Positions 1 through 64,000 of a stretch of DNA of 64,000 bases are shown here, piece by piece. The DNA is taken from positions 2,197,613-2,261,612 of the forward strand of contig CP070751.1 of the NCBI GenBank assembly GCA_020348445.1, read 5' to 3'. Every line of letters starts with the position of its first letter. The stretch's first letter is position 1. The DNA is from Thermoplasmata archaeon (lineage in GTDB: Archaea > Thermoplasmatota > Thermoplasmata > GCA-020350865). Position numbers and translations under genes: made by a program. The notes under the pieces are model-generated. The model ran no database searches, was not told the DNA's origin, and saw only the letters and a program-made list of their open reading frames with translations.

Positions 1-271
1 CCCCTTGGGTGTGGCACTCCGTATATAATTGCAAGATAAAAGATTTATGTTGGATTATACTCTTATTATAGACTTTCACAAGTATTCATCTTTTATCGGA
101 TAACTTCATCTTCCTGCTATCCCCCTATTACCGGTATTAATTGATAGGACACGATTTAAACACTGGATTATCGTCCGATTTATCATTAAAAACGCTATTT
201 AACGCAATATTGCTAATTTTCAAGGAAAATTTATAAAATAATAACAAAATTTATAAAGATAAAATCTTATA

Positions 272-1345
272 ATGTCATCGATGTATACGAAGAGACTCAC
301 TAAAAAAGAGCAGCTCACGCTGTGGGGTTTGATAAACCACCCGAGTTTAAATGACAAGGAATTGGCTAAAAAAACTCGCTTGAAGCTCTCAACAGTCACA
401 GCGATAAGGAGAAGGCTGAGGGACAAGGGATATTACCAGACAGTGAATATACCTAATTTCTATCGCCTTGGATATGAATTGTTCAGTGTAATGTATGGGA
501 CTTTCAATGAGGCGGTTCCCATCGAGGCAAGAATCGAGAATTTTAGAAATTTCTCGAATAAATACCCCAATACCATCTTTTCCATGATGAGTAGAAGCAA
601 CGGCATTGTTTTCAATGTTGCGAAAAATTACGCCGAGGCCAACTCACAATACGAGGAACTGGAAATGTTCTTCACAAGCCATCATCTTACAGATGAAACA
701 GGTTGGAGTAGGTTGATTTTCCCCTTCCAAACATCCATTTTCTGGAATTTTTTTAACTTTTCCCCTGTATTCCGCAACTCCTATGACATAAAAAGGAAAA
801 TCAACTTACAGGAGTTTTCATCACAAAAGAAATTGGACGTTATTAGATTGAGTAAAAAGGAGAAAAAGGTCCTATTTGGGCTAGTTAAATATCCTGAGGA
901 ATCGGACAACAGCATAGCAGATAGATTCAACTTATCGCGGCAAGCTGTTTCGAACATTAAAAAGAGATTCATAAGTGATGATCTGATATTAACGAGAAGA
1001 ATTTTAAATTTTGAACATACTGGGTGCGATCTGATAACGTTCGCGTACACCTTCTTTGGAACGAGAGCACCCATCGAATCAAGGGGAGATGGTCTTAACT
1101 ATACGAAAAAGTATGTACCAGCCTTTATTGGAATCTCAAGTAACTTTGAGAATATTTTACTTGCGGCCATAAGAAATTATTCTGAATATGAAAAACTGAA
1201 GGAAAAGATTCTTTCGTTCTATAAAACTCATCTTTCAATTGCAAGGCAACCTGAGATATTATTGTTCCCGGTGGATGATATTCGTTATAGCGAAATCCCT
1301 ACATTCCATGATCTTTTGGGCGGGATGCTGGGAATGGAAGAATAA
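272..1345 (+). CDS. Transcriptional regulator with two tandem Lrp/AsnC-like HTH modules
   Basis: Two similar halves: LTKKEQLTLWGL..LNDKELAKKTRLKLSTVTAIRRRL..GY and LSKKEKKVLFGL..ESDNSIADRFNLSRQAVSNIKKRF..D. TTTATAAA boxes at 230-237 and 250-257. Confidence 0.7.
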   Translation: MSSMYTKRLTKKEQLTLWGLINHPSLNDKELAKKTRLKLSTVTAIRRRLRDKGYYQTVNIPNFYRLGYELFSVMYGTFNEAVPIEARIENFRNFSNKYPNTIFSMMSRSNGIVFNVAKNYAEANSQYEELEMFFTSHHLTDETGWSRLIFPFQTSIFWNFFNFSPVFRNSYDIKRKINLQEFSSQKKLDVIRLSKKEKKVLFGLVKYPEESDNSIADRFNLSRQAVSNIKKRFISDDLILTRRILNFEHTGCDLITFAYTFFGTRAPIESRGDGLNYTKKYVPAFIGISSNFENILLAAIRNYSEYEKLKEKILSFYKTHLSIARQPEILLFPVDDIRYSEIPTFHDLLGGMLGMEE

Positions 1346-1390
1346 TAGAATAACTGAGTCCAATTTTGGCGGTTTGATTCTGCAAGACCA

Positions 1391-4300
1391 CTATAAGATC
1401 ACATCTACCTCTCTTTCTAAAAGTTTCAGTTGACTGCCTTCTAATATGGAGGGGTTGACAGGGATAATCAAAATCGAGTTTGCCACAGCCACTTGATCTC
1501 TCATGGACTGTATCAATCTAAGCACGGTAATGAAATTGTTGTTCGTAATAAGATATTCGATGCCAGAAAGCAGTATAACACCATTTTCGTCCCTCGAAAG
1601 GAACTGCTCCATGGAAAGGCTCAGTTTTTCCAGATTTTTAGGACGGATGGTATCCTTCTTTCCTATGTTGGAGAGCCAGTATACCTTAGTCTCGCCGAAG
1701 TTGAATTCGTCTTTCAATTTCTTGGGAAAGTCCCTTGTGAAACAGATCGCGCTATGGCCTTTTTCCACTGCCTGTTCGATAAGTTTGTAATGCTCATCAG
1801 TGGTTTCGCTTTTTATAAGATGTGTCCCTCCCCATTTCAGCTTCTCAATGTCCATGGCTTCCTCTTCTTCCTCTTCGGCTTCAACTGGTTCCTCTGCAAC
1901 AGCTTCCTCGGATATAGGCTCCTCATAAACTGGCTCTTCAGGTAATACCTCTTCTGGCAATTCTTCCAGAAGAGGTGCTCCACATCTACTACACACTATT
2001 GCATTCTCTGGAAGCTGGGCCCCGCACAGAGGACAGAACTGCGGTTGCCCTTCCATCACCTTCTCTTCAACAGGGACCTCCTCCCTCTCCTCTGAGGCAT
2101 ATTTCTTGCAGCTGTAGCAGTACCACCGCTTATACTCCTCGATATAATTCAATACATTACCGCAAAATTCACATAAGTTCACTGGCAGTTCTTTGGCCTT
2201 CTTCCTCGCCTCCATTTCTGCTATTGCCCTCTCAGTGACAATACTGATAGTGAAGCTCTCACCTTCAGCATTCCATTCGACGATGTAACCTTCTGAAAGC
2301 TCATCGGTAACAAAATCGAGATTCTGGGATCTGGTTTCCCTGGTAATGTAATCCTTCTTCCCCTCTAAAATATCATAGAGTTCGTCGCTGATTTTAATCT
2401 TCGTATGTATTTCCTCTTCCACATGCAAATTCATTTCCTTTCGCATCTCCTGAATCCGCCTGATCATCTCTTTTGCGAAGCCTTCAGATCTAATCTCGTC
2501 TGTAATCTCCGTATCAAGGAATATAAAACCATCTGAGAACTCCTCCTGAAGAACACCCTTGGGCAAGGTCTCCATGAAGGAGACCATGTTGGGCATGATT
2601 CTCACCTGCTGTCCCTCTATGCCAAGGCTGTACTCACCTTTTTCAATACCTTCTTTGATTCTCCTTGCGGATTGGTACTGAAGGAGGGCAGCAATTTTAC
2701 TGGCCCATTGTCTGAAAACAGGACCAATGACCTCCATGTTGGGTTTTACCTCAAGCTCCATACCGCCCCATTGTTCCCCCATCCTGACGATCTCCAAAGC
2801 CTTGGCATTGGTTTGACGCAAGATTACGCTCTCCAAGGCCTCCACCGCATCTTCCACCTCGGGAGAGCCGGCCTTGACCACCACCAGCTTCACAGGCCAT
2901 CTCAACTTTATTTTGGCCTTCTGTCTGGCACTTGCTACCCGTTCCACGATCTCCCGAGCTATATCCATCTGTCTGTTCAATTCTGAATCAACAAGAGCTT
3001 TGTCGTACTTTACAACAGGTGACATAAAAATCGTGGGCAGCTTCCCATCCAGATTCTGATAAGCCTCTTCTGCAAAATGGGGGGTGAGGGGCGCCATCAG
3101 GTTGAAGACGGTCATTAGCACCTCGTGCAGGACCTTGTATACGGCCAGTTTATCTGGCTCTTCGCTTTCCACCCATGTTCTATCCCGAACTAGTCTGACA
3201 TACCATCTCGATAGATCTTCTAAAATGAATTCTTCCAGTTTACGACACGCGACGTGCACATCATAATTATTCATGGCTGCAATCACATCTTTTTTAAGGC
3301 TTTCAGCCTTTGAAAGCAACCACTTATCTTCAATCCTCATGTACTTTCTAATGGACCGAAACGATGCTTTATCTGGCTCAAATTTATCTATGGACATGTA
3401 AGTTGTGCTGAATACATATACATTCCATAGTATGTTCAATGTCCTTTTAGCGTTTTTCACACCCTCCTCCGAAAACGAAAGATCGTCCCAAGGGGCAGAT
3501 GTTTTGAGTAGATAGAACCGCAGCGAATCCACACCGTAATCCTTGATAATATCGAAAGGCTCGACTATGTTCCCAGAGCTTTTTGACATCCTTTTTCCCG
3601 CATCGTCCAATGCCCACCCATGCATAAGTACCGACTTATAGGGAATTTCGTCAAAGGCTATCACTCCAGCACCAAGTTGCGAATAGAACCAACCCCGGGT
3701 TTGATCATGGGCTTCGGTTATCCATTTACACGGCCACCACTTCTGAAATTCTTTTTTATCACCGGGGAATCCAAGCTGTGCCCATGCACATACGGCGGAA
3801 TCGAACCAAACGTCCATTACATCTGGCACCCTTTTCATGGTGTTGTTACAATCGGGGCATGGAAATGTAATGGCATCTATCCATGGTCTATGAAGGTCCA
3901 GATCGCCTTTATAATTATCTCCTTCCGAAAGATCGTCAATAGAACCTATCACACGGATATTACCGCATTCGCATTTCCATATTGGCAAAGGAGTGCCCCA
4001 GTATCTCTGCCTTGATATGCACCAATCCCTTGCATTGGATACCCAATCGTGCATTCTCGAAGAACCTGCCCAATCAGGATACCAGGGGATATCCGCGATT
4101 TCCTCCAGCATATCATCCTTTATTTCTGTCACCTTTAAGAACCATTGATCTGTGGCGCGATAAATGATGGGGATTTTGCAGCGCCAGCAGTGCCCGTACC
4201 TGTGGGTTACTTCATCATCGAAGAGCATCAAGCCCTTTCTCTTAAGTTCTGCAATAATGTAATCATTACCCTTTTTAATATCGATACCTGCGTATCTACC

Positions 4301-5386
4301 CGTCTCCTCGGAAAACCTCCCGTCCTCGGTCACGGGGCAGAAGGGTGGGATATCGAACTCCTTTCCAATTTCGAAATCCTCGGGGCCATGCCCGGGTGCG
4401 ATATGAACGACACCAGTGTATTCTTCTGTAACAGTATCAGAAAGCAGCACTTTATGTATCCACTCACCTTCTAAGTTCTGATGATATTTCATCTCACGAA
4501 GGAAGGGGTGCATGTATTCGAGTTCCGCTAGTTGGCTTCCACCTAAAAGATCCAGAACTTCGAAGTCTCTACAGCCGATTAAGGCCATAACGTCCTCCAC
4601 CCTTTCCTCAAATAAGTACATGATTTCCTCCTTTCCTTTCATATTGAGCTTTACCTTCGCATAGATGAACTCTGGATTAACAGCTATAGCCAAATTTGCC
4701 AGTAAGGTCCATGGTGTGGTAGTCCAAATGAGGATGGACTCATTATCCTTACCTTTTAGAGGGAATCTAACATAAATGGACGGGTCCGTTTCATCCCAGT
4801 ACTCAACCTCAGCCTCGGCAAGGGCGGTCTGACATCTCGGGCACCAGGTTAAAACTCTCTCGGATTGTATCAAGAGCCCTTTATCATGTGCCTTGCTTAG
4901 GGTCCACCATTCCGATTCGATGTAATTGTTCTTTATTGTGAGATAGGGATTTTCCCAGTCCAACCAAATCCCGAGTTTTTTAAATTGATCCACCATCTTC
5001 ACTTTAAAATCTTGTGCAAATTCCCGGCATTTGTCAACGAAAGTATCAATGCCCATCTCCTCAATTTGGCGTTTATCCTTTATTCCCATGGATTTTTCAA
5101 CAAGAACCTCGATGGGAAGACCGTGCATATCGAAGCCTGCCTGGTCCCTGACATTGTATTTCTGCATCCTGCGGTATCTGAGTACGACATCCTTCAATAT
5201 CTTGTTCCAGGCGGTTCCGAGATGGATATAGCCAGTGGTATACGGTGGGCCGTCGATGAAGTAATATTCCTTCCCGGTTTTGCATTGCTCCTTTGTCTTC
5301 TCGTACGCCTTGCTCTTAATCCACAGTTCCTGGATGTACTTCTCCATTTCATTTGGTTGATACTTTTTCTCAGCCTGATGAATCAT
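1391..5386 (-). CDS. ileS: Isoleucyl-tRNA synthetase with C-terminal extension (zinc ribbons, acidic linker, DUF835-like domain)
   Basis: DGPPYTTGYIHLGTAWN (HIGH), WCISRQRYWGTPLP and RMSKS (KMSKS) motifs. ATG at 5386 follows a GGGGG SD; the ORF track uses the GTG at 5389. Confidence 0.95.
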   Translation of the reverse strand: MIHQAEKKYQPNEMEKYIQELWIKSKAYEKTKEQCKTGKEYYFIDGPPYTTGYIHLGTAWNKILKDVVLRYRRMQKYNVRDQAGFDMHGLPIEVLVEKSMGIKDKRQIEEMGIDTFVDKCREFAQDFKVKMVDQFKKLGIWLDWENPYLTIKNNYIESEWWTLSKAHDKGLLIQSERVLTWCPRCQTALAEAEVEYWDETDPSIYVRFPLKGKDNESILIWTTTPWTLLANLAIAVNPEFIYAKVKLNMKGKEEIMYLFEERVEDVMALIGCRDFEVLDLLGGSQLAELEYMHPFLREMKYHQNLEGEWIHKVLLSDTVTEEYTGVVHIAPGHGPEDFEIGKEFDIPPFCPVTEDGRFSEETGRYAGIDIKKGNDYIIAELKRKGLMLFDDEVTHRYGHCWRCKIPIIYRATDQWFLKVTEIKDDMLEEIADIPWYPDWAGSSRMHDWVSNARDWCISRQRYWGTPLPIWKCECGNIRVIGSIDDLSEGDNYKGDLDLHRPWIDAITFPCPDCNNTMKRVPDVMDVWFDSAVCAWAQLGFPGDKKEFQKWWPCKWITEAHDQTRGWFYSQLGAGVIAFDEIPYKSVLMHGWALDDAGKRMSKSSGNIVEPFDIIKDYGVDSLRFYLLKTSAPWDDLSFSEEGVKNAKRTLNILWNVYVFSTTYMSIDKFEPDKASFRSIRKYMRIEDKWLLSKAESLKKDVIAAMNNYDVHVACRKLEEFILEDLSRWYVRLVRDRTWVESEEPDKLAVYKVLHEVLMTVFNLMAPLTPHFAEEAYQNLDGKLPTIFMSPVVKYDKALVDSELNRQMDIAREIVERVASARQKAKIKLRWPVKLVVVKAGSPEVEDAVEALESVILRQTNAKALEIVRMGEQWGGMELEVKPNMEVIGPVFRQWASKIAALLQYQSARRIKEGIEKGEYSLGIEGQQVRIMPNMVSFMETLPKGVLQEEFSDGFIFLDTEITDEIRSEGFAKEMIRRIQEMRKEMNLHVEEEIHTKIKISDELYDILEGKKDYITRETRSQNLDFVTDELSEGYIVEWNAEGESFTISIVTERAIAEMEARKKAKELPVNLCEFCGNVLNYIEEYKRWYCYSCKKYASEEREEVPVEEKVMEGQPQFCPLCGAQLPENAIVCSRCGAPLLEELPEEVLPEEPVYEEPISEEAVAEEPVEAEEEEEEAMDIEKLKWGGTHLIKSETTDEHYKLIEQAVEKGHSAICFTRDFPKKLKDEFNFGETKVYWLSNIGKKDTIRPKNLEKLSLSMEQFLSRDENGVILLSGIEYLITNNNFITVLRLIQSMRDQVAVANSILIIPVNPSILEGSQLKLLEREVDVIL

Positions 5387-5557
5387 CACTTTCCCCCAAT
5401 GTTTTTGTTGTATTTATTACTTATTAAGATATTCTCATGCAGTTTTTTTTCACTCCCAATAAAACCTCAGATAACTTTAAAATATTTAAAACCATTTGAA
5501 GATATAACCTAAGGCTAAGCATTTATTATGGTTCACTCATATATAGGGGGGATATAT

Positions 5558-6853
5558 ATGGGCACGACAGCTATTGTGGGAACGCAGTGGGGTGACGAAG
5601 GTAAAGGCAAGATCACGGATGTATATGCAGAGGATGCGGACATAATTGCTCGGTTCCAGGGGGGAAACAACGCGGGGCATACGATAGTTGTTAAAGATGA
5701 GGTCTATAAATTCCATCTTTTGCCTTCCGGAATAATAAGACCTGAGAAAACAGTTGTAATAGGCAATGGCGTTGTAATCGATCCAGAGGTATTGTTAAAG
5801 GAATTGGGTGATATCGAGGCAAGGGGCTTTAAGGTGAACAACCTTCTAATAAGCGATAGGGCACATGTTATCATGTCTTACCATAAATTACTTGATGGAT
5901 TGCAGGAGCAATCATTGGGTGAAGCAAAGAAAATTGGAACCACGAAAAGGGGTATCGGACCTACATACGGTGATAAGATTGGACGATACGGTATTCGAAT
6001 CCACGATTTGATAGATGAAAAGGACCTTTCAGAGAGACTGGACGCCCTTGTACCCCTGAGACAGAGGATGATATTTGCCTACGACGGCGAATCTAAGATA
6101 TCGAAAGAAGAACTATTGGATAAATATACTGAATATGGCAGAAAACTGTCAAAATATGTGACAGATACATCCGTTTTTTTGAACAAGGCAATAGACGAAG
6201 GGAAAAACGTGCTTTTTGAAGGTGCCCAGGGTGCAATGCTGGATGTGGATTTCGGCACTTACCCATATACGACTTCCTCCCATACTGTTTCCGGTGGTGT
6301 GTGTATAGGTCTAGGTATTGGCCCAAAAAAAGTCCATCGGGTGATAGGGGTTGTCAAAGCCTACACAACAAGGGTCGGGGGCGGTCCCTTGCCTACAGAG
6401 CTTACAGATGAGATTGGGGAGCACTTGTTAAATAAAGGTGGGGAGTATGGCACCACCACAGGAAGGCCTAGAAGGTGCGGGTGGTTGGATCTGGTTGTTG
6501 TTAGACATGCGGTTCGATTGAACTCATTGGATGCAGTGGTGATAACGAAAATAGATGTTTTGAATGGATTAAAGAATATCAAGGTGTGCAGGGCCTACGA
6601 ATTGGACGGTAAGGAAACAGTGAATTTTCCATCCAACCTGAAGGTCTTGGCACGTTGTAAGCCTGTTTACGATGAGCTTGCCTCTTGGGACGATTTCTCA
6701 AAGGAGGAAGGCCTTAAAATGGCAGAGGAAGGTTATGATGCTCTTCCAAATGAGATGAAGGTCTACTTAAAATATATCGAGAAGAACCTTGGGGTGCCCA
6801 TTGAAATGGTTTCCCTTGGGCCGGGAAGGGGGGAGACTGTGGATCTACGATAA
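5558..6853 (+). CDS. purA: Adenylosuccinate synthetase
   Basis: GTQWGDEGKGK, RFQGGNNAGHT and EYGTTTGRPRRCGWLD. Start placed at the ATG at 5558 after the AGGGGGG SD. Confidence 0.97.
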   Translation: MGTTAIVGTQWGDEGKGKITDVYAEDADIIARFQGGNNAGHTIVVKDEVYKFHLLPSGIIRPEKTVVIGNGVVIDPEVLLKELGDIEARGFKVNNLLISDRAHVIMSYHKLLDGLQEQSLGEAKKIGTTKRGIGPTYGDKIGRYGIRIHDLIDEKDLSERLDALVPLRQRMIFAYDGESKISKEELLDKYTEYGRKLSKYVTDTSVFLNKAIDEGKNVLFEGAQGAMLDVDFGTYPYTTSSHTVSGGVCIGLGIGPKKVHRVIGVVKAYTTRVGGGPLPTELTDEIGEHLLNKGGEYGTTTGRPRRCGWLDLVVVRHAVRLNSLDAVVITKIDVLNGLKNIKVCRAYELDGKETVNFPSNLKVLARCKPVYDELASWDDFSKEEGLKMAEEGYDALPNEMKVYLKYIEKNLGVPIEMVSLGPGRGETVDLR

Positions 6854-6857
6854 TTAT

Positions 6858-7784
6858 CTAAGTTTTTGCTATGGCCTTTATTTCTTTGATCATACTGCAT
6901 GATTTGCATATTTTACTGAGTGTTGGCTCTCCACAATCTTTGCATTTTAAAAGTTTTGCAGGCGGGAATGATTTAAGAAGAGCATCGGAAATGGAATCAT
7001 AACTTTGAAGTAGGGCGTGTCGTGTTCCTGGGGTATCCTTTTCCAGGTTGTTTATGATATCCCGAAACCTTCCCCGTTGTGCTCTTTCGGAATAAGGGCA
7101 TTCGCCATGGTAGAATTCGATTCTGTTGAGCATGGCATAAAGGTAGCTCTCCTTTTCTGGAATAAGCCTCAGGGGTTGGATTCTGGGAACGAGACCCTCC
7201 TGCACCCTTTCATGTGGCCCCAGTCTTGCGAGCTTGGCTATATCTCCTCTCATGATGTTCATGAGTATGGATTGGGCTGTATCGTCCAGATTAAGGCCAG
7301 TGGCAAGCCTTGTAGCATTAAGTTCCTTTGCCTTCATATTCAGGCATTTTCTTCTGAATACACCGCAGTAAGAGCAAGGGGTTGTTTTAATTGGAAGTTT
7401 CGAGATATCGTCCATTGTGATGTCCACTGCATCCTTGAAGCTGACGATATGCAGAGGGATATCCATAAGTTCACAGTTTTTCTTGGCAAATTCCATGCTC
7501 TCGGGCCTGTAATCTGATATTCCCTCATTTACGCAAATTGCGTGTATCTCGGTGTCCTTTCTTTCTTCCAGAATATTATTCAGGATATGCATGGCCACGA
7601 CGCTGTCCTTTCCACCTGATAGAGCAACTGCGAAGACTTCATCCCTCTCTAATTTGAACTGCTTCCTCAACTCCTTCTTCACCCTTTTTTCCACGAATTC
7701 GGTGAGGTGGAGCTTACAAAGGTGCGCGCCGCTGTATCTGATGAAAGTCACGGCATTCTTGCCGCATTTGTCGCATGCCTTCAT
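6858..7784 (-). CDS. ttuA: tRNA 2-thiolation protein, TtuA/Ncs6 (TIGR00269-like) family
   Basis: PP-loop ALSGGKDS, CSYCGVFRR, GLNLDD and ECPY; N- and C-terminal CxxC zinc fingers. Confidence 0.85.
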   Translation of the reverse strand: MKACDKCGKNAVTFIRYSGAHLCKLHLTEFVEKRVKKELRKQFKLERDEVFAVALSGGKDSVVAMHILNNILEERKDTEIHAICVNEGISDYRPESMEFAKKNCELMDIPLHIVSFKDAVDITMDDISKLPIKTTPCSYCGVFRRKCLNMKAKELNATRLATGLNLDDTAQSILMNIMRGDIAKLARLGPHERVQEGLVPRIQPLRLIPEKESYLYAMLNRIEFYHGECPYSERAQRGRFRDIINNLEKDTPGTRHALLQSYDSISDALLKSFPPAKLLKCKDCGEPTLSKICKSCSMIKEIKAIAKT

Positions 7785-7957
7785 TAGAAGATGTGAAAGG
7801 TTTGGCGTTATTTAGAGGTTGGGATTGATAAATTATTTCATCACGCTATTTGAATACTTTTTTAAGTTCCCCTTTTTGGGCATTATCGCTTTTATTTACA
7901 GTTAATAGTACTCCATCACCAAAAGCTATATAACCCCCAAGAATAATCTATGAGTAT

Positions 7958-8284
7958 ATGGAAAATGAATCCAGCCAGGAACAGGAAGAAACAGACCAAG
8001 AAACTCCTGTAAAAACCGTTGATTCTGCAAAAGAGCCCAAGAAAGCAAGCACCGCCATACCTTTGATGATCACGCTCATCGGGATATTCTGCTACTTGGG
8101 AGTGATTATACCCTCGGTCTTTGGATCCTCCAACAGATTATTTGATTATTCCATTTTTGATATACTTCTTATGGTGGGAGGAGCTGCTTTAGTGGGTTTG
8201 GGTGCATACTTCTGGTTCAGTGTTAAAGCTGAGATGCTCGAAGTTATGGAAGAAGAGGACAAGAAGTCCCTAGAGGCGGCCTGA
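7958..8284 (+). CDS. Small membrane protein with two predicted TM helices
   Basis: Two hydrophobic stretches (AIPLMITLIGIFCYLGVII; ILLMVGGAALVGLGAYFWF) between acidic termini; TATA-like TATATAA upstream at about 7927. Confidence 0.7.
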   Translation: MENESSQEQEETDQETPVKTVDSAKEPKKASTAIPLMITLIGIFCYLGVIIPSVFGSSNRLFDYSIFDILLMVGGAALVGLGAYFWFSVKAEMLEVMEEEDKKSLEAA

Positions 8285-9391
8285 GTGGGATACCTTTTTT
8301 AAAAGACCTTTAATTTCCATCAGCTGACAAATTATACAGTGATTAATAGTGGGGGAGTCAATATCTCCAAATTTCCCACTCTTTATCATATGACATTTAT
8401 GTCCAGTCTCCCAGGGACAGTTCAATTCCCCAGGTTCTAATACAGGCTTTGCCACTATTTCTTCTGCCTCCTCCAATAATGATTCCCCAAAATGTATGGC
8501 ATCTTCTATTTGCCGATAAAAATCAGGGGAAATCTCATCTTCAGCTACAACAACGGAAGTGAGGGGTTCAGAATCAGGCTCAGAAGCTGATTCTAGAATG
8601 GATGCAGAATCTATCTCAGATACCACCTTTTCCTTTGGCAATTTCGACTTCTGTTTTTTGGCTTCGACCATCATTGGCTCTGAGACCGGCGTTCCCGATT
8701 CCATTTCGCCAGATATCCTCTTCTCCTTCACCCTTTTTTCCAATTTAGTGGCCTTGTCCACCTCTATTCTGCCTTCTCTATCATCTTTAAGTATAGCTTC
8801 ATCGGATTTGATTTGGATTACCTCTCCCTCTTCTGTGAGGGTGCTTTCCAACTCCCCAGATACAGTTTTTATTTTGATGCCTTTTTCCTGCTCAGCATCA
8901 TCATCTTCTATTACTTCCTCCAGTGCTGGGACACCGATACTTCCCGTGTTATTAACTTCAGATGATGATATCCGTTCTGCTTTTATATGTTCATCAATGC
9001 CCTCGATGATCTCATTTGAAAGGTTACCAACCTCAGCCACATGAATTTTTTCCTCCAGTAACTTGGAATAATCCACCTTCTGGGTGAAGATGCTCTTTTT
9101 TGCGTGCTTTGCCTTGTTGAGGACTTCCAATGCCTTGATGTCCTTATGCCATACATCCTCATCAAAGGTTTTTACGAGTTCCACCCCTTTGGGGGTGATG
9201 GTCACCGTAAAATTACTGGGTCCCACCCATTCGATGGAGATGTAACCTTCCCTTTCAAGTGCCAATACTTCCTTTTCCAAATCACTATATCTAATACCCC
9301 TTATATTGTGGAAAAAGACCTCTCTGTCTGCTCCGGTATAGCCCCTTTTGGCTACGATTATGAGAATCTTGTTTCCCATTTCGGAAGTCAT
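8270..9391 (-). CDS. Hypothetical protein: winged-helix-like N-terminus, acidic low-complexity middle, Cys/His-rich C-terminus
   Basis: Long ORF. ATG at 9391 follows GAGGGGAGGTG. N-terminus YSDLEKEVLALEREGYI..VTITPKG resembles a wHTH; C-terminus CPWETGHKCH..HCIICQ. Confidence 0.65.
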   Translation of the reverse strand: MTSEMGNKILIIVAKRGYTGADREVFFHNIRGIRYSDLEKEVLALEREGYISIEWVGPSNFTVTITPKGVELVKTFDEDVWHKDIKALEVLNKAKHAKKSIFTQKVDYSKLLEEKIHVAEVGNLSNEIIEGIDEHIKAERISSSEVNNTGSIGVPALEEVIEDDDAEQEKGIKIKTVSGELESTLTEEGEVIQIKSDEAILKDDREGRIEVDKATKLEKRVKEKRISGEMESGTPVSEPMMVEAKKQKSKLPKEKVVSEIDSASILESASEPDSEPLTSVVVAEDEISPDFYRQIEDAIHFGESLLEEAEEIVAKPVLEPGELNCPWETGHKCHMIKSGKFGDIDSPTINHCIICQLMEIKGLLKKVSHSGRL

Positions 9392-9483
9392 CGGCACCTC
9401 CCCTCATATCAATAATGTACTTTCGTATATTAGGATTTTTGCATTATAAAATCAATAAGCATAAGGAAAAAAATCGTAAGAAA

Positions 9484-10248
9484 TTATAACTTTTTCACTT
9501 CTTTTACAATATTTGGTAGTATATCCTCAACCTTACCTTTTATAATCCAATCCGAAATAAGACCTGTTAAAAAGGTCTCTTCTAAATTGATCTCAAGCAC
9601 TTTCGCACCATTCTCACCTGCCATAACAGGCATATGGGACATGGGTGAAACAACAGAAGAGGTCCCAACAACTAGCATCAATTCACATTCCCTGGCAAGG
9701 GCATAGGAGCCAAAAAGAACTTCCTGGGACAGCTGCTCTCCGAAAAGCACAACATCGGGTCTTAGGGCAAATCCGCATTCACATCTTGGAGGTATCTCTA
9801 TTTGGTATCGCTCTATGGGATAGGTCTTGTTGCATTTCATACAAATTAAGGTGCGATTGCTACCGTGCAGCTCCCAAACGTTCTTGCTGCCTGCGGCCTG
9901 ATGCAGGGAGTCAACGTTTCCTGTGATGATGCCAGAAAGAAGTCCCATTTCCTCCAGCTCAAAAAGGGCAATATGCGCGGGATTTGGCTTCGCAGGTAAT
10001 ATGGTATCTATCATCTCTTTCAGCATTATCCATACCTTTTTGGGATCTTCCAAAAATGCAGCGACATGAGCATACTCGTCAGGGTTGTACTTCTCCCAAA
10101 GTCCCCCCTTTCCTCTGAAAGGTGGAATCCCGCTTGCTACAGAGATTCCCGCTCCTGTGAGGGCAATGGTGTTTTCTGACACGATGATCGCTTTTGCAGT
10201 CCTCTTTATTAATTCATCTTGGTTATTCAAGTGAGTTTCTGTGTTCAT
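9484..10248 (-). CDS. cobB: NAD-dependent protein deacylase (Sir2/sirtuin)
   Basis: TGAGISVASGIPPFRG, ELHGS, CxxC..CxC zinc site, RPDVVLFGE, VGTS. Confidence 0.95.
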   Translation of the reverse strand: MNTETHLNNQDELIKRTAKAIIVSENTIALTGAGISVASGIPPFRGKGGLWEKYNPDEYAHVAAFLEDPKKVWIMLKEMIDTILPAKPNPAHIALFELEEMGLLSGIITGNVDSLHQAAGSKNVWELHGSNRTLICMKCNKTYPIERYQIEIPPRCECGFALRPDVVLFGEQLSQEVLFGSYALARECELMLVVGTSSVVSPMSHMPVMAGENGAKVLEINLEETFLTGLISDWIIKGKVEDILPNIVKEVKKL

Positions 10249-10360
10249 TATAAATCCTCTTTTGTCGTCTTAATATAGTGATGGGGCCCCCTAGATCATA
10301 AACCCTACAAGTATTGTCTGTGCATCCTACTCAAGGTCATCTATTAAGAGTGCGAATTCC

Positions 10361-11245
10361 TCAGCTCGTCTTAGAAAAATCACTGATAAGATCGATTACG
10401 ATCTCTCCTATGCGGCCCATGTTCTCGTATGTTTGGGCACCGAGATGTGGTATCAGAAGCACATTTTCAGCGCCCAGAAGTGGGGAGCCCTCTGGCGGCT
10501 CGGCATGATAGACATCAATTCCCGCGTATCTTACCTTCCCTGATTTCAGAGCCTCTGCCAGATCCCCATCAACAATGAGTTTTCCCCGTGCTGTGTTTAT
10601 TAACACGACACCATCCTTCATCTTTGCTATTGTATCCTTGTTGATAATTCCCTTTGTCTCATCTGTAATGGGAGTGTGAAGTGAGATAATATCTGATTGT
10701 GAAAGAAGCTCATTTAAGCTTACGATTTTTGCGTAATCAGATGGTTTGTCTGATTTTCTGTATGCGATCACGTTCATACCAAATGCCTGAGCCCTTTTTG
10801 CCACCTCGGTCCCAATCAACCCTATTCCTATAAGACCCAATGTCTTTTTGTAAAGCTCCTGCCCTTTTAACTGCTTTTTTATCCACTCGCCATTTTTGGT
10901 GGTATTGTGGGCCCTTACAATGTTTCTCTGAATTGCAAGCATCATTGCAAAGGCAAGCTCTGCAACTGCAATGGAAGATGCCTCGGGTGTGTTGTGAACC
11001 CTGATGCCCTTTGATTTGGCATATTCCACATCGATGTTGTCTATTCCCACACCACCTCTTATTATCATCTTAAGGTTCTTTGCCTCATCAATATATTCCT
11101 TTCTGGCCTTGGTTGCGCTTCTCACCAGAATGATATCTGCGTCCGTATACTCTTCTTTATTATCAGTGACTTCACCAAACTTCTTCAACTTATCTGGAAG
11201 ATCCTTTGAAAATGGATCCGATATTAATATCTTCATATTTTTCAC
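10361..11245 (-). CDS. serA: D-3-phosphoglycerate dehydrogenase-like hydroxyacid dehydrogenase, short form without ACT domain
   Basis: GVGIDNID, GLIGIGLIG, INTARG and PHLGA; overlaps the serC stop codon by 4 nt. Confidence 0.8.
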   Translation of the reverse strand: MKNMKILISDPFSKDLPDKLKKFGEVTDNKEEYTDADIILVRSATKARKEYIDEAKNLKMIIRGGVGIDNIDVEYAKSKGIRVHNTPEASSIAVAELAFAMMLAIQRNIVRAHNTTKNGEWIKKQLKGQELYKKTLGLIGIGLIGTEVAKRAQAFGMNVIAYRKSDKPSDYAKIVSLNELLSQSDIISLHTPITDETKGIINKDTIAKMKDGVVLINTARGKLIVDGDLAEALKSGKVRYAGIDVYHAEPPEGSPLLGAENVLLIPHLGAQTYENMGRIGEIVIDLISDFSKTS

Positions 11246-12333
11246 CCCTCTACCTTATTGTTTTCCTGAAATTCCTTTAAAAATTCAGCAAGTTTCTTTG
11301 CCCCCTCAACTGGCATTGCATTGTACATCGAGGCCCTCATGCCTCCAACTGACCTGTGGCCTTTAAGCCCGGTCAATCCCTGGGCTTTTGCCTCCTCTAT
11401 GCACTTTGCACCCAGCTCATCTGAAGGCAGCCTGAATGTCACGTTCATCAAGGAGCGCGAATCCAATTCGGCATGGCCTTTATAGTAACCATCTGATTCA
11501 TCAATTACCTTGTAGATCGCCTCAGCCTTCTGTTTGTTCCGATTCTCAGCACCTTCAATTCCACCGTTTTCCTTGAGCCATTCCATAACCAGCTTGCATA
11601 TGTATATTGGGAAACACGGAGGTGTGTTAAAGAGCGAATCTTTTTCGGCATGGGTCTTGTACTTGAGCATAGTGGGGAGCTCATCAGGGCCACTTTCAAT
11701 AAGATCCTCTCTTATGATCACGGCTGTAACTCCAGAAGGGCCCATGTTCTTTTGAGCTCCAGCATATATCAGGCCAAATTTCCCCACATCTATTTTTCTG
11801 GCCATGATATCAGAGGACATATCTGTAATCAGTGGGACATCGCCTGTATCAGGATAAGTTAGCCATTGGGTTCCGAAGATCGTATTGTTGGAAGTTATAT
11901 GCACATAAGATGCGCCCTGGCTGAATTTTATGTCCCTTGGAATATACGAGAAATTCTTGTCTTCTGAGGACGCAACGACGTTCACATTGCCAAGAAGCTT
12001 AGCCTCCTTTATTGCTTTCTTTGACCACGTTCCTGTATTTACATAGTCGGCACCTTGTTCAGATTTCATCAGGTTCTTGGGAATCATAAAAAACTGTGTT
12101 GATGCGCCTCCCGTAAGCCATAGGACCTTGTAGTTGTCTGGTATTCCGTAGACCTCTTTCATTAGTGAAGAAGCCTCTTTTATCACGTCATCAAATTCCT
12201 TTGCCCTGTGGCTTGTTTCCATAATTGATATGCCTGTGCCCTTGTAATCCAAAAGCTCGCTTTGTGCTTTCTCTAAAACCGGCAATGGTAATGTGGCCGG
12301 CCCAGCATTGAAATTATACACTCTCTTCACCAA
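11242..12333 (-). CDS. serC: Phosphoserine aminotransferase (bacterial-type SerC)
   Basis: YNFNAGPA, ETSHR, YAGAQKNMGPSG (PLP lysine), GHRSVGGMRASMYNA. Confidence 0.96.
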   Translation of the reverse strand: MVKRVYNFNAGPATLPLPVLEKAQSELLDYKGTGISIMETSHRAKEFDDVIKEASSLMKEVYGIPDNYKVLWLTGGASTQFFMIPKNLMKSEQGADYVNTGTWSKKAIKEAKLLGNVNVVASSEDKNFSYIPRDIKFSQGASYVHITSNNTIFGTQWLTYPDTGDVPLITDMSSDIMARKIDVGKFGLIYAGAQKNMGPSGVTAVIIREDLIESGPDELPTMLKYKTHAEKDSLFNTPPCFPIYICKLVMEWLKENGGIEGAENRNKQKAEAIYKVIDESDGYYKGHAELDSRSLMNVTFRLPSDELGAKCIEEAKAQGLTGLKGHRSVGGMRASMYNAMPVEGAKKLAEFLKEFQENNKVEG

Positions 12334-12448
12334 ATTTTCAACCTCCTATTTCGTTTTCTTACTCTCCCTTTTTTATTTCTCTTTCACCGAGTATTTATCT
12401 CTCGGTTTTCTACCTCCACCCGACCAAGAGGGAAAGCCCCTTGATCAT

Positions 12449-13801
12449 TTACAGTTTGTTTATCACGAACCCCGTATATACCTTGGGATAGAAAAAGGTT
12501 GACTTCTGTGGCATTGTCTCGTGATTGGTTGCCACGTCCTCAACCTCCTTAACCTTGGTGGGGTTCATGAAGAATACGGCCTGGTAGCCTTTTTCGTTGA
12601 CCTTGTACACTGACTCCGCAACGGCATCACCAATGGCCTTGATGTACTCCACGTACGAACCGCCCTCTATTGTTCCGCTGGCCACCTTTTCCTTGGTGAT
12701 ACCTAGGATGTCCTCTAGTATAAACTTGTGAAGTATGGTCACATCCAGGTTTTTCCAGGCCTCTGAATGATCCTGAATTTCATCCATTTTATTTACGTTT
12801 TCAAGAACCATTGAATAATATTTGCCATCATTGCAGTACAGTCCTAGGGCATGTTTTCCCTCGGTAAAATGCTCGTTTAATCTTTTGAACATGGCTTGCT
12901 GTGCTTCCTTATCAGATCCTGGTTCATATGGAAATTCCTCTATTGCAAAATCCTCAGAAAGATCAGAAATCAATTTCCCGCATTCAAAATTCTCAACACC
13001 CTGAATTAGCCTGTGTGTGGGCAGAATCACAAGTCCCTTGTTCATTGTATTTACAAAGGCCAACATCCTGTATTGGGCTGAGGTAAAATCAGGATTTTCC
13101 TGGCTGTATCTGAGCGCGGTTTTGTAACGGTGATGACCGTCTGCTATAATTATGTATTTTTTCTCCATGACATCCTGGATATTCTTGATTTCATTTTCAT
13201 CATCTATGGCCCAAAGCCTGTGGGTGATATTATCATCATCTGCAACCTCCATGAGAGGAGGTTCATTCATTTTGTTCTCCATTATGGAATCGATTGTCAT
13301 TGCTTCGTCTGAATAAATCGAGAATATCAGGCCGAAATTGGCCTTTGTGGCTGAAAGACAATTGAGCCTATCCTCGATGTCCTTGGGAAGTGTCTCCTCG
13401 TGCTGATGGACCCCATTACACACTCCGCCTTCCCCTGTGGTCGCACACATATTCTCAAGCTCAATGAGGGCGATAAAGCCAGATCGTGTCATCTTCTTTT
13501 TCGCAACCTCGAAGTCCTGGGCAAGAACATATATCGATGGTTTTTCCTCCTTCTTAAGTGCCCCCGATCCGATCCAGGTACCAAGTAATTTTGAGGCACG
13601 AATGTACTCATTGTTTTCCCTCGTGTCGCTTTCGAATTTCTCACCTTTTATCAAATGTGCCACATTGTATTGAGAACCTTCATGAAGTTTCTTTTGCAGT
13701 TCTTTGTTTATGACATCGTAAGGGGGAGAGACAACGAGCTTGAAATCACCTACCGTATTTTTATCGTATCTGTACCCTTGAAACGGAGCAACTTTTACCA
13801 T
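12449..13801 (-). CDS. DUF1015 family protein (ParB/Srx-like DGHHRY motif)
   Basis: PPYDVI, HEET, IADGHHRYKTA and MPQKSTFFYPKVYTG; adjacent to serC-serA. Confidence 0.9.
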   Translation of the reverse strand: MVKVAPFQGYRYDKNTVGDFKLVVSPPYDVINKELQKKLHEGSQYNVAHLIKGEKFESDTRENNEYIRASKLLGTWIGSGALKKEEKPSIYVLAQDFEVAKKKMTRSGFIALIELENMCATTGEGGVCNGVHQHEETLPKDIEDRLNCLSATKANFGLIFSIYSDEAMTIDSIMENKMNEPPLMEVADDDNITHRLWAIDDENEIKNIQDVMEKKYIIIADGHHRYKTALRYSQENPDFTSAQYRMLAFVNTMNKGLVILPTHRLIQGVENFECGKLISDLSEDFAIEEFPYEPGSDKEAQQAMFKRLNEHFTEGKHALGLYCNDGKYYSMVLENVNKMDEIQDHSEAWKNLDVTILHKFILEDILGITKEKVASGTIEGGSYVEYIKAIGDAVAESVYKVNEKGYQAVFFMNPTKVKEVEDVATNHETMPQKSTFFYPKVYTGFVINKL

Positions 13802-13868
13802 GGAGGGCCGATAATGAAATCTGTGGATAAATAATTTATGATATTTTCTGTGTTATTAAGAAGAAATA

Positions 13869-15323
13869 TCACCGTTTCCTAAAAGGCACAGCCAACAGGG
13901 TCAGCACAGGGAATATCTCCAGTCTTCCCACCCACATTTCAATTATCAAAACCACCTTCAGATGACCGGGCATCGCAGCGTTGGTGATGCCCGTACTTAA
14001 CCCAACATTCCCCTCAGCAGAGGCAACCTCAAAGAGGGAATCTGCTGCAGTGTAGGTCTCTGGCCCGTTTGCACCATAAAAACCTTCTGGTGCCTGGGTT
14101 GCCATGAAAACCAGGGCTCCAAGACAGAGCACCAAGATGTAAAGAATTGAGTAAAGAGTCGCAATACGGATTTCTTCCACAGGATAGGTGTTTCTTCCGA
14201 TTTTAAATGGGATTACAGCTTTTCTGGAGTACAGGAACTTCTTAACAACCCATGCCACTGCGTAAATTATGATGACCACCCGGATCATCTTCAATGCAGA
14301 TGATGTGGAGCCGTAACCTCCTCCTAGAACCATTAAAATGCTGAGGATGAATTTGGAGAAATCATCCCATTCTCTTATGGTGGCCGTGGAAAATCCAGTT
14401 CCTGTGAGGGCAGAGGCTGTCTGGAAAAAGGAATCCAGGCCACCCAGTCTTGTCATCAGTAAAATGCTAGCAAGGAATATAATCAGAAGGATGGCCTTGA
14501 CCTCGATTGTGAAGAATTCCTTGAAATTTCTTTTCAAAAGGTGCCTGTGGGAAGCAAAGGATATCCCACCTAAAATCATGAACGGAATGATGAAGGTCGC
14601 GATGTAACCAGGGTACGCCGCAATGCTGTCGTTGGTCACAGCAAAACCACCTGTAGCAAGGCATGTCATACTGACGTTAACTGCGTCAAAGGTTTTGCCC
14701 ACACCCATGAGAGCAATGAGGCCGATTATACACAAAACTGTGTACAATATATAAATTCCCCATATTCTTCTTGCCGTGCTTACGATGTTGGTGGCGATTC
14801 TATCGGTCCTTCCCTCTGCTTTATAAAGCTTTGCAGCAATTCCCGAGCTTCGAATCAAAATGGATAGAAACAGCACGATGACCCCAACTCCTCCGATCCA
14901 CTGTGTAAAAGATCGCCAGAATAATATGGCCCGCGGGAGGGATTCCACATCAGAGAACATGGTGAGTCCAGTTGCTGTAAATCCTGACATGGACTCAAAA
15001 AAGCCGTCCAGACCGGAGAGATATCCAGATAATGAGAAGGGCAGAGAGCCTACAAAGGTCAAAAGTAGCCAACCAAATGCGGCTATACTCAGAGCCTCAT
15101 CATAACCCAGTCTGGAAGGTTTCCCAAGGAGGATCATCGATAGAAAACCCAAAATCAATGAGAGACCACCCACAGAAAAGAAGATTACACTCAGGTCATA
15201 ATCAGAGTCCACATATGCCAAGAGGCCTGGGAGAAACAGGGCCATGCCCTCTATAACTAGTAGTACAGAGGAATAATACCAAATCTTTCCGAATTTAGTC
15301 TCACCAAGACCCAACGCCTTCAC
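13869..15323 (-). CDS. trkH: Trk potassium uptake membrane subunit
   Basis: FESMSGFTATGLT, QWIGGVG, TALTGTGFS, SAEGNVGLS and WVGRLEI pore motifs. Confidence 0.93.
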   Translation of the reverse strand: MKALGLGETKFGKIWYYSSVLLVIEGMALFLPGLLAYVDSDYDLSVIFFSVGGLSLILGFLSMILLGKPSRLGYDEALSIAAFGWLLLTFVGSLPFSLSGYLSGLDGFFESMSGFTATGLTMFSDVESLPRAILFWRSFTQWIGGVGVIVLFLSILIRSSGIAAKLYKAEGRTDRIATNIVSTARRIWGIYILYTVLCIIGLIALMGVGKTFDAVNVSMTCLATGGFAVTNDSIAAYPGYIATFIIPFMILGGISFASHRHLLKRNFKEFFTIEVKAILLIIFLASILLMTRLGGLDSFFQTASALTGTGFSTATIREWDDFSKFILSILMVLGGGYGSTSSALKMIRVVIIIYAVAWVVKKFLYSRKAVIPFKIGRNTYPVEEIRIATLYSILYILVLCLGALVFMATQAPEGFYGANGPETYTAADSLFEVASAEGNVGLSTGITNAAMPGHLKVVLIIEMWVGRLEIFPVLTLLAVPFRKR

Positions 15324-15413
15324 TTCCCATCCATATTCTCAAACTCGCCTCACAAAGCCAAAATAGGCTAGTTATATAATAATTTTATGGGTTTTATATA
15401 TGTAGAATTTACT

Positions 15414-16757
15414 TTAGAACAACTTCACCAGCTTAGGTATTGTATCAGTTCTTGCAAACACTATAAGGCTATCTCCCACGTTAACAACATCTTCGCCACC
15501 TGGAATGATAACGTTGCCGTTGCGCACTATCGCTCCCACCAGTGTGTTCTTGGGGAAATTGGTCCTTTTCAGCTTTTTACCAGCGATTTTTGACTGGGGA
15601 TTCACCTTGAGCTCCACGATTCTAGCCTCGCCCTTATGAAGGACACTCAAGGAAAGCATTTCAGCCCTATGGACATGCTGCAGAATTCCACTCACGGTGG
15701 CCAGTCTCGGAGCAATGGCTATATCGATACCAATGCCTTCGAGCATGTTCTTCAACTCAGGGCGGTCAACAAGTGCTATTGTCTTTTTAGCACCATACTG
15801 TTTAGCCAGTATACATGAGAGGATGTTGATCTCCTCTGAATTAGTGGTGGCGATGAATGCGTCCACATTGCCGATTCCTTCTTCCAACAGGACCTCATCA
15901 TCTGTCCCGCTTCCATGAATTACCAATGAGGAGAGCAGTCTCTCAGAGGCCATTTTGCATCTTGCTTCATCTTCGTCGATCAAAACGATGTTGACCTCCT
16001 TCTCCAAAAGTCGTGCGAGATGCATTCCTATCCTGGTTGCGCCGACAACCATTATCTTTTCGATCATATCCAGGCTCGTTGCCGATTCACCGGTTCCAAA
16101 AAGGCGTTTTATTTCGGGCATTCCCCGGGGATCACCCAAAGCCACAACGACCCTGTCCCCTGCTATTAACTTGTCGGTGCCCCTGGGTATGATCACCTCC
16201 TCCCTTCGAAATATGGCAACAAGATTGCATCGCGGCGGAAGAGGAATGTTTTTCAGAGCCCGATTATTTATTGCCGATTTTCTATTGACAGTGGACTCGA
16301 TTATTTGGATTTTTCCCCGGGCAAAAACATCTGTATCCAGAAGTGAGGGCATGGTGAGCATCCTGGCCATTTTGATGGCCGCCAAAAGTTCGGGGCATAC
16401 AGCAACATCTATTCCAAAAAAGGCGTACTTCTTGGTGGCGATGGGCTCGTCAATATAATCCAAGCTGTTTATCCTTGCAATGGTCTTGCACCCCTTGGTA
16501 TGTGCAATGCCGCAGGACAATAAATTGATCTCGTCAGAGCCTGTAACTCCTATGAAAATCTCGGCATTGGCAATTCCGGCTTCCTCCAGCTTTGCAAGGC
16601 TTGCTGCATTTCCACGGACAACGAGAGCGTCCAATGCTTCGGCTCTCTCACATGCTTTTGTATCAGTATCGATGATAGCAAGGTTGTAACCCTCATCGTA
16701 CAGGGAATGGGCAATATGCAAGCCAACCTCACCTGCACCGCCTATAACAGCGTACAT
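15414..16757 (-). CDS. trkA: Trk potassium uptake RCK subunit
   Basis: Two RCK-N/RCK-C pairs (IGGAGEVG; VVGATRIG); adjacent to trkH. Confidence 0.94.
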   Translation of the reverse strand: MYAVIGGAGEVGLHIAHSLYDEGYNLAIIDTDTKACERAEALDALVVRGNAASLAKLEEAGIANAEIFIGVTGSDEINLLSCGIAHTKGCKTIARINSLDYIDEPIATKKYAFFGIDVAVCPELLAAIKMARMLTMPSLLDTDVFARGKIQIIESTVNRKSAINNRALKNIPLPPRCNLVAIFRREEVIIPRGTDKLIAGDRVVVALGDPRGMPEIKRLFGTGESATSLDMIEKIMVVGATRIGMHLARLLEKEVNIVLIDEDEARCKMASERLLSSLVIHGSGTDDEVLLEEGIGNVDAFIATTNSEEINILSCILAKQYGAKKTIALVDRPELKNMLEGIGIDIAIAPRLATVSGILQHVHRAEMLSLSVLHKGEARIVELKVNPQSKIAGKKLKRTNFPKNTLVGAIVRNGNVIIPGGEDVVNVGDSLIVFARTDTIPKLVKLF

Positions 16758-16838
16758 GACATCGCTATAACATACCTTCTCAATTTAAATCTTTCGATTT
16801 CGAAAAAACCCGATTAAAGCCTGTTTTTCCCGGTTAAA

Positions 16839-18419
16839 TCAGGAGAAATCCATGATACTCACTTCACCTGTATGCAGGTTGAAAATGGGTATCTTCCCAG
16901 GATCAGGAACGAAATTGTGCATCTTCTGGTAGTTAGTTTGGGACTGCCAGCATGAGGCATTGATCAGAGTGATGCCGCGGTATTTCTTCAAACCTGTGGA
17001 ATGTCCGTGTCCAGTAACGAAGATATCGGGAATCCTATCAATTACCAGATAATCCTTATGCTCAGGGGCAATGGGTGTTCTGCCCCCGTATATTGGCACA
17101 AGGTGCCTTTTTTTGAGCATGTTTATCATGATCTTTATAGCCTGGCCATAGTCCAGGGATGGTAGCGCCTTGATAAAATCGTCCATGCTTCTCCCATGAT
17201 ATGCCAGGATCTCAACCCCGTGCAGGCTGAAATAGCAGGGATTTCCCGTAAAAATCACGTTCTGGGGAAAGAGATCTCTTATCTCCTGGGGAAATGTGGG
17301 CTGGGGTTCAGCTGGTCTCACTGCATCATGGTTGCCTGGCTGCATTATCACCTTGATATGCTCGGGAACCTGGGAAAGCAATCTTGCCAATTCCTCGTAC
17401 TGTCCATAGATATCGTCGATAGCCAGTTCTTCCTCCTGATCAGGATATATGCCTATACCATCCACGGTATCTCCAGGGACCACCAGATATCCCACTTTTT
17501 TGGCGACATCCCGCATTGTACCAGAATTTCCCTTTAACCATTCAAGGAAGTTTTCGAACTCCTCTTTTAAAAATGTTTTACTTCCCGCATGAATATCTGC
17601 GACAAAAGCCACGTATATATCCTCCTCTGAGCGGTTGGGATTTCTGTTCACTGTAACATCCGGTCTTACCAGCTCCTGGGCCAAGAGGAGTTGCCCGTCC
17701 CTTGTTTTGGAGCCTATTATCCCAATTACCTCATCAACAACTGTTGAATCACTGGCAAGCCCGCTGTCCTTGGTGAGAAGAACGTTTTGCGAATCGTTTT
17801 CATCCTCCAATATAATCATCTTATGTCCGTTTTTTGTTGTTCTTATATCACTGACCATTCCAATTATCTTAATGGTACCATCTGCTTTTTTCACCTTGGA
17901 AAGTTCCCGAACACCCACCATCTGCCGTTTCTCCTTTAATATTTTCCTCAAGGTCTTCAGTCTGTCATTGAAATAGAGCTTAAAATCACCGATTGTGCCT
18001 TCGCATGTGGAGTTGCCTGTGATATCCCTTAAGATTTTAATGTCGCCTGGTAGCTCGTGAACAGGGATTAGGGCCTTTTGTTTTTTTGTCACAACAGGGA
18101 GTTCTGCAAATCCCTCCAATTTCTTCTCCACTGATTCAAAATGAGTGATGGGTTTTATGGACTCATCAACTGCAATGGGCTTGAGTTTTGGTTTGGCTTC
18201 GGTTTTCTTTTGTTTTTCTCCCTCAGATGCGGCTTTCTTTGCGAGCTTTTCCACACTCTGGAGGTGCTCAACTGTTAGTATTAAAGGGGTGCAATCGATA
18301 TTGTTCAAAACGCCCTGGACAAACTGAATAGGCTCCCCTTTTGATAGCAAATATTCCATGGCCTCGGGGGCAATGAGTGTACCACTTTCTGCAAGGAAAT
18401 TTAAAATTCGCTCCCTCAT
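16839..18419 (-). CDS. polB: DNA polymerase D small subunit (DP1, proofreading exonuclease)
   Basis: OB fold plus metallophosphoesterase motifs ADIHAGS, PGDTVDGIGIYP, PGNHDA, YHGRS, GHGH. Confidence 0.95.
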   Translation of the reverse strand: MRERILNFLAESGTLIAPEAMEYLLSKGEPIQFVQGVLNNIDCTPLILTVEHLQSVEKLAKKAASEGEKQKKTEAKPKLKPIAVDESIKPITHFESVEKKLEGFAELPVVTKKQKALIPVHELPGDIKILRDITGNSTCEGTIGDFKLYFNDRLKTLRKILKEKRQMVGVRELSKVKKADGTIKIIGMVSDIRTTKNGHKMIILEDENDSQNVLLTKDSGLASDSTVVDEVIGIIGSKTRDGQLLLAQELVRPDVTVNRNPNRSEEDIYVAFVADIHAGSKTFLKEEFENFLEWLKGNSGTMRDVAKKVGYLVVPGDTVDGIGIYPDQEEELAIDDIYGQYEELARLLSQVPEHIKVIMQPGNHDAVRPAEPQPTFPQEIRDLFPQNVIFTGNPCYFSLHGVEILAYHGRSMDDFIKALPSLDYGQAIKIMINMLKKRHLVPIYGGRTPIAPEHKDYLVIDRIPDIFVTGHGHSTGLKKYRGITLINASCWQSQTNYQKMHNFVPDPGKIPIFNLHTGEVSIMDFS

Positions 18420-18486
18420 AATTATACTTATCGGCCATCCCTATTAAAAAGTTTTGGAGGATAAAAAAATAAAATGACTACTCGCC

Positions 18487-19074
18487 CTATTCCTCCTCTG
18501 TTGTCTCTTTTGGTATTTTATAGAAGATGTCAATTGTTAATGTATAGCCTATATTGAAACTTGAATAGTTCTCGACTCTGGCTGTCCAAGTTCCAGTGAC
18601 ATTGAGCTCATGCTCTTCGATTTTGGCAACCTCATTTGCAGCTTCAGTTCTCTGTTCTGAGACTACGTGTCCGTCTGCATCGTACACTATAAGTTCTAAA
18701 TCGGGTCTAGCACTGGGGGATCCTCCAGATACAGTTGCATTTACGTAGGCTTCATAGCCATTTTCTTTTACCTCAAAATCATGATTGTTATACTGTAATC
18801 CTTCAATTGAGGCCAGTCCCAAGGGTGAGGGTGCTATAAGCGAATCTGAGAATTCCTCACTCTCAAGTTCTAAAGTAAAATTACTGGCCGCTCCTTCCCC
18901 TTCCTCCCCTCCTTCTGATCCTGAAGTCATCCCCGTGACCTCTATGGCTCCGGCCCAATATGCGAAATCCAGTGCAAGAACAATTACTATCACTATCATT
19001 CCCGCAATACCCTTTTGCGTCTTTGGGGTTTTGAACCATTTGATAATATTATCCATCCAAGTCATTTCAATCAC
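18487..19074 (-). CDS. Membrane-anchored extracellular protein, possible PPC-like beta-sandwich
   Basis: Single N-terminal TM helix, then PDLELIVYDADG..GTWTARVENY. Confidence 0.65.
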   Translation of the reverse strand: MIEMTWMDNIIKWFKTPKTQKGIAGMIVIVIVLALDFAYWAGAIEVTGMTSGSEGGEEGEGAASNFTLELESEEFSDSLIAPSPLGLASIEGLQYNNHDFEVKENGYEAYVNATVSGGSPSARPDLELIVYDADGHVVSEQRTEAANEVAKIEEHELNVTGTWTARVENYSSFNIGYTLTIDIFYKIPKETTEEE

Positions 19075-19119
19075 TATAATTGACCGGGTCTATATTATAT
19101 TTTTCTACTTTTTACCGAA

Positions 19120-20124
19120 TTACCGCTTTAAAGGTATTATAAAGCCGCATTTATGACATTTTGCATCCTTTGCATAATGACTGCGAGTAGAGAATCCAAT
19201 TCTCTCTATCAGCATCTCGCCGCATTCAGGGCAGTATGTATTTTCGTAATCGCCGTGGGGTACGTTTCCGAGATAGATGAATCTAAGTCCTTCCTCCCCT
19301 GCGATCTCATAGGCCCTATTTAGGGTGGACATGGGCGTTGCTATTTGGTCGTGCATCTTGTAGTCAGGGTGAAATCTCGAAAAATGAACCGGGGTATTCT
19401 CGCCTAGATTATCCACCACCCACCTGCAGTAATCCCTTATCTCCTTTTCACTGTCATTTTTTGTTGGTATGATAAGATAGGTCAATTCCACAAGGATGTC
19501 CAGTTTCTTTGCCAAAATGCATGTATCCAAGACAGGTTGGAGTTTGGACTTGCAGACCTTTTTGTAGAAGTCGTTGTTAAAGGACTTGACATCTATGTTC
19601 ATGGCATCCAGGTAGGGACTTATCTTTTTTAGAGGCTCTGCTTCTATGAAACCGTTTGTCACATAGCATGTGTAGAGCCCTTCTTTTTTTGCCAATACAG
19701 AGGCATCGTATGTGAACTCGAACCATATCGTGGGCTCATTGTAGGTCCAAGCAATACCCTCGCATTTGTACCTTTTGGCTATGCTGATCACATCCTCTTT
19801 TTTCAGTCTCTGAAATCTCGTGCCCTCGATTTTGGCCTGGGAGATGCCGTAGTTCTGGCAGTGCTGACATTTGAAGTTGCACCCCACTGTGCCGAAAGAC
19901 AGGACATAGGACCCTGGAAAGAAGTGGAAAAGGGGCTTCTTTTCTATTGGATCGGGGGTAACTGATGTGGCAAGGCCGTATATCAAGGTGTTCAGCGTGC
20001 CTTTTTGGTTCTCCCTCACCCCGCATATTCCGCGTTTACCCTGGGATATGGTGCACCTATGGGGACATAAGGTGCACTCAATTTTGTTGTTTTCAAGCTT
20101 CTCCCAGAACATGGCCTCCTTCAT
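19120..20124 (-). CDS. amrS: AmmeMemoRadiSam-system radical SAM enzyme
   Basis: CTLCPHRC..GICGVR, DPIEKKPLFHF, CxxxCxxC (GCNFKCQHCQN), TYNEPT. ATG at 20124 overlaps the thiL TGA (ATGA). Confidence 0.9.
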   Translation of the reverse strand: MKEAMFWEKLENNKIECTLCPHRCTISQGKRGICGVRENQKGTLNTLIYGLATSVTPDPIEKKPLFHFFPGSYVLSFGTVGCNFKCQHCQNYGISQAKIEGTRFQRLKKEDVISIAKRYKCEGIAWTYNEPTIWFEFTYDASVLAKKEGLYTCYVTNGFIEAEPLKKISPYLDAMNIDVKSFNNDFYKKVCKSKLQPVLDTCILAKKLDILVELTYLIIPTKNDSEKEIRDYCRWVVDNLGENTPVHFSRFHPDYKMHDQIATPMSTLNRAYEIAGEEGLRFIYLGNVPHGDYENTYCPECGEMLIERIGFSTRSHYAKDAKCHKCGFIIPLKR

Positions 20125-21101
20125 GCTTTCCACCTGAAATGCTCATATCCCCTATATTCTAAGGTAGTAGATATTCCATCCTTTATAAGTATATTCTTAT
20201 TATCCTTTTTGACCTCGCCTATGGGTGTTAGTGTGGTTCCAATATCAGATAACACCTTCTGAGCATCTGCCACTTTGTCTTTCATCAAGGTAACTAAAAG
20301 TTCGTAATCGCCGCCCATATAAAGCACTGGTTCCTCCAAGGGAATATCCAACTTCTTGGAAATATCCTTTGCATTTGAGGATATGGGTATCTTATTAAAA
20401 TCTATATTAAATGTCACTTCATTTAAGCTGCTCAGCTGGTGAATTGAAGAGGCAAGGCCGTCGGAGATGTCCATGCAGGAAGTCACAACCTTTGTTTTCG
20501 AAAGAGCCATGCCCTCCTGGATTCTGGGATTTATTTCTAATAGATTCTTTATAACGTTTTCCTCATCGATATTATCTTTTAGGGCATGGAATGCAGCGCC
20601 AGCTTTACCCAGCTCCCCTGTCACAGCCACGATATCCCTGGGTTTGGCACCCTTTCTTTGCATGATTTCTGACTTTGGCACACTGCCAATTGCGCAGCCC
20701 GAAAGTGTAAGGCTCTTTGCCTCTTTTGTATCTCCTCCCAGGATACAGGTATCGTATTTAGAGGAGCAAGAGTCCATCCCTGATATGATGTTCCTCAGGG
20801 ATTCCTCTTCGAAATCTTTAGGCAATCCCAGAGCCACCACCATCCCCATTGGTCTTCCGCCCATGGAAGCAATATCTGAGAGATTTATTGCAACTAGGTG
20901 CCATCCAATCTGCCAGAAGGTGGCTTTTTCAGGGATGTGGGTATGCTGTGATATCATGTCAGTGGTTATCAAAAGATATCCATCACCGAACTCCACAACA
21001 GCGCAGTCATCCTTCATTTCTGCGGAGTCTATTGTCTTGAGAGCCAGAACATCACGTATTAATTCCTGAGCCTTTCTCTCCCCCAAATCCTTCAATTTCA
21101 C
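20121..21101 (-). CDS. thiL: Thiamine-monophosphate kinase
   Basis: DDCAV, NLSDIASMGG, GGDT, MDISDGL, GGDYELL, GYEHF. Confidence 0.95.
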   Translation of the reverse strand: MKLKDLGERKAQELIRDVLALKTIDSAEMKDDCAVVEFGDGYLLITTDMISQHTHIPEKATFWQIGWHLVAINLSDIASMGGRPMGMVVALGLPKDFEEESLRNIISGMDSCSSKYDTCILGGDTKEAKSLTLSGCAIGSVPKSEIMQRKGAKPRDIVAVTGELGKAGAAFHALKDNIDEENVIKNLLEINPRIQEGMALSKTKVVTSCMDISDGLASSIHQLSSLNEVTFNIDFNKIPISSNAKDISKKLDIPLEEPVLYMGGDYELLVTLMKDKVADAQKVLSDIGTTLTPIGEVKKDNKNILIKDGISTTLEYRGYEHFRWKA

Positions 21102-21185
21102 CTTGCTTCCCCCTTACTCACCACAATTTTACAGGACCCTGACGAAATGAAGGTACTTTTACAGAATCAATTTATACAGGTGGTT

Positions 21186-21383
21186 CTAGGCCTTGGCCTC
21201 TGGTATGCTCATTGCCCCAACTGGGCAGACCTTTACACACGCGCTGCAGTTGGTACACTTATTATTGTCTAGATCAAGCCAGGCCTCGTACACTGTAATG
21301 CAGTCGGCGGGACAGACTGCCACGCATCCGCCACATAGCATGCACTTGTCGTATTCAAGATCCACCATTTCTCTCCCGACCAT
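21186..21383 (-). CDS. 2x[4Fe-4S] ferredoxin
   Basis: CMLCGGCVAVCP and CTNCSACVKVCP. Confidence 0.93.
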   Translation of the reverse strand: MVGREMVDLEYDKCMLCGGCVAVCPADCITVYEAWLDLDNNKCTNCSACVKVCPVGAMSIPEAKA

Positions 21384-21440
21384 AAATCGCTAATCTTATT
21401 AAAAAGGTTTGGTTTGGAGGAGGTTGAGGACACTATATAT

Positions 21441-23549
21441 TTACAATGGGACTTCCCACAAACAGTTGGTTTTTGCATGAACCCAGTATCCTCGTCCTCT
21501 TTCGAAATAATCAAACTCGCCTATTTGCTCCCATTTCTGGATTGATGCGTTATAGGTCCAGATCGCATCAACCTCCAAATCAATAGTGAGATTATTCAAG
21601 GCCAAGGTTCTTGTTCTATTGTTCAATGAAGGGTATCCAACAAGGTTCCAACCGGTTTTTAAGGTTATACTCTGATTTTTGGTGGGAATTATTCCTGAGC
21701 ATTGGAATAGCACCCCTCCAGGCTTAGTGACATGTATCCAAAATCCCATTGTGTGATCAATACTCTCTAAATCGTTCAAATGTGAGGGTTTTGAGATTTG
21801 GTGATGTTTCCAATGGTCTGAGTTATCCCTAACGTTATAACATTGAACGGCATCATACGAGCCATCTATTGAGCTCAGAACACTGCAAATATCCGTATCT
21901 GTTTGAATAAACGGTATCGATATCAGGTTCCAGCCCTCATAAAGCTGGACGCTATAACCTTGGCTCGTATCGATTGTGAAATTCCAGACCCAATTCGGGG
22001 GAGTTATGTTAAACCCATCATTTGTGTACGTGTGCCAATACCATTTGCCATCTGATAATAGAGGGGGTTTCCAGGATGTTGATGTTATCCAACCGCTATA
22101 ATATATAGTGCCGCTTTCCGCGTCGGGTTGGTCTGAGATTGTGAAGTTGAAATAGATTGTGTCGTTGTCTGGATCGAAAACAGTATCTACTTGTATATTA
22201 GGCTCATTCAAAGCTAATTTGGACCCGATTGGAGGAGAAATCGGGGTTGCCATTGGAGGTTCCCAATTTGACCTAGTGAAGTAGATATCCCAATCTCCTT
22301 TTCTGTCGTCCTGCCATACTATATAAGCATGGTTTCCTTTTGCGGCGATAGCGTTGGATGGCGTATATACAGCTGAAAAGCTTGGGCCAATGTTTATTTT
22401 CTGTTTAGGGTTAAATATAATACCACTATCTGTAGAATTTGTAAAATATATATCGCTAACATTTTCTTGGTTGGGAAAATCTTTATCCTCAAGCCATGTC
22501 ACAAATATTTTTCCCTCATCGCTAACTGCGATTGAAGGATGAAATTGAGCTTCATCTAGAAAATCCTCACTAACTTGTACACTAGAAGAAAAGTAATCTC
22601 CTCCATCACTAGAATTTGTAAAATATATATCCCAATCCCCATCTTTTTTATCTCGCCATACAACATAAATATTATCATTTGAATCTAACGCAATATCTGG
22701 CATTCTTTGACCTTCACTTAAGGCATCATCATCTACCTTTTTGCTTGGAGCCCAAGTATTGCCACCATCAAGAGATTTTGAGAAGTGTATTCGCGTTTCT
22801 CCACTAGGATTATCTTCCCATACCACATATATGATTCCTTTACTATCTATTGCTATTTTAGAATAATAAATAATACTCCCAAGAACATCATTTACTCTTT
22901 TGTTTTCTCCAAATGTGTTACCTCCATCCGTGGAATTGGCAAAATAAATACCACCTCTTTGATCTTCCCATGTTATCCCAATAAAACCATTACGGGCTGC
23001 AATGGAAGGAACATTCTGCCAATTATTACCAGTTTCATCGATTACTCTTTTATTAATACCGAAGGAATTCCCGCCATCAGTTGAATTTGCACAATAAATA
23101 TCTATGCTATAGGGATCTGGGGAATTACGATAGTCTTGCCATACAATAAATATGTTACCGTTACTTTCATCTAAAGCCATGGAAGGATTTGTAGCTGCAC
23201 CTATTGGAGCATTGTCTACCCGAACGTTAGTCTGAAAAGACTTTCCATTATCTGTCGATTTTGCAAAAAATATATTAGTATTATGGATTCCACTTAATCT
23301 ATTGTCTTCCCACACTACATATATTTCGTTACCATGTATCGCAATATCGGGTCTAGTTTGATTAGTAATACCAAATTTTGTATCATCTACACGAATATTA
23401 TTACCAAAGTTTTCAGCTTGAATAACTAAGGGTATAGAAATGAATGGAAGTTGTGAAATAAAAATTAATGCAGATATACTAATGATAATTATGATTCTTT
23501 GATAACAGTTTTGTCTTAGTTGCTTTAAATTGGGCATATATATCGCCAA
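21441..23549 (-). CDS. Secreted Asp-box (BNR/sialidase-like) beta-propeller protein with C-terminal module X
   Basis: Signal-like hydrophobic N-terminus; six Asp-boxes (STDNGKSF, STDGGNSF, STDGGNTF, SLDGGNTW, SSDGGDYF, STDSGIIF); ends GWNLISIP..GWNLVGYP..GRGYWVH..WEVPL. Exact start uncertain. Confidence 0.8.
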   Translation of the reverse strand: MAIYMPNLKQLRQNCYQRIIIIISISALIFISQLPFISIPLVIQAENFGNNIRVDDTKFGITNQTRPDIAIHGNEIYVVWEDNRLSGIHNTNIFFAKSTDNGKSFQTNVRVDNAPIGAATNPSMALDESNGNIFIVWQDYRNSPDPYSIDIYCANSTDGGNSFGINKRVIDETGNNWQNVPSIAARNGFIGITWEDQRGGIYFANSTDGGNTFGENKRVNDVLGSIIYYSKIAIDSKGIIYVVWEDNPSGETRIHFSKSLDGGNTWAPSKKVDDDALSEGQRMPDIALDSNDNIYVVWRDKKDGDWDIYFTNSSDGGDYFSSSVQVSEDFLDEAQFHPSIAVSDEGKIFVTWLEDKDFPNQENVSDIYFTNSTDSGIIFNPKQKINIGPSFSAVYTPSNAIAAKGNHAYIVWQDDRKGDWDIYFTRSNWEPPMATPISPPIGSKLALNEPNIQVDTVFDPDNDTIYFNFTISDQPDAESGTIYYSGWITSTSWKPPLLSDGKWYWHTYTNDGFNITPPNWVWNFTIDTSQGYSVQLYEGWNLISIPFIQTDTDICSVLSSIDGSYDAVQCYNVRDNSDHWKHHQISKPSHLNDLESIDHTMGFWIHVTKPGGVLFQCSGIIPTKNQSITLKTGWNLVGYPSLNNRTRTLALNNLTIDLEVDAIWTYNASIQKWEQIGEFDYFERGRGYWVHAKTNCLWEVPL

Positions 23550-23659
23550 TAGATAGTAATATGGGATGAACTTTTCTTAAAGTTTTTGATGAATCTAAAC
23601 TCGTTTAACCCATTATCATATTCTTCATTTTATCTACAAATTAATTATTACTCGAATAG

Positions 23660-25840
23660 TTAGAATTTGCTTGTTGAAAAAGGAATGTAATCGACATAGT
23701 CTGAAACTCTATCACCGTCGTCACTTGGACCTTCTCCTGATGGTCCTTCGTCATCGTTCCACCAATTATTCTCCGCATTAATTGTATTAGTATCATCATT
23801 ATAAACCCCATACCCTGGCCCACTAGCCCCACCTCCATTATTGCATATATTGTTGTAGTTAATTACAGGGTCACTCCCGCCTCTACTAAATACACCATAA
23901 TCGGTATTATTCTCAATATCATTGTAGGTTATAGACGGATCACTATTACCTGCACAATGAATGCCTTCATCGTCATTCCATACTATCATATTATCTTTAA
24001 TACTTAGGTCATTATAACTTGTACATTTAATCCCTGCTTGACCATTCCATCCTATAACGTTTTTGTAAATTATATCATCATAGGCCATATCATCCAGATG
24101 GAGTCCATCGTGGATATTCGATGATATATTGCACTTAGAGATATTATTATTCGATGATGAATACAGGTAGAATCCGAAGTCATTTTTTGTGATAACACAC
24201 TTTGCTATTTTGTTATTTGAGGACCAAAGCCAGATACCATAATAATTACTCGATGATATAAAGCAGCTAAATATATCATTCCAACTAGATTGATATAGAA
24301 AGACACCATAATAATCGTTATTCGACAGATTGCTGTTTGTAATATTATTATTAGATGAAAAATAGAAACTAATACCATAATAGTTATTTGATACGTTACA
24401 ATTTTTAATAATGTTATTCGAGCAAAATGTTAGATAGATGCCATACTCTTGGTTTATGGAGACATGATTATCTATAAGGTTATTCCAATCAGAATAACTG
24501 AATACAATGCCCTTTTTGTTATTGGAAATGTTATTGCTTGATATTTTATTCCCATCACCTATTAGATCGATACCTGTATCACTATTTAAGGATATTGTAT
24601 TGTTTGTGATGTTATTATTTGAACCTGACCCGAGTATACCATATGTATTGTTTGAGATGGAGTTATTTATGATCTTATTCCCATTACAATAACCATCCAA
24701 AACGATACCCACACCATTATTTGAAGAAATTATATTGTTTGATATATTGTTATATAATGAATTGTAAAGATAGATTCCAGATGCCCCTGGATAGTATCCA
24801 TTATAATCATTATTTGATATATTACTGTTCACAATTGTATGATTTGGATATATATACAAAATTATTCCTAATTCGTTATCATTTGCTGTTACATTATCTA
24901 TATGCGTATAATTTGAATAAGCAACCAATACACCTTGGCCGTTTTGAGTTAAAGTCAAGTTTTCAGCTGTTATATTTGTTGAGTTAACAATGCCCACATA
25001 ACCTGCATAAAAGGGAATAGACTCGTCATCGTGCTCGTGATTCCTCCAGTAAAAGATAGGTTTATCGTTCACTGTATTCGTTGTGTCAATGTCATGGTTG
25101 AATTCAGATAAGTGATCTCCCCAAACTCCGAAGTTATAAGTGCTGTTGTCAATATTGTTATATCTCAATCGAGCATCGGAGACATCGTAGAACACGATGC
25201 CGCGTTTTGTATTGTTGTAGACGGTATTGTTCTGGATGTTCGCATATCCACCCCCAGGGTCGTTCCCATTAAAGTGCATACCTTCTTCAGTGCAGTTCTC
25301 TATGATGTTGTTCTCGATTGTTGGAGAGCCATGATTCGAATAGATCCCGTAAGTGCAGTTTCTGATCGTGCAATTTCGGATCAAAGGGGACGCTCTCTCC
25401 AACCGCACACCATAGGTAGCATATTCGATCACTGAATATCGGATTGAAGAGTAATCATAGCTCGAATCCTCGAACTCAATACCATACCAGCAACCCGGGC
25501 ATGGTGCCCCTAAATCGGAATTCCAAGAAAATAGAGCATAATTTCTTTGAGATATGCCCTGTACGATCCAAATTATTGCTCCCTCTTCTACATATATACC
25601 AAAAGAACCATTGAATAAAACATCCACACCGATTTCAATTGTTAGGTTCGCACCATTGACTACAAATACATCATCCACAACCCAATATGGACTACCTTCT
25701 ATGTCCCAAGTTGTATCACTATCGATAGGGCCGCCCACAACAGTACCAGCGCTGGCCCTTGGAGATGTTGCCACCAAAAAGGTCAAAGCAGTTATCATCA
25801 CAATATTCGCGCACACGAATAATTTGGTCAATTTCCTCAT
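23660..25840 (-). CDS. Secreted right-handed parallel beta-helix (NosD/CASH-like) protein, no X/Y tail
   Basis: Signal peptide ending ASA; many N-I-S-x-N-x-x-G-I repeats; ENNWW cap near the C-terminus. Confidence 0.85.
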   Translation of the reverse strand: MRKLTKLFVCANIVMITALTFLVATSPRASAGTVVGGPIDSDTTWDIEGSPYWVVDDVFVVNGANLTIEIGVDVLFNGSFGIYVEEGAIIWIVQGISQRNYALFSWNSDLGAPCPGCWYGIEFEDSSYDYSSIRYSVIEYATYGVRLERASPLIRNCTIRNCTYGIYSNHGSPTIENNIIENCTEEGMHFNGNDPGGGYANIQNNTVYNNTKRGIVFYDVSDARLRYNNIDNSTYNFGVWGDHLSEFNHDIDTTNTVNDKPIFYWRNHEHDDESIPFYAGYVGIVNSTNITAENLTLTQNGQGVLVAYSNYTHIDNVTANDNELGIILYIYPNHTIVNSNISNNDYNGYYPGASGIYLYNSLYNNISNNIISSNNGVGIVLDGYCNGNKIINNSISNNTYGILGSGSNNNITNNTISLNSDTGIDLIGDGNKISSNNISNNKKGIVFSYSDWNNLIDNHVSINQEYGIYLTFCSNNIIKNCNVSNNYYGISFYFSSNNNITNSNLSNNDYYGVFLYQSSWNDIFSCFISSSNYYGIWLWSSNNKIAKCVITKNDFGFYLYSSSNNNISKCNISSNIHDGLHLDDMAYDDIIYKNVIGWNGQAGIKCTSYNDLSIKDNMIVWNDDEGIHCAGNSDPSITYNDIENNTDYGVFSRGGSDPVINYNNICNNGGGASGPGYGVYNDDTNTINAENNWWNDDEGPSGEGPSDDGDRVSDYVDYIPFSTSKF

Positions 25841-26134
25841 ATCCTTTCCTCCTATCTTTTTGATTTAATTAAACCGAAGGCATGCGAAAATAGGGAAGAT
25901 CCACTACAATGAACCGTTTCATTCCTAAAGTGACTCTCTTCACTCTCTATAATCGCTTACCCTAAGTTGTATCTCCAAAAGCTTATTGTCTTCAAAATAT
26001 TTAAGTTTATTGTTAAATTTTTATTATAAGATAATTATTATATTTTTTTTTTAACTTTTTCTTAATATTTTTATTGAAATTATATAATTGCTGTTAGATA
26101 TTAACAATGACTTAAAATATTTTATATTTATTAT

Positions 26135-27844
26135 TTATAGCGGTACTTCCCAGACAACTTCAGCCTTTGCATGTATATAATAACCTCTTCCGATCTCAAA
26201 ATAATCTGATTCACTTATTTTCTCATATTTTTGTGTGGTTGAATTATAGGTCCAGATCGCATCGACATCAGATGGGAAATCGATATTGTTCAAGGCCTCG
26301 GTTCTGATTTTGTTACTAAGGGAGGGATAGCCAACCATGTTCCAACCTGGGTGTAAAGCAAAGTTCTGGTTCTCAGTCAGTCTGGTTCCATTATAGAAGA
26401 AGATCGTATCCCCAGGCTGGGTAATGTGTACCCAGAAGCCCATGGATTCATTTAACTCTAAAAGATCATTTCCATAGGATTTGCCTACCTTGTAATGCTT
26501 CCATGGATCAAATGAATCTCTTGGATCATACCATTGCACTGCATCATAATCCCCATCTATGAACTCAAGAACTTTTATTAGACTTTGGTCCTGTTGAATC
26601 AATGGTATGGAAATCAGATTCCATCCTTGCTTTAACATCATGAAGTTCTCAGATGTTGGTAACCCGAAAGGTTTAATCAGGGGATACTGGTCTTGGGAAT
26701 TGCCAATTAAGTATGGATTCTTTCCACCAGATGGAAGTCCCTGATCCACAATACCATCGTATCCTAGAATATTCTGATTCCCTCCTTTAAATTCGTCAAA
26801 AGCCCCTTCACCGGGGTCGTCGAAATCAGACCAGTAATTTCCCCCGCTTGGATAACCATTATGCCATTGATTGCCATTGTCAGTTGCGTCCGAACCCTGC
26901 CAAACGTTCTCTATTATATTATTGTGATATACTCTGTTGCCGATGCAATTCGAATCCATGAAATCGATGCCGTAATCATTATCTGATATGGTATTACCAA
27001 TGACATCGTTGTTGTTGCAATATTCGAAAAAAAGTACACCATGCTCGCCTCCAGATGCGATGTTACCGAAGATATAGTTGCCATCAGAATTATCCCAGAT
27101 AAAGATGCCGTACCACCCATAACCAGTGACGTTGTTTCCATAGATGTCGTTATTGCTGGATGAAACTAGACATATACCATCCCGGGTGTTCCCCAAAACT
27201 GCATTACATGTGATGTTATTCCAATTGGAAATATCTAATACTATACCCTCATCGCTATTTGAGTTTACTTTATTATCATAGATATAATTGTTATTTGAGG
27301 AACGGACACACATGCCATAATAGTTATTTGAAGCACTATTACCTATAATGTCGTTCCAGTTTGAAGATATGAGATAAATGCCATAAAGACCATTTGAGGA
27401 CACGATATTACCAGAAACCTTGCAATTCCCGACATTATTGAGCTCTATCCCAGAGTCTCCTGTAATGGGTCCTCCTCCAGTCATTTTAAACCCACTCACA
27501 TTTACCCAATCCGCATTTATAATAACTGCATCACCGCTCCCTCCACCATTGATAATAGTTGAATTTTTATCTTCTCCTATAAGTTTGATCATCTTATTTA
27601 CATCAACATTTTCAGTATATGTGCCATTATAAACAAAAACCGTATCACCGGGATCAGCTGCAATGATACCCTCTTGTATCGTAGATTTGTTATCAGGTCC
27701 ACTACCACCCACATAAATTGTTGCCCCTCCTGCAGGTTGTATGAGTCTAAAATTTATATTCACCATACTGAAAAAGGTTATGATAATTAATAAACAGATT
27801 ATGATAGATGAGAATCTCTTTTTCCTCATTTTGTCGCCCTTCAT
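26135..27844 (-). CDS. Secreted parallel beta-helix protein with C-terminal module X
   Basis: Signal peptide; TIQEGI..GDTVFVYNGTY head; GGNYWSD..DQYPL cap; GWNL..WEVPL tail. Confidence 0.88.
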   Translation of the reverse strand: MKGDKMRKKRFSSIIICLLIIITFFSMVNINFRLIQPAGGATIYVGGSGPDNKSTIQEGIIAADPGDTVFVYNGTYTENVDVNKMIKLIGEDKNSTIINGGGSGDAVIINADWVNVSGFKMTGGGPITGDSGIELNNVGNCKVSGNIVSSNGLYGIYLISSNWNDIIGNSASNNYYGMCVRSSNNNYIYDNKVNSNSDEGIVLDISNWNNITCNAVLGNTRDGICLVSSSNNDIYGNNVTGYGWYGIFIWDNSDGNYIFGNIASGGEHGVLFFEYCNNNDVIGNTISDNDYGIDFMDSNCIGNRVYHNNIIENVWQGSDATDNGNQWHNGYPSGGNYWSDFDDPGEGAFDEFKGGNQNILGYDGIVDQGLPSGGKNPYLIGNSQDQYPLIKPFGLPTSENFMMLKQGWNLISIPLIQQDQSLIKVLEFIDGDYDAVQWYDPRDSFDPWKHYKVGKSYGNDLLELNESMGFWVHITQPGDTIFFYNGTRLTENQNFALHPGWNMVGYPSLSNKIRTEALNNIDFPSDVDAIWTYNSTTQKYEKISESDYFEIGRGYYIHAKAEVVWEVPL

Positions 27845-27998
27845 ATAAATTATTTATAAATCTTATATAAGAGCTTTGTGTAGCAAAAATACAAATATAT
27901 TTATGAAAAATACTATCGAATTAGAGGCCATTTAACGGCTCAGTTCTATCTGGATAATTGGATAAGCTTATTTACCCCTGCTTCCTATTGCATTTTAG

Positions 27999-28751
27999 AT
28001 GAAGATAATAGGCATCCTAACCTCTGACTTCCGCATTTATTACGACCTCATCAAATGTCTCAAAAAAAGAGACTTACCCTTTGCCAGCCTCTCCTTGGAC
28101 GAGCCCATTCCCGTGAACATTGGTGTCATTATCACAACAAAGGACGAGGAGGACAAAATCGATTTTCCGCACCTTGTCTTGGCTGAACCCGACATTGAAC
28201 TCACAATCGACATTGCCCTAAGAACCATGAAAGGCAAGGAAAAATTCAGGAAATTGATGATTGGAATCGACCCTGGAAAAAGGCCTGGCTTGGCTGTAAT
28301 AGGTGATGGAGAGATACTCACTACAGCCCAAGTTTCCTCGCCAGAGAAGGTAAGTTCAGTGGTTAAGAGGGCCATAAAGTCCTACCCAGCAGAGGACATG
28401 GTCGTGAGAATCGGCCACGGGGATACGACCCACAGAAACAGGATCATAAACTCCCTCTCAAAGTTCGGCCTTAAGGTGGAAATCTCGGATGAATCAAGGA
28501 CCACCAGAATATCTGACACTCCTGATATAGACGCTGCAATTGATATCGCATTAAAAAGCGGTGTCACTGCCAAAAAATCGTACAAGGTGGAACCCACAGA
28601 AGGTGAACTTCGGGACATACAGAGAAGGAGCAGAATCGAAAGCAAGGGAAGGGTGACAATTTCCATGGCAGAGGCAAAAAAGGTGGCAAAAGGAGAGCTG
28701 ACACTAAAGGAGGCTATAAAGAGATCTGAAAAAAACACTAAATTGGAATAA
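27999..28751 (+). CDS. Conserved hypothetical protein with an RNase H-like (YqgF/RuvC-like) segment
   Basis: IGIDPGKRPGLAV..ISDESRTT..DIDAA matches the acidic-residue pattern of this fold. Confidence 0.6.
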   Translation: MKIIGILTSDFRIYYDLIKCLKKRDLPFASLSLDEPIPVNIGVIITTKDEEDKIDFPHLVLAEPDIELTIDIALRTMKGKEKFRKLMIGIDPGKRPGLAVIGDGEILTTAQVSSPEKVSSVVKRAIKSYPAEDMVVRIGHGDTTHRNRIINSLSKFGLKVEISDESRTTRISDTPDIDAAIDIALKSGVTAKKSYKVEPTEGELRDIQRRSRIESKGRVTISMAEAKKVAKGELTLKEAIKRSEKNTKLE

Positions 28752-28810
28752 CAGGCAAAAATTTATGAATTATTTGAGGTATAATACCAGTTGAGGAGGC
28801 AAAATCTAAG

Positions 28811-29248
28811 ATGAACAGGTACCACATCTTGGCCGTCATTTTCCTTATTTGCGGCATAGCTGCAATAGGATACAGCGTGGTATCTGGTGAAGGCAGTGCG
28901 GGCGTTATAGTATTTATTCCAGTTTTTTATGGTTCAGGTTTGTTTTCTTTTCTAGGAGTACTTTGTATAATGGCCGCAATTTTCTTTGGATTCTTTGGAT
29001 TTGCCCAATCTGCTGTGGGTTCAGAGGATTTAAATGGTGAACATGAACCTCGAACATCACAACCGTATTCCCAAAATCAGCGAGCCCAACCCAGGGTCCA
29101 GAAAACCGTAAAAGGTGGGGGAGTGGTGCTCATAGGGCCCATACCAGTGGTATTTGGGTCAGATGCAAAAACCGCCATGATATTGATAATTCTGGCTATA
29201 ATTCTCATCGTTGCAGTTGCCATTCTTTTTTATTCAAGCTGGTTTTAA
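28811..29248 (+). CDS. DUF131 / TIGR00304-like membrane protein
   Basis: GGVVLIGPIPVVFGSD signature followed by a TM helix. Confidence 0.85.
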   Translation: MNRYHILAVIFLICGIAAIGYSVVSGEGSAGVIVFIPVFYGSGLFSFLGVLCIMAAIFFGFFGFAQSAVGSEDLNGEHEPRTSQPYSQNQRAQPRVQKTVKGGGVVLIGPIPVVFGSDAKTAMILIILAIILIVAVAILFYSSWF

Positions 29249-29309
29249 AAAGAAACCTACTTAAAGGAATGAATCCATTCCCAAACTCCTTACGTTGAGG
29301 GTGAATAAC

Positions 29310-30683
29310 ATGTTAAACAAGGTTTTAGTAGCAAACAGGGGCGAGATTGCGGTGAGAATCATGAGGGCCTGCAGGGAACTTGGAATCAGCACAGTGGCAG
29401 TGTATTCTGAAGCTGACCGCGAAGCCATGTTCGCAAAATATGCCGATGAGAGCCACTTCATAGGACCCCCTCCACCCCTTCAAAGCTATCTTAACATGGA
29501 CGCGATAATAGAAGTGGCACTTAAAACAAAAGCAGAGGCCATACATCCTGGATACGGTTTTCTTGCCGAAAACGACAAGTTCTCTGATATGGTGGAGAAA
29601 AATGGCCTCGTTTTCATAGGACCCACGGGCCAGAATATCAGGGAGATGGGGGACAAGATTTTCTCAAAGAGGACCATGAAGTCCTCGGGTGTACCTGTGG
29701 TTCCGGGAACAGAGGAGGGCATACAGGACGTTGAAAAGGCAAAGGATGTTGCCCATGAAATTGGGTATCCAGTGATTCTAAAAGCATCGGGTGGGGGAGG
29801 TGGAATCGGTATGAAGATAGTGGACAATGAAAATGATTTAATTGAAGCTATAGAATCCACAAAGAGGGTGGCTAAATCCGCCTTTGGTGATGAATCAGTT
29901 CTTCTTGAAAAATACTTGGATGAACCGCGTCATGTTGAGTATCAGATAATTGCCGACAATAAGGGCAATGTAATTCATGTGAGAGAAAGGGAATGCTCTG
30001 TTCAGAGAAGACACCAGAAGTTGATTGAGGAGACTCCATCATGCGTTATGACAGAAGAACTTAGAGAAAAAATGGGTGAGGCTGCAACCCAAGCTGCAAA
30101 GGCTGTTTCTTACAGGAATGCAGGCACTGTGGAGTTCATGTACTCGAAGGGTAATTTCTACTTCTTGGAGATGAACACCAGGCTTCAGGTTGAGCATCCC
30201 ATCACAGAGATGATAACTGGTGTTGATTTGGCAAAGGAGCAGCTCAGAGTTGCTTCAGGTTTGGACCTCCAGTACGCCCAAGAGGATATCACTGGCCAGG
30301 GATGGGCATTCGAATGCAGGATATGTGCCGAGGATCCAGAGAACAATTTCTTCCCCTCGCCTGGTAAGATCGTGGAATACAAAGAGCCCGCCGGGCCTGG
30401 CATCAGGGTGGACAGCGGTGTTTATGCAGGTTTTGATGTGCCACCTTTTTATGATTCACTGCTTTCGAAGCTGATAGTATGGGGCAGGGACAGAAACGAG
30501 GCAATCAAAAGAATGAAGCGTGCTTTATGGGAGTACGAGATCACAGGAATAAAGACGAACATACCATTTCATGAGGTGGTTCTTGATAACGAGTTTTTTG
30601 TGAAGGGGGACTACACGACACATTTTATCAAGGAGCGCAACATTTTAGACGAGGTAAAACGGTATTTGGAATCAGGAAAATGA
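29310..30683 (+). CDS. accC: Biotin carboxylase subunit (AccC/PycA type)
   Basis: VLVANRGEIA, HPGYGFLAEN, KASGGGGGIGM, RECSVQRRHQK, EMNTRLQVEHP. ATG at 29310 follows GAGGGTGA. Confidence 0.93.
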   Translation: MLNKVLVANRGEIAVRIMRACRELGISTVAVYSEADREAMFAKYADESHFIGPPPPLQSYLNMDAIIEVALKTKAEAIHPGYGFLAENDKFSDMVEKNGLVFIGPTGQNIREMGDKIFSKRTMKSSGVPVVPGTEEGIQDVEKAKDVAHEIGYPVILKASGGGGGIGMKIVDNENDLIEAIESTKRVAKSAFGDESVLLEKYLDEPRHVEYQIIADNKGNVIHVRERECSVQRRHQKLIEETPSCVMTEELREKMGEAATQAAKAVSYRNAGTVEFMYSKGNFYFLEMNTRLQVEHPITEMITGVDLAKEQLRVASGLDLQYAQEDITGQGWAFECRICAEDPENNFFPSPGKIVEYKEPAGPGIRVDSGVYAGFDVPPFYDSLLSKLIVWGRDRNEAIKRMKRALWEYEITGIKTNIPFHEVVLDNEFFVKGDYTTHFIKERNILDEVKRYLESGK

Positions 30684-30746
30684 AATGACTTAAATCGACA
30701 CCTGATAACCTATAATAATCCCTAATTCATTCCAGAAAAAGATATA

Positions 30747-31496
30747 ATGGGTGATTTGAAATTCTATGAGGATTACTGGCGGGATAAAAAAGCCGATGTC
30801 GTAGATAGAGACGCCATCTGGAAGGCAAAGATGCTGCTTTTGGTCATTTCAAAGAAAAAATACAAAGTAGTTGCAGAGATGGGATGCGGAATCGGGGTGG
30901 TCCTTGATATCGTGGCAAATGAACTTGGTGCCACCCATAAAATCGGTTTGGAGATATCTAAAGAGGCCCTTCTTAAAGCAAGGCAACTCGATCCTCAAAT
31001 GTCATGCATTCAGGCAGATGTAATGAAATCGCCCATTAAAGACCATTCCCTGGATCTTGTGATCCTGAGCGACATTTTGGAGCATCTGCAAAATCCTGCC
31101 GAGTTTCTTACAAATACAAGCAACCTTACAAAATATATGGCAATGAACATCCCCATTGAAAAATCACTGTTTCCAAAGCTGTTCGAGAAATTAGCTGGAT
31201 TGGAGAATCAAATAGAATCAGGGAAACACAAGGCAGGGCATCTTTTCGAGTGGACTAAAAAGGAGGTGGAGAAATTGCTTGATGATGCAAATCTCAAGAT
31301 AATTAGATCAATGCTCATTCGGCCTCCAGATGAATTTTTCAAATCATCACAAGAGAAAAAGAAATCCCATATTCTCGGGAGTGCATCTGAATTTTCCCTG
31401 GTGAATTTGGAGATAATCTCATATGGATTATCTGAGAACCTTCACTCCCGTATGTTCCACACCAAATACTTTGCTTTTGTCGAAACCAGGCGGTAG
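30747..31496 (+). CDS. Class I SAM-dependent methyltransferase
   Basis: VAEMGCGIG motif I; DILEHL. Confidence 0.85.
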   Translation: MGDLKFYEDYWRDKKADVVDRDAIWKAKMLLLVISKKKYKVVAEMGCGIGVVLDIVANELGATHKIGLEISKEALLKARQLDPQMSCIQADVMKSPIKDHSLDLVILSDILEHLQNPAEFLTNTSNLTKYMAMNIPIEKSLFPKLFEKLAGLENQIESGKHKAGHLFEWTKKEVEKLLDDANLKIIRSMLIRPPDEFFKSSQEKKKSHILGSASEFSLVNLEIISYGLSENLHSRMFHTKYFAFVETRR

Positions 31497-31541
31497 GGAA
31501 AGCTATATCAAGGAAAAAGTATTGCCCTTCTCAGTGCTAAG

Positions 31542-32249
31542 ATGAGGCTTGGAATTGTTATCCCTTCCTACAACGAGGAAGAGAACGTAGAGGAATTGGT
31601 TAAAGAAATCCTCGTTGCTTTAAAATCCTATGATTTTGAGCTCGCCTTTGTAAATGATGGGAGCAAGGATAAAACTGGAGAATTGGTGGACAGGCTGGCC
31701 CGAACACATGAAAAAATCGAGGCCATACATCACGAGACCAACAAGGGGTACGCCGAGGCTCTCAAGACAGGTTTTAACAACGGCATTTCCAAGGGGATGG
31801 ATGCTATTTTAATAATGGACAGCGATTTGACCCATGATCCAAAGGACATACCAAAATTCATTAAATCCTTTAATGAAGGTGCAGATATCGTGGTGGGCTC
31901 AAGGTACGTTCCTGGGGGAGGTATGACCAATGTTCCCCCAAGGCGGGTTTTTATCAGCAAAACCGCCAACTTCATGTTCAGGGTGATTCTGGGTTTGAAA
32001 GTGAAGGACGTCTCAAGCGGTTTTCGGGGATACAAAAGAGAGGTTCTGGAGAATATTCGCATTCAATCGGATTCATTTCAGATTCATGTGGAATTGACGA
32101 CCAAGGCGGCGAGATCAGGGTATATAATAAAAGAGGTTCCAATAATGCTTGAGAACAGGAGGATGGGTACATCCAGCTTCAACCTCTCCAAGGTGGCAAT
32201 GAAGTACGTTAAACTGGTTATCAGATTGAGACTAAAGCGCAATACATAG
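31542..32249 (+). CDS. GT2 glycosyltransferase, polyprenol-phosphate mannosyltransferase-like
   Basis: IPSYNE, VNDGSKD, MDSDLTHDP (DxD), GSRY, SSGFR. Confidence 0.9.
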   Translation: MRLGIVIPSYNEEENVEELVKEILVALKSYDFELAFVNDGSKDKTGELVDRLARTHEKIEAIHHETNKGYAEALKTGFNNGISKGMDAILIMDSDLTHDPKDIPKFIKSFNEGADIVVGSRYVPGGGMTNVPPRRVFISKTANFMFRVILGLKVKDVSSGFRGYKREVLENIRIQSDSFQIHVELTTKAARSGYIIKEVPIMLENRRMGTSSFNLSKVAMKYVKLVIRLRLKRNT

Positions 32250-32266
32250 ACACGAGTGGAATTTTT

Positions 32267-33259
32267 ATGGCAGAAGAGAAAGAGGAAGAAAAAGCACAAG
32301 AAAATTCTGATAACCAAAAAAGTAAGTACATAAAGATCATCAAACGAGTTGTACAAATAGTTATTGCGGTTCTGCTTCTTTATTTGGTATTTGACCTGTT
32401 TTGGACAGAGACCACCTTAGATACTCTAAGAAATGTCAATGTATCGTTCTTCATCCTTGCGATAGTTTTTCATCTGATTGCTTTGGGTGTTGTTGCGTAT
32501 CGGTTCAAGATGTTGATCGAATTCAAGGTCAAAACAACATACAAGAATGTATATTGGGCTAACTTGTACGGGATGCTCATGGGGGAGGTCACACCAGGCA
32601 AATCAGGATATTTTTTATGCGTTCTCCCTCTGGAAAGAAAGGGTATTAAAAAAAGAATCAGCCTCTCATGCCTCATCATCATACAGGTTATGGATTTCAT
32701 TCTAAGGGGGGCAATTGGTATCTTCGCCGTTATATATTTTACACTGTATCTGCAAGCCATTCCCCTATCAGAAAGCACATGGTATATCGTGATCTCAGTG
32801 GGCCTTATCGTTCTCTTCCTTTTGGGATTCTACATTCTGATGTACACATCACTTCCTGTGAGATTCTTGAAGAGATTCAACATTCCTTATAAGGAAAAGA
32901 TGCTAAACGGATTGGAGATACTGCACGATACTAGGACAGCGACAAGAGGAAGGATATGGGAGATTTTGATCCTCACTGTACTTGCCTGGGTTCTCACAGG
33001 ATTCAGGTGGGTGTTCATTGGCTACGCATTTGGTCTTGATCTTCCCATAATCGCCTATCTTCTTCTGCAGCCCTTGATCACCCTGGTTTCTTTTATTCCC
33101 ATAACAATCGGAGGATTGGGCCTTCTGGAAGGCGGGGTTGTGAAGGCCTTGAACCTTCTCGGTGTTTCCGAGGGAAAGGCCCTGGCCTTCGTTTTGGGTG
33201 ACAGGGTTGCAGTCGTGGCGGCTGAGGCAGCAGGAATAAAGGAGCATAAATTCAAATAG
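32267..33259 (+). CDS. Lysylphosphatidylglycerol-synthase-like (UPF0104) multi-TM protein, putative flippase
   Basis: Multiple TM helices; TPGKSG and IPITIGGLGLLEG motifs; directly follows the GT2 gene. Confidence 0.82.
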   Translation: MAEEKEEEKAQENSDNQKSKYIKIIKRVVQIVIAVLLLYLVFDLFWTETTLDTLRNVNVSFFILAIVFHLIALGVVAYRFKMLIEFKVKTTYKNVYWANLYGMLMGEVTPGKSGYFLCVLPLERKGIKKRISLSCLIIIQVMDFILRGAIGIFAVIYFTLYLQAIPLSESTWYIVISVGLIVLFLLGFYILMYTSLPVRFLKRFNIPYKEKMLNGLEILHDTRTATRGRIWEILILTVLAWVLTGFRWVFIGYAFGLDLPIIAYLLLQPLITLVSFIPITIGGLGLLEGGVVKALNLLGVSEGKALAFVLGDRVAVVAAEAAGIKEHKFK

Positions 33260-33288
33260 TAACTTTTAAACGAGAAAAATCCATTTTT

Positions 33289-33984
33289 CTACCCTTTTCT
33301 CCCAAGAACTCCAATTGCGTACGCGTAAAGATGTTTATTGGGAAAGATTCTATCGATTGCCATCAATTTTCTCCTGATGTTCTCGGGTACGAACTCCCAG
33401 TTGTTCGTTGCAAGTGGAGGAAGGATCATAAGACCCACTCTGTCTTTGGGTTCTAGCCCAGCCTGGTAAAATAGATTCACGAGCTGATCATGTGAATAAT
33501 CCCTTTCGTACCCAAATTCCCATTTTTTGACTTTCCTTGCTGTGGATTTTAATATTCTATACCAAACACAATTTTTATTGGGCACGATCACCAGAACCGA
33601 CCCACCTTTTTTTGTGACCCGTTTCATCTCCACAAGCAACGCAAGATCTTTTGGATACTCAAAATGCTCGATGACACCGGAGTTGTATGCGAGGTCAAAG
33701 GTCTCATCCTTGAAGGGGAGAAAAAAACCATCTGCTCTTGTCAGATTTGCATTGGAGGTTTGCATTGCTAGTTTCAGTGCCTCGAAGGAAATATCGATTC
33801 CCATGGCTTTTTTGTTTTCTTTTTCAAATTGCGAAAGTCCTAGGCCGCTGCCACAGCCCACCTCTATTACAGAGGCACGGGCAGGGAGTTTCTTTGCCAC
33901 AAAAGCGAGGTACGAATAGAGTCTGAGACTGTAGTCAGATTTGGCCTTTTTATGGGCCCATACCTCATCCCATATTTCCTTCAT
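33289..33984 (-). CDS. Class I SAM-dependent methyltransferase
   Basis: VIEVGCGSG; LPFKDETFDLAYNSGVIEHF. Confidence 0.88.
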   Translation of the reverse strand: MKEIWDEVWAHKKAKSDYSLRLYSYLAFVAKKLPARASVIEVGCGSGLGLSQFEKENKKAMGIDISFEALKLAMQTSNANLTRADGFFLPFKDETFDLAYNSGVIEHFEYPKDLALLVEMKRVTKKGGSVLVIVPNKNCVWYRILKSTARKVKKWEFGYERDYSHDQLVNLFYQAGLEPKDRVGLMILPPLATNNWEFVPENIRRKLMAIDRIFPNKHLYAYAIGVLGRKG

Positions 33985-34054
33985 ATGAAATCCCGTTCTT
34001 ACGATCCATTATGTAGGGTCTGGTATAAGATGTGTGCTGCGACTTCTAATTACC

Positions 34055-36412
34055 TCATTTTGCTACAAGAAAGAAGAGGTATCCTTTTCTACAGATGATG
34101 TAAAGAATTATTATTGCGGGAAAGAACAACAGTGTTATTATAGCACCGAAAACGAAATCCGATGGCTCGAACGAGAAGGTGATGATGACATTTTCCATAT
34201 CTGATTGGGCATTGAAACTGATTAAGCGCTGATATGCTTTAGTATCCATTTTTTCTCCGTCATTTAAGCTGTACTTCCATCCGGGATACCACGAATTTTT
34301 AAAGACTATGATATCTTTGGATGTGATGTTGTCTGCCTTGGCCACGATCTTATGAGGGGTGATTTCGGATACAGAAAGAGGAATAACGCCATCGTCTCTG
34401 ACCATAAAAACGTCAGGTAGGGAGTAATTCAACCTGTATAGATACAGGGTTATCTCTTCTGGTGGTGTCTCGTTTTTAGAGCCCAAACCAGAGAATATCT
34501 CTGATAGATCCCCAGGCTCTGCATCTTCAAACTCGGATTCTGTTAAATAGGTGGGCTCGTCGAGCACAGTGTATTCTTTGATTAAGGTGGCATTTTCCCT
34601 GTTGGCTTTAGGAGTGACTTCATAGTTGTATGGCGTGTAGGTAACATTCCCTATTGTTATGTTGCCTGGATAGTAAAATTCGTGAAATCTGAGCCAACCT
34701 GCAACCCCTGCACTGTACAATGGGATCTCGTAGGACATCACATGGCTGTCGATGAGGGGGTAGTAACCGTCGTTTATCCATGGCCTGCTTTCTGGATTAT
34801 CTGCCCAGACATCATCTGCGACTTTCTGCTCGAGTTTTTCCTCGTGAAACCAAACTGACCTTGTTTCGATACGGGGGGAATTTGCGACGAGCAGGTTGAT
34901 TGCGATGAAAATCACCAGGAACGTGGAAATGAAAGTGGTGCTGTTAAAAGCCTTTCTCAGCGCATCAGTTAAGGTTTTTGGATTGATAAATTTCAAAAGA
35001 TATCTTATGATATCGTATTTGTAAAACACTCGGGATATTATGAAGAGCAGAATCAATATCGTAAAAATTGATGCAGCAAGTGTTTGTGCTGTAAATTCGT
35101 TTCTTGTGAAATACCGATACGCTTCATAATTTTCCGGTATTATCAAATAGACAATAAAAGGTGTGATCATCTCAAAGAAAATAATCGCGGTGATGCTTCC
35201 AAAGAACAGCCAGACATATTTCTTCTGATGTGAAGACAGATCCTTGTATCTATCCATGAACCAGTCAAATCCCAGGACGATAAGCGATATGAGACAAAAG
35301 GACGCCACTATCAAGGACCGCGGGGGCACTGACAGGTTTTGAAACATGCCCAGAAGATGCACCACACCAAACACTGTGAAGTAACCCATGGCCCACAATA
35401 CAAACACCACTGAGGCGGCAATTAGATATTTCTTATGGGGTGATGAATGGAATATCGAGAAAGGCAGGAATATCAAGGGAACCAATCCTATGTAGTAATA
35501 ACTCACACCTTCAGACATGCCCACAGGAAATTCTGATACAGGGGTGTTATCAATGAAAAAGGCGGATATATCTCCTAAACCTACAGAGCTGTACAAAGCG
35601 GGATGTGGTCTTTGGCTCCCACCGCTGTAGTTCAAAATGGGTATCAGTTTTATGGCAAAGATCATGCAAGAAAAAATCACGATGATACATAGAATGAGAA
35701 GCTTCTCCTTGTTGATCGTGATTTTGAGTTTTCTCTTTTTGTCATAACCGAAAACCTGAAATATAGCAAAAACAGCGAACAGAAAGGCGAAAAACATAAA
35801 AAGCGCCACGCTTGCCAAGATAAAGAAACTCATGGCGATCATGGAATATAACGCATATTTGAACTGTTTTGTATCCAATGCTTTGTGAAGAAAGTACATT
35901 GTTATGGGAATCCAGGGAAAGGGCAGTATATGGTTTAGATGGCCCACGTACATCCTCCCAACCAGAGCACCGCATAACATGAACATCAGGGAACCAAGGT
36001 AACGGGGAAGCTTTCGGTTTGTTAGTAATTTCGAGAAGTACCAGAATCCGATACCTGAAAGAAATACATGCACAAGCAGAATGACCTTAAGGCCCAGAAC
36101 TGGACCAAGGGTGAAGAAGAATGGTGTTGTGAAGGGGTAAAAGAGACTGGATGACCAGTCTGTATAGAGAGGATACCCCATCTGGAACATGTTTGACCAT
36201 AGAGGAAACTGGGAATAATCGGCCATAGAATTTTGTTGATAGTGGGCGTACATTGGATATATTGTATAATCAAAGGAATACGGTACGGTCTCGCCGTCCG
36301 AAAACAGGTATTTATAGGTATAGATGATCGCTATAAGAAAAAGCGAAAAAGCTACCAAAAGATCCTCCTTTTTTTCAGATGAAATCCCGTTCTTAAGGTT
36401 TAAAATCCTCAT
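34055..36412 (-). CDS. YfhO-like polytopic membrane protein (putative GT-C glycosyltransferase)
   Basis: About 12-13 TM helices; FPLWSNMFQMGYP, GHLNH and C-terminal SWYPGWK motifs. Confidence 0.72.
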   Translation of the reverse strand: MRILNLKNGISSEKKEDLLVAFSLFLIAIIYTYKYLFSDGETVPYSFDYTIYPMYAHYQQNSMADYSQFPLWSNMFQMGYPLYTDWSSSLFYPFTTPFFFTLGPVLGLKVILLVHVFLSGIGFWYFSKLLTNRKLPRYLGSLMFMLCGALVGRMYVGHLNHILPFPWIPITMYFLHKALDTKQFKYALYSMIAMSFFILASVALFMFFAFLFAVFAIFQVFGYDKKRKLKITINKEKLLILCIIVIFSCMIFAIKLIPILNYSGGSQRPHPALYSSVGLGDISAFFIDNTPVSEFPVGMSEGVSYYYIGLVPLIFLPFSIFHSSPHKKYLIAASVVFVLWAMGYFTVFGVVHLLGMFQNLSVPPRSLIVASFCLISLIVLGFDWFMDRYKDLSSHQKKYVWLFFGSITAIIFFEMITPFIVYLIIPENYEAYRYFTRNEFTAQTLAASIFTILILLFIISRVFYKYDIIRYLLKFINPKTLTDALRKAFNSTTFISTFLVIFIAINLLVANSPRIETRSVWFHEEKLEQKVADDVWADNPESRPWINDGYYPLIDSHVMSYEIPLYSAGVAGWLRFHEFYYPGNITIGNVTYTPYNYEVTPKANRENATLIKEYTVLDEPTYLTESEFEDAEPGDLSEIFSGLGSKNETPPEEITLYLYRLNYSLPDVFMVRDDGVIPLSVSEITPHKIVAKADNITSKDIIVFKNSWYPGWKYSLNDGEKMDTKAYQRLISFNAQSDMENVIITFSFEPSDFVFGAIITLLFFPAIIILYIICRKGYLFFLVAK

Positions 36413-36613
36413 TACAACCCTCGATTGTTATTGAGAATGGATATATAATCTTTGTGTAAGAGGATATAAATTGGAGTATACGATAAAATTGAGGTTTATT
36501 TAATATATCAACCTACTTTGTGATCATCTACGAAAATCTTTATAGTACCACTAAGCTTTTTGGACAAACAAATTTACGCAGTATAAATAGGAAAAAAATC
36601 GAGAGGAATTAAG

Positions 36614-37897
36614 GTGCTTGATATCAAGTTATTCAGAGAAAGCCCTGATATGATTAAGAAGAACCTGGAAAAACGAGGGTGGACTGCCGATGAGATAGGC
36701 CTTGTGGACGAGGTAATCCAATACGATAAGAAATGGAGGGAATCGAGAATCAAAGGGGATGCCCTAAAACACGAGAGAAACGTGATAACACAGGAAATCT
36801 CAGAGCTGAAAAAAGAAGGTAAGGACATCACTTCCAAGGTCGCGGCCATGAAGGATATTAATAAGAATATCGAAGACCTGGATATAAAGATCGATACTTC
36901 ATTAATAAACAGGGATGAACTTCTGCTTCGCATCCCTAATCTCATGCATGAGTCCGTTCCTGTGGGAAAGGACGACTCAGAGAACATGTTCCTCAGATCC
37001 TGGGGAGAGCCCAAGAAATACGACTTCGAATTAAAAAGTCATCAGGATATAATCGAAGGACTTGGGCAGGGAAGTTTTGAGCATTCTCAAAAACCCTCTG
37101 GTGCCGGTTTTTACTACCTGTACGAGGATCTTGTAATGCTGGATTTGGCTTTAATGAGGTTTTCAATTGACTACCTACGGAGTGTGGGATTCAAATTGGT
37201 GGAGCCTCCCTTTATGCTGAGAAGAAGGGCAATGCAGGGAATGGTTGATCTATCTGATTTTGAAGATGTACTTTACAAACTGGAAAATGAAGACCTTTAT
37301 TTGATATCCACATCAGAGCATCCCATGGGGGCCATGCTAATGGACAAGGTGTTATCAGAAAAGGACCTCCCCCTTCGGTTCTGTGGAGTTTCTCCATGTT
37401 TCAGAAAGGAAATCGGGGCCCATGGTGTGGATACCAGGGGAATATTTAGAACACATCAGTTCAACAAGGTGGAGCAGTTCATTTTCTCCACTCCGGAGCA
37501 ATCCTGGGAGGAGCATGATCTTCTAATTAAAAATGCCGAAGTACTTTATCAAAAATTGGAGATTCCTTATCGTATAATGAACATCTGCACCGGTGATTTG
37601 GGGGGTACCGCGGCCAAGAAGTACGATCTGGAAGCTTGGATGGCAAAACAGGGCGTATACAGGGAGGTCGTGTCCTGCAGCAATTGCACAAGTTACCAGG
37701 CAAGAAAACTCAATGTCAGGTACGAGAAGGCCCAGGGAGAAAGGGAATATCCACATACCATAAACAGCACCGCCATCGCGACCTCGAGGACCATCGTTGC
37801 CATTCTCGAAAATAATCAGCAGAAGGATGGAACAGTCCTAGTCCCGAAAGTATTGAGGCCCTATATGAACGACCTTGAGGTTATAGGAAAGAGATGA
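36614..37897 (+). CDS. serS: Seryl-tRNA synthetase (standard type)
   Basis: MLDIKLFRE coiled coil, TSEH, FRKEIGAHGVDTRGIFRTHQFNKVEQF, EVVSCSNC, HTINSTAIA. Confidence 0.97.
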   Translation: MLDIKLFRESPDMIKKNLEKRGWTADEIGLVDEVIQYDKKWRESRIKGDALKHERNVITQEISELKKEGKDITSKVAAMKDINKNIEDLDIKIDTSLINRDELLLRIPNLMHESVPVGKDDSENMFLRSWGEPKKYDFELKSHQDIIEGLGQGSFEHSQKPSGAGFYYLYEDLVMLDLALMRFSIDYLRSVGFKLVEPPFMLRRRAMQGMVDLSDFEDVLYKLENEDLYLISTSEHPMGAMLMDKVLSEKDLPLRFCGVSPCFRKEIGAHGVDTRGIFRTHQFNKVEQFIFSTPEQSWEEHDLLIKNAEVLYQKLEIPYRIMNICTGDLGGTAAKKYDLEAWMAKQGVYREVVSCSNCTSYQARKLNVRYEKAQGEREYPHTINSTAIATSRTIVAILENNQQKDGTVLVPKVLRPYMNDLEVIGKR

Positions 37898-37899
37898 GT

Positions 37900-38781
37900 T
37901 CACATCACCTTTCTCATCACATCCCTTTTACTCTCCTTAGCAGGCTCGTAATTGGGGTCAATATGGAGAGCTTTGTCAAAGCATTCCCTTGCAGCCTTGT
38001 ATTTTTTAAGCTCCAAGAGAGCAACTCCCTTGTTGTGCCAGGCCCATGGATAGTCTGAATGAATTTTTATTGCCTGGTCGTAGCATTTTATCGATTCCCT
38101 GTACTTTTTCAGGTGCCTTAGAGTGACACCTAGATTGTTCCATGCGCTCTTGTTCTCTGGTGAGTATTTGGTGGCATTTTGAAAGCAGGAAAGTGCGTCT
38201 TTCTTTTTACCCAAGGTAAACAGTACTTTGCCCTTGTTGAACCATGCGCTGCCGTACATTGAATCCAAAGCCAGGGCTTTGTCGTAATATAGGAGGGCCT
38301 CCTTGGCCTTCCCCTGCCTCACCAGGGTGACGCCAATATTGTTCCAGGCTCTCTTCTCCCTTGAATCTAACTTGATGACCCTGCTGAATTGACTTTTGGC
38401 CTTCCCGTACCTTCCCAGGTTGAATAGCACATCACCAAAATCAAGAGAATACTGAGTCTGCTTGGCCTTGTCCATCTTCGGTTTATGCTCATTTATTGCA
38501 GCTAGAATTTCAGATGCTTTTCTTTTGACGGTGATGTTGAGTTTTTGATCCTCATCCTCATATGTGGTGATTCTCTTTAATTTGTAAAGTTCAAGAAGAA
38601 TGATTTCCCCCTCTTTTGGCGATTTTATCGCTGCTTTCAATTCCTCTTCTATCCCAGCAAGACACACCATCATCGTTGCATTTGCACCCTTTTCCCTTGT
38701 CTGGCTCTTTTTTACTTTACAACCTAAACAGGTCTTTGCCTTAGGATCCGAAAAAATAAGTGGGCAAAGGTCAAGGGTCAT
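37900..38781 (-). CDS. Tetratricopeptide repeat protein
   Basis: Repeated AWNNxG/AWFNKG/AWHNKG 34-aa units; Cys-containing N-terminus. Confidence 0.88.
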   Translation of the reverse strand: MTLDLCPLIFSDPKAKTCLGCKVKKSQTREKGANATMMVCLAGIEEELKAAIKSPKEGEIILLELYKLKRITTYEDEDQKLNITVKRKASEILAAINEHKPKMDKAKQTQYSLDFGDVLFNLGRYGKAKSQFSRVIKLDSREKRAWNNIGVTLVRQGKAKEALLYYDKALALDSMYGSAWFNKGKVLFTLGKKKDALSCFQNATKYSPENKSAWNNLGVTLRHLKKYRESIKCYDQAIKIHSDYPWAWHNKGVALLELKKYKAARECFDKALHIDPNYEPAKESKRDVMRKVM

Positions 38782-38830
38782 GAGATAATAGAATGAGGGT
38801 GATTGGTAATGAAGTTTTTGGGGTTGTTAT

Positions 38831-39487
38831 TTACCCGTACAATTCCTCGAAAATCTTCTTTTCAGCCTTCCTGATATGGGTGAGAAAGGCCGAGTGCGAT
38901 ATGCCCCTTTTTCCGGCCAATTTCCTTGCATCGGCCTTTTTGGGAATATCGAAGAATCCCTGCTCCACCGCCATCTCCAGGCATTTGTACTGCGGGGGAG
39001 TGAGAGAGGAGAGCATGTCCTTTCCTTTAACATAATAGTTTGATAATGATACGACCTCGTAATCCACGTTAAGTTCATCAAGATGTGCAAGAAGCTCTTT
39101 TAGGTTCTCCTTTGCCCCCACCAAAGGGATGGTCATCTTTCCCTTGATGTTCACGATGGGAAACTCGAAGAAGCATTTGTACTCCTTGATCACATGGGAT
39201 ATGAGCTCTGAGACGATTGGGGGAAGGTGCCCAATTACGATGTACAATGATGTTTTTTCCTCGCTTGAAATCTCGATGATGTCGTCTATTATTATGGACT
39301 GCCTTATGATCTCCATATCGGGCTCTTCGATCCACTCCACCTTGGATACCATGATGAACTGCTCTGATGTGAAAAGAAGGGAAGATACAGTGGTTATCTT
39401 CTCGGTATAATCAAATATCTTGTCAAAACCCAGGGCGTACTGGCCGTAAACAGAGAAATCCAGCTTCATGACCTTTAATCCTTTCAT
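38831..39487 (-). CDS. HTH-10 (bacterio-opsin activator-like) regulator
   Basis: C-terminal LTPPQ..LEMAVEQGFFDIPKKA..LA..RGISHSAFLTHIRKAEKK. Confidence 0.85.
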   Translation of the reverse strand: MKGLKVMKLDFSVYGQYALGFDKIFDYTEKITTVSSLLFTSEQFIMVSKVEWIEEPDMEIIRQSIIIDDIIEISSEEKTSLYIVIGHLPPIVSELISHVIKEYKCFFEFPIVNIKGKMTIPLVGAKENLKELLAHLDELNVDYEVVSLSNYYVKGKDMLSSLTPPQYKCLEMAVEQGFFDIPKKADARKLAGKRGISHSAFLTHIRKAEKKIFEELYG

Positions 39488-39537
39488 TGGGGTTTACATG
39501 GTAACTTTATAATTTAAAGCTTTTGGCTACAGGTTAT

Positions 39538-39618
39538 TTACAACGGGACTTCCCAGACTATCGTAACCTTGGAGTGAATGTAGTATCCTCCCTCGATCTT
39601 GTAACTATCGGATATTTT
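39538..39618 (-). pseudogene. Relic of the last about 26 codons of module X, in frame behind the Y-tailed gene
   Basis: Translates KISDSYKIEGGYYIHSKVTIVWEVPL-stop; compare X ends such as KISESDYFEIGRGYYIHAKAEVVWEVPL. Confidence 0.85.
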
Positions 39619-39627
39619 GTGCTAACT

Positions 39628-42600
39628 TCATATCCCAATAAATATGAATTTCGTATTGTTTGAAGTCGAAATTTGGTAACCCTTGGTCATCTCCAAGACA
39701 ATGTCAAAAGCTCCCTTGGGCATTATCGTTGAATGCCAGCACCATCTCTGTTTGTTGTTATCGAAATAATTAATTCCAACTGTATCGGGGATGTTGTCGC
39801 AGTACCAATCTGCCGTATGGTTAAAGTCCAGTATCAGCGGTATCCCCATTGTATCGTATCCAAAAAAATATTCCTCAGTCCAGATTCCAATGCTGTATGT
39901 GCTCGCACCCTGGGTACCAAGGACATTAAAAGGAACCACCATGTAATACAGCCTGGCCCCAGGAATATTGGCCTGAATGCCGTTATGTGTAGTTGTGTTG
40001 GTTCCATAATCGACCCTACGCGCAAAGAAATAATCATCGCCAAAATCCCTAAAAAAGCCGTCCCTTGTATTCGAATAATACACTTCGTACCAATCTCCGC
40101 TACCCATGCCCGCTGGCTCCTGCCAAGTCAGGTATACATCTCCAAAGGGTAAGATATCTACTTGAAGGTTCTTTGCAGAAAAAGCTGGATTAAATCCTAA
40201 AAATCCGCTATTATCATGATAACTTATCATTGCACCTGGCATACCATAAAAAGTATAGATAGTCTGGCTGCTGAATTTCACCTCATAGCCTTCGCCCAAT
40301 TTCATTTGTGTATTGTTTGTGTCACCATCTCCAAAATTATGCTGCATCCAAGTACGCGTGGTGGCATTCATGTATCTGATATACTCAGCGTTCATGTTGG
40401 TTGTTAAATTGTCCGTATATAATACTTCAATTGGTTCCAGAGGCAAGGAGAATGTGGATACACCTTGTGGAAATATCCTTGTCCATTTCCCAACTGTTCT
40501 GCTGGTTCCGGTCACTTCATAATCATCATTCACAGCTCTTATGACATAATAGAACTGTTCCTGATAATAGTCATCTCCGGGAAGTGCAGCTTTGGCATCC
40601 CTCCATTGGGTTCTGAGGGGAATGGGAGACATCTCGGTTGTTATATCAAAATCACTTGAGGTATTCACCCACACTGAATCAAAATCGAAATCTACCTGGG
40701 TTGGTGAACGATATAACAAATAATAAGCAAGGTCCGGGTTTGAGGGTGGATCCCAGTTTAGAATCACATCTTCCCCATCCTGGCTAACGTTTATGTAAAG
40801 AGTGGGCGGCAGAAAAGGCACCCCCAATCCTTCAATAAGGTCCATCAATGGATAATTATCCTGGGAATCCAAATCGATTACATAGGGGGTATCCCCAATT
40901 CCATCACTGCCCAGGATATTTTGCATGGGGCCTTTGTAGTCATCAACACCACCGTAATCTGACCAGTAATTCCCACCTGAAGGATAACCGTCATCCCAGA
41001 AATTATCGCTTCGATCATCATATGCTTGAGTTGGATTGTTGTCTACGATGTTGTTGTGGTAGATTCGATTATTTGGTGAGCCCTGAAGATAAATACCCCA
41101 GCCGTTGTTCGAGACAAGGTTGTCAATGATGTTATTTTGACTGCTAATGCCATCGAGACGGATGCCATAAACGTTATTCGAGATGTTGTTGCCAATGATG
41201 TTGTTCCAGTTGGAGGAACTGAGAAAGATAGCATAAAAGTGGAACGTGAAGGTGTTGTCCTTGATGGTATTACCAATGGACAAACTTATCGAAATGCCAT
41301 TCCTGGCATTTGAAGAAATATCATTATGGGTAATTGTATTATAGTTACTGTCATATGTGATGTAGATACCGACACCGTACACCTCTTCGTTATTGTTAGT
41401 AACATTGTTGCAGGTAAGGGTGTTGTAACTAGAATTATAGAAGTGGAAGCCATTAGCCCTATTCTTGGAGACCGTATTGTAGACGATAGTATTGTATTCC
41501 GAGAATCTGAGGGTCATACCGTACATGATATTCGAGGAGACAGTGTTGTTAACGATAATGTTATTGTTTGAGAAGCCGAGTTGAATACCAATGCAAACAT
41601 CTCTAAGTTCATAGTTTTCTAATTTTACGTATTCGCAGTTGGCAAGGATCACCTGTCCAGCACCTAATGGGACTGTCCCACCCCAACGATTCTCCCAGTA
41701 ATATATTGGCTTTCCATTGACTGTATTTGAGGTATCTATAGTGTGGGTGTTCCAATGCTCAACCAACTCGCCCCAAATACGGATTCCATCTTTTAGCATC
41801 ATATTGTTGACGAGAGTGTTACCACAAGAGGTCTCGATATTAATGCCATAACGATTGTACGAAATATTATTGTTGACAATGATATTATAACTGGAGTAAA
41901 AGAGCATGATTCCGTCACTGTTATTAGAGACGGCATTATTGGTAATAATGTTATAGTTACTATATTGATCGAGGCGGATGCCAGGGCCCTTGTTCGAGAT
42001 TGCTATGTTATCAGTGATAGTGTTATAGTTACAAGATTGAGTGAGGTAGATGCCATTGCCATTGTTAAAAGCGGTATTATTGGTAATGAAGTTCCTATTA
42101 GAACCCTCGAAATATATGCCACTGTGGCCCCAATCTCGACCATTTGAGGAGAAGTTGTTGTTTGAGATATTGTTTCCGCTTGAACTTAAAAGATAGATGC
42201 CATTACTATTGTTAATTATATTGTTCCCAAAAATTGTATTATTATCTGAAATTATTTTTAGTCCTGTCTGATCCTGAAAAGGTCCGTTCTTGGTGATCGT
42301 AAATCCTGATATATTCACCCAATCTACAATAATTCTAACAACATCTCCACTCCCACCACCATCAATAATAGTATTTTCCCTATCCTCTCCTATTAAATTT
42401 ATAGTCTTGTTCACTACCAAATGTTCATAATAAATCCCATTGTAGACATAGACAGTATCACCATCATTACTTGCATTTATCGCATCCTGGATTGTGGAAT
42501 AATCAGTGGGAACATAGATTGTTGCACTTCCACAAGAGGTTTGTATCAGATTTTTGTCGGGAACAATGAAAACCATAGTTGACATTATAAAAAGCACACT

Positions 42601-42663
42601 GACTATAACATACGATCTTTTTAGTGTTTTAACCTTCTTCTCTCTTCGCCAGGTATTATTCGT
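39628..42663 (-). CDS. Secreted parallel beta-helix protein with C-terminal module Y (FnIII-like plus X-like half repeats); start uncertain
   Basis: The frame is open upstream of the tracked GTG (42597) and gives TNNTWRREKKVKTLKRSYVIVSVLF, similar to the N-terminus of 43581-46220. There is no ATG after the AAGGAGG SD; in-frame ACG at 42663. Confidence 0.85.
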   Translation of the reverse strand, partial: TNNTWRREKKVKTLKRSYVIVSVLFIMSTMVFIVPDKNLIQTSCGSATIYVPTDYSTIQDAINASNDGDTVYVYNGIYYEHLVVNKTINLIGEDRENTIIDGGGSGDVVRIIVDWVNISGFTITKNGPFQDQTGLKIISDNNTIFGNNIINNSNGIYLLSSSGNNISNNNFSSNGRDWGHSGIYFEGSNRNFITNNTAFNNGNGIYLTQSCNYNTITDNIAISNKGPGIRLDQYSNYNIITNNAVSNNSDGIMLFYSSYNIIVNNNISYNRYGINIETSCGNTLVNNMMLKDGIRIWGELVEHWNTHTIDTSNTVNGKPIYYWENRWGGTVPLGAGQVILANCEYVKLENYELRDVCIGIQLGFSNNNIIVNNTVSSNIMYGMTLRFSEYNTIVYNTVSKNRANGFHFYNSSYNTLTCNNVTNNNEEVYGVGIYITYDSNYNTITHNDISSNARNGISISLSIGNTIKDNTFTFHFYAIFLSSSNWNNIIGNNISNNVYGIRLDGISSQNNIIDNLVSNNGWGIYLQGSPNNRIYHNNIVDNNPTQAYDDRSDNFWDDGYPSGGNYWSDYGGVDDYKGPMQNILGSDGIGDTPYVIDLDSQDNYPLMDLIEGLGVPFLPPTLYINVSQDGEDVILNWDPPSNPDLAYYLLYRSPTQVDFDFDSVWVNTSSDFDITTEMSPIPLRTQWRDAKAALPGDDYYQEQFYYVIRAVNDDYEVTGTSRTVGKWTRIFPQGVSTFSLPLEPIEVLYTDNLTTNMNAEYIRYMNATTRTWMQHNFGDGDTNNTQMKLGEGYEVKFSSQTIYTFYGMPGAMISYHDNSGFLGFNPAFSAKNLQVDILPFGDVYLTWQEPAGMGSGDWYEVYYSNTRDGFFRDFGDDYFFARRVDYGTNTTTHNGIQANIPGARLYYMVVPFNVLGTQGASTYSIGIWTEEYFFGYDTMGIPLILDFNHTADWYCDNIPDTVGINYFDNNKQRWCWHSTIMPKGAFDIVLEMTKGYQISTSNNTKFIFIGI

Positions 42664-42749
42664 ATGTACACGCCCCCTCCTTATTCCGCATACTATTTAT
42701 TATATACATATTTGACATGGTTTTTAAGGTTTATAAAGATTCTGAGCTT

Positions 42750-42795
42750 AAAAAGAAAATAAAAAAGATGCTCAGGAGCTTGTTTTGCCCCTGAG
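42750..42795 (-). terminator. Hairpin plus U-rich tract downstream of small secreted gene A
   Basis: RNA CUCAGGGGC-AAAACAA-GCUCCUGAG (9 bp including G-U), then UUUUUUAUUUUCUUUUU. Confidence 0.65.
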
Positions 42796-42838
42796 GACTA
42801 AGAACCTAGTGCGTGAAATGTTTGGTCTGTCCTTATTA

Positions 42839-43306
42839 TTAATACCCAACAGCATCGATTTCTGGTCCGTAGATTGGATCTTCAAAAGATGTCTGACCCG
42901 TTGCACCAGTGATAAGGACCCATTGCCAGTATATTCCTGGAGTCGACGGTGTGGTAAAGTGGTAATCAGCTCCATCCCACCCAATCCCCAAAACTGCATC
43001 AGTTGTATTACCAATGGACTTTATCTCTACCCCATACGATTCATTTTCAGTAGAACCACCGTAGACCGTGAAAGTTGTGCTAGGGGGCATCGCATTGGTA
43101 ACGCCAAAATCGAGCACTAGTGTTCCGAGTGTTGATGGATTTGTCCCTGCAGTAGCAAAGGAATTATCAGGTGCACCTACTGCATCATTTACATTCTCAC
43201 AGTCAATAGATAATGATGCATCAATTATCCAAGGAGCAACTGCTGAGCCGCTCATAAGGATGGTTACGGCTAGTAATATTCCAAATGTTATGACAATCTT
43301 CTTCAT
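42839..43306 (-). CDS. Small secreted acidic protein, IYGPEIDAVG family, copy A
   Basis: Signal peptide ending SGSAVA; ATG at 43306 follows the GGGAGGTG SD; C-terminus DPIYGPEIDAVGY. Confidence 0.88.
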   Translation of the reverse strand: MKKIVITFGILLAVTILMSGSAVAPWIIDASLSIDCENVNDAVGAPDNSFATAGTNPSTLGTLVLDFGVTNAMPPSTTFTVYGGSTENESYGVEIKSIGNTTDAVLGIGWDGADYHFTTPSTPGIYWQWVLITGATGQTSFEDPIYGPEIDAVGY

Positions 43307-43342
43307 TTTTTTCACCTCCCTTTAAACCTGGTATTTATTCCG

Positions 43343-43357
43343 CGCCCCGCCTCGGCG
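43343..43357 (-). promoter_or_regulatory. Conserved leader motif CGCCGAGGCGGGGCG (mini-hairpin with SD-like loop)
   Basis: The same 15-mer (CGCCGAGGYGGGGCG) occurs at 46944-46958 and 50805-50819, 37-53 nt upstream of each small gene. Confidence 0.55.
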
Positions 43358-43580
43358 TGACCCATTCTACATACATTATCATAACCTGCTGTGATAGTCA
43401 ATATACTCCGACTCTTGGTCATTACCATCTTTTCACATTTGGACCTTTTAAGATGGCGCCCTCGCATACGAAGAGTTGAACTTCCCGCCACTCCCTTACT
43501 CATTTGAAATACGACATATATAAACTTTTCGACTTTAAAATATAGAAGAGCATAGATGATATTGTGTAGATTGGCATATT

Positions 43581-46220
43581 CTATAATGGAACTTCCCAAA
43601 CTACTTCATTCTTTGAGTGAACATAATATCCTCTTCCAATCTCGAAACCATCAGATGGTCCCATCTTCTCCCATCTCTGTCTTGCTGAATCATAAGTCCA
43701 GATCGCATTCACATCAGATGGGAAATCGATGTTGTTCAAGGCCGCGGTTCTGTCCCTATTGTTCAAAGAGGGATAGCCAACCATGTTCCAGCCTGGATGT
43801 AAAGCTATGTTCTGGTTATCGATCAGTCTGGTTCCATTATAGAAAAAAATCGTATCCCCTGGCTGAGTGATATGAACCCAAAAGCCCATCTTCTCGTTGA
43901 GCTCGAATAAATCGTTTCCATAAGGCTTGTTTATCTTGTAATGCTTCCATTGGTCTTTATTGTCGGTGATATTATACCATTGGACCGCATCATACAATCC
44001 ATCGATGGATTTAAGCACTTTTGTAAGGTTTTGTTCTTCCTGGATCAGAGGTAAGGAAATAAGGTTCCAGCCCTGTTTTAAAATCATAAAGTTCATGTTA
44101 GGCTCTATTAGCGGGTAATTATCCCGGGAATCCGAATCAATCATATAAGGATTCTTACCACCCCCTCCAATCGTCCCGTTATCAACTATACCATCGCTAC
44201 CTAATATGTCCTGACCTTCTCCATTATACTCATCATACGCCCCCTCGCTTGATTCATCGAAATCTGACCAGTAATTCCCTCCTGATGGATAACCATTGTC
44301 CCATCGATTTGCATTATTGGTGCCATCATAAGCTTGATTTGTATTGTTTATGATGTTGTTGTGGTAAATACTGTTATTTGTCGAGTCATTTAAATAGAAA
44401 CCATAGTTGCCACTCAAGATGACAGTATTACCTATAATGCCATTCCAGTCGGAGGAAGAGAGTAAGCGGATGCCATCCAAATTGTTCAAAGTAATATTGT
44501 TACCCATTATAGCATTGTTAATTGCCGAAGAAAGCCTGATGCCGTGAGTGCTATTCGAAATGTTGTTGCCTGATATTATATTGCCATCTGATGATGAGAC
44601 GTTTATACCTCTTAAATTGTCGGAGATATCATTACCCGTTATTTTATTGCTTGATGACCACACAAGAAGGATGCCATCATAAATGTTCGATGATAGTATG
44701 TTGTCTGTTATTATGTTGCTGTCTGAAAATTGGAAAAGATACAATCCATATTTATTATTCGTAATATTGTTGTTACATATGGTGTTTCTCATAGATAGAT
44801 ACTCGATACAGATACCGGATTCCTCGTTTGAGGAGATATTGTTGTTAAAAACATAGGTTTCGTTGCACCAAATGATATAGATCCCGTAATCGGAGTTTGA
44901 GAAGATGGTATTACCTGCGATGATACATCTATTGGATCCATCAATACGTATACCATCAACTCCGCTTTGCGAGATGTTGTTGCCTTCGATGATGGTCTCA
45001 TTGGATACCATGATAATGATACCTATTATACCAATCCGATGAAGGTGGTTGTTTTTAATGGCGGTTAAGGGGCTAGAATCAAGGTAAATGCCATGACCGC
45101 ACCAGTCGAAGGTATTGTTTTCGATAGTATGATTTGGTGAAAACCACAAGTAAATACCCTTAGGATTACTCGAAATATTATTATGTATTATGCAATTCCC
45201 ATTGCAATATAATAGACGAACACCAATTGCACCCCAGTTTGGAGAGATGGTATTGCCAATTATGTGGTTCCCATGAGAAGTATCAATGAACATGCCATCG
45301 GCGCCATTATTCGAAAATGTATTGCCTGAAATGTTATTTCTATGTGAACGATAAAGATAGAAGCCATTATAAAAGGTATTATCAACAATATTACCTATAA
45401 TGTTGTTTTCGCTGGAATAATAAAGACCAATACCATACCAGTAGTTACATGAGAAAACACCATTGCCTACGAGGTTATTATTAGAAGAAAAACCAAGTAT
45501 AATTCCGGCACAGACAGAAGAGATTACTTGACTCTCAACATTAACGTTCGTGCAGTTGGCAAGTATAACTTGGCCTGCGTCAGGGGGGACTGTGCCTTCT
45601 ATTTGGTTCTTCCAATATTGAATCGGTCTACCACTGATTGTGTTTGAAATGTCGATATTGTGACTGTTCCAGTTTTCAAGTTTCCCACCCTTGATATAAA
45701 TTCCACTATCTAACATAATATTGGCCGTAATATTATTTTCACAGGAATAATTGAGAGAGATTCCAATCCTGGTGTTAGTGAACTTATTGCCTGATATTGT
45801 ATTATGATCAGAATTTACTTTCAGTCCATCCACAACAGGATTTCCTGAGGTGATTGTGAATCCTGAGATATTTACCCAATCAACAAAAATCCTCACCGCT
45901 GGTTGACCCCCTCCACCATTGATTATTGTGCCATCCCTGTCCTCACCAGTCAGATTTATTATCTTATTAACTCCCACATCTTCATTATACGTCCCATTGT
46001 AGACATATACTGTATCCCCATCTTTTGCAGCATTTATCGCATCTTGTATTGTGGGATAATTAGTGGGGACATAGATTGTTGTTCCGCTGGAAATTTGAAA
46101 AAGATTATTATCAGGAGTGAATAACATTACAATCGATATAATAATAAGCATGCATATTATACCAGATGAACTTTTCAGTCTTTTAATCCGCTTTTCTCTC
46201 TTATATGTGTTAACATTCAT
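43581..46220 (-). CDS. Secreted parallel beta-helix protein with C-terminal module X
   Basis: TIYVPTNYPTIQDAINA head; about 20 beta-helix turns; GGNYWSD..DNYPL cap; GWNL..WEVPL tail. Confidence 0.9.
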   Translation of the reverse strand: MNVNTYKREKRIKRLKSSSGIICMLIIISIVMLFTPDNNLFQISSGTTIYVPTNYPTIQDAINAAKDGDTVYVYNGTYNEDVGVNKIINLTGEDRDGTIINGGGGQPAVRIFVDWVNISGFTITSGNPVVDGLKVNSDHNTISGNKFTNTRIGISLNYSCENNITANIMLDSGIYIKGGKLENWNSHNIDISNTISGRPIQYWKNQIEGTVPPDAGQVILANCTNVNVESQVISSVCAGIILGFSSNNNLVGNGVFSCNYWYGIGLYYSSENNIIGNIVDNTFYNGFYLYRSHRNNISGNTFSNNGADGMFIDTSHGNHIIGNTISPNWGAIGVRLLYCNGNCIIHNNISSNPKGIYLWFSPNHTIENNTFDWCGHGIYLDSSPLTAIKNNHLHRIGIIGIIIMVSNETIIEGNNISQSGVDGIRIDGSNRCIIAGNTIFSNSDYGIYIIWCNETYVFNNNISSNEESGICIEYLSMRNTICNNNITNNKYGLYLFQFSDSNIITDNILSSNIYDGILLVWSSSNKITGNDISDNLRGINVSSSDGNIISGNNISNSTHGIRLSSAINNAIMGNNITLNNLDGIRLLSSSDWNGIIGNTVILSGNYGFYLNDSTNNSIYHNNIINNTNQAYDGTNNANRWDNGYPSGGNYWSDFDESSEGAYDEYNGEGQDILGSDGIVDNGTIGGGGKNPYMIDSDSRDNYPLIEPNMNFMILKQGWNLISLPLIQEEQNLTKVLKSIDGLYDAVQWYNITDNKDQWKHYKINKPYGNDLFELNEKMGFWVHITQPGDTIFFYNGTRLIDNQNIALHPGWNMVGYPSLNNRDRTAALNNIDFPSDVNAIWTYDSARQRWEKMGPSDGFEIGRGYYVHSKNEVVWEVPL

Positions 46221-46307
46221 TCTTAAATACCTCTTCCATTATTTAACACAACATTTATTTACACACGTATTAGACATGATTTTGAAGATATAAATAATTA
46301 TTAGCTT

Positions 46308-46354
46308 AAAAGATAAATGAGAAAATGCTGAGAAGTGAGTTATACCCCCAGCAT
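46308..46354 (-). terminator. Hairpin plus U-rich tract downstream of small secreted gene B
   Basis: RNA AUGCUGGGGG..CUUCUCAGCAU: the stem extends to 10 bp only with G-U pairs on the minus-strand transcript. Confidence 0.6.
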
Positions 46355-46390
46355 CTATGAGCTTGGTTCGATAGGATAAATGCAATGTCT

Positions 46391-46897
46391 CTATGGATAT
46401 TCATAGCCAACTGCATCGATTTCAGGTCCATAGATTGTATCTGTTGCGTCAGTCTGACCATCTTCACCATCTATCTTTACATATCGCCATACATGCCCTG
46501 AGCCAGATGTTCCCGTTGTAAAGTTGTTGTCAACTGTATCCCAATTATTATTCCAAGGCCCACATGATGCGAGAAAATCATCTCGATATACCTCTACAGT
46601 ATATTCTTCTTTTAGTCCCCAACCATTTGTTCCAAACACTGTAAATAATTGGTTGTCGGGTATCCCCGTAAATCCCATATCGAGCCACAAGTCTCCAGTT
46701 GCAGGAGTAGGTTCATTTGTCCCAACTGTAGCATAAGAACTGTCTGGGGCACCAAGGGCCTCTTCTGGATTCTCACAGTCTACTGCGGAGTAAACAGAAC
46801 CTGCATAATACCAAGCAGCAACTGCTGAACCGCTAAAAAGAATTGTTGCGATTAGTAGTGTTCCTAACATTATTCCGAATGTTTTCACTTTTCTCAT
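46391..46897 (-). CDS. Small secreted acidic protein, IYGPEIDAVG family, copy B
   Basis: SGSAVA signal end; DCENP..PD..ATVGTN; DTIYGPEIDAVGYEYP. Confidence 0.88.
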   Translation of the reverse strand: MRKVKTFGIMLGTLLIATILFSGSAVAAWYYAGSVYSAVDCENPEEALGAPDSSYATVGTNEPTPATGDLWLDMGFTGIPDNQLFTVFGTNGWGLKEEYTVEVYRDDFLASCGPWNNNWDTVDNNFTTGTSGSGHVWRYVKIDGEDGQTDATDTIYGPEIDAVGYEYP

Positions 46898-46903
46898 CCT
46901 TTA

Positions 46904-47215
46904 TCACCTCCTCCCATTCGGGATTTTATTAGTATTTATTCCGCGCCCCACCTCGGCGCCTGCCATATCATAGCTCAAAAATGTCAAAGGGCTGTATCTA
47001 AAAAGGTTTAACGGGAATATCGTATTATCATCTCTCCTCTCCTGCCTTTCATTACCTCCGCCCTCTCCATGTTTTTTGATGGAGTTGTCACATCTCAAGT
47101 GGTAATGTTTCCCAACATACCTTCCAATGCATAACAGTTGCTAGATGGTGTATAAATACGTTTTGTGGAACGTTGCGCAAAAGATTTTTATACTAGAAAA
47201 TGTCCAGATAAAAAG
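46904..47215 (-). repeat. Upstream module of small gene B (leader plus promoter), homologous to 62545-62840 and partly to 50760-50925
   Basis: Near-identical blocks, e.g. ggtaatgtttcccaacat(a/g)ccttccaatgcataacagttgctag in B and D, and ggaatatcgtattat in B and C. Confidence 0.8.
47150..47193. promoter_or_regulatory. 44-bp back-to-back BRE/TATA element, central palindrome type 2
   Basis: GTATAAATACG-TTTT-GTGGAACGTTGCGC-AAAA-GATTTTTATAC. Confidence 0.7.
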
Positions 47216-47258
47216 AATATACCCATAACGGAATGGTGAGGAAACAATAAGTTTTACA

Positions 47259-50078
47259 TCAAATCCCAATAAAGATGAATTTCGTGGAGCTTGAAGTGGA
47301 TATTTGGTATCCTTTCGTCATTTCTAAAACGGTATCAAAAGCTCCCTCGGGCATCCTTATGGAATGCCACCACCAACGCTGGTTGCTGTCATTAAAATAG
47401 TTGATCCCCACACAATCAGGTATGTTATCACAATACCAATCAGCAGTATAGTTAACATCCAATTTCAGCGGTATCCCCATTGTATCATATCCCTCAGAAT
47501 ATTCCTCAGTCCAGATACCCACGCTGTATGTGCTCGCACCCTGGGTACCGAGAGCATTGAAAGGAACCACCATGTAATACAGATTTGATCTGGGATTGTT
47601 TGCACCTGCACCGACATGGGTGGTGGTATTGTTTCCGAAATAAACAGGAGGTTCTAACCGAGAATAATTGAAATTGATGTCTCCAAAGAAGCCATCCCTT
47701 GTATTAGAATAGTATATCTCGTAATAATCTCCTGGGGCCATACATCCAGGTTCCTGCCAGGTCAGGTTCACATCTCCATCAGGACTGATTGTAATTTCAA
47801 GGTTCTGGGCCTCGAACATCGGGTCAAAACCTAAAAAACTCTTGTCATCTTTGAAAATGATCATGGCACCGGGCATGCCGCAGAAAGTGTATTTGGTCGA
47901 CTTCTCGAATTTTACTTCATAAGCTTTACCCAGTTCTATGAGGGTATTATTATCAGGTAGTCCCCTGTTATGCTGCATCCAAGTGTGCGTTGTCGGACTC
48001 ATCCATTTGATAAAGCTGGCATTCATATCCTGACAATAGAACTCGGTATCCTTCTTTACAAAAGGCTCCAAAGGCAGTGAAAATGTCGATATCCCGGGTT
48101 GAAAAGTTTTTGTCCATTTTCCAACAGTCCTTGATGTGGAGCTGACTTCACCCGAATAAGTAACGGTTCTTATGATATAATAATACTCCTGGGGCGCAAT
48201 ATCAGAGGCATTCCCTGTATCATTCCAGGTAGTTCTCAAAGGTATGGTACCATTATCGTCATGCTGCGAAGTATTTACCCATACATTTGAGAAATCGAAG
48301 CCGGTCTGCGAAGTGGAGCGGTAAAGGAAATAATGCGAAATCCCTACCATACTCGGGGGAGTCCAATTGAGAATGATGTCATCTCCGACTGCTTTGATGT
48401 AAAGTGTCAGGGGTATACTATCGCGTTCTATCACTTCGAGAGCTTTAAAGGCGACATTATTACATTCTTTCAATTCTATTATCGTATTATCGGGATCGAC
48501 AACGACATAGATATTATGGGTCCCATTGGGATTCGCAGTCCACTGAACATCAACAATCGCATTACTTCCACCATCGATTGAAGGTATATATTTATCACTC
48601 CCTATCTGATAACTTCCGGGCTGGCTTGGATCGCCATTATAGAACCTGACAATAACATCCCTGGCTTCGCCAACACCTGTGTTGTGAATCGTCGCACTGA
48701 TTGTTACTATTGTATTATTTCCTACTGGACTTGATGGATCGAAGACAATATCACTGCTTTTTACCACCAAATCAGGTAGTTCCGCAGCAGGTGGAGGTGT
48801 CGTCAGAGGATAGTAATCCTTTGCACCTGAACCTCCGTCAAGAAGATAGGGGAAATCAACTATACCATCAGGTCCCATCTGGTCTTGATTCGGGCCGCTA
48901 GACCCATCCGGAGTTGTCCAATCGCTCCAATAATTTCCTCCGCTGGGATAACTATCGTTCCAAAAGTTGGTACCTACGTAATCTACCCCTTGAACACCGC
49001 TGCCGTTGTTATCGGTGAAGACGTTATGATAAATTGTGTTGTAACCGTTGTATTCGATATGAATGCCGTGATACAGGCTCAAGAAGATGGTGTTACCTAT
49101 GAAGTTGTTGTAGCTGGATTTAGTGACGTAGATGCCGTACCTGTTCGAGGAGATGGTGTTGCCGACAAAGGTGTTGTAGCTGGAATCTCTGACGTATATG
49201 CCCCACTTGTTCGAGGAGAGGATGTTTCCGACAAAGGTGTTGCAGCTGGAATCTCTGACGTATATGCCCCAACTGTCTGAGGGAGAGATGGTGTTATCGA
49301 TGATGGTGTTACCGAGGATGGTGTTGTTGCCGTAGCTGCAATAACTGATACCGATGCCGACAGTGTTCATAAAGAATGTGTTATTGACGATGGTGTTGTT
49401 GCTGGAGTAGCTGATCGCGATGCCCCCATTATTGTAGGAAAAATTGTTTTTAAAGATGGTGTTGTAGTCGCTCCACCAAAAACCGATGCCGATGCGGTTG
49501 TTAGTGACCGTGTTGTTGATAAGGATATTGTAGCTGGAGGTCCAGAAATAGAAACCATTTCCCCCCATAGGGACTCTATTATGACTGGCGATATTATTGG
49601 CGAGGAAATTATTGTCAGAGATATTTAGAAATATGCCGTATTTGTCATATGACACATTATTGTTAATGACTCTACAGTTTTGGACCTTATCAAGCTCTAT
49701 TCCTGCATGACCCCAGCCCAGGAAATCGCTCCCTATGGCAGTAAAACCTGTGATGTTCACCCAATCTGCATTGATATGAACCCCGTCCTCAATTCCCGTA
49801 GCATTGATTATAGTAGTATCCCTGTCTTCTCCGGTTAAATTTATTGTTTTATCAACAATCACATTCTCATAATAGGTTCCGCTATGTACGAAAACCGTAT
49901 CCCCATCAATTGCAAGACCTATACCACCATTTATCGTAGCCGAGTCGTTACCAAAGCCTGAGCCCACATAGATGGTGCTGCTTGCACTCGCTACATCAGA
50001 TTCGAACGTGATGAATCCTAAGAACCCTGCGGTGATTACCAGACATGCGATTTCAATCGAGGCCAGTTTTTTATTCGT
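47259..50078 (-). CDS. Secreted parallel beta-helix + CARDB protein with C-terminal module Y; start probably the ACG at 50078
   Basis: The frame continues upstream of the tracked GTG (49967) through a full signal peptide xNKKLASIEIACLVITAGFLGFITFESDVASA. AAGGAGG lies 6 nt before ACG, with an in-frame TAA just upstream of the SD. Confidence 0.85.
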   Translation of the reverse strand, partial: TNKKLASIEIACLVITAGFLGFITFESDVASASSTIYVGSGFGNDSATINGGIGLAIDGDTVFVHSGTYYENVIVDKTINLTGEDRDTTIINATGIEDGVHINADWVNITGFTAIGSDFLGWGHAGIELDKVQNCRVINNNVSYDKYGIFLNISDNNFLANNIASHNRVPMGGNGFYFWTSSYNILINNTVTNNRIGIGFWWSDYNTIFKNNFSYNNGGIAISYSSNNTIVNNTFFMNTVGIGISYCSYGNNTILGNTIIDNTISPSDSWGIYVRDSSCNTFVGNILSSNKWGIYVRDSSYNTFVGNTISSNRYGIYVTKSSYNNFIGNTIFLSLYHGIHIEYNGYNTIYHNVFTDNNGSGVQGVDYVGTNFWNDSYPSGGNYWSDWTTPDGSSGPNQDQMGPDGIVDFPYLLDGGSGAKDYYPLTTPPPAAELPDLVVKSSDIVFDPSSPVGNNTIVTISATIHNTGVGEARDVIVRFYNGDPSQPGSYQIGSDKYIPSIDGGSNAIVDVQWTANPNGTHNIYVVVDPDNTIIELKECNNVAFKALEVIERDSIPLTLYIKAVGDDIILNWTPPSMVGISHYFLYRSTSQTGFDFSNVWVNTSQHDDNGTIPLRTTWNDTGNASDIAPQEYYYIIRTVTYSGEVSSTSRTVGKWTKTFQPGISTFSLPLEPFVKKDTEFYCQDMNASFIKWMSPTTHTWMQHNRGLPDNNTLIELGKAYEVKFEKSTKYTFCGMPGAMIIFKDDKSFLGFDPMFEAQNLEITISPDGDVNLTWQEPGCMAPGDYYEIYYSNTRDGFFGDINFNYSRLEPPVYFGNNTTTHVGAGANNPRSNLYYMVVPFNALGTQGASTYSVGIWTEEYSEGYDTMGIPLKLDVNYTADWYCDNIPDCVGINYFNDSNQRWWWHSIRMPEGAFDTVLEMTKGYQISTSSSTKFIFIGI
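49142..49273. repeat. 66-bp tandem duplication (one beta-helix turn of 22 aa)
   Basis: Two near-identical units encoding WGIYVRDSS(C/Y)NTFVGN(I/T)(L/I)SSN. Confidence 0.85.
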
Positions 50079-50154
50079 AACAACCCTCCTTTACCTAAAC
50101 CCCTGTATCTATTCATTGTTTTTCTATCTTATACACTTTTCGCCTTTTAACCCA

Positions 50155-50204
50155 AAAGAATAGAAAAATAAGGAAATACCTGAGAGTGGGTTTTACTCCC
50201 AGGT
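50155..50204 (-). terminator. Hairpin plus U-rich tract downstream of small secreted gene C
   Basis: RNA ACCUGGGAGU-AAAACCC-ACUCUCAGGU (10 bp including G-U), then a U-rich tract. Confidence 0.65.
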
Positions 50205-50242
50205 TAGTTTGTATGTTATTTGTTCTATCTCCACGGTTAATG

Positions 50243-50752
50243 CTACCAGCCCACCGCATCTATTTCTGGGCCGTAGATTGTGTCATATTCGTTCTCAAAA
50301 TAGACGTCCCCTGATGTAGCAGTGATCTCATAATAGCGCCATTCAGGGTCTTCTGGGAACGAAGGTGTGGTAAAGCCTTGAGGCGAATCATCATCTCTGG
50401 ACCCTAGACTTGCATTTACAGTCATGCCATCGTTATAAATTTTTATGCTATAAGTTTCGACAATGTTAACGCCTGAACTACTATCCCAGCCATAAACCGT
50501 GAATGGCACATCTTCAGCCATCCAATTAGCGGAGTTCGGGCCTAGATCGAGAAGGATTTTTCCCAGTGTGTCCGGATTTTGTCCTATGGTAGCATAATTA
50601 TAATCTGGGCTGCTCTCTGCGTAATCGGGATTTGTACATGCACAAGTACCTCCAGGTACATACTCATATACCCATGGTGCGACTGCTGACCCGCTTATGA
50701 TAAATACCGCGGCTATTAATAGTGCTCCTAACATTACTACAATTTTTCTCAT
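50243..50752 (-). CDS. Small secreted acidic protein, IYGPEIDAVG family, copy C
   Basis: SGSAVA signal end; CTNP..PD..ATIGQN; DTIYGPEIDAVGW; SD GGAGGAGGTGA. Confidence 0.88.
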   Translation of the reverse strand: MRKIVVMLGALLIAAVFIISGSAVAPWVYEYVPGGTCACTNPDYAESSPDYNYATIGQNPDTLGKILLDLGPNSANWMAEDVPFTVYGWDSSSGVNIVETYSIKIYNDGMTVNASLGSRDDDSPQGFTTPSFPEDPEWRYYEITATSGDVYFENEYDTIYGPEIDAVGW

Positions 50753-50984
50753 TCTTAATCACCTCCTCCCCTTGAGATAAGGAGTTTATTGATATTTGTA
50801 TTGTCGCCCCACCTCGGCGTCCTACCATATCACAGCCCAAAAATATCAAAGGGCTGGTTTTAGAAAGTTTCAACTGGAATATCGTATTATTGTCCTTCCT
50901 CTCCCGCCTTGTTATCACCTCCCCTTACCACAGCAACCTTATCTACTCAAAGAGTTTGCAACGAGTATATAGTGCTCACTCCCT

Positions 50985-51028
50985 CTATAAATACCTTTTT
51001 GGTTAGCTAACCAAAAGGTTTTATATAT
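50985..51028. promoter_or_regulatory. 44-bp back-to-back BRE/TATA element, central palindrome type 1
   Basis: CTATAAATACC-TTTT-TGGTTAGCTAACCA-AAAG-GTTTTATATAT; the block 50985-51100 recurs at about 55890-56010. Confidence 0.72.
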
Positions 51029-51323
51029 TAGAACAACAGCCAGTTGATAGAAAGGTTTATATATGCAAAAGATTCGAAAAAATAAAGATGCTATCCAGAC
51101 TCGATTTTTATTAAACTTTTTAGTTATTGAGCATATTTCACAGAATCCAAAACAGTTTTAAATCTCGTGACTTCCTTTAACTTCTCTGGACGAATCATTC
51201 AAGTAAATTCAAAACTTCTCAAATTATTCGATAATGCTTTTACCATATATCTATCCCACCATAATATGAATTTATGTAACAGTCTATCATTTTTCAATAA
51301 TATTTCTATCAGGTAAACAACTA

Positions 51324-51367
51324 TTATAAAAACCTTTTGTACAAATTTTCACAAAAAACCTAAATAC
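51324..51367. promoter_or_regulatory. Degenerate fifth copy of the 44-bp element, with a different core
   Basis: TTATAAAAACC-TTTT-GTACAAATTTTCAC-AAAA-AACCTAAATAC: same spacing, partly palindromic core. Confidence 0.45.
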
Positions 51368-51553
51368 AACTTTATATAATAATAAATCAGAGGGGGAGGT
51401 ATAAAATATTGCAACCGATTATGATGAGATAACTGCGAAGACAATATATAAAGACCAGTTTCGATCTGACCATGAAATTTCGTAATATTTTTATCTCAAG
51501 CTATACTTATAGAAATAATCAGATTGTTGCGAAACTTGCGAGGATTGGCAGAA

Positions 51554-52036
51554 ATGCAAAGGCACAACAGCCTTATATCGGCAGATATGAGGATTCTCCT
51601 CCATCTGTTGAACTATCATGGTTTTATAAGTCAATTTGATGTACCTATCGGATTAACAAAGATTGGTATTGCACAGAAGTGTTGTATAAGTTATGGTTAC
51701 GCACCCCGGATTCTTAACAAACTGATGGAAGATGGTTATGTTCAGGAGTGTTATGGACGTACGAAATGTAGTAGAAAAAAACAAAAATATTACGTTCTCA
51801 CAGATGACGGGATAAAATATGCACGAGAATTAAAAAAAGGATTATCAAACTTATCGATCATATTGAAACTATCAAATAATACATTGAAAACAATGAAATT
51901 AAAGAATATAAATCCTTATTTAGAGAAAAAGAAAATTTGCTTTGGAATTACTGAGATGGAAATCTATTCAACTCTTACAAAGGATTGTACACTCTATATT
52001 GAATCTCTAAAAAATATAAGAGAAACACTTCGTTGA
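51554..52036 (+). CDS. Winged helix-turn-helix protein, the only plus-strand gene in the array
   Basis: ILLHLL..LTKIGIAQKCCISYGYAPRILNKLMEDGYVQE..KQKYYVLTDDG; start set at the ATG at 51554. Confidence 0.75.
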   Translation: MQRHNSLISADMRILLHLLNYHGFISQFDVPIGLTKIGIAQKCCISYGYAPRILNKLMEDGYVQECYGRTKCSRKKQKYYVLTDDGIKYARELKKGLSNLSIILKLSNNTLKTMKLKNINPYLEKKKICFGITEMEIYSTLTKDCTLYIESLKNIRETLR

Positions 52037-52068
52037 TCTTCCTAGGGAGTGCCAAAGATTATGGATTT

Positions 52069-54375
52069 TCATAAAGGTATAATCCAAGTTTTCTTAACCT
52101 TTGAATGAATGTAATAACCTCTTCCAATTTCGAAGTAATCTGACTCGCCGAGCCTTTCCCATTTTTGAATTGAAGAGTTGTAAGTCCAAATCGCATCAAC
52201 ATCTGAACCATAGGTGATGTTATTCAATCCATCTGTTCTGTTGTAGCTAACCAGAGAGGGATAACCTACCAGATTCCAACCTACATTAAGAGATACACTT
52301 TGATTTTCATTTGGTAGGGTGCCGTTCCATACGAAAATTGTTACTCCGGACTGAATGATATGTATCCAAACACTCATTGTGTGATTAATAGTACTTAAAT
52401 CATTCAGATGAGATGGCTTTGAGATATGGTAATGTTTCCAAGAATCAGAACCATCGAATGCATTATACCATTGAACCGCGTCGTATAGCCCATCTATAGA
52501 ATTTAGGATATTGCTAAGGTTGAAATTAGATTGGATATATGGGATTGATACCAAATTCCAACCCTTAAAAAGAGGGGTGCCGACACCAATTGTTCTATTT
52601 GCTATATTATTGGTTTCATTACTTTCTGGAATTAAATTATCAGGATCAATGACCACATAGATATTATGCCAACCAATAGGTGTGGCAATCCAATCCATCT
52701 CCACCCATCCGATTCCACCAAGAGCTGGAATTGATGAGATTAGTTCTTCACCTATTAGGTTAGTTAATGAAGGATCATCATAGACTCTAACCACGATATT
52801 TGATGCATTTTCAGGACCGATATTGCGAATGGTTGCATTGATTACAACCATAGTATTGTTTTTCACGATACTTGTAGGCTTGAACGCGATATCATTTAAA
52901 GTTGAAGTGAGATCCGATAGAATCGTTCCCCCACTCTCTATAAATATTTCAGTATGAGATATGGACATGTTCACATTCCTTGGGTTATTATCAAATGTCA
53001 TGGATGGATATGATATCTCAACAGTTGTGATGTTTTCCGTTGCTGTAATGCTACCGATGTATATTCTATCTGTTATCAATAGCATATGTATATATCCATC
53101 GTCACCAGTTTGAAAATCGTTGCCACCAAAACCGAATGTTTGATAGATTGGTTTTCCGTTATCAGTTATGTTAATGTCTACACCCGATATTGGTGTAGAA
53201 GTTAAATTAAGGACCAATAAACTCAAGAAATTCTTTATTGTAAGAGTGGAAGATGAATCCAACCATATTTTCGAGTCGTCAAAAATCGTATTTATTGCTA
53301 CGGGAAACGATCCTAAGCACCAAAATGCATAATTGTTATTTTCTAAAGTGCAATTAATAATGGTTGGATTTGTTTCACTTGTGAGCCAGATCCCACGGTT
53401 GGTATTATCCTTTATAATATTATTGATAATTATACTAGTTGTTGGGTCTCTGAAATAGATACCCTCATAATTGTTTTCTATAATATTATTTTCTATATGT
53501 GGATTAGAACTTGATCCTGCAAATATCCCTACATTATTGTTTGAAATTTTGTTATTATTAACTAATGCATTAGATCCAGTAAGTGATATTCCATCATATA
53601 AGTTAGAGATTATATTGTTGTAAGAAATTATTGGAGAAGAGAAAGTGGACATTATACCATATTCATTTGATGTTATATTATTGTATGCGATTAGTCCATT
53701 AGAAGCAAGAAATCCAATTCCAACACCATTATTAAATAGGTTATTATTACTAATTATTGGAGAAGCTTGATTGCAGTATATACCACTCCAATTCTCGATA
53801 TTAAAAATATTATTTCTATATAAGATTACTTCATCAGAATAGATTTCTAATCCGCCAATGGTATTTGGCTCCTCACCCCCAATATAACTCACAAAGCTAT
53901 CCTCTATTGTGGTATTACCATAAATTCTAAATCTATATCTCAATCCATATGTTGTATATTCCCATGGCATACCAGGAAAATATACAACAGGAGTATTTGT
54001 ATCATATGCTGTGATATTTGAATTGTAAACACAGAACTTGCCATTTTGGGTTATGTTTATCTCGAATTCTCCATCAATTGTGGAATTCATTATAAGTGTA
54101 ACGTTTTGGAATGTAAGAATACCACCTAAAATTTTTAGATTTCCGTTCAGAACAATTGTTTGATTTCCCCGATATATATTATCCCCCATTTCTATAATCC
54201 AATCACCATTGTGATAATGTATTTGTCCTTCCCCATGTGGTGGAGGATTGATTTCCGCAATTACATTTATTTTCATAAAATTTGATATGGTGGGCATAAT
54301 AATAATTACAAGGACAACGAGCAGTAATCCAGATGACATATTGCATGTTATAGACTTGGACAAATTTCTTTTCAT
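52069..54375 (-). CDS. Secreted parallel beta-helix + CARDB protein with C-terminal module X
   Basis: ATG at 54375 follows GAGGGAAG; beta-helix repeats; CARDB NATIRNIG..VIDPDNLIPESNETNN; GWNL..WIIPL tail. Confidence 0.85.
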   Translation of the reverse strand: MKRNLSKSITCNMSSGLLLVVLVIIIMPTISNFMKINVIAEINPPPHGEGQIHYHNGDWIIEMGDNIYRGNQTIVLNGNLKILGGILTFQNVTLIMNSTIDGEFEINITQNGKFCVYNSNITAYDTNTPVVYFPGMPWEYTTYGLRYRFRIYGNTTIEDSFVSYIGGEEPNTIGGLEIYSDEVILYRNNIFNIENWSGIYCNQASPIISNNNLFNNGVGIGFLASNGLIAYNNITSNEYGIMSTFSSPIISYNNIISNLYDGISLTGSNALVNNNKISNNNVGIFAGSSSNPHIENNIIENNYEGIYFRDPTTSIIINNIIKDNTNRGIWLTSETNPTIINCTLENNNYAFWCLGSFPVAINTIFDDSKIWLDSSSTLTIKNFLSLLVLNLTSTPISGVDINITDNGKPIYQTFGFGGNDFQTGDDGYIHMLLITDRIYIGSITATENITTVEISYPSMTFDNNPRNVNMSISHTEIFIESGGTILSDLTSTLNDIAFKPTSIVKNNTMVVINATIRNIGPENASNIVVRVYDDPSLTNLIGEELISSIPALGGIGWVEMDWIATPIGWHNIYVVIDPDNLIPESNETNNIANRTIGVGTPLFKGWNLVSIPYIQSNFNLSNILNSIDGLYDAVQWYNAFDGSDSWKHYHISKPSHLNDLSTINHTMSVWIHIIQSGVTIFVWNGTLPNENQSVSLNVGWNLVGYPSLVSYNRTDGLNNITYGSDVDAIWTYNSSIQKWERLGESDYFEIGRGYYIHSKVKKTWIIPL

Positions 54376-54537
54376 TGTTTTACTTCCCTCTGATTTAAGG
54401 AAAATAGATTTGCACTGATCCAAGATTGGTATATATTTCAATCGACCCTTATCTACTTTTCTAGATAGTAACACTGATATTAATAGTGCTCGAAAGAATT
54501 TGTAGTCCTATTCTTGTAGTAATTATTCGGTTCATTG

Positions 54538-55845
54538 CTAGGGGTATGCATATGTAAAGAAATACACATAATCATCAGCACTGCCTGCTACAAAATAGTC
54601 AAAATATTGGGTGGGTTGACAATAGGAATAGCTGATCGCAACTGTGTTTACTGTCCCATTTGTTGTATAATAGTCAATTATCGTATCCGAATCCTGTGCA
54701 ACTAGAGTAACATTATTCTCAGGACTAAAAGTTCCAAACAATCTAAAATTATAAGCCGAGTTATTATCATAAGTAGCCGCGGCAGACCATATTATTCCAG
54801 TTGACCAATTGCGTATTTTATTAGGACTATAATAATAAGATTCTTCGCTTTCATTGTCAAAAGATGTCTGACCTGAAATTACACTGAAAGGTGACCCTGC
54901 TGGCCCTACAGTATCACAATCGGATACTGCAACTGCATAAATATCATCAGGTTCCGCTCTTTTCCAGATATTGTCATCAGTAACATTATCATCATCCGTT
55001 CCCCATATACAATCTTCACCCGCATCAAATTTGTAAACATAACTCGTATTTTGAATAAATGGGTAATCCTCACCTGCTACTATCACCTGACCAGTTCTAC
55101 CTATGTCTATTGTAACATAAGGACCAGTTGTGTTATAAGACCATATCATAGAATGGTGACCTGGCTCAGTGTTGTTATGAAATTCAATTTCTTTATTAGT
55201 GTTACATACTCCAATCCAGTTTCCATTCTCTGATATCTTAACAACTTTTACATAACCTGGTTCTCTTAGTAAAGCTTGACTCCAACACAAAGTACCATTT
55301 GAAGCATAATACACATAGAACGAATTCGAGTTGCTCACGACTACATATGATATATTGATATCATTTTTTAACGGATTTGACACATCTACTGAATACACTT
55401 GAGTACTTGATATACCTCTTGGTCTATCTTTCCATAATAAATTACCTAAAATATCAAACACATAAACATATCCATCAGAACTACCAGCTACTATATATTG
55501 TGCATTCCCTGATATTGCAACATTATGATCTGTACCACGTGTTGAAAAATCTGATAATGTTATGCTATTATTGTACCATCGTAAATTCCCACTCCCATCA
55601 AAAACAGACAAATTGTATTTACTCCCAGCAACCACATACACATTACTTGCGTTAGAATCACCGTCGGAAATATCGACACAAAGGACATCTGACCCTGTAT
55701 TACTGCTCCATTGAAGAACAAGATAACCACTTTGAGCATTTACGCTCTTTGGAATTATTGGGATTCCAACAAATGCTATAACTATCGTAGCAATTAACAC
55801 TATGTTCAAAAATGCTTTCAGAAATTTTATCTCATCCTTCTCCAT
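54538..55845 (-). CDS. Secreted WD40/YVTN-like beta-propeller protein, no X/Y tail
   Basis: Signal peptide ending VNA; repeats VDISDG..VAGS, VAISGNAQYIVAGS..DGYVYVF, VKISENGNWI. Confidence 0.75.
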   Translation of the reverse strand: MEKDEIKFLKAFLNIVLIATIVIAFVGIPIIPKSVNAQSGYLVLQWSSNTGSDVLCVDISDGDSNASNVYVVAGSKYNLSVFDGSGNLRWYNNSITLSDFSTRGTDHNVAISGNAQYIVAGSSDGYVYVFDILGNLLWKDRPRGISSTQVYSVDVSNPLKNDINISYVVVSNSNSFYVYYASNGTLCWSQALLREPGYVKVVKISENGNWIGVCNTNKEIEFHNNTEPGHHSMIWSYNTTGPYVTIDIGRTGQVIVAGEDYPFIQNTSYVYKFDAGEDCIWGTDDDNVTDDNIWKRAEPDDIYAVAVSDCDTVGPAGSPFSVISGQTSFDNESEESYYYSPNKIRNWSTGIIWSAAATYDNNSAYNFRLFGTFSPENNVTLVAQDSDTIIDYYTTNGTVNTVAISYSYCQPTQYFDYFVAGSADDYVYFFTYAYP

Positions 55846-55891
55846 TTTTCTTCCCCCTTATCTTTATGTTGTTACTATTGTGGTACCTATA

Positions 55892-55935
55892 GTATAAAAA
55901 CCTTTTTGGTTAGCTAACCAAAAAACTATTTATAT
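55892..55935. promoter_or_regulatory. 44-bp back-to-back BRE/TATA element with a perfect 22-bp palindrome (type 1)
   Basis: GTATAAAAACC-TTTTTGGTTAGCTAACCAAAAA-ACTATTTATAT. Confidence 0.75.
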
Positions 55936-56061
55936 TAGAAAAGTAGCCAGTTGATAGGAAGTTTTATATATGCAAAAGAATCGAAAAATGAAGTTATTAT
56001 TCAGAACTCAATTATCAACGAAGACATAGTAAATCTAGAACACACACCATCGAATCCAATA

Positions 56062-58749
56062 CTACATCCCTATAAAAGTGAATTTCGTGGTGTCCGAAGT
56101 CGATATCTGATAACCCTCCGTCATCTCCAAGACGGTATCGAAAGCACCTTCGGGCATTACAGTTGAATGCCAATACCACCGCTGTTTACTAATATTAAAA
56201 TAATTGATGCCCTCACACTCAGGAATGTTAATGCAATACCAGTCTGCCATGTGGTTATTATCCATTTTCAGCGGTATCCCCATTGTATCATATCCATCAG
56301 AATATTCCTCAGCCCAAATCCCGATGCTGTATGTGCTCGCACCCTTGATACCGAGGGCGTTGAAAGGAACCACCATGTAATACAACCTTTTTCCTGGATT
56401 GTTTGCCCCTGCACCGACATGGGTGGCGGTGTTGTTTCCAAAACCAACAGGGGGGTCAACCCGATAATAATTAAAATTAAAATCTCCAAAAAAGCCATCC
56501 CTAGTATTTGAATGATAAATCTCGTAATAATCTCCGGGGGCCATACATAATGGCTCCTGCCAGGTCAGGTTCACATCTCCATTTGCTTCAACTGTAGCTT
56601 CAAGGCTCTTCCCATCGAACATCGGGTCAAATCCTGCAAATCCGCTGTTGTCATCGAAACTTATCATAGCCCCAGGCAAACCAGTGAATGTATAGTTAGT
56701 TATGCTGTCGAATTTCACCTCATAGCCTTCGCCGACGGTAATCTGTGTACTGTTATTTCCACCATCCCCGTATTTCATCCAAATGTGTTTTACAGGATCC
56801 ATATATTTGATGTATCTAGCGTTCATGTCTCTTAGATAATAATCTGTGGTCGTGTTCATGGTCTCTAATGGTTCCAGAGGCAGAGAGAAGGTTGATACCC
56901 CTTTTGGGAAACTCTTCGTCCATTTCCCTACAGTTCTGCTGGTTCTACTCACTCTACCGACAACGTTCACAGCCCTTATAATGTAGTAATATTGCTGTTC
57001 GTAGTTGGAATTATTATCATCAGGAAATGCAGCTTTTGTATCATTCCATATAGTTCTTAATGGTATGGGAGACATCTCGCCTGATTCATTATCACTTGAG
57101 GTGTTAACCCATACAGTATTGAAATCGAATCCTGTCTGAGATGATGAGCGGTATATCAAATAATGATCGAGGCCTAAAGTTGAGGGTGGATCCCAATATA
57201 GTATCACATCATTCCCATCAAAGCTCACATTTATATAGAGGATGGGGGGCGGTGGCGGAGGAACCAGCACTGTTAATTCGCAAGTATCTGTATCTATTGA
57301 TCCGTTATTGTCTATTACTCTTAAGGTCGCAATGAAAGAGTCATTTACATCATAGGTATATGTTGGGACAGGACCGAATGCGTCTGGTTGAGACCCGATC
57401 TCCCACCAAAGTCCATCGCTTGCATCAAAGTCCCATTCGTAGGTTATTATTGTGCCGTCAGGATCATAAGAGGCTGAGCCATTGAACTGCACAACATCCC
57501 CTATGTTCACAGTTTGGTCAGGACCTGCATCTGCAACTGGAGGTTGATTAGAGGGATCAGGTACACTTAATTTTATTAACCATATATCCCGATCGCCGGG
57601 ACCATATGACATTGTATTTACCGCGATAATGTAATTATTATCCGAAGTCTGCTGAGCTGAAAAACTCCCGTCTGGTTCATCTCCACCAAAGGTTTTATTC
57701 CACTCCTCATTACCAGAACTATTGGTTTTTATAAGCCATGAGTCTTTGCTACCCGAGCCATAGGATTCTGTGTTTCCACTCAGGATATAACCACCATCGG
57801 AAGTGATACGGACTGAATGGCCCTGATCGTCAGAACTCCCACCAAAGGTCTTATTCCATTGTTCATCACCTAAACTGTCGGTTTTTATCAGCCATACATC
57901 CTCGCCGCCAGAACCATACGATCTTACAATACCGGTAATTATAAAGCCTCCATCAGAGGTCTGCTGGACTGAATTTCCGATTTCGCCCTCACTTCCACCA
58001 AAGGTCTTATTCCATTGCTCATTGCCTAAGCTATCAGTTTTTATCAGCCACACATCATGACTACCAGCACCATAAGACTCTGTTTCACCTGCGATTATAT
58101 AACCACTATCAGAAGTTTGCAGAACTGATCTACCTTCATCTCTAATATATCCTCCTTTACCGAAGATTCTATCCCACTGCTCATTACCGGAAGAATCGGT
58201 TTTTATAAGCAATATATCAGTCTTGGAGCCAGTACCATCCTTGACTTTTCCAACAATTATATAGCCATCATCAGAAGTTTGCTGGACAGAGTATCCTTCA
58301 TCACCTTCTCCTCTCTTGTCGAAAGTTTTATTCCACTGCTCATTACCCGAAGAATCGGTTTTTATAAGCCATATATCCTCAGTGCCACCACTATAAGTCC
58401 CTGTTTGGCCAGTTATTATATAACCCCCATCAGAAGTCTGCTTGGTAGAATAACCTGCATCATAAATATCTCTATTAAAGGTTTTATTCCATTGTTCATT
58501 ACCCAATGAATCCGTTTTAATTAACCATACATCTCCGCCCCAGACACCATAGGAGGTTGTAGACCCTCCGAGAATATAGCCCCCATCAGAAGTCTGTTGG
58601 ACAGAATGTGCTCCATCATTACCGGTTCCACCAAAGATTTTACCCCATTGGATCTCTGGTTGAGCGGTTACATCCTCTGGCACTTCTACCGTAAAAACAG
58701 CAGTAATCATCATAGCAAACAACACTAAGCTCACAAGTTTAGATTTCAT
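56062..58749 (-). CDS. Secreted 7-bladed beta-propeller + PKD protein with C-terminal module Y
   Basis: Seven about 52-aa repeats WNKTF..SVQQTSDGGYII.G...D.WLIKTDS.GNEQ; PKD NQPPVADAGPDQ..YEWDFD; Y tail. Confidence 0.9.
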   Translation of the reverse strand: MKSKLVSLVLFAMMITAVFTVEVPEDVTAQPEIQWGKIFGGTGNDGAHSVQQTSDGGYILGGSTTSYGVWGGDVWLIKTDSLGNEQWNKTFNRDIYDAGYSTKQTSDGGYIITGQTGTYSGGTEDIWLIKTDSSGNEQWNKTFDKRGEGDEGYSVQQTSDDGYIIVGKVKDGTGSKTDILLIKTDSSGNEQWDRIFGKGGYIRDEGRSVLQTSDSGYIIAGETESYGAGSHDVWLIKTDSLGNEQWNKTFGGSEGEIGNSVQQTSDGGFIITGIVRSYGSGGEDVWLIKTDSLGDEQWNKTFGGSSDDQGHSVRITSDGGYILSGNTESYGSGSKDSWLIKTNSSGNEEWNKTFGGDEPDGSFSAQQTSDNNYIIAVNTMSYGPGDRDIWLIKLSVPDPSNQPPVADAGPDQTVNIGDVVQFNGSASYDPDGTIITYEWDFDASDGLWWEIGSQPDAFGPVPTYTYDVNDSFIATLRVIDNNGSIDTDTCELTVLVPPPPPPILYINVSFDGNDVILYWDPPSTLGLDHYLIYRSSSQTGFDFNTVWVNTSSDNESGEMSPIPLRTIWNDTKAAFPDDNNSNYEQQYYYIIRAVNVVGRVSRTSRTVGKWTKSFPKGVSTFSLPLEPLETMNTTTDYYLRDMNARYIKYMDPVKHIWMKYGDGGNNSTQITVGEGYEVKFDSITNYTFTGLPGAMISFDDNSGFAGFDPMFDGKSLEATVEANGDVNLTWQEPLCMAPGDYYEIYHSNTRDGFFGDFNFNYYRVDPPVGFGNNTATHVGAGANNPGKRLYYMVVPFNALGIKGASTYSIGIWAEEYSDGYDTMGIPLKMDNNHMADWYCINIPECEGINYFNISKQRWYWHSTVMPEGAFDTVLEMTEGYQISTSDTTKFTFIGM

Positions 58750-58942
58750 TTTCCATCTTCCCCTATACTCCGCAGTTCCCTCTCGTATTCCTAATGAAAA
58801 ACGAGTATAAATGAAGTGTGGAATGATTTTTGCCTATTATTTATTGTTAATGGAAATTTGTCTGTATCCATTACCTCCTATCTAAAAAAATTATGGCATC
58901 CAATATATATAAATCCTTCTTGATTTTCCTCGAAAATAGTCT

Positions 58943-59008
58943 TTAAAGTGGTACCTGCCAAACATCATCTACCCGGGAATGAATATAGTATCCCTTTCCA
59001 ATCTCGTC
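58943..59008 (-). pseudogene. Second relic of the module X terminus, in frame behind the Y-tailed gene
   Basis: Translates DEIGKGYYIHSRVDDVWQVPL-stop. Confidence 0.85.
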
Positions 59009-59041
59009 ACAAATTGATCTATCTGTGCTTCTGTTCTAATA

Positions 59042-61837
59042 TTATTTCCCGATAAAAGTGAATTTCGTGGCGCTTGAAGTCGATATCTGATAACCTACCG
59101 ACATCTTTAAAACTGTATCAAAAGCTCCCTCGGGCATCACAGTTGAATGCCAACACCACCGCTGCTTGCTGTTATTAAAATAGTTGATCCCAACGGTATC
59201 AGGGATGTTGTCGCAGTACCAATCTGCAGTATAGTTTTCTTTGAGTTTCAGCGGAATGCCAAACGAATCATATCCTCTTGAATATTCTTCAGTCCAAATC
59301 CCGATGCTGTAAGTACTCGTTCCTCTATCACCGGTAACGTTGAAAGGAACAACCAAATAATACAACCGCGCACCTGGATTTGCGGCCTGTGCATCAATAT
59401 GGGTTGCTGTGTTGTTTCCATAGTTTACAATAGGACAAGCAAGGAAATAATCCTCATCAAATGTTCCAAAAAAACCATCCCTTCTGTTCGAATAATATAC
59501 CTCGTACCAACCACCTACACCCATGCCTATTGGTTCTTTCCAAATTATAGATACATTTCCATCAGGCTCAACAGAAACTGTTAGGTTTTTTGATTCAGAG
59601 CTTGTATTGAACCCAAGAAATCCAGTATCATTATTGAAACTAATCATTGCCCCAGGCAAGCCAGTGAAAGTGTAATTGGTCTGGCTGCTAAATTTCACCT
59701 CATAACCTTCGCCCACAATAATCTGCCTATCGTTATTCCCACCATCTCCATGTTTCATCCAGGTGTGAGTTGTGGAGTTCATCCATTTTATGTACGTAGC
59801 GTTCATGTCATTAAGTAAATAGTCAACTGTAATCGGCTGCAAGGGTTCCAATGGCAAAGAGAAGGTTGATACATCCTTCAAGAAAGTCTTTGTCCATTTA
59901 CCAACTGTTCTGCTGGTTGCGCTCACCTGATTACGGTCGTTAAAGGCTCGTATAACATAGTAATACTCTTCATTATAATTTGTAGCATTTCCTGGGAATG
60001 CGGCATTGGTATCGTTCCACATCGTTCTCTCGGGATTTAGTGTTGTTTCATCTGGTTCCATATCTGTTAAGGTATTAATCCATGGAGAACTAAAATCGAA
60101 ATTAGTTGGATCTTTTGAACGATAAATCAAATACGGGTCGAAGTCTTGATCTGATGGTGGATCCCAATTAAGGGTCACATTTTTCTTGTCCGGGCTTACA
60201 TTAATGTAAAGGATTGGGGGTGGTAAAGGCGGTATCGATGCTTCAAAAAGCTCCAACAATGGGTAATTATCTTGGCTGTCAGCATCTATAACATATGGAT
60301 TCTTACCACCACCTGCAACTGATCCATTATCAACTATGCCATCCCTTCCCACCAAATTTTGCTCTCGTCCCAGATAATCGTCATACGCCCCTTCACTTGG
60401 TTCATCGAAATCTGACCAGTAATTACCGCCTGAAGGATAAGAATCGTCCCAGAAATTATCGTTCATATCATCGAATGCTTGATCGGTATTATTAATAATA
60501 TTGTTATGATATATTCTATTATTTGATGATGATTCGAGCGTGATGCCACGCAAATAGTTCAATATTATAGTATTGTTTTTAATAATGTTATTGTTCGAGT
60601 CTCTAATGAAGATGCCCCAACCGTTCCAATATGCTTTGTTGCTGGTTATAGTGTTATTATTTGAAGACCACGAAAGAGAGATGCTATAAAAATTATAAGA
60701 TAAATTGTTTCCTCGCACATTGTTATTGTTACATGAACCGCGAAGCTCAACTCCCTTATTGCTATACGAAACATTATTGTCTTTTATATTATTGTTTGAT
60801 GATGAGTGAAGACTTATACCCTCCGTGCCTCCAAGGGGTACATCATTGTTTGTGATATTGCTGTTTGATATCGAGATGAGTTTGATACCAGAAACGCTAT
60901 CTGAAACCTTATTCCCAGTGATGTTGTTCCCACTGGAATACCAGAACATTATAGTATCATAGTTATCTGAGACGTTGTTGTTTGTAATATTAATATTCGT
61001 GGAGAATGCAACATTTATTCCTATCGTAGTGTCATTTATATGCAAGTTTTTCGCGTTGATATCTGAACAATTGACAAGAATCAATTGTCCAACGGGTATC
61101 CCATCGATATTAAAGCCGCTGCAATCCTTATAGTAATACAAAGGCTTTCCGTTTATAATATTATTAGTTGGTATATCGTGAGAATTGAAGTGTGACAGTT
61201 GATCTCCTCCTAAGCGAATACCACCGGGAGCTATGTTGTTGCTTATAATAGTGTTGTTGAATGAATAATAAACGTAAATACCCCATCGACTATCCCATGT
61301 TGTAACTTTATTATCTGTAATGTTGTTGTTATCGGAATAATCAAGATAGATGCCACATAGGGTCGATACATTATTGCTTACGATAATGTTGTTTGATGAA
61401 TCATCAAGATGGATTCCCCACCTGTTTAATGATATGTTGTTGTTCATAATACTACAATTCTGGACATTGTTTAATTTTATACCTTCTTTAGGAATTGGGT
61501 CACTCCCTATAAGAGTAAATCCTGTGATATTCACCCAATCCTCAGTAATTGTAATAACATCATCAAATAATCCATCGATTATCGTCGTATCCTGATTTTC
61601 CCCTGTCAAATTTATTGTCTTGTTCACTATTATATTTTCATAATAGGTCCCGCTATAGACATAGACTGTATCCCCATCCTTACTTGCATTTATCGCATCC
61701 TGTATTGTGGGATAATCAGTGGGAACATAGATTGTTGCAGCACTGGAGGTTGGTATTAAATTGTTATCAGGAATAATCAACATAGTAATCGATATGATAA
61801 AAAGCATGCTAACTATAATAGATGAGCGTTTTAACAA
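59042..61837 (-). CDS. Secreted parallel beta-helix protein with C-terminal module Y
   Basis: TTG start after AGGAGAG; TIYVPTDYPTIQDAINA head; GGNYWSDFDEPSEGAYD..DSQDNYPL cap; Y tail. Confidence 0.9.
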   Translation of the reverse strand: MLKRSSIIVSMLFIISITMLIIPDNNLIPTSSAATIYVPTDYPTIQDAINASKDGDTVYVYSGTYYENIIVNKTINLTGENQDTTIIDGLFDDVITITEDWVNITGFTLIGSDPIPKEGIKLNNVQNCSIMNNNISLNRWGIHLDDSSNNIIVSNNVSTLCGIYLDYSDNNNITDNKVTTWDSRWGIYVYYSFNNTIISNNIAPGGIRLGGDQLSHFNSHDIPTNNIINGKPLYYYKDCSGFNIDGIPVGQLILVNCSDINAKNLHINDTTIGINVAFSTNINITNNNVSDNYDTIMFWYSSGNNITGNKVSDSVSGIKLISISNSNITNNDVPLGGTEGISLHSSSNNNIKDNNVSYSNKGVELRGSCNNNNVRGNNLSYNFYSISLSWSSNNNTITSNKAYWNGWGIFIRDSNNNIIKNNTIILNYLRGITLESSSNNRIYHNNIINNTDQAFDDMNDNFWDDSYPSGGNYWSDFDEPSEGAYDDYLGREQNLVGRDGIVDNGSVAGGGKNPYVIDADSQDNYPLLELFEASIPPLPPPILYINVSPDKKNVTLNWDPPSDQDFDPYLIYRSKDPTNFDFSSPWINTLTDMEPDETTLNPERTMWNDTNAAFPGNATNYNEEYYYVIRAFNDRNQVSATSRTVGKWTKTFLKDVSTFSLPLEPLQPITVDYLLNDMNATYIKWMNSTTHTWMKHGDGGNNDRQIIVGEGYEVKFSSQTNYTFTGLPGAMISFNNDTGFLGFNTSSESKNLTVSVEPDGNVSIIWKEPIGMGVGGWYEVYYSNRRDGFFGTFDEDYFLACPIVNYGNNTATHIDAQAANPGARLYYLVVPFNVTGDRGTSTYSIGIWTEEYSRGYDSFGIPLKLKENYTADWYCDNIPDTVGINYFNNSKQRWCWHSTVMPEGAFDTVLKMSVGYQISTSSATKFTFIGK

Positions 61838-61956
61838 TTTAACTCTCTCCTAAGGATGGTATTATTCACTTAATTGCACCTTTTCCTTACATTATACAAT
61901 ATTTATATATATACATGTTTCACATGATTTTGAAGGTTCATAAAGATTCCGAGCCT

Positions 61957-62002
61957 AAAAATGAATAAGAAGATGCTAGGATTTGTTATATTCCTAGCAT
62001 CT
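61957..62002 (-). terminator. Hairpin plus U-rich tract downstream of small secreted gene D
   Basis: AGATGCTAGGA..TCCTAGCATCT perfect 11-bp stem, then UUCUUAUUCAUUUUU on the minus strand. Confidence 0.7.
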
Positions 62003-62041
62003 ACGAGTTATGTTTTCAATAGGATAGTTGGTCTACTTCTA

Positions 62042-62530
62042 TTAATCATAGCCGACTGCATCAATCTCTGGTCCATAGATTGTATCCCCTGGGCCAGTTG
62101 AGCCAGTCTCACCATTTATGTTGACAAAGCGCCAAAAGCTAGTAGGGGTAGTTCCTGTAGTAAAGTTATTGACCACTAAATCACTATGTCCACCTGTTCC
62201 TACGCAACTATCTCCCCAATCAGCTCTCCAAACTTCGATATAATAGTTCTCATCTTGTCCAGAACCTTGGGTTCCGTACACCCTAAGTATTGTAGAATCT
62301 GGTATTCCGACAAATCCAAAATCGAGCCATAGGTCTCCGGTTGCAGGATCGGGGATATTTGTCCCAACAGTTGCATAAGTAGTATCTGGTTCATCGAGTG
62401 CTTCTTCGGGATTCTCACAATCTGTATATGCATATACCGTTCCTGCATAGGTCCCAATTGCAACAGCTGAACCGCTCAATAGAATAGTTGCAATCAATAA
62501 TGTTCCAAATATCGCAATGTATTTTCTCAT
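62042..62530 (-). CDS. Small secreted acidic protein, IYGPEIDAVG family, copy D
   Basis: ATG at 62530 follows GGGAGGAGGTGA; SGSAVA; DCENP; DTIYGPEIDAVGYD. Confidence 0.88.
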   Translation of the reverse strand: MRKYIAIFGTLLIATILLSGSAVAIGTYAGTVYAYTDCENPEEALDEPDTTYATVGTNIPDPATGDLWLDFGFVGIPDSTILRVYGTQGSGQDENYYIEVWRADWGDSCVGTGGHSDLVVNNFTTGTTPTSFWRFVNINGETGSTGPGDTIYGPEIDAVGYD

Positions 62531-62777
62531 ATTCTTTATCACCTCCTCCCTTATCTAGGATTTTTATTTATACCTCACCTCACCATCTATTATCTTACAG
62601 CCCAAAAATATCAAAGGGCTGGTTCTAATAAGTATCAACTGGAATATCATGGTAATATCCTTCCTCTTCCGCTTTTTTATCACCTCCGTCCTCTTCATGT
62701 TTTTTGATGGCGTAATCACATTTCAAGAGGTAATGTTTCCCAACATGCCTTCCAATGCATAACAGTTGCTAGGCGAT

Positions 62778-62821
62778 GTATAAAAACGTTTTGTGGAACG
62801 TTCCGCAAAAGATTTTTATAC
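62778..62821. promoter_or_regulatory. 44-bp back-to-back BRE/TATA element, central palindrome type 2
   Basis: GTATAAAAACG-TTTT-GTGGAACGTTCCGC-AAAA-GATTTTTATAC; 19 of 22 positions pair across the centre. Confidence 0.75.
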
Positions 62822-62980
62822 TAGAAAATGTCCAGATAATAAAGTTATGCCAATTAGGGGAGAGGTAAGGAAATAATAGGTTGCCTAGCGGTCTGGAGTA
62901 TACTTTTTCACATGGTTAGTATTGAAATCTTAGAAGATGAGTTAAATCGTTTATCAATTTCCACTTTAGATTAAACCTGA

Positions 62981-64000
62981 TCAAAGAGGAACATCCCAAA
63001 CCTTTGTGACTTTGGAGTGAATATAGTATCCTCTTCCGATCTCGAAATAATCCGACGGTCCCATCTTTTCCCATCTTTGAGTACTCGAATCATAGGTCCA
63101 GATCGCATCGACATCAGATGGGAAGTCGATGTTGTTCAAAGCTGCGGTTCTATCCCTATTGCTCAGTGAGGGGTAGCCAACAAGATTCCAGCCCGAATGT
63201 AAAGCGATGTTCTGGTTTGCGGTTGGCCTTGTGCCATTATAGAAGAAGATAGTGTCTCCCGGCTGAGTTATATGAACCCAGATGCCCATTTTTTCGTTCA
63301 ACTCAAATAAATCGTTTCCATAAGGCTTGCCTTCTTTGTAATGTTTCCAGGGATCTTTTGTGTCGGTAATATTATACCATTGGACCGCATCATACAAGCC
63401 ATCGATGGACCTAAGCACTTTTGTCAGGTTTTGCTCTTTTTGGATCAGAGGTAGAGAAATAAGGTTCCAGCCCTGCTTTAAAATCATATAGTTTTTGTTA
63501 GGCTCGATAAGGGGATAGTTGTCTTGGGAATCTGAATCGATCACATAGGGATTCTTACCACCACCTCCAATCGTCCCGTTATCGACTATTCCATCATTGC
63601 CCAATATATCCTGACCTTCTCCATTATACTCATCATATGCCCCTTCACTTGATTCATCGAAATCTGACCAATAATTGCCGCCGGAAGGATAGCCATTGTC
63701 CCATTGGTTTGCATTATTCGTACCATCGTAAGCTTGAATTATATTGTTTATGATGTTGTTGTGGTAAATACTGTTATTTGTCGAGTCATTTAAATAGAAA
63801 CCATAGTTGCCGTTTGAAAAGACGGTATTACCGATAATGCCATTCCAGTTGGAAGAAGCGAGAAGGCGAATGCCATCATTATTGTTTAAAGAAACGTTGT
63901 TACCTGATATTTTATTGTCGTCTGATGATGAGGATACATTTATACCTTCTAAATTGTCTGAAATAACGTTACCCAAGATGTTGATATTTGATGACTGGAC
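62981..64000 (-). CDS. 3' part of a secreted parallel beta-helix protein with module X (5' end outside the window)
   Basis: The frame stays open to position 64000; the sequence closely parallels the C-terminal third of 43581-46220. Confidence 0.88.
   Translation of the reverse strand, partial: VQSSNINILGNVISDNLEGINVSSSSDDNKISGNNVSLNNNDGIRLLASSNWNGIIGNTVFSNGNYGFYLNDSTNNSIYHNNIINNIIQAYDGTNNANQWDNGYPSGGNYWSDFDESSEGAYDEYNGEGQDILGNDGIVDNGTIGGGGKNPYVIDSDSQDNYPLIEPNKNYMILKQGWNLISLPLIQKEQNLTKVLRSIDGLYDAVQWYNITDTKDPWKHYKEGKPYGNDLFELNEKMGIWVHITQPGDTIFFYNGTRPTANQNIALHSGWNLVGYPSLSNRDRTAALNNIDFPSDVDAIWTYDSSTQRWEKMGPSDYFEIGRGYYIHSKVTKVWDVPL

Follow-up and report, generated by a model that had tools for sequence, protein, structure and literature searches.

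Tandem cassettes of a small, putatively lectin-like exported protein and a modular beta-helix protein in a Thermoplasmata archaeon

Why is a small exported protein encoded again and again ahead of a large beta-helix protein, and what do the two tail modules, X and Y, of the large proteins do? These questions are raised by a stretch of 64,000 nucleotides (the window) from the 5.16-Mb genome of an uncultured sediment archaeon of the Thermoplasmata. The window contains four minus-strand cassettes, each with a small exported gene and a large beta-helix gene of the NosD type, separated by a hairpin plus T-run (Table 1). All four pairs of the original prediction are present. We favor, with a probability of roughly 0.55, a family of surface glycan-recognition proteins that duplicates and recombines, its tails holding proteins at the surface and its lectin working in trans; we infer these two functions from the findings below. 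The first cassette product would be a strongly translated, Sec-exported, stand-alone beta-sandwich resembling galactose-binding domains (CBM32/discoidin), and the second, encoded after the hairpin/T-run, a Sec-exported right-handed beta-helix protein of the NosD/CASH type. The X or Y tail would provide a non-covalent hold on the cell envelope, most likely via envelope glycans or a common receptor protein. Together with the beta-helix head, the small lectin-like protein may act in trans to recognize glycans, mediate adhesion or process polysaccharides, and divergence among the copies could diversify this specificity.

Table 1. Features of the array in the window (all on the minus strand).
Position	Strand	Feature	Details	Basis
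62981..64000	-	beta-helix gene, 3' part; gene continues past window end	Y tail (62981-63508)	tblastn (tail)
62543..62810	-	conserved region upstream of S166 gene		alignments
62042..62542	-	small exported protein S166, paired with 59042..61837	signal-like N-terminus, predicted CBM32/discoidin-fold beta-sandwich, C-terminal end IYGPEIDAVGYD	ORF, AlphaFold model
61972..62001	-	hairpin + T-run		alignment, terminator scan
59042..61837	-	large exported protein, 931 aa (L931)	NosD/right-handed beta-helix head, X tail (59042-60244)	tblastn (tail)
58943..59005	-	Y-tail remnant, non-coding	last ~20 codons, ending …GKGYYIHSRVDDVWQVPL and stop	tblastn, Y-HMM (E 9.6e-6), translation
56062..58749	-	unpaired exported protein, 895 aa	SBBP-like propeller repeats, PKD, X tail (56062-57243)	tblastn (tail)
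52069..54474	-	unpaired exported protein, 801 aa	beta-helix, CARDB, Y tail (52069-52572)	Pfam, tblastn (tail)
50243..50752	-	small exported protein S169, family of S166, paired with 47259..49967		
50178..50204	-	hairpin + T-run		alignment, terminator scan
47259..49967	-	large protein, 902 aa	beta-helix, CARDB, X tail (47259-48413)	Pfam, tblastn (tail)
46391..46897	-	small exported protein S168, family of S166, paired with 43581..46220		
46324..46355	-	hairpin + T-run		alignment, terminator scan
43581..46220	-	large exported protein, 879 aa	NosD beta-helix head, Y tail (43581-44108)	Pfam (head, 6.2e-70), tblastn (tail)
42839..43315	-	small exported protein S158, family of S166, paired with 39628..42597		
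42771..42795	-	hairpin + T-run		alignment, terminator scan
39628..42597	-	large exported protein, 989 aa	NosD beta-helix head, X tail (39628-40818)	Pfam (head, 4.4e-59), tblastn (tail)
39538..39612	-	Y-tail remnant, non-coding	last ~24 codons, ending …GGYYIHSKVTIVWEVPL and stop	tblastn, Y-HMM (E 9.5e-6), translation

The four small proteins of the window (158-169 aa) start with a hydrophobic signal-like segment whose last residues are SGSAVA in every copy, and their C-terminal IYGPEIDAVG is near-invariant. An AlphaFold model (pLDDT 90) was compared with known structures. The best VIA matches were all CBM32/discoidin modules (54 chains at Z>=8), among them the Clostridium perfringens modules GH89 CBM32-4 (4a3z; Z 12.1, rmsd 3.1 A, 125 residues) and NanJ CBM32 (2v72; Z 11.0). 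The model has the same ~130-residue beta-sandwich as these two, at an rmsd of about 3 A over 125-127 residues. CBM32s were also the top Foldseek matches (E 2.5e-4 to 8e-4), and a PDB profile search with the small family gave a single match, a CBM32, that was not significant. In Pfam, neither discoidin nor carbohydrate-binding families were matched by any of 23 aligned family members, the four window copies included; six unrelated families were hit by one member each (best E 0.0029). The galactose-binding-like (CBM32/discoidin) fold is thus a model-based assignment by fold alone, from which a glycan-binding role is predicted. Like CBM32/discoidin modules the small protein is exported; unlike them it has no sequence-level membership and is free-standing with its own signal peptide instead of being fused to an enzyme. 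A distant family member is embedded in a multidomain beta-helix/RGI-lyase/F5_F8 protein. No described system had been recognized at the locus in the original prediction, and no Pfam, NCBIfam or PDB sequence entry covered the small protein, X or Y.

All four paired heads lie far above the Pfam thresholds for right-handed parallel beta-helices of the NosD/CASH type (PF05048, PF13229), with NosD/Beta_helix E-values from 1e-39 to 6e-70; L931 scores 1.4e-39 for NosD and 1.3e-29 for Beta_helix. The signal-peptide-like segment of the 902-aa protein lies upstream of the called GTG start, in an extension that is in frame and, by translation, reaches to about 50072. In contrast to NosD systems, the array has no NosF/NosY/NosZ-type neighbors, and its products, large surface proteins present in multiple copies, bear X/Y tails and additional CARDB or FN3 domains. 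The NosD match does not imply a role in copper delivery. To our knowledge, NosD-family beta-helices are not demonstrably catalytic. The unpaired 895-aa protein matched PKD_4 in Pfam (1.4e-16) and, weakly, the SBBP repeat in NCBIfam.

X had been assigned to five proteins and Y to four; by tblastn, X was found in four window genes and Y in five, two of which (26135 and 21441) lie beyond the range considered originally. The propeller gene at 54538-55845 carries neither tail. Both modules are real, yet not special to the window array: 115 exported proteins of the host genome, together 6.3% of it, have a complete X (32) or Y (83) as their exact C-terminal end. An N-terminal hydrophobic segment is present in 106 of them, and a C-terminal or later membrane-helix-like window in none, so that the claimed lack of a C-terminal anchor holds genome-wide. 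Their passengers include beta-helix, BNR, PKD/propeller, CARDB, LTD, VWA and M14 peptidase domains as well as lectin-like heads. X and Y are indeed portable C-terminal modules common to unrelated passengers on anchor-free exported proteins. Among 201 sampled genomes of the class, Y occurs in 90 and X in 27, every one of the latter also having Y.

Y consists of two beta units of ~85 residues each, arranged in tandem (GWNL[IV]SxP … W.H … GxGYW[IV]H … W.VPL-COOH). Its model, taken from the 879-aa protein, is of high confidence (pLDDT 96, pTM 0.90) and had no clear match among PDB structures (best Z 5.2, over half a domain). X comprises ~390 residues in the order FN3–unit–FN3–unit, a duplicated FN3–unit pair ending in FIG-COOH. 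The internal duplications were recovered for Y1 and Y2 (98.7%), U1 and U2 (98.4%) and F1 and F2 (98.6%). Comparison of an X unit with a Y unit (U1 and Y2; 59% probability, E 9e-5) is suggestive of homology between them. An FN3–Y intermediate exists in G010:C51, in which the profile match of X shares 56 residues with that of Y.

By analogy, and from their extreme C-terminal position, X and Y are probably surface-retention tags; the docking, sorting or polymerization role proposed for them originally is likewise hypothetical. The closest analogy in logic is the type IX secretion CTD (Por_Secre_tail) of Bacteroidota, also a helix-free, beta-rich C-terminal domain that a single genome places on anything from dozens to over 100 Sec-exported proteins with unrelated passengers. 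However, X and Y do not match it in Pfam or NCBIfam, nor does Y structurally; Y is twice as large and internally duplicated, the archaeal host has no outer membrane to cross, and no machinery was found. In Gram-positive bacteria, SLH domains, GW modules (Listeria InlB/Ami) and CWB2 bind a surface polymer non-covalently through C-terminal repeats of ~55-85 residues. Y resembles these wall-retention modules in its tandem repeat and conserved Gly-Trp, but there is no Pfam match to GW, SLH or CWB2, and neither an SH3-like nor an SLH-like match was obtained with the Y model. PGF-CTERM/PEF-CTERM archaeosortase signals are, like X and Y, archaeal, C-terminal and common to many surface proteins; they differ in that a membrane helix plus a basic tail forms their end. 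The conserved Y residues W14, Y39, Y45, W54, H56, D66, W107 and W171, which are of the kind seen in sugar-binding sites, also fit a rather unlikely alternative, namely that X and Y are substrate-binding (CBM-like) or self-association modules that multimerize secreted proteins away from the cell. The two-fold internal repeat of Y could favor symmetric contacts, and no receptor or processing enzyme was found. The strictly terminal position argues for retention instead: 115 of 144 matches end <=5 residues from the stop, with a conserved last tripeptide. Moreover, passengers of every kind, peptidases and lectin-like heads included, are joined to these tails, and ~115 copies per genome without a C-terminal membrane helix are hallmarks of sorting/retention tags, not of substrate-specific CBMs.

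What, then, is the partner of the small protein? The host genome has 14 small genes, 13 of which are followed 98-276 nt downstream by a co-oriented beta-helix gene; the 14th copy is disrupted. Eleven of the 13 partners carry X or Y and two are tail-less. Outside the host genome, six of seven evaluable copies lie directly upstream of a beta-helix gene. The order of small and beta-helix gene is found again in a sister genome as well as on metagenome contigs; the tail may be X, Y or neither. On one metagenome contig a small–head-X pair is followed by a small–head-Y pair. This gene order is not due to chance, and what stays constant next to the small gene is the NosD-type head, irrespective of the tail.

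A docking partner of the X/Y tails (a cohesin-like or adaptor subunit), forming a display system with them, is consequently a very unlikely role for the small protein. In favor of it, both partners are exported, 11 small genes adjoin X/Y-tailed genes, and the small protein, lacking its own anchor, has to attach to something. The functional tie to X/Y nevertheless fails on numbers, with ~115 X/Y proteins against 14 small genes, and on distribution. The small family is rare and stand-alone (about 96 representative clusters world-wide) and, in a search with a single protein as query, was confined to the window's own genus (3/5 genomes, against 0/56 other relatives), whereas Y is class-wide. In addition, one small-protein clade pairs with X, Y and tail-less beta-helix genes. 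Dockerin–cohesin assemblies (cellulosomes; the CBM32-rich glycosidase complexes of C. perfringens) likewise have a common docking module on modular exported proteins and head/tail shuffling. X and Y, however, have no Ca-binding dockerin repeat and far exceed dockerins in size, and a scaffold with repeated receptor modules was not found. The small protein itself is ruled out as a cohesin-type scaffold by its rarity.

The signals around the genes suggest unequal expression. A G+C-rich hairpin followed by a T-run separates small and large gene in all four cassettes, with a TATA-like TTTATAAA box after the hairpin. Small genes have GGAGGTGAT plus ATG, and large genes have weak or non-canonical starts positioned after the hairpin. 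Judged from sequence, the large gene appears to be the more weakly expressed of the two, and the hairpin/T-run would probably lower read-through into it. Such expression would suit a dedicated helper of the neighboring protein, i.e. a folding or assembly factor, or an inhibitor of a glycan-cleaving beta-helix enzyme, in place of a lectin. Tight adjacency to one head family, kept through 35-63% sequence divergence, is compatible with this, as is co-inheritance of the small gene with the N-terminal 140 residues of the head: the L931 cap clusters with partners of the small proteins closest to S166, and the rest of the L931 head groups elsewhere. We consider a helper unlikely, since the predicted fold is that of carbohydrate-binding modules and linkage alone predicts co-inheritance of adjacent DNA. 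Most related beta-helix genes also lack such a partner: of the X/Y genes with a beta-helix head, at least 60 in number, only ~13 have one, so beta-helix proteins have no general need for it, a point that counts against our favored reading too. As an inhibitor, the small protein would protect the cell's own glycocalyx from the beta-helix enzyme.

The array is the product of tandem duplication plus recombination, the 'ordinary' alternative named in the original prediction. Exchange of heads and tails, as predicted, is evident from sister heads that carry unlike tails in well-supported groupings (SH-aLRT 95-100). Further support is provided by the two non-coding Y remnants, which lie in frame behind the stops of the X genes 59042..61837 and 39628..42597: displaced Y tails left their last 20–24 codons behind. 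The region would belong to a recombining array of surface-protein genes duplicated in tandem. Mosaic recombination of this kind is typical of paralogous families, and each gene has its own TATA-like box with a terminator-like hairpin in between. The pairs could accordingly be functionally uncoupled genes for independent exported proteins, co-amplified in tandem, with X and Y as common domains of a lineage-specific expansion. Adjacency could persist merely by duplication of the pair as a unit, and 13 of 14 does not represent 13 independent events because all pairs may share one ancestral pair. This explanation seems improbable to us, however, as adjacency outlasted extensive recombination that exchanged tails and head parts, and was kept down to 35% identity, in other genomes and metagenome contigs. 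Non-coding DNA upstream is conserved above the coding sequence as well. Ahead of the S166 gene, where putative promoters and a leader of 180-230 nt are predicted, a ~200-nt stretch reaches 78% identity compared to 56% for the coding sequence. It is preceded by a 10-nt palindrome, GGAACGTTCC (62795-62804), located between two TATA-like boxes.

The minus strand between 39.5 and 64 kb carries eleven co-oriented genes, and the window sits within one single contig of 5.16 Mb. Four cassettes, each composed of a small exported gene and a large exported beta-helix gene, were located in this interval. In these cassettes the large gene lies 171-276 nt downstream of the small gene, and in every gap a G+C-rich hairpin precedes a T-run and a TTTATAAA box. 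The cassette layout of the original prediction is thus borne out by gene coordinates, gene order and the hairpin with T-run in each gap, while the promoters and the leader assigned there are putative. Its count of five X and four Y tails (the two C-terminal modules of the large exported proteins) was slightly off: tblastn in the window placed X in four genes and Y in five, and detected neither in the propeller gene. G+C content was 34-36% in 50001-56000 and 22001-28000 compared to about 43% elsewhere. The former stretch spans an 801-aa Y gene and the tail-less propeller gene, the latter BNR and beta-helix Y genes.

Features of the cassette array, in window positions
Feature	Position	Strand	Remark
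Small gene	62042-62542	minus	158-169 aa (all four)
Small gene	50243-50752	minus	
Small gene	46391-46897	minus	
Small gene	42839-43315	minus	
Large gene	59042-61837	minus	931 aa
Large gene	47259-49967	minus	902 aa
Large gene	43581-46220	minus	879 aa
Large gene	39628-42597	minus	989 aa
Upstream region of small gene	62543-62810	minus	
Upstream region of small gene	50753-51020	minus	
Upstream region of small gene	46898-47180	minus	
Upstream region of small gene	43316-43570	minus	second leader type
Short leader hairpin	62571-62584	minus	
Short leader hairpin	50805-50819	minus	
Short leader hairpin	46943-46959	minus	
Short leader hairpin	43343-43357	minus	
Palindrome	62795-62804		
Palindrome	50997-51016		
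Palindrome	47167-47176		
Palindrome	55904-55923		
Propeller gene	54538-55845		no X or Y tail
PadR-like winged-helix gene	51524-52036	plus	weak match

According to tblastn in the window, X comprises about 390 aa and Y about 170 aa. Genome-wide, 144 ORFs showed similarity to X or Y. Full tails ending at most five residues from the stop were found in 115 proteins (83 with Y, 32 with X), which make up 6.3% of the genome. An N-terminal hydrophobic segment was present in 106 of the 115. C-terminal helices were sought in the last 45 residues with a 17-residue window and a Kyte-Doolittle mean of at least 1.8; none of the 115 proteins had a hydrophobic window there or beyond residue 90. The claim that the proteins of the array have no C-terminal transmembrane anchor or PGF-CTERM-like signal therefore holds. 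Beta-helix heads, i.e. N-terminal passenger parts, accounted for about 60 of 136, and the others comprised BNR, PKD/propeller, CARDB, CBM4_9, DUF11, PQQ-like, LTD, VWA and M14 peptidase domains. The strict C-terminal position, the occurrence with every kind of passenger, the number of about 115 copies and the lack of a C-terminal membrane helix in all of them suggest that the tails serve in retention: X or Y would keep the large protein, along with about 100 further exoproteins, attached to the envelope non-covalently. With the same features in view, we consider it unlikely that the tails are substrate-binding or oligomerisation modules instead.

Close homologues came from MAGs named 'Methanomassiliicoccales archaeon' and 'Thermoplasmata archaeon' in their sources. 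When 201 genomes of the class were sampled, Y was detected in 90 (about 45%), covering 40 of 76 genera and often with dozens of copies, and was not found in several families with near-complete genomes. X occurred in 27 of the same genomes, all 27 of them Y-positive, and is hence nested within the Y distribution. Open frames of 2,600 to 8,700 residues with a terminal Y tail occur in other families of the class (genome and contig labels G024:C11, G035:C28 and G173:C110), and giant surface proteins therefore share this tail. Since the tails end about 115 exported proteins, are present in about 45% of the class genomes and are absent from Pfam and NCBIfam, they represent a candidate retention mechanism.

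Y is an internal tandem duplication, its units Y1 and Y2 aligning with an hhalign probability of 98.7%. Each unit, about 85 residues long, has the motif order GWNL[IV]SxP … W.H … GxGYW[IV]H, and the protein ends with W.VPL. A model folded with 37 paralogues (pLDDT 96.1, pTM 0.90) was all-beta with one short helix per unit. Foldseek gave no match of this model in the PDB at E<=0.001, and VIA-align, run exhaustively over 48,161 chains, reached a best Z of 5.2 over half of the domain only. An ESM Atlas search returned unnamed clusters only. A single-sequence match to a designed Kelch propeller (E 2e-5, 32 residues) was supported neither by the profile search nor by the model and was therefore taken as a coincidence of repeat pattern. 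For X, profile comparison suggests the order F1-U1-F2-U2 (F1 to F2 98.6%, U1 to U2 98.4%), where F appears FN3-like from its sequence. PF00041 matched the 902-aa protein below threshold (residues 721-765, E 0.004, 17.8 bits, cut-off 25) and is precomputed on several X-bearing homologues. U and the Y unit are alike in motif order, and U1 aligned with Y2 at 59% probability (E 9e-5). One genome (G010:C51) encodes an FN3-Y protein on which the X and Y profiles match over a shared stretch of 56 residues. A common origin of U and Y units is likely but unproven.

The tails are reminiscent of the T9SS C-terminal domain (Por_Secre_tail, TIGR04183), which is likewise C-terminal on many Sec-exported proteins with unrelated passengers, 115 in the case of X/Y. 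However, Pfam had no match in the tails of whole proteins, nor NCBIfam with isolated X and Y. The T9SS domain is an Ig-like beta-sandwich of about 80-100 residues; no PDB match of the Y model exceeded Z 5.2, and T9SS C-terminal domain structures were not among the matches listed. PGF-CTERM and PEF-CTERM archaeosortase signals consist of a short motif followed by a hydrophobic C-terminal helix, the element lacking in all 115 proteins. GW modules (PF13457), SLH and dockerin domains had no sequence match in X/Y proteins either (Pfam, whole proteins, E<=0.01). The sequence of Y matched neither the T9SS domain nor SLH, GW or CWB2, the structure searches with its model listed no match to them, and the likeness to the T9SS domain and the Gram-positive SLH/GW/CWB2 modules would be one of logic only. 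No solved structure of clearly similar sequence or fold was found for the tail family.

Exchange between heads and tails has taken place. A maximum-likelihood tree of 46 related heads (quick search mode) contained well-supported sister heads with different tails: 2237240-X and 3863579-Y (support 100), 3171955-Y and 4489882-X (support 100), and 2256654-X and 2040536-Y (support 95). One X gene was nested in a clade of Y genes with 99% support. The first 140 residues of the 931-aa protein resemble most strongly (65-73%) the large proteins paired with the nearest relatives of its own small gene, and the rest of the head groups elsewhere, which indicates breakpoints within heads. The most direct evidence of exchange comes from the X genes 39628 and 59042, whose stops are followed by the final 24 and 20 codons, respectively, of a Y tail. 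These remnants follow in frame after stop-codon-stop, and each ends in its own stop (…GGYYIHSKVTIVWEVPL and …GKGYYIHSRVDDVWQVPL). Thus, most of a Y tail was displaced by an X module that carried a stop of its own. No comparable remnant was found behind the other 35 X genes or any of the 86 Y genes; a candidate for a decayed one was noticed on one metagenome contig. At the two loci, domain swapping has left a clean natural record.

The small protein has a signal-like N-terminus (…LGTLLIATILxSGSAVA) and a near-invariant C-terminus, IYGPEIDAVG. Library searches with the small protein, X and Y, as proposed in the original prediction, yielded no significant sequence match in Pfam, NCBIfam or the PDB, and the fold of the small protein emerged from the model only. 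In particular, the four window copies matched no Pfam family at E<=0.01, among 23 members of the family neither a CBM nor a discoidin family was hit at E<=5 (PF00754 and PF22633 included), NCBIfam returned nothing, and the PDB profile search gave 4a41 alone at a non-significant E of 0.48. The model, folded with 23 family members (pLDDT 90.1), is predicted to adopt the galactose-binding-domain-like fold of CBM32/F5_F8_type_C, an eight-stranded beta-sandwich (jelly-roll) of about 130-150 residues. CBM32/discoidin-type modules filled the top ranks of both structure searches. VIA aligned the model to CBM32 and fucose-binding modules with Z of 12.1, 11.0 and 10.9 over 117-127 residues, the best match being CBM32-4 of C. 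perfringens GH89 (Z 12.1, rmsd 3.1 A, 125 residues), and 54 chains reached Z>=8. The top eight Foldseek matches were all of CBM32 type (chitosanase, alginate lyase and BT3015 CBM32s; E 2.5e-4 to 8e-4). CBM32 modules bind sugar through loops at one end of the sandwich and have a structural Ca2+ site. The conserved residues N44, D74, E98, D121, D153, E159 and D161 are compatible with sugar or Ca2+ binding, but not diagnostic. The family is rare, with 20 proteins in a word-indexed set of 5.8 billion and 96 representatives at E<=0.001 among 1.84 billion. Nearly all members are free-standing and 150-170 aa long. A few distant ones are repeats within large proteins, one of which also has F5_F8_type_C_2, RGI-lyase, FN3 and beta-helix domains. 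Among the genomes of 61 relatives, a single-protein query found the family only in the window's own genus (three of five genomes).

The genome contains 14 small genes. In 11 cases a co-oriented X- or Y-tailed gene follows 98-276 nt on (five X, six Y), and two further small genes precede beta-helix genes which have the same N-terminal cap and no X/Y tail. The remaining copy is disrupted. One small gene outside the window (G000:C1:4216838-4217551, genome, contig and position) lacks the conserved C-terminus and continues into unrelated sequence; about 1.4 kb downstream of it, a 137-aa ORF may, by eye, be IS200-type transposase-like. The sister genome CP070739.1 has one small copy ahead of a beta-helix gene whose Y is truncated and another that is not upstream of a beta-helix gene. 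The copy in a third genome of the genus precedes a beta-helix gene whose tail is not detectable. On metagenome contigs all four evaluable copies were upstream of beta-helix genes, one contig having the order Y-end, small, head-X, small, head-Y. The pairing of small gene and beta-helix head recurs beyond the window; a fixed link to X/Y tails does not. Since small genes precede beta-helix genes with X, with Y or without a tail, the constant partner is the NosD-type head. This argues against the small protein as docking partner of the tails, and such docking, in spite of the 11 tailed neighbours, is now very improbable. The small gene was absent beside most related heads and beside all non-beta-helix X/Y proteins. 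That small and large genes were merely co-duplicated would be another way to read the recurrent pairing, and we hold this to be rather improbable; the same applies to a role of the small protein as helper or inhibitor, when set beside its predicted sugar-binding fold.

All four paired large proteins scored far over threshold for Pfam NosD and Beta_helix (PF05048, PF13229; NosD 136-235 bits, gathering cut-off 23.6), and one also matched CARDB. ORFs of at least 150 aa in 39.5-64 kb included no nosF/nosY ABC genes and no nosZ, as would accompany NosD proper; their matches were limited to beta-helix, CARDB, PKD, propeller and wHTH domains. Paired heads did not form a clade of their own in the tree but were interspersed with unpaired ones. 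The 902-aa and 989-aa genes have ACG (about 50072 and about 42660) where the 879-aa paralogue has its ATG start. The only signal-peptide-like segment of the 902-aa gene (…KKLASIEIACLVITAGFLGF…) is in an in-frame upstream extension, with no ATG, GTG or TTG ahead of it. The ACG of this gene is either a non-canonical start or a sign of a decaying gene.

Both cassette proteins have export signals and no anchor. The small protein, probably produced in excess, would serve a beta-helix protein of the cell surface in trans as its carbohydrate-binding module, and this partner may be an adhesin or a polysaccharide-active enzyme. Taken together, we tentatively propose, with a probability of about 0.3, that X/Y constitute an undescribed archaeal surface display free of membrane helices, in which one conserved beta unit of about 85 residues is recognised by a common envelope receptor or glycan, and that the cassettes are a rapidly diversifying two-component glycan-recognition subsystem controlled by a conserved structured leader. 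If so, any exported passenger could be plugged onto the surface through recombination with this unit, which would be present twice in Y and alternate with FN3 in X. As a class, the whole would fit known kinds, namely C-terminal surface-retention tags and CBM plus beta-helix glycan-recognition proteins; no description of the X/Y tails or the cassette was found in literature searches or domain libraries. According to PMC6461988, sediment Thermoplasmata related to the source genome are abundant, uncultured heterotrophs thought to use detrital polymers. The tail family is a candidate means of keeping exo-enzymes and adhesins at the cell in these archaea and offers a handle for annotating thousands of proteins labelled 'hypothetical' or 'beta-helix repeat'. 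The cassettes would add a free-standing partner with a predicted lectin fold.

The two genes of a cassette differ in their starts. The small gene begins with a strong GGAGGTGAT plus ATG, and the large gene, behind the hairpin and T-run, has a weak or non-canonical start. Upstream regions were compared for the four window copies and ten other copies in the genome. About 180 nt are better conserved than the small genes themselves (mean pairwise nucleotide identity 78% vs 56% among the ten copies that share the common leader type), leader identity exceeding gene identity in 43 of 45 pairs. Three copies, one of them in the window, have a second leader type. The RNAalifold consensus of the whole leader from all 14 copies was weak (-2.3 kcal/mol), the fold z-score of one copy was -1.4, and an Rfam scan of 39-64 kb matched no known RNA family. 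In 20 of 21 copies, some of them from other genomes and metagenome contigs, a short hairpin precedes the small-gene ATG by 58-75 nt. Its 7-nt loop, GAGGYGG, is Shine-Dalgarno-like, and its stem shows compensatory changes (CGCC/GGCG, CACC/GGTG, TCC[CT]/GGGA, including a sense-strand U-G pair). RNAalifold also paired an upstream CUUUCU with the real ribosome-binding site. The hairpin may represent a cis-regulatory leader. Some 250 nt ahead of the small genes, two opposed TATA-like boxes flank a perfect or near-perfect palindrome (GGAACGTTCC in some copies, TTTTGGTTAGCTAACCAAAA in others), which is a candidate operator site; putative small-gene promoters are a distal one at the palindrome and a proximal TATAAATA. 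The 20-nt version of the palindrome is also located upstream of the propeller gene at 55.9 kb, and the weakly matching PadR-like gene is divergent from one cassette.
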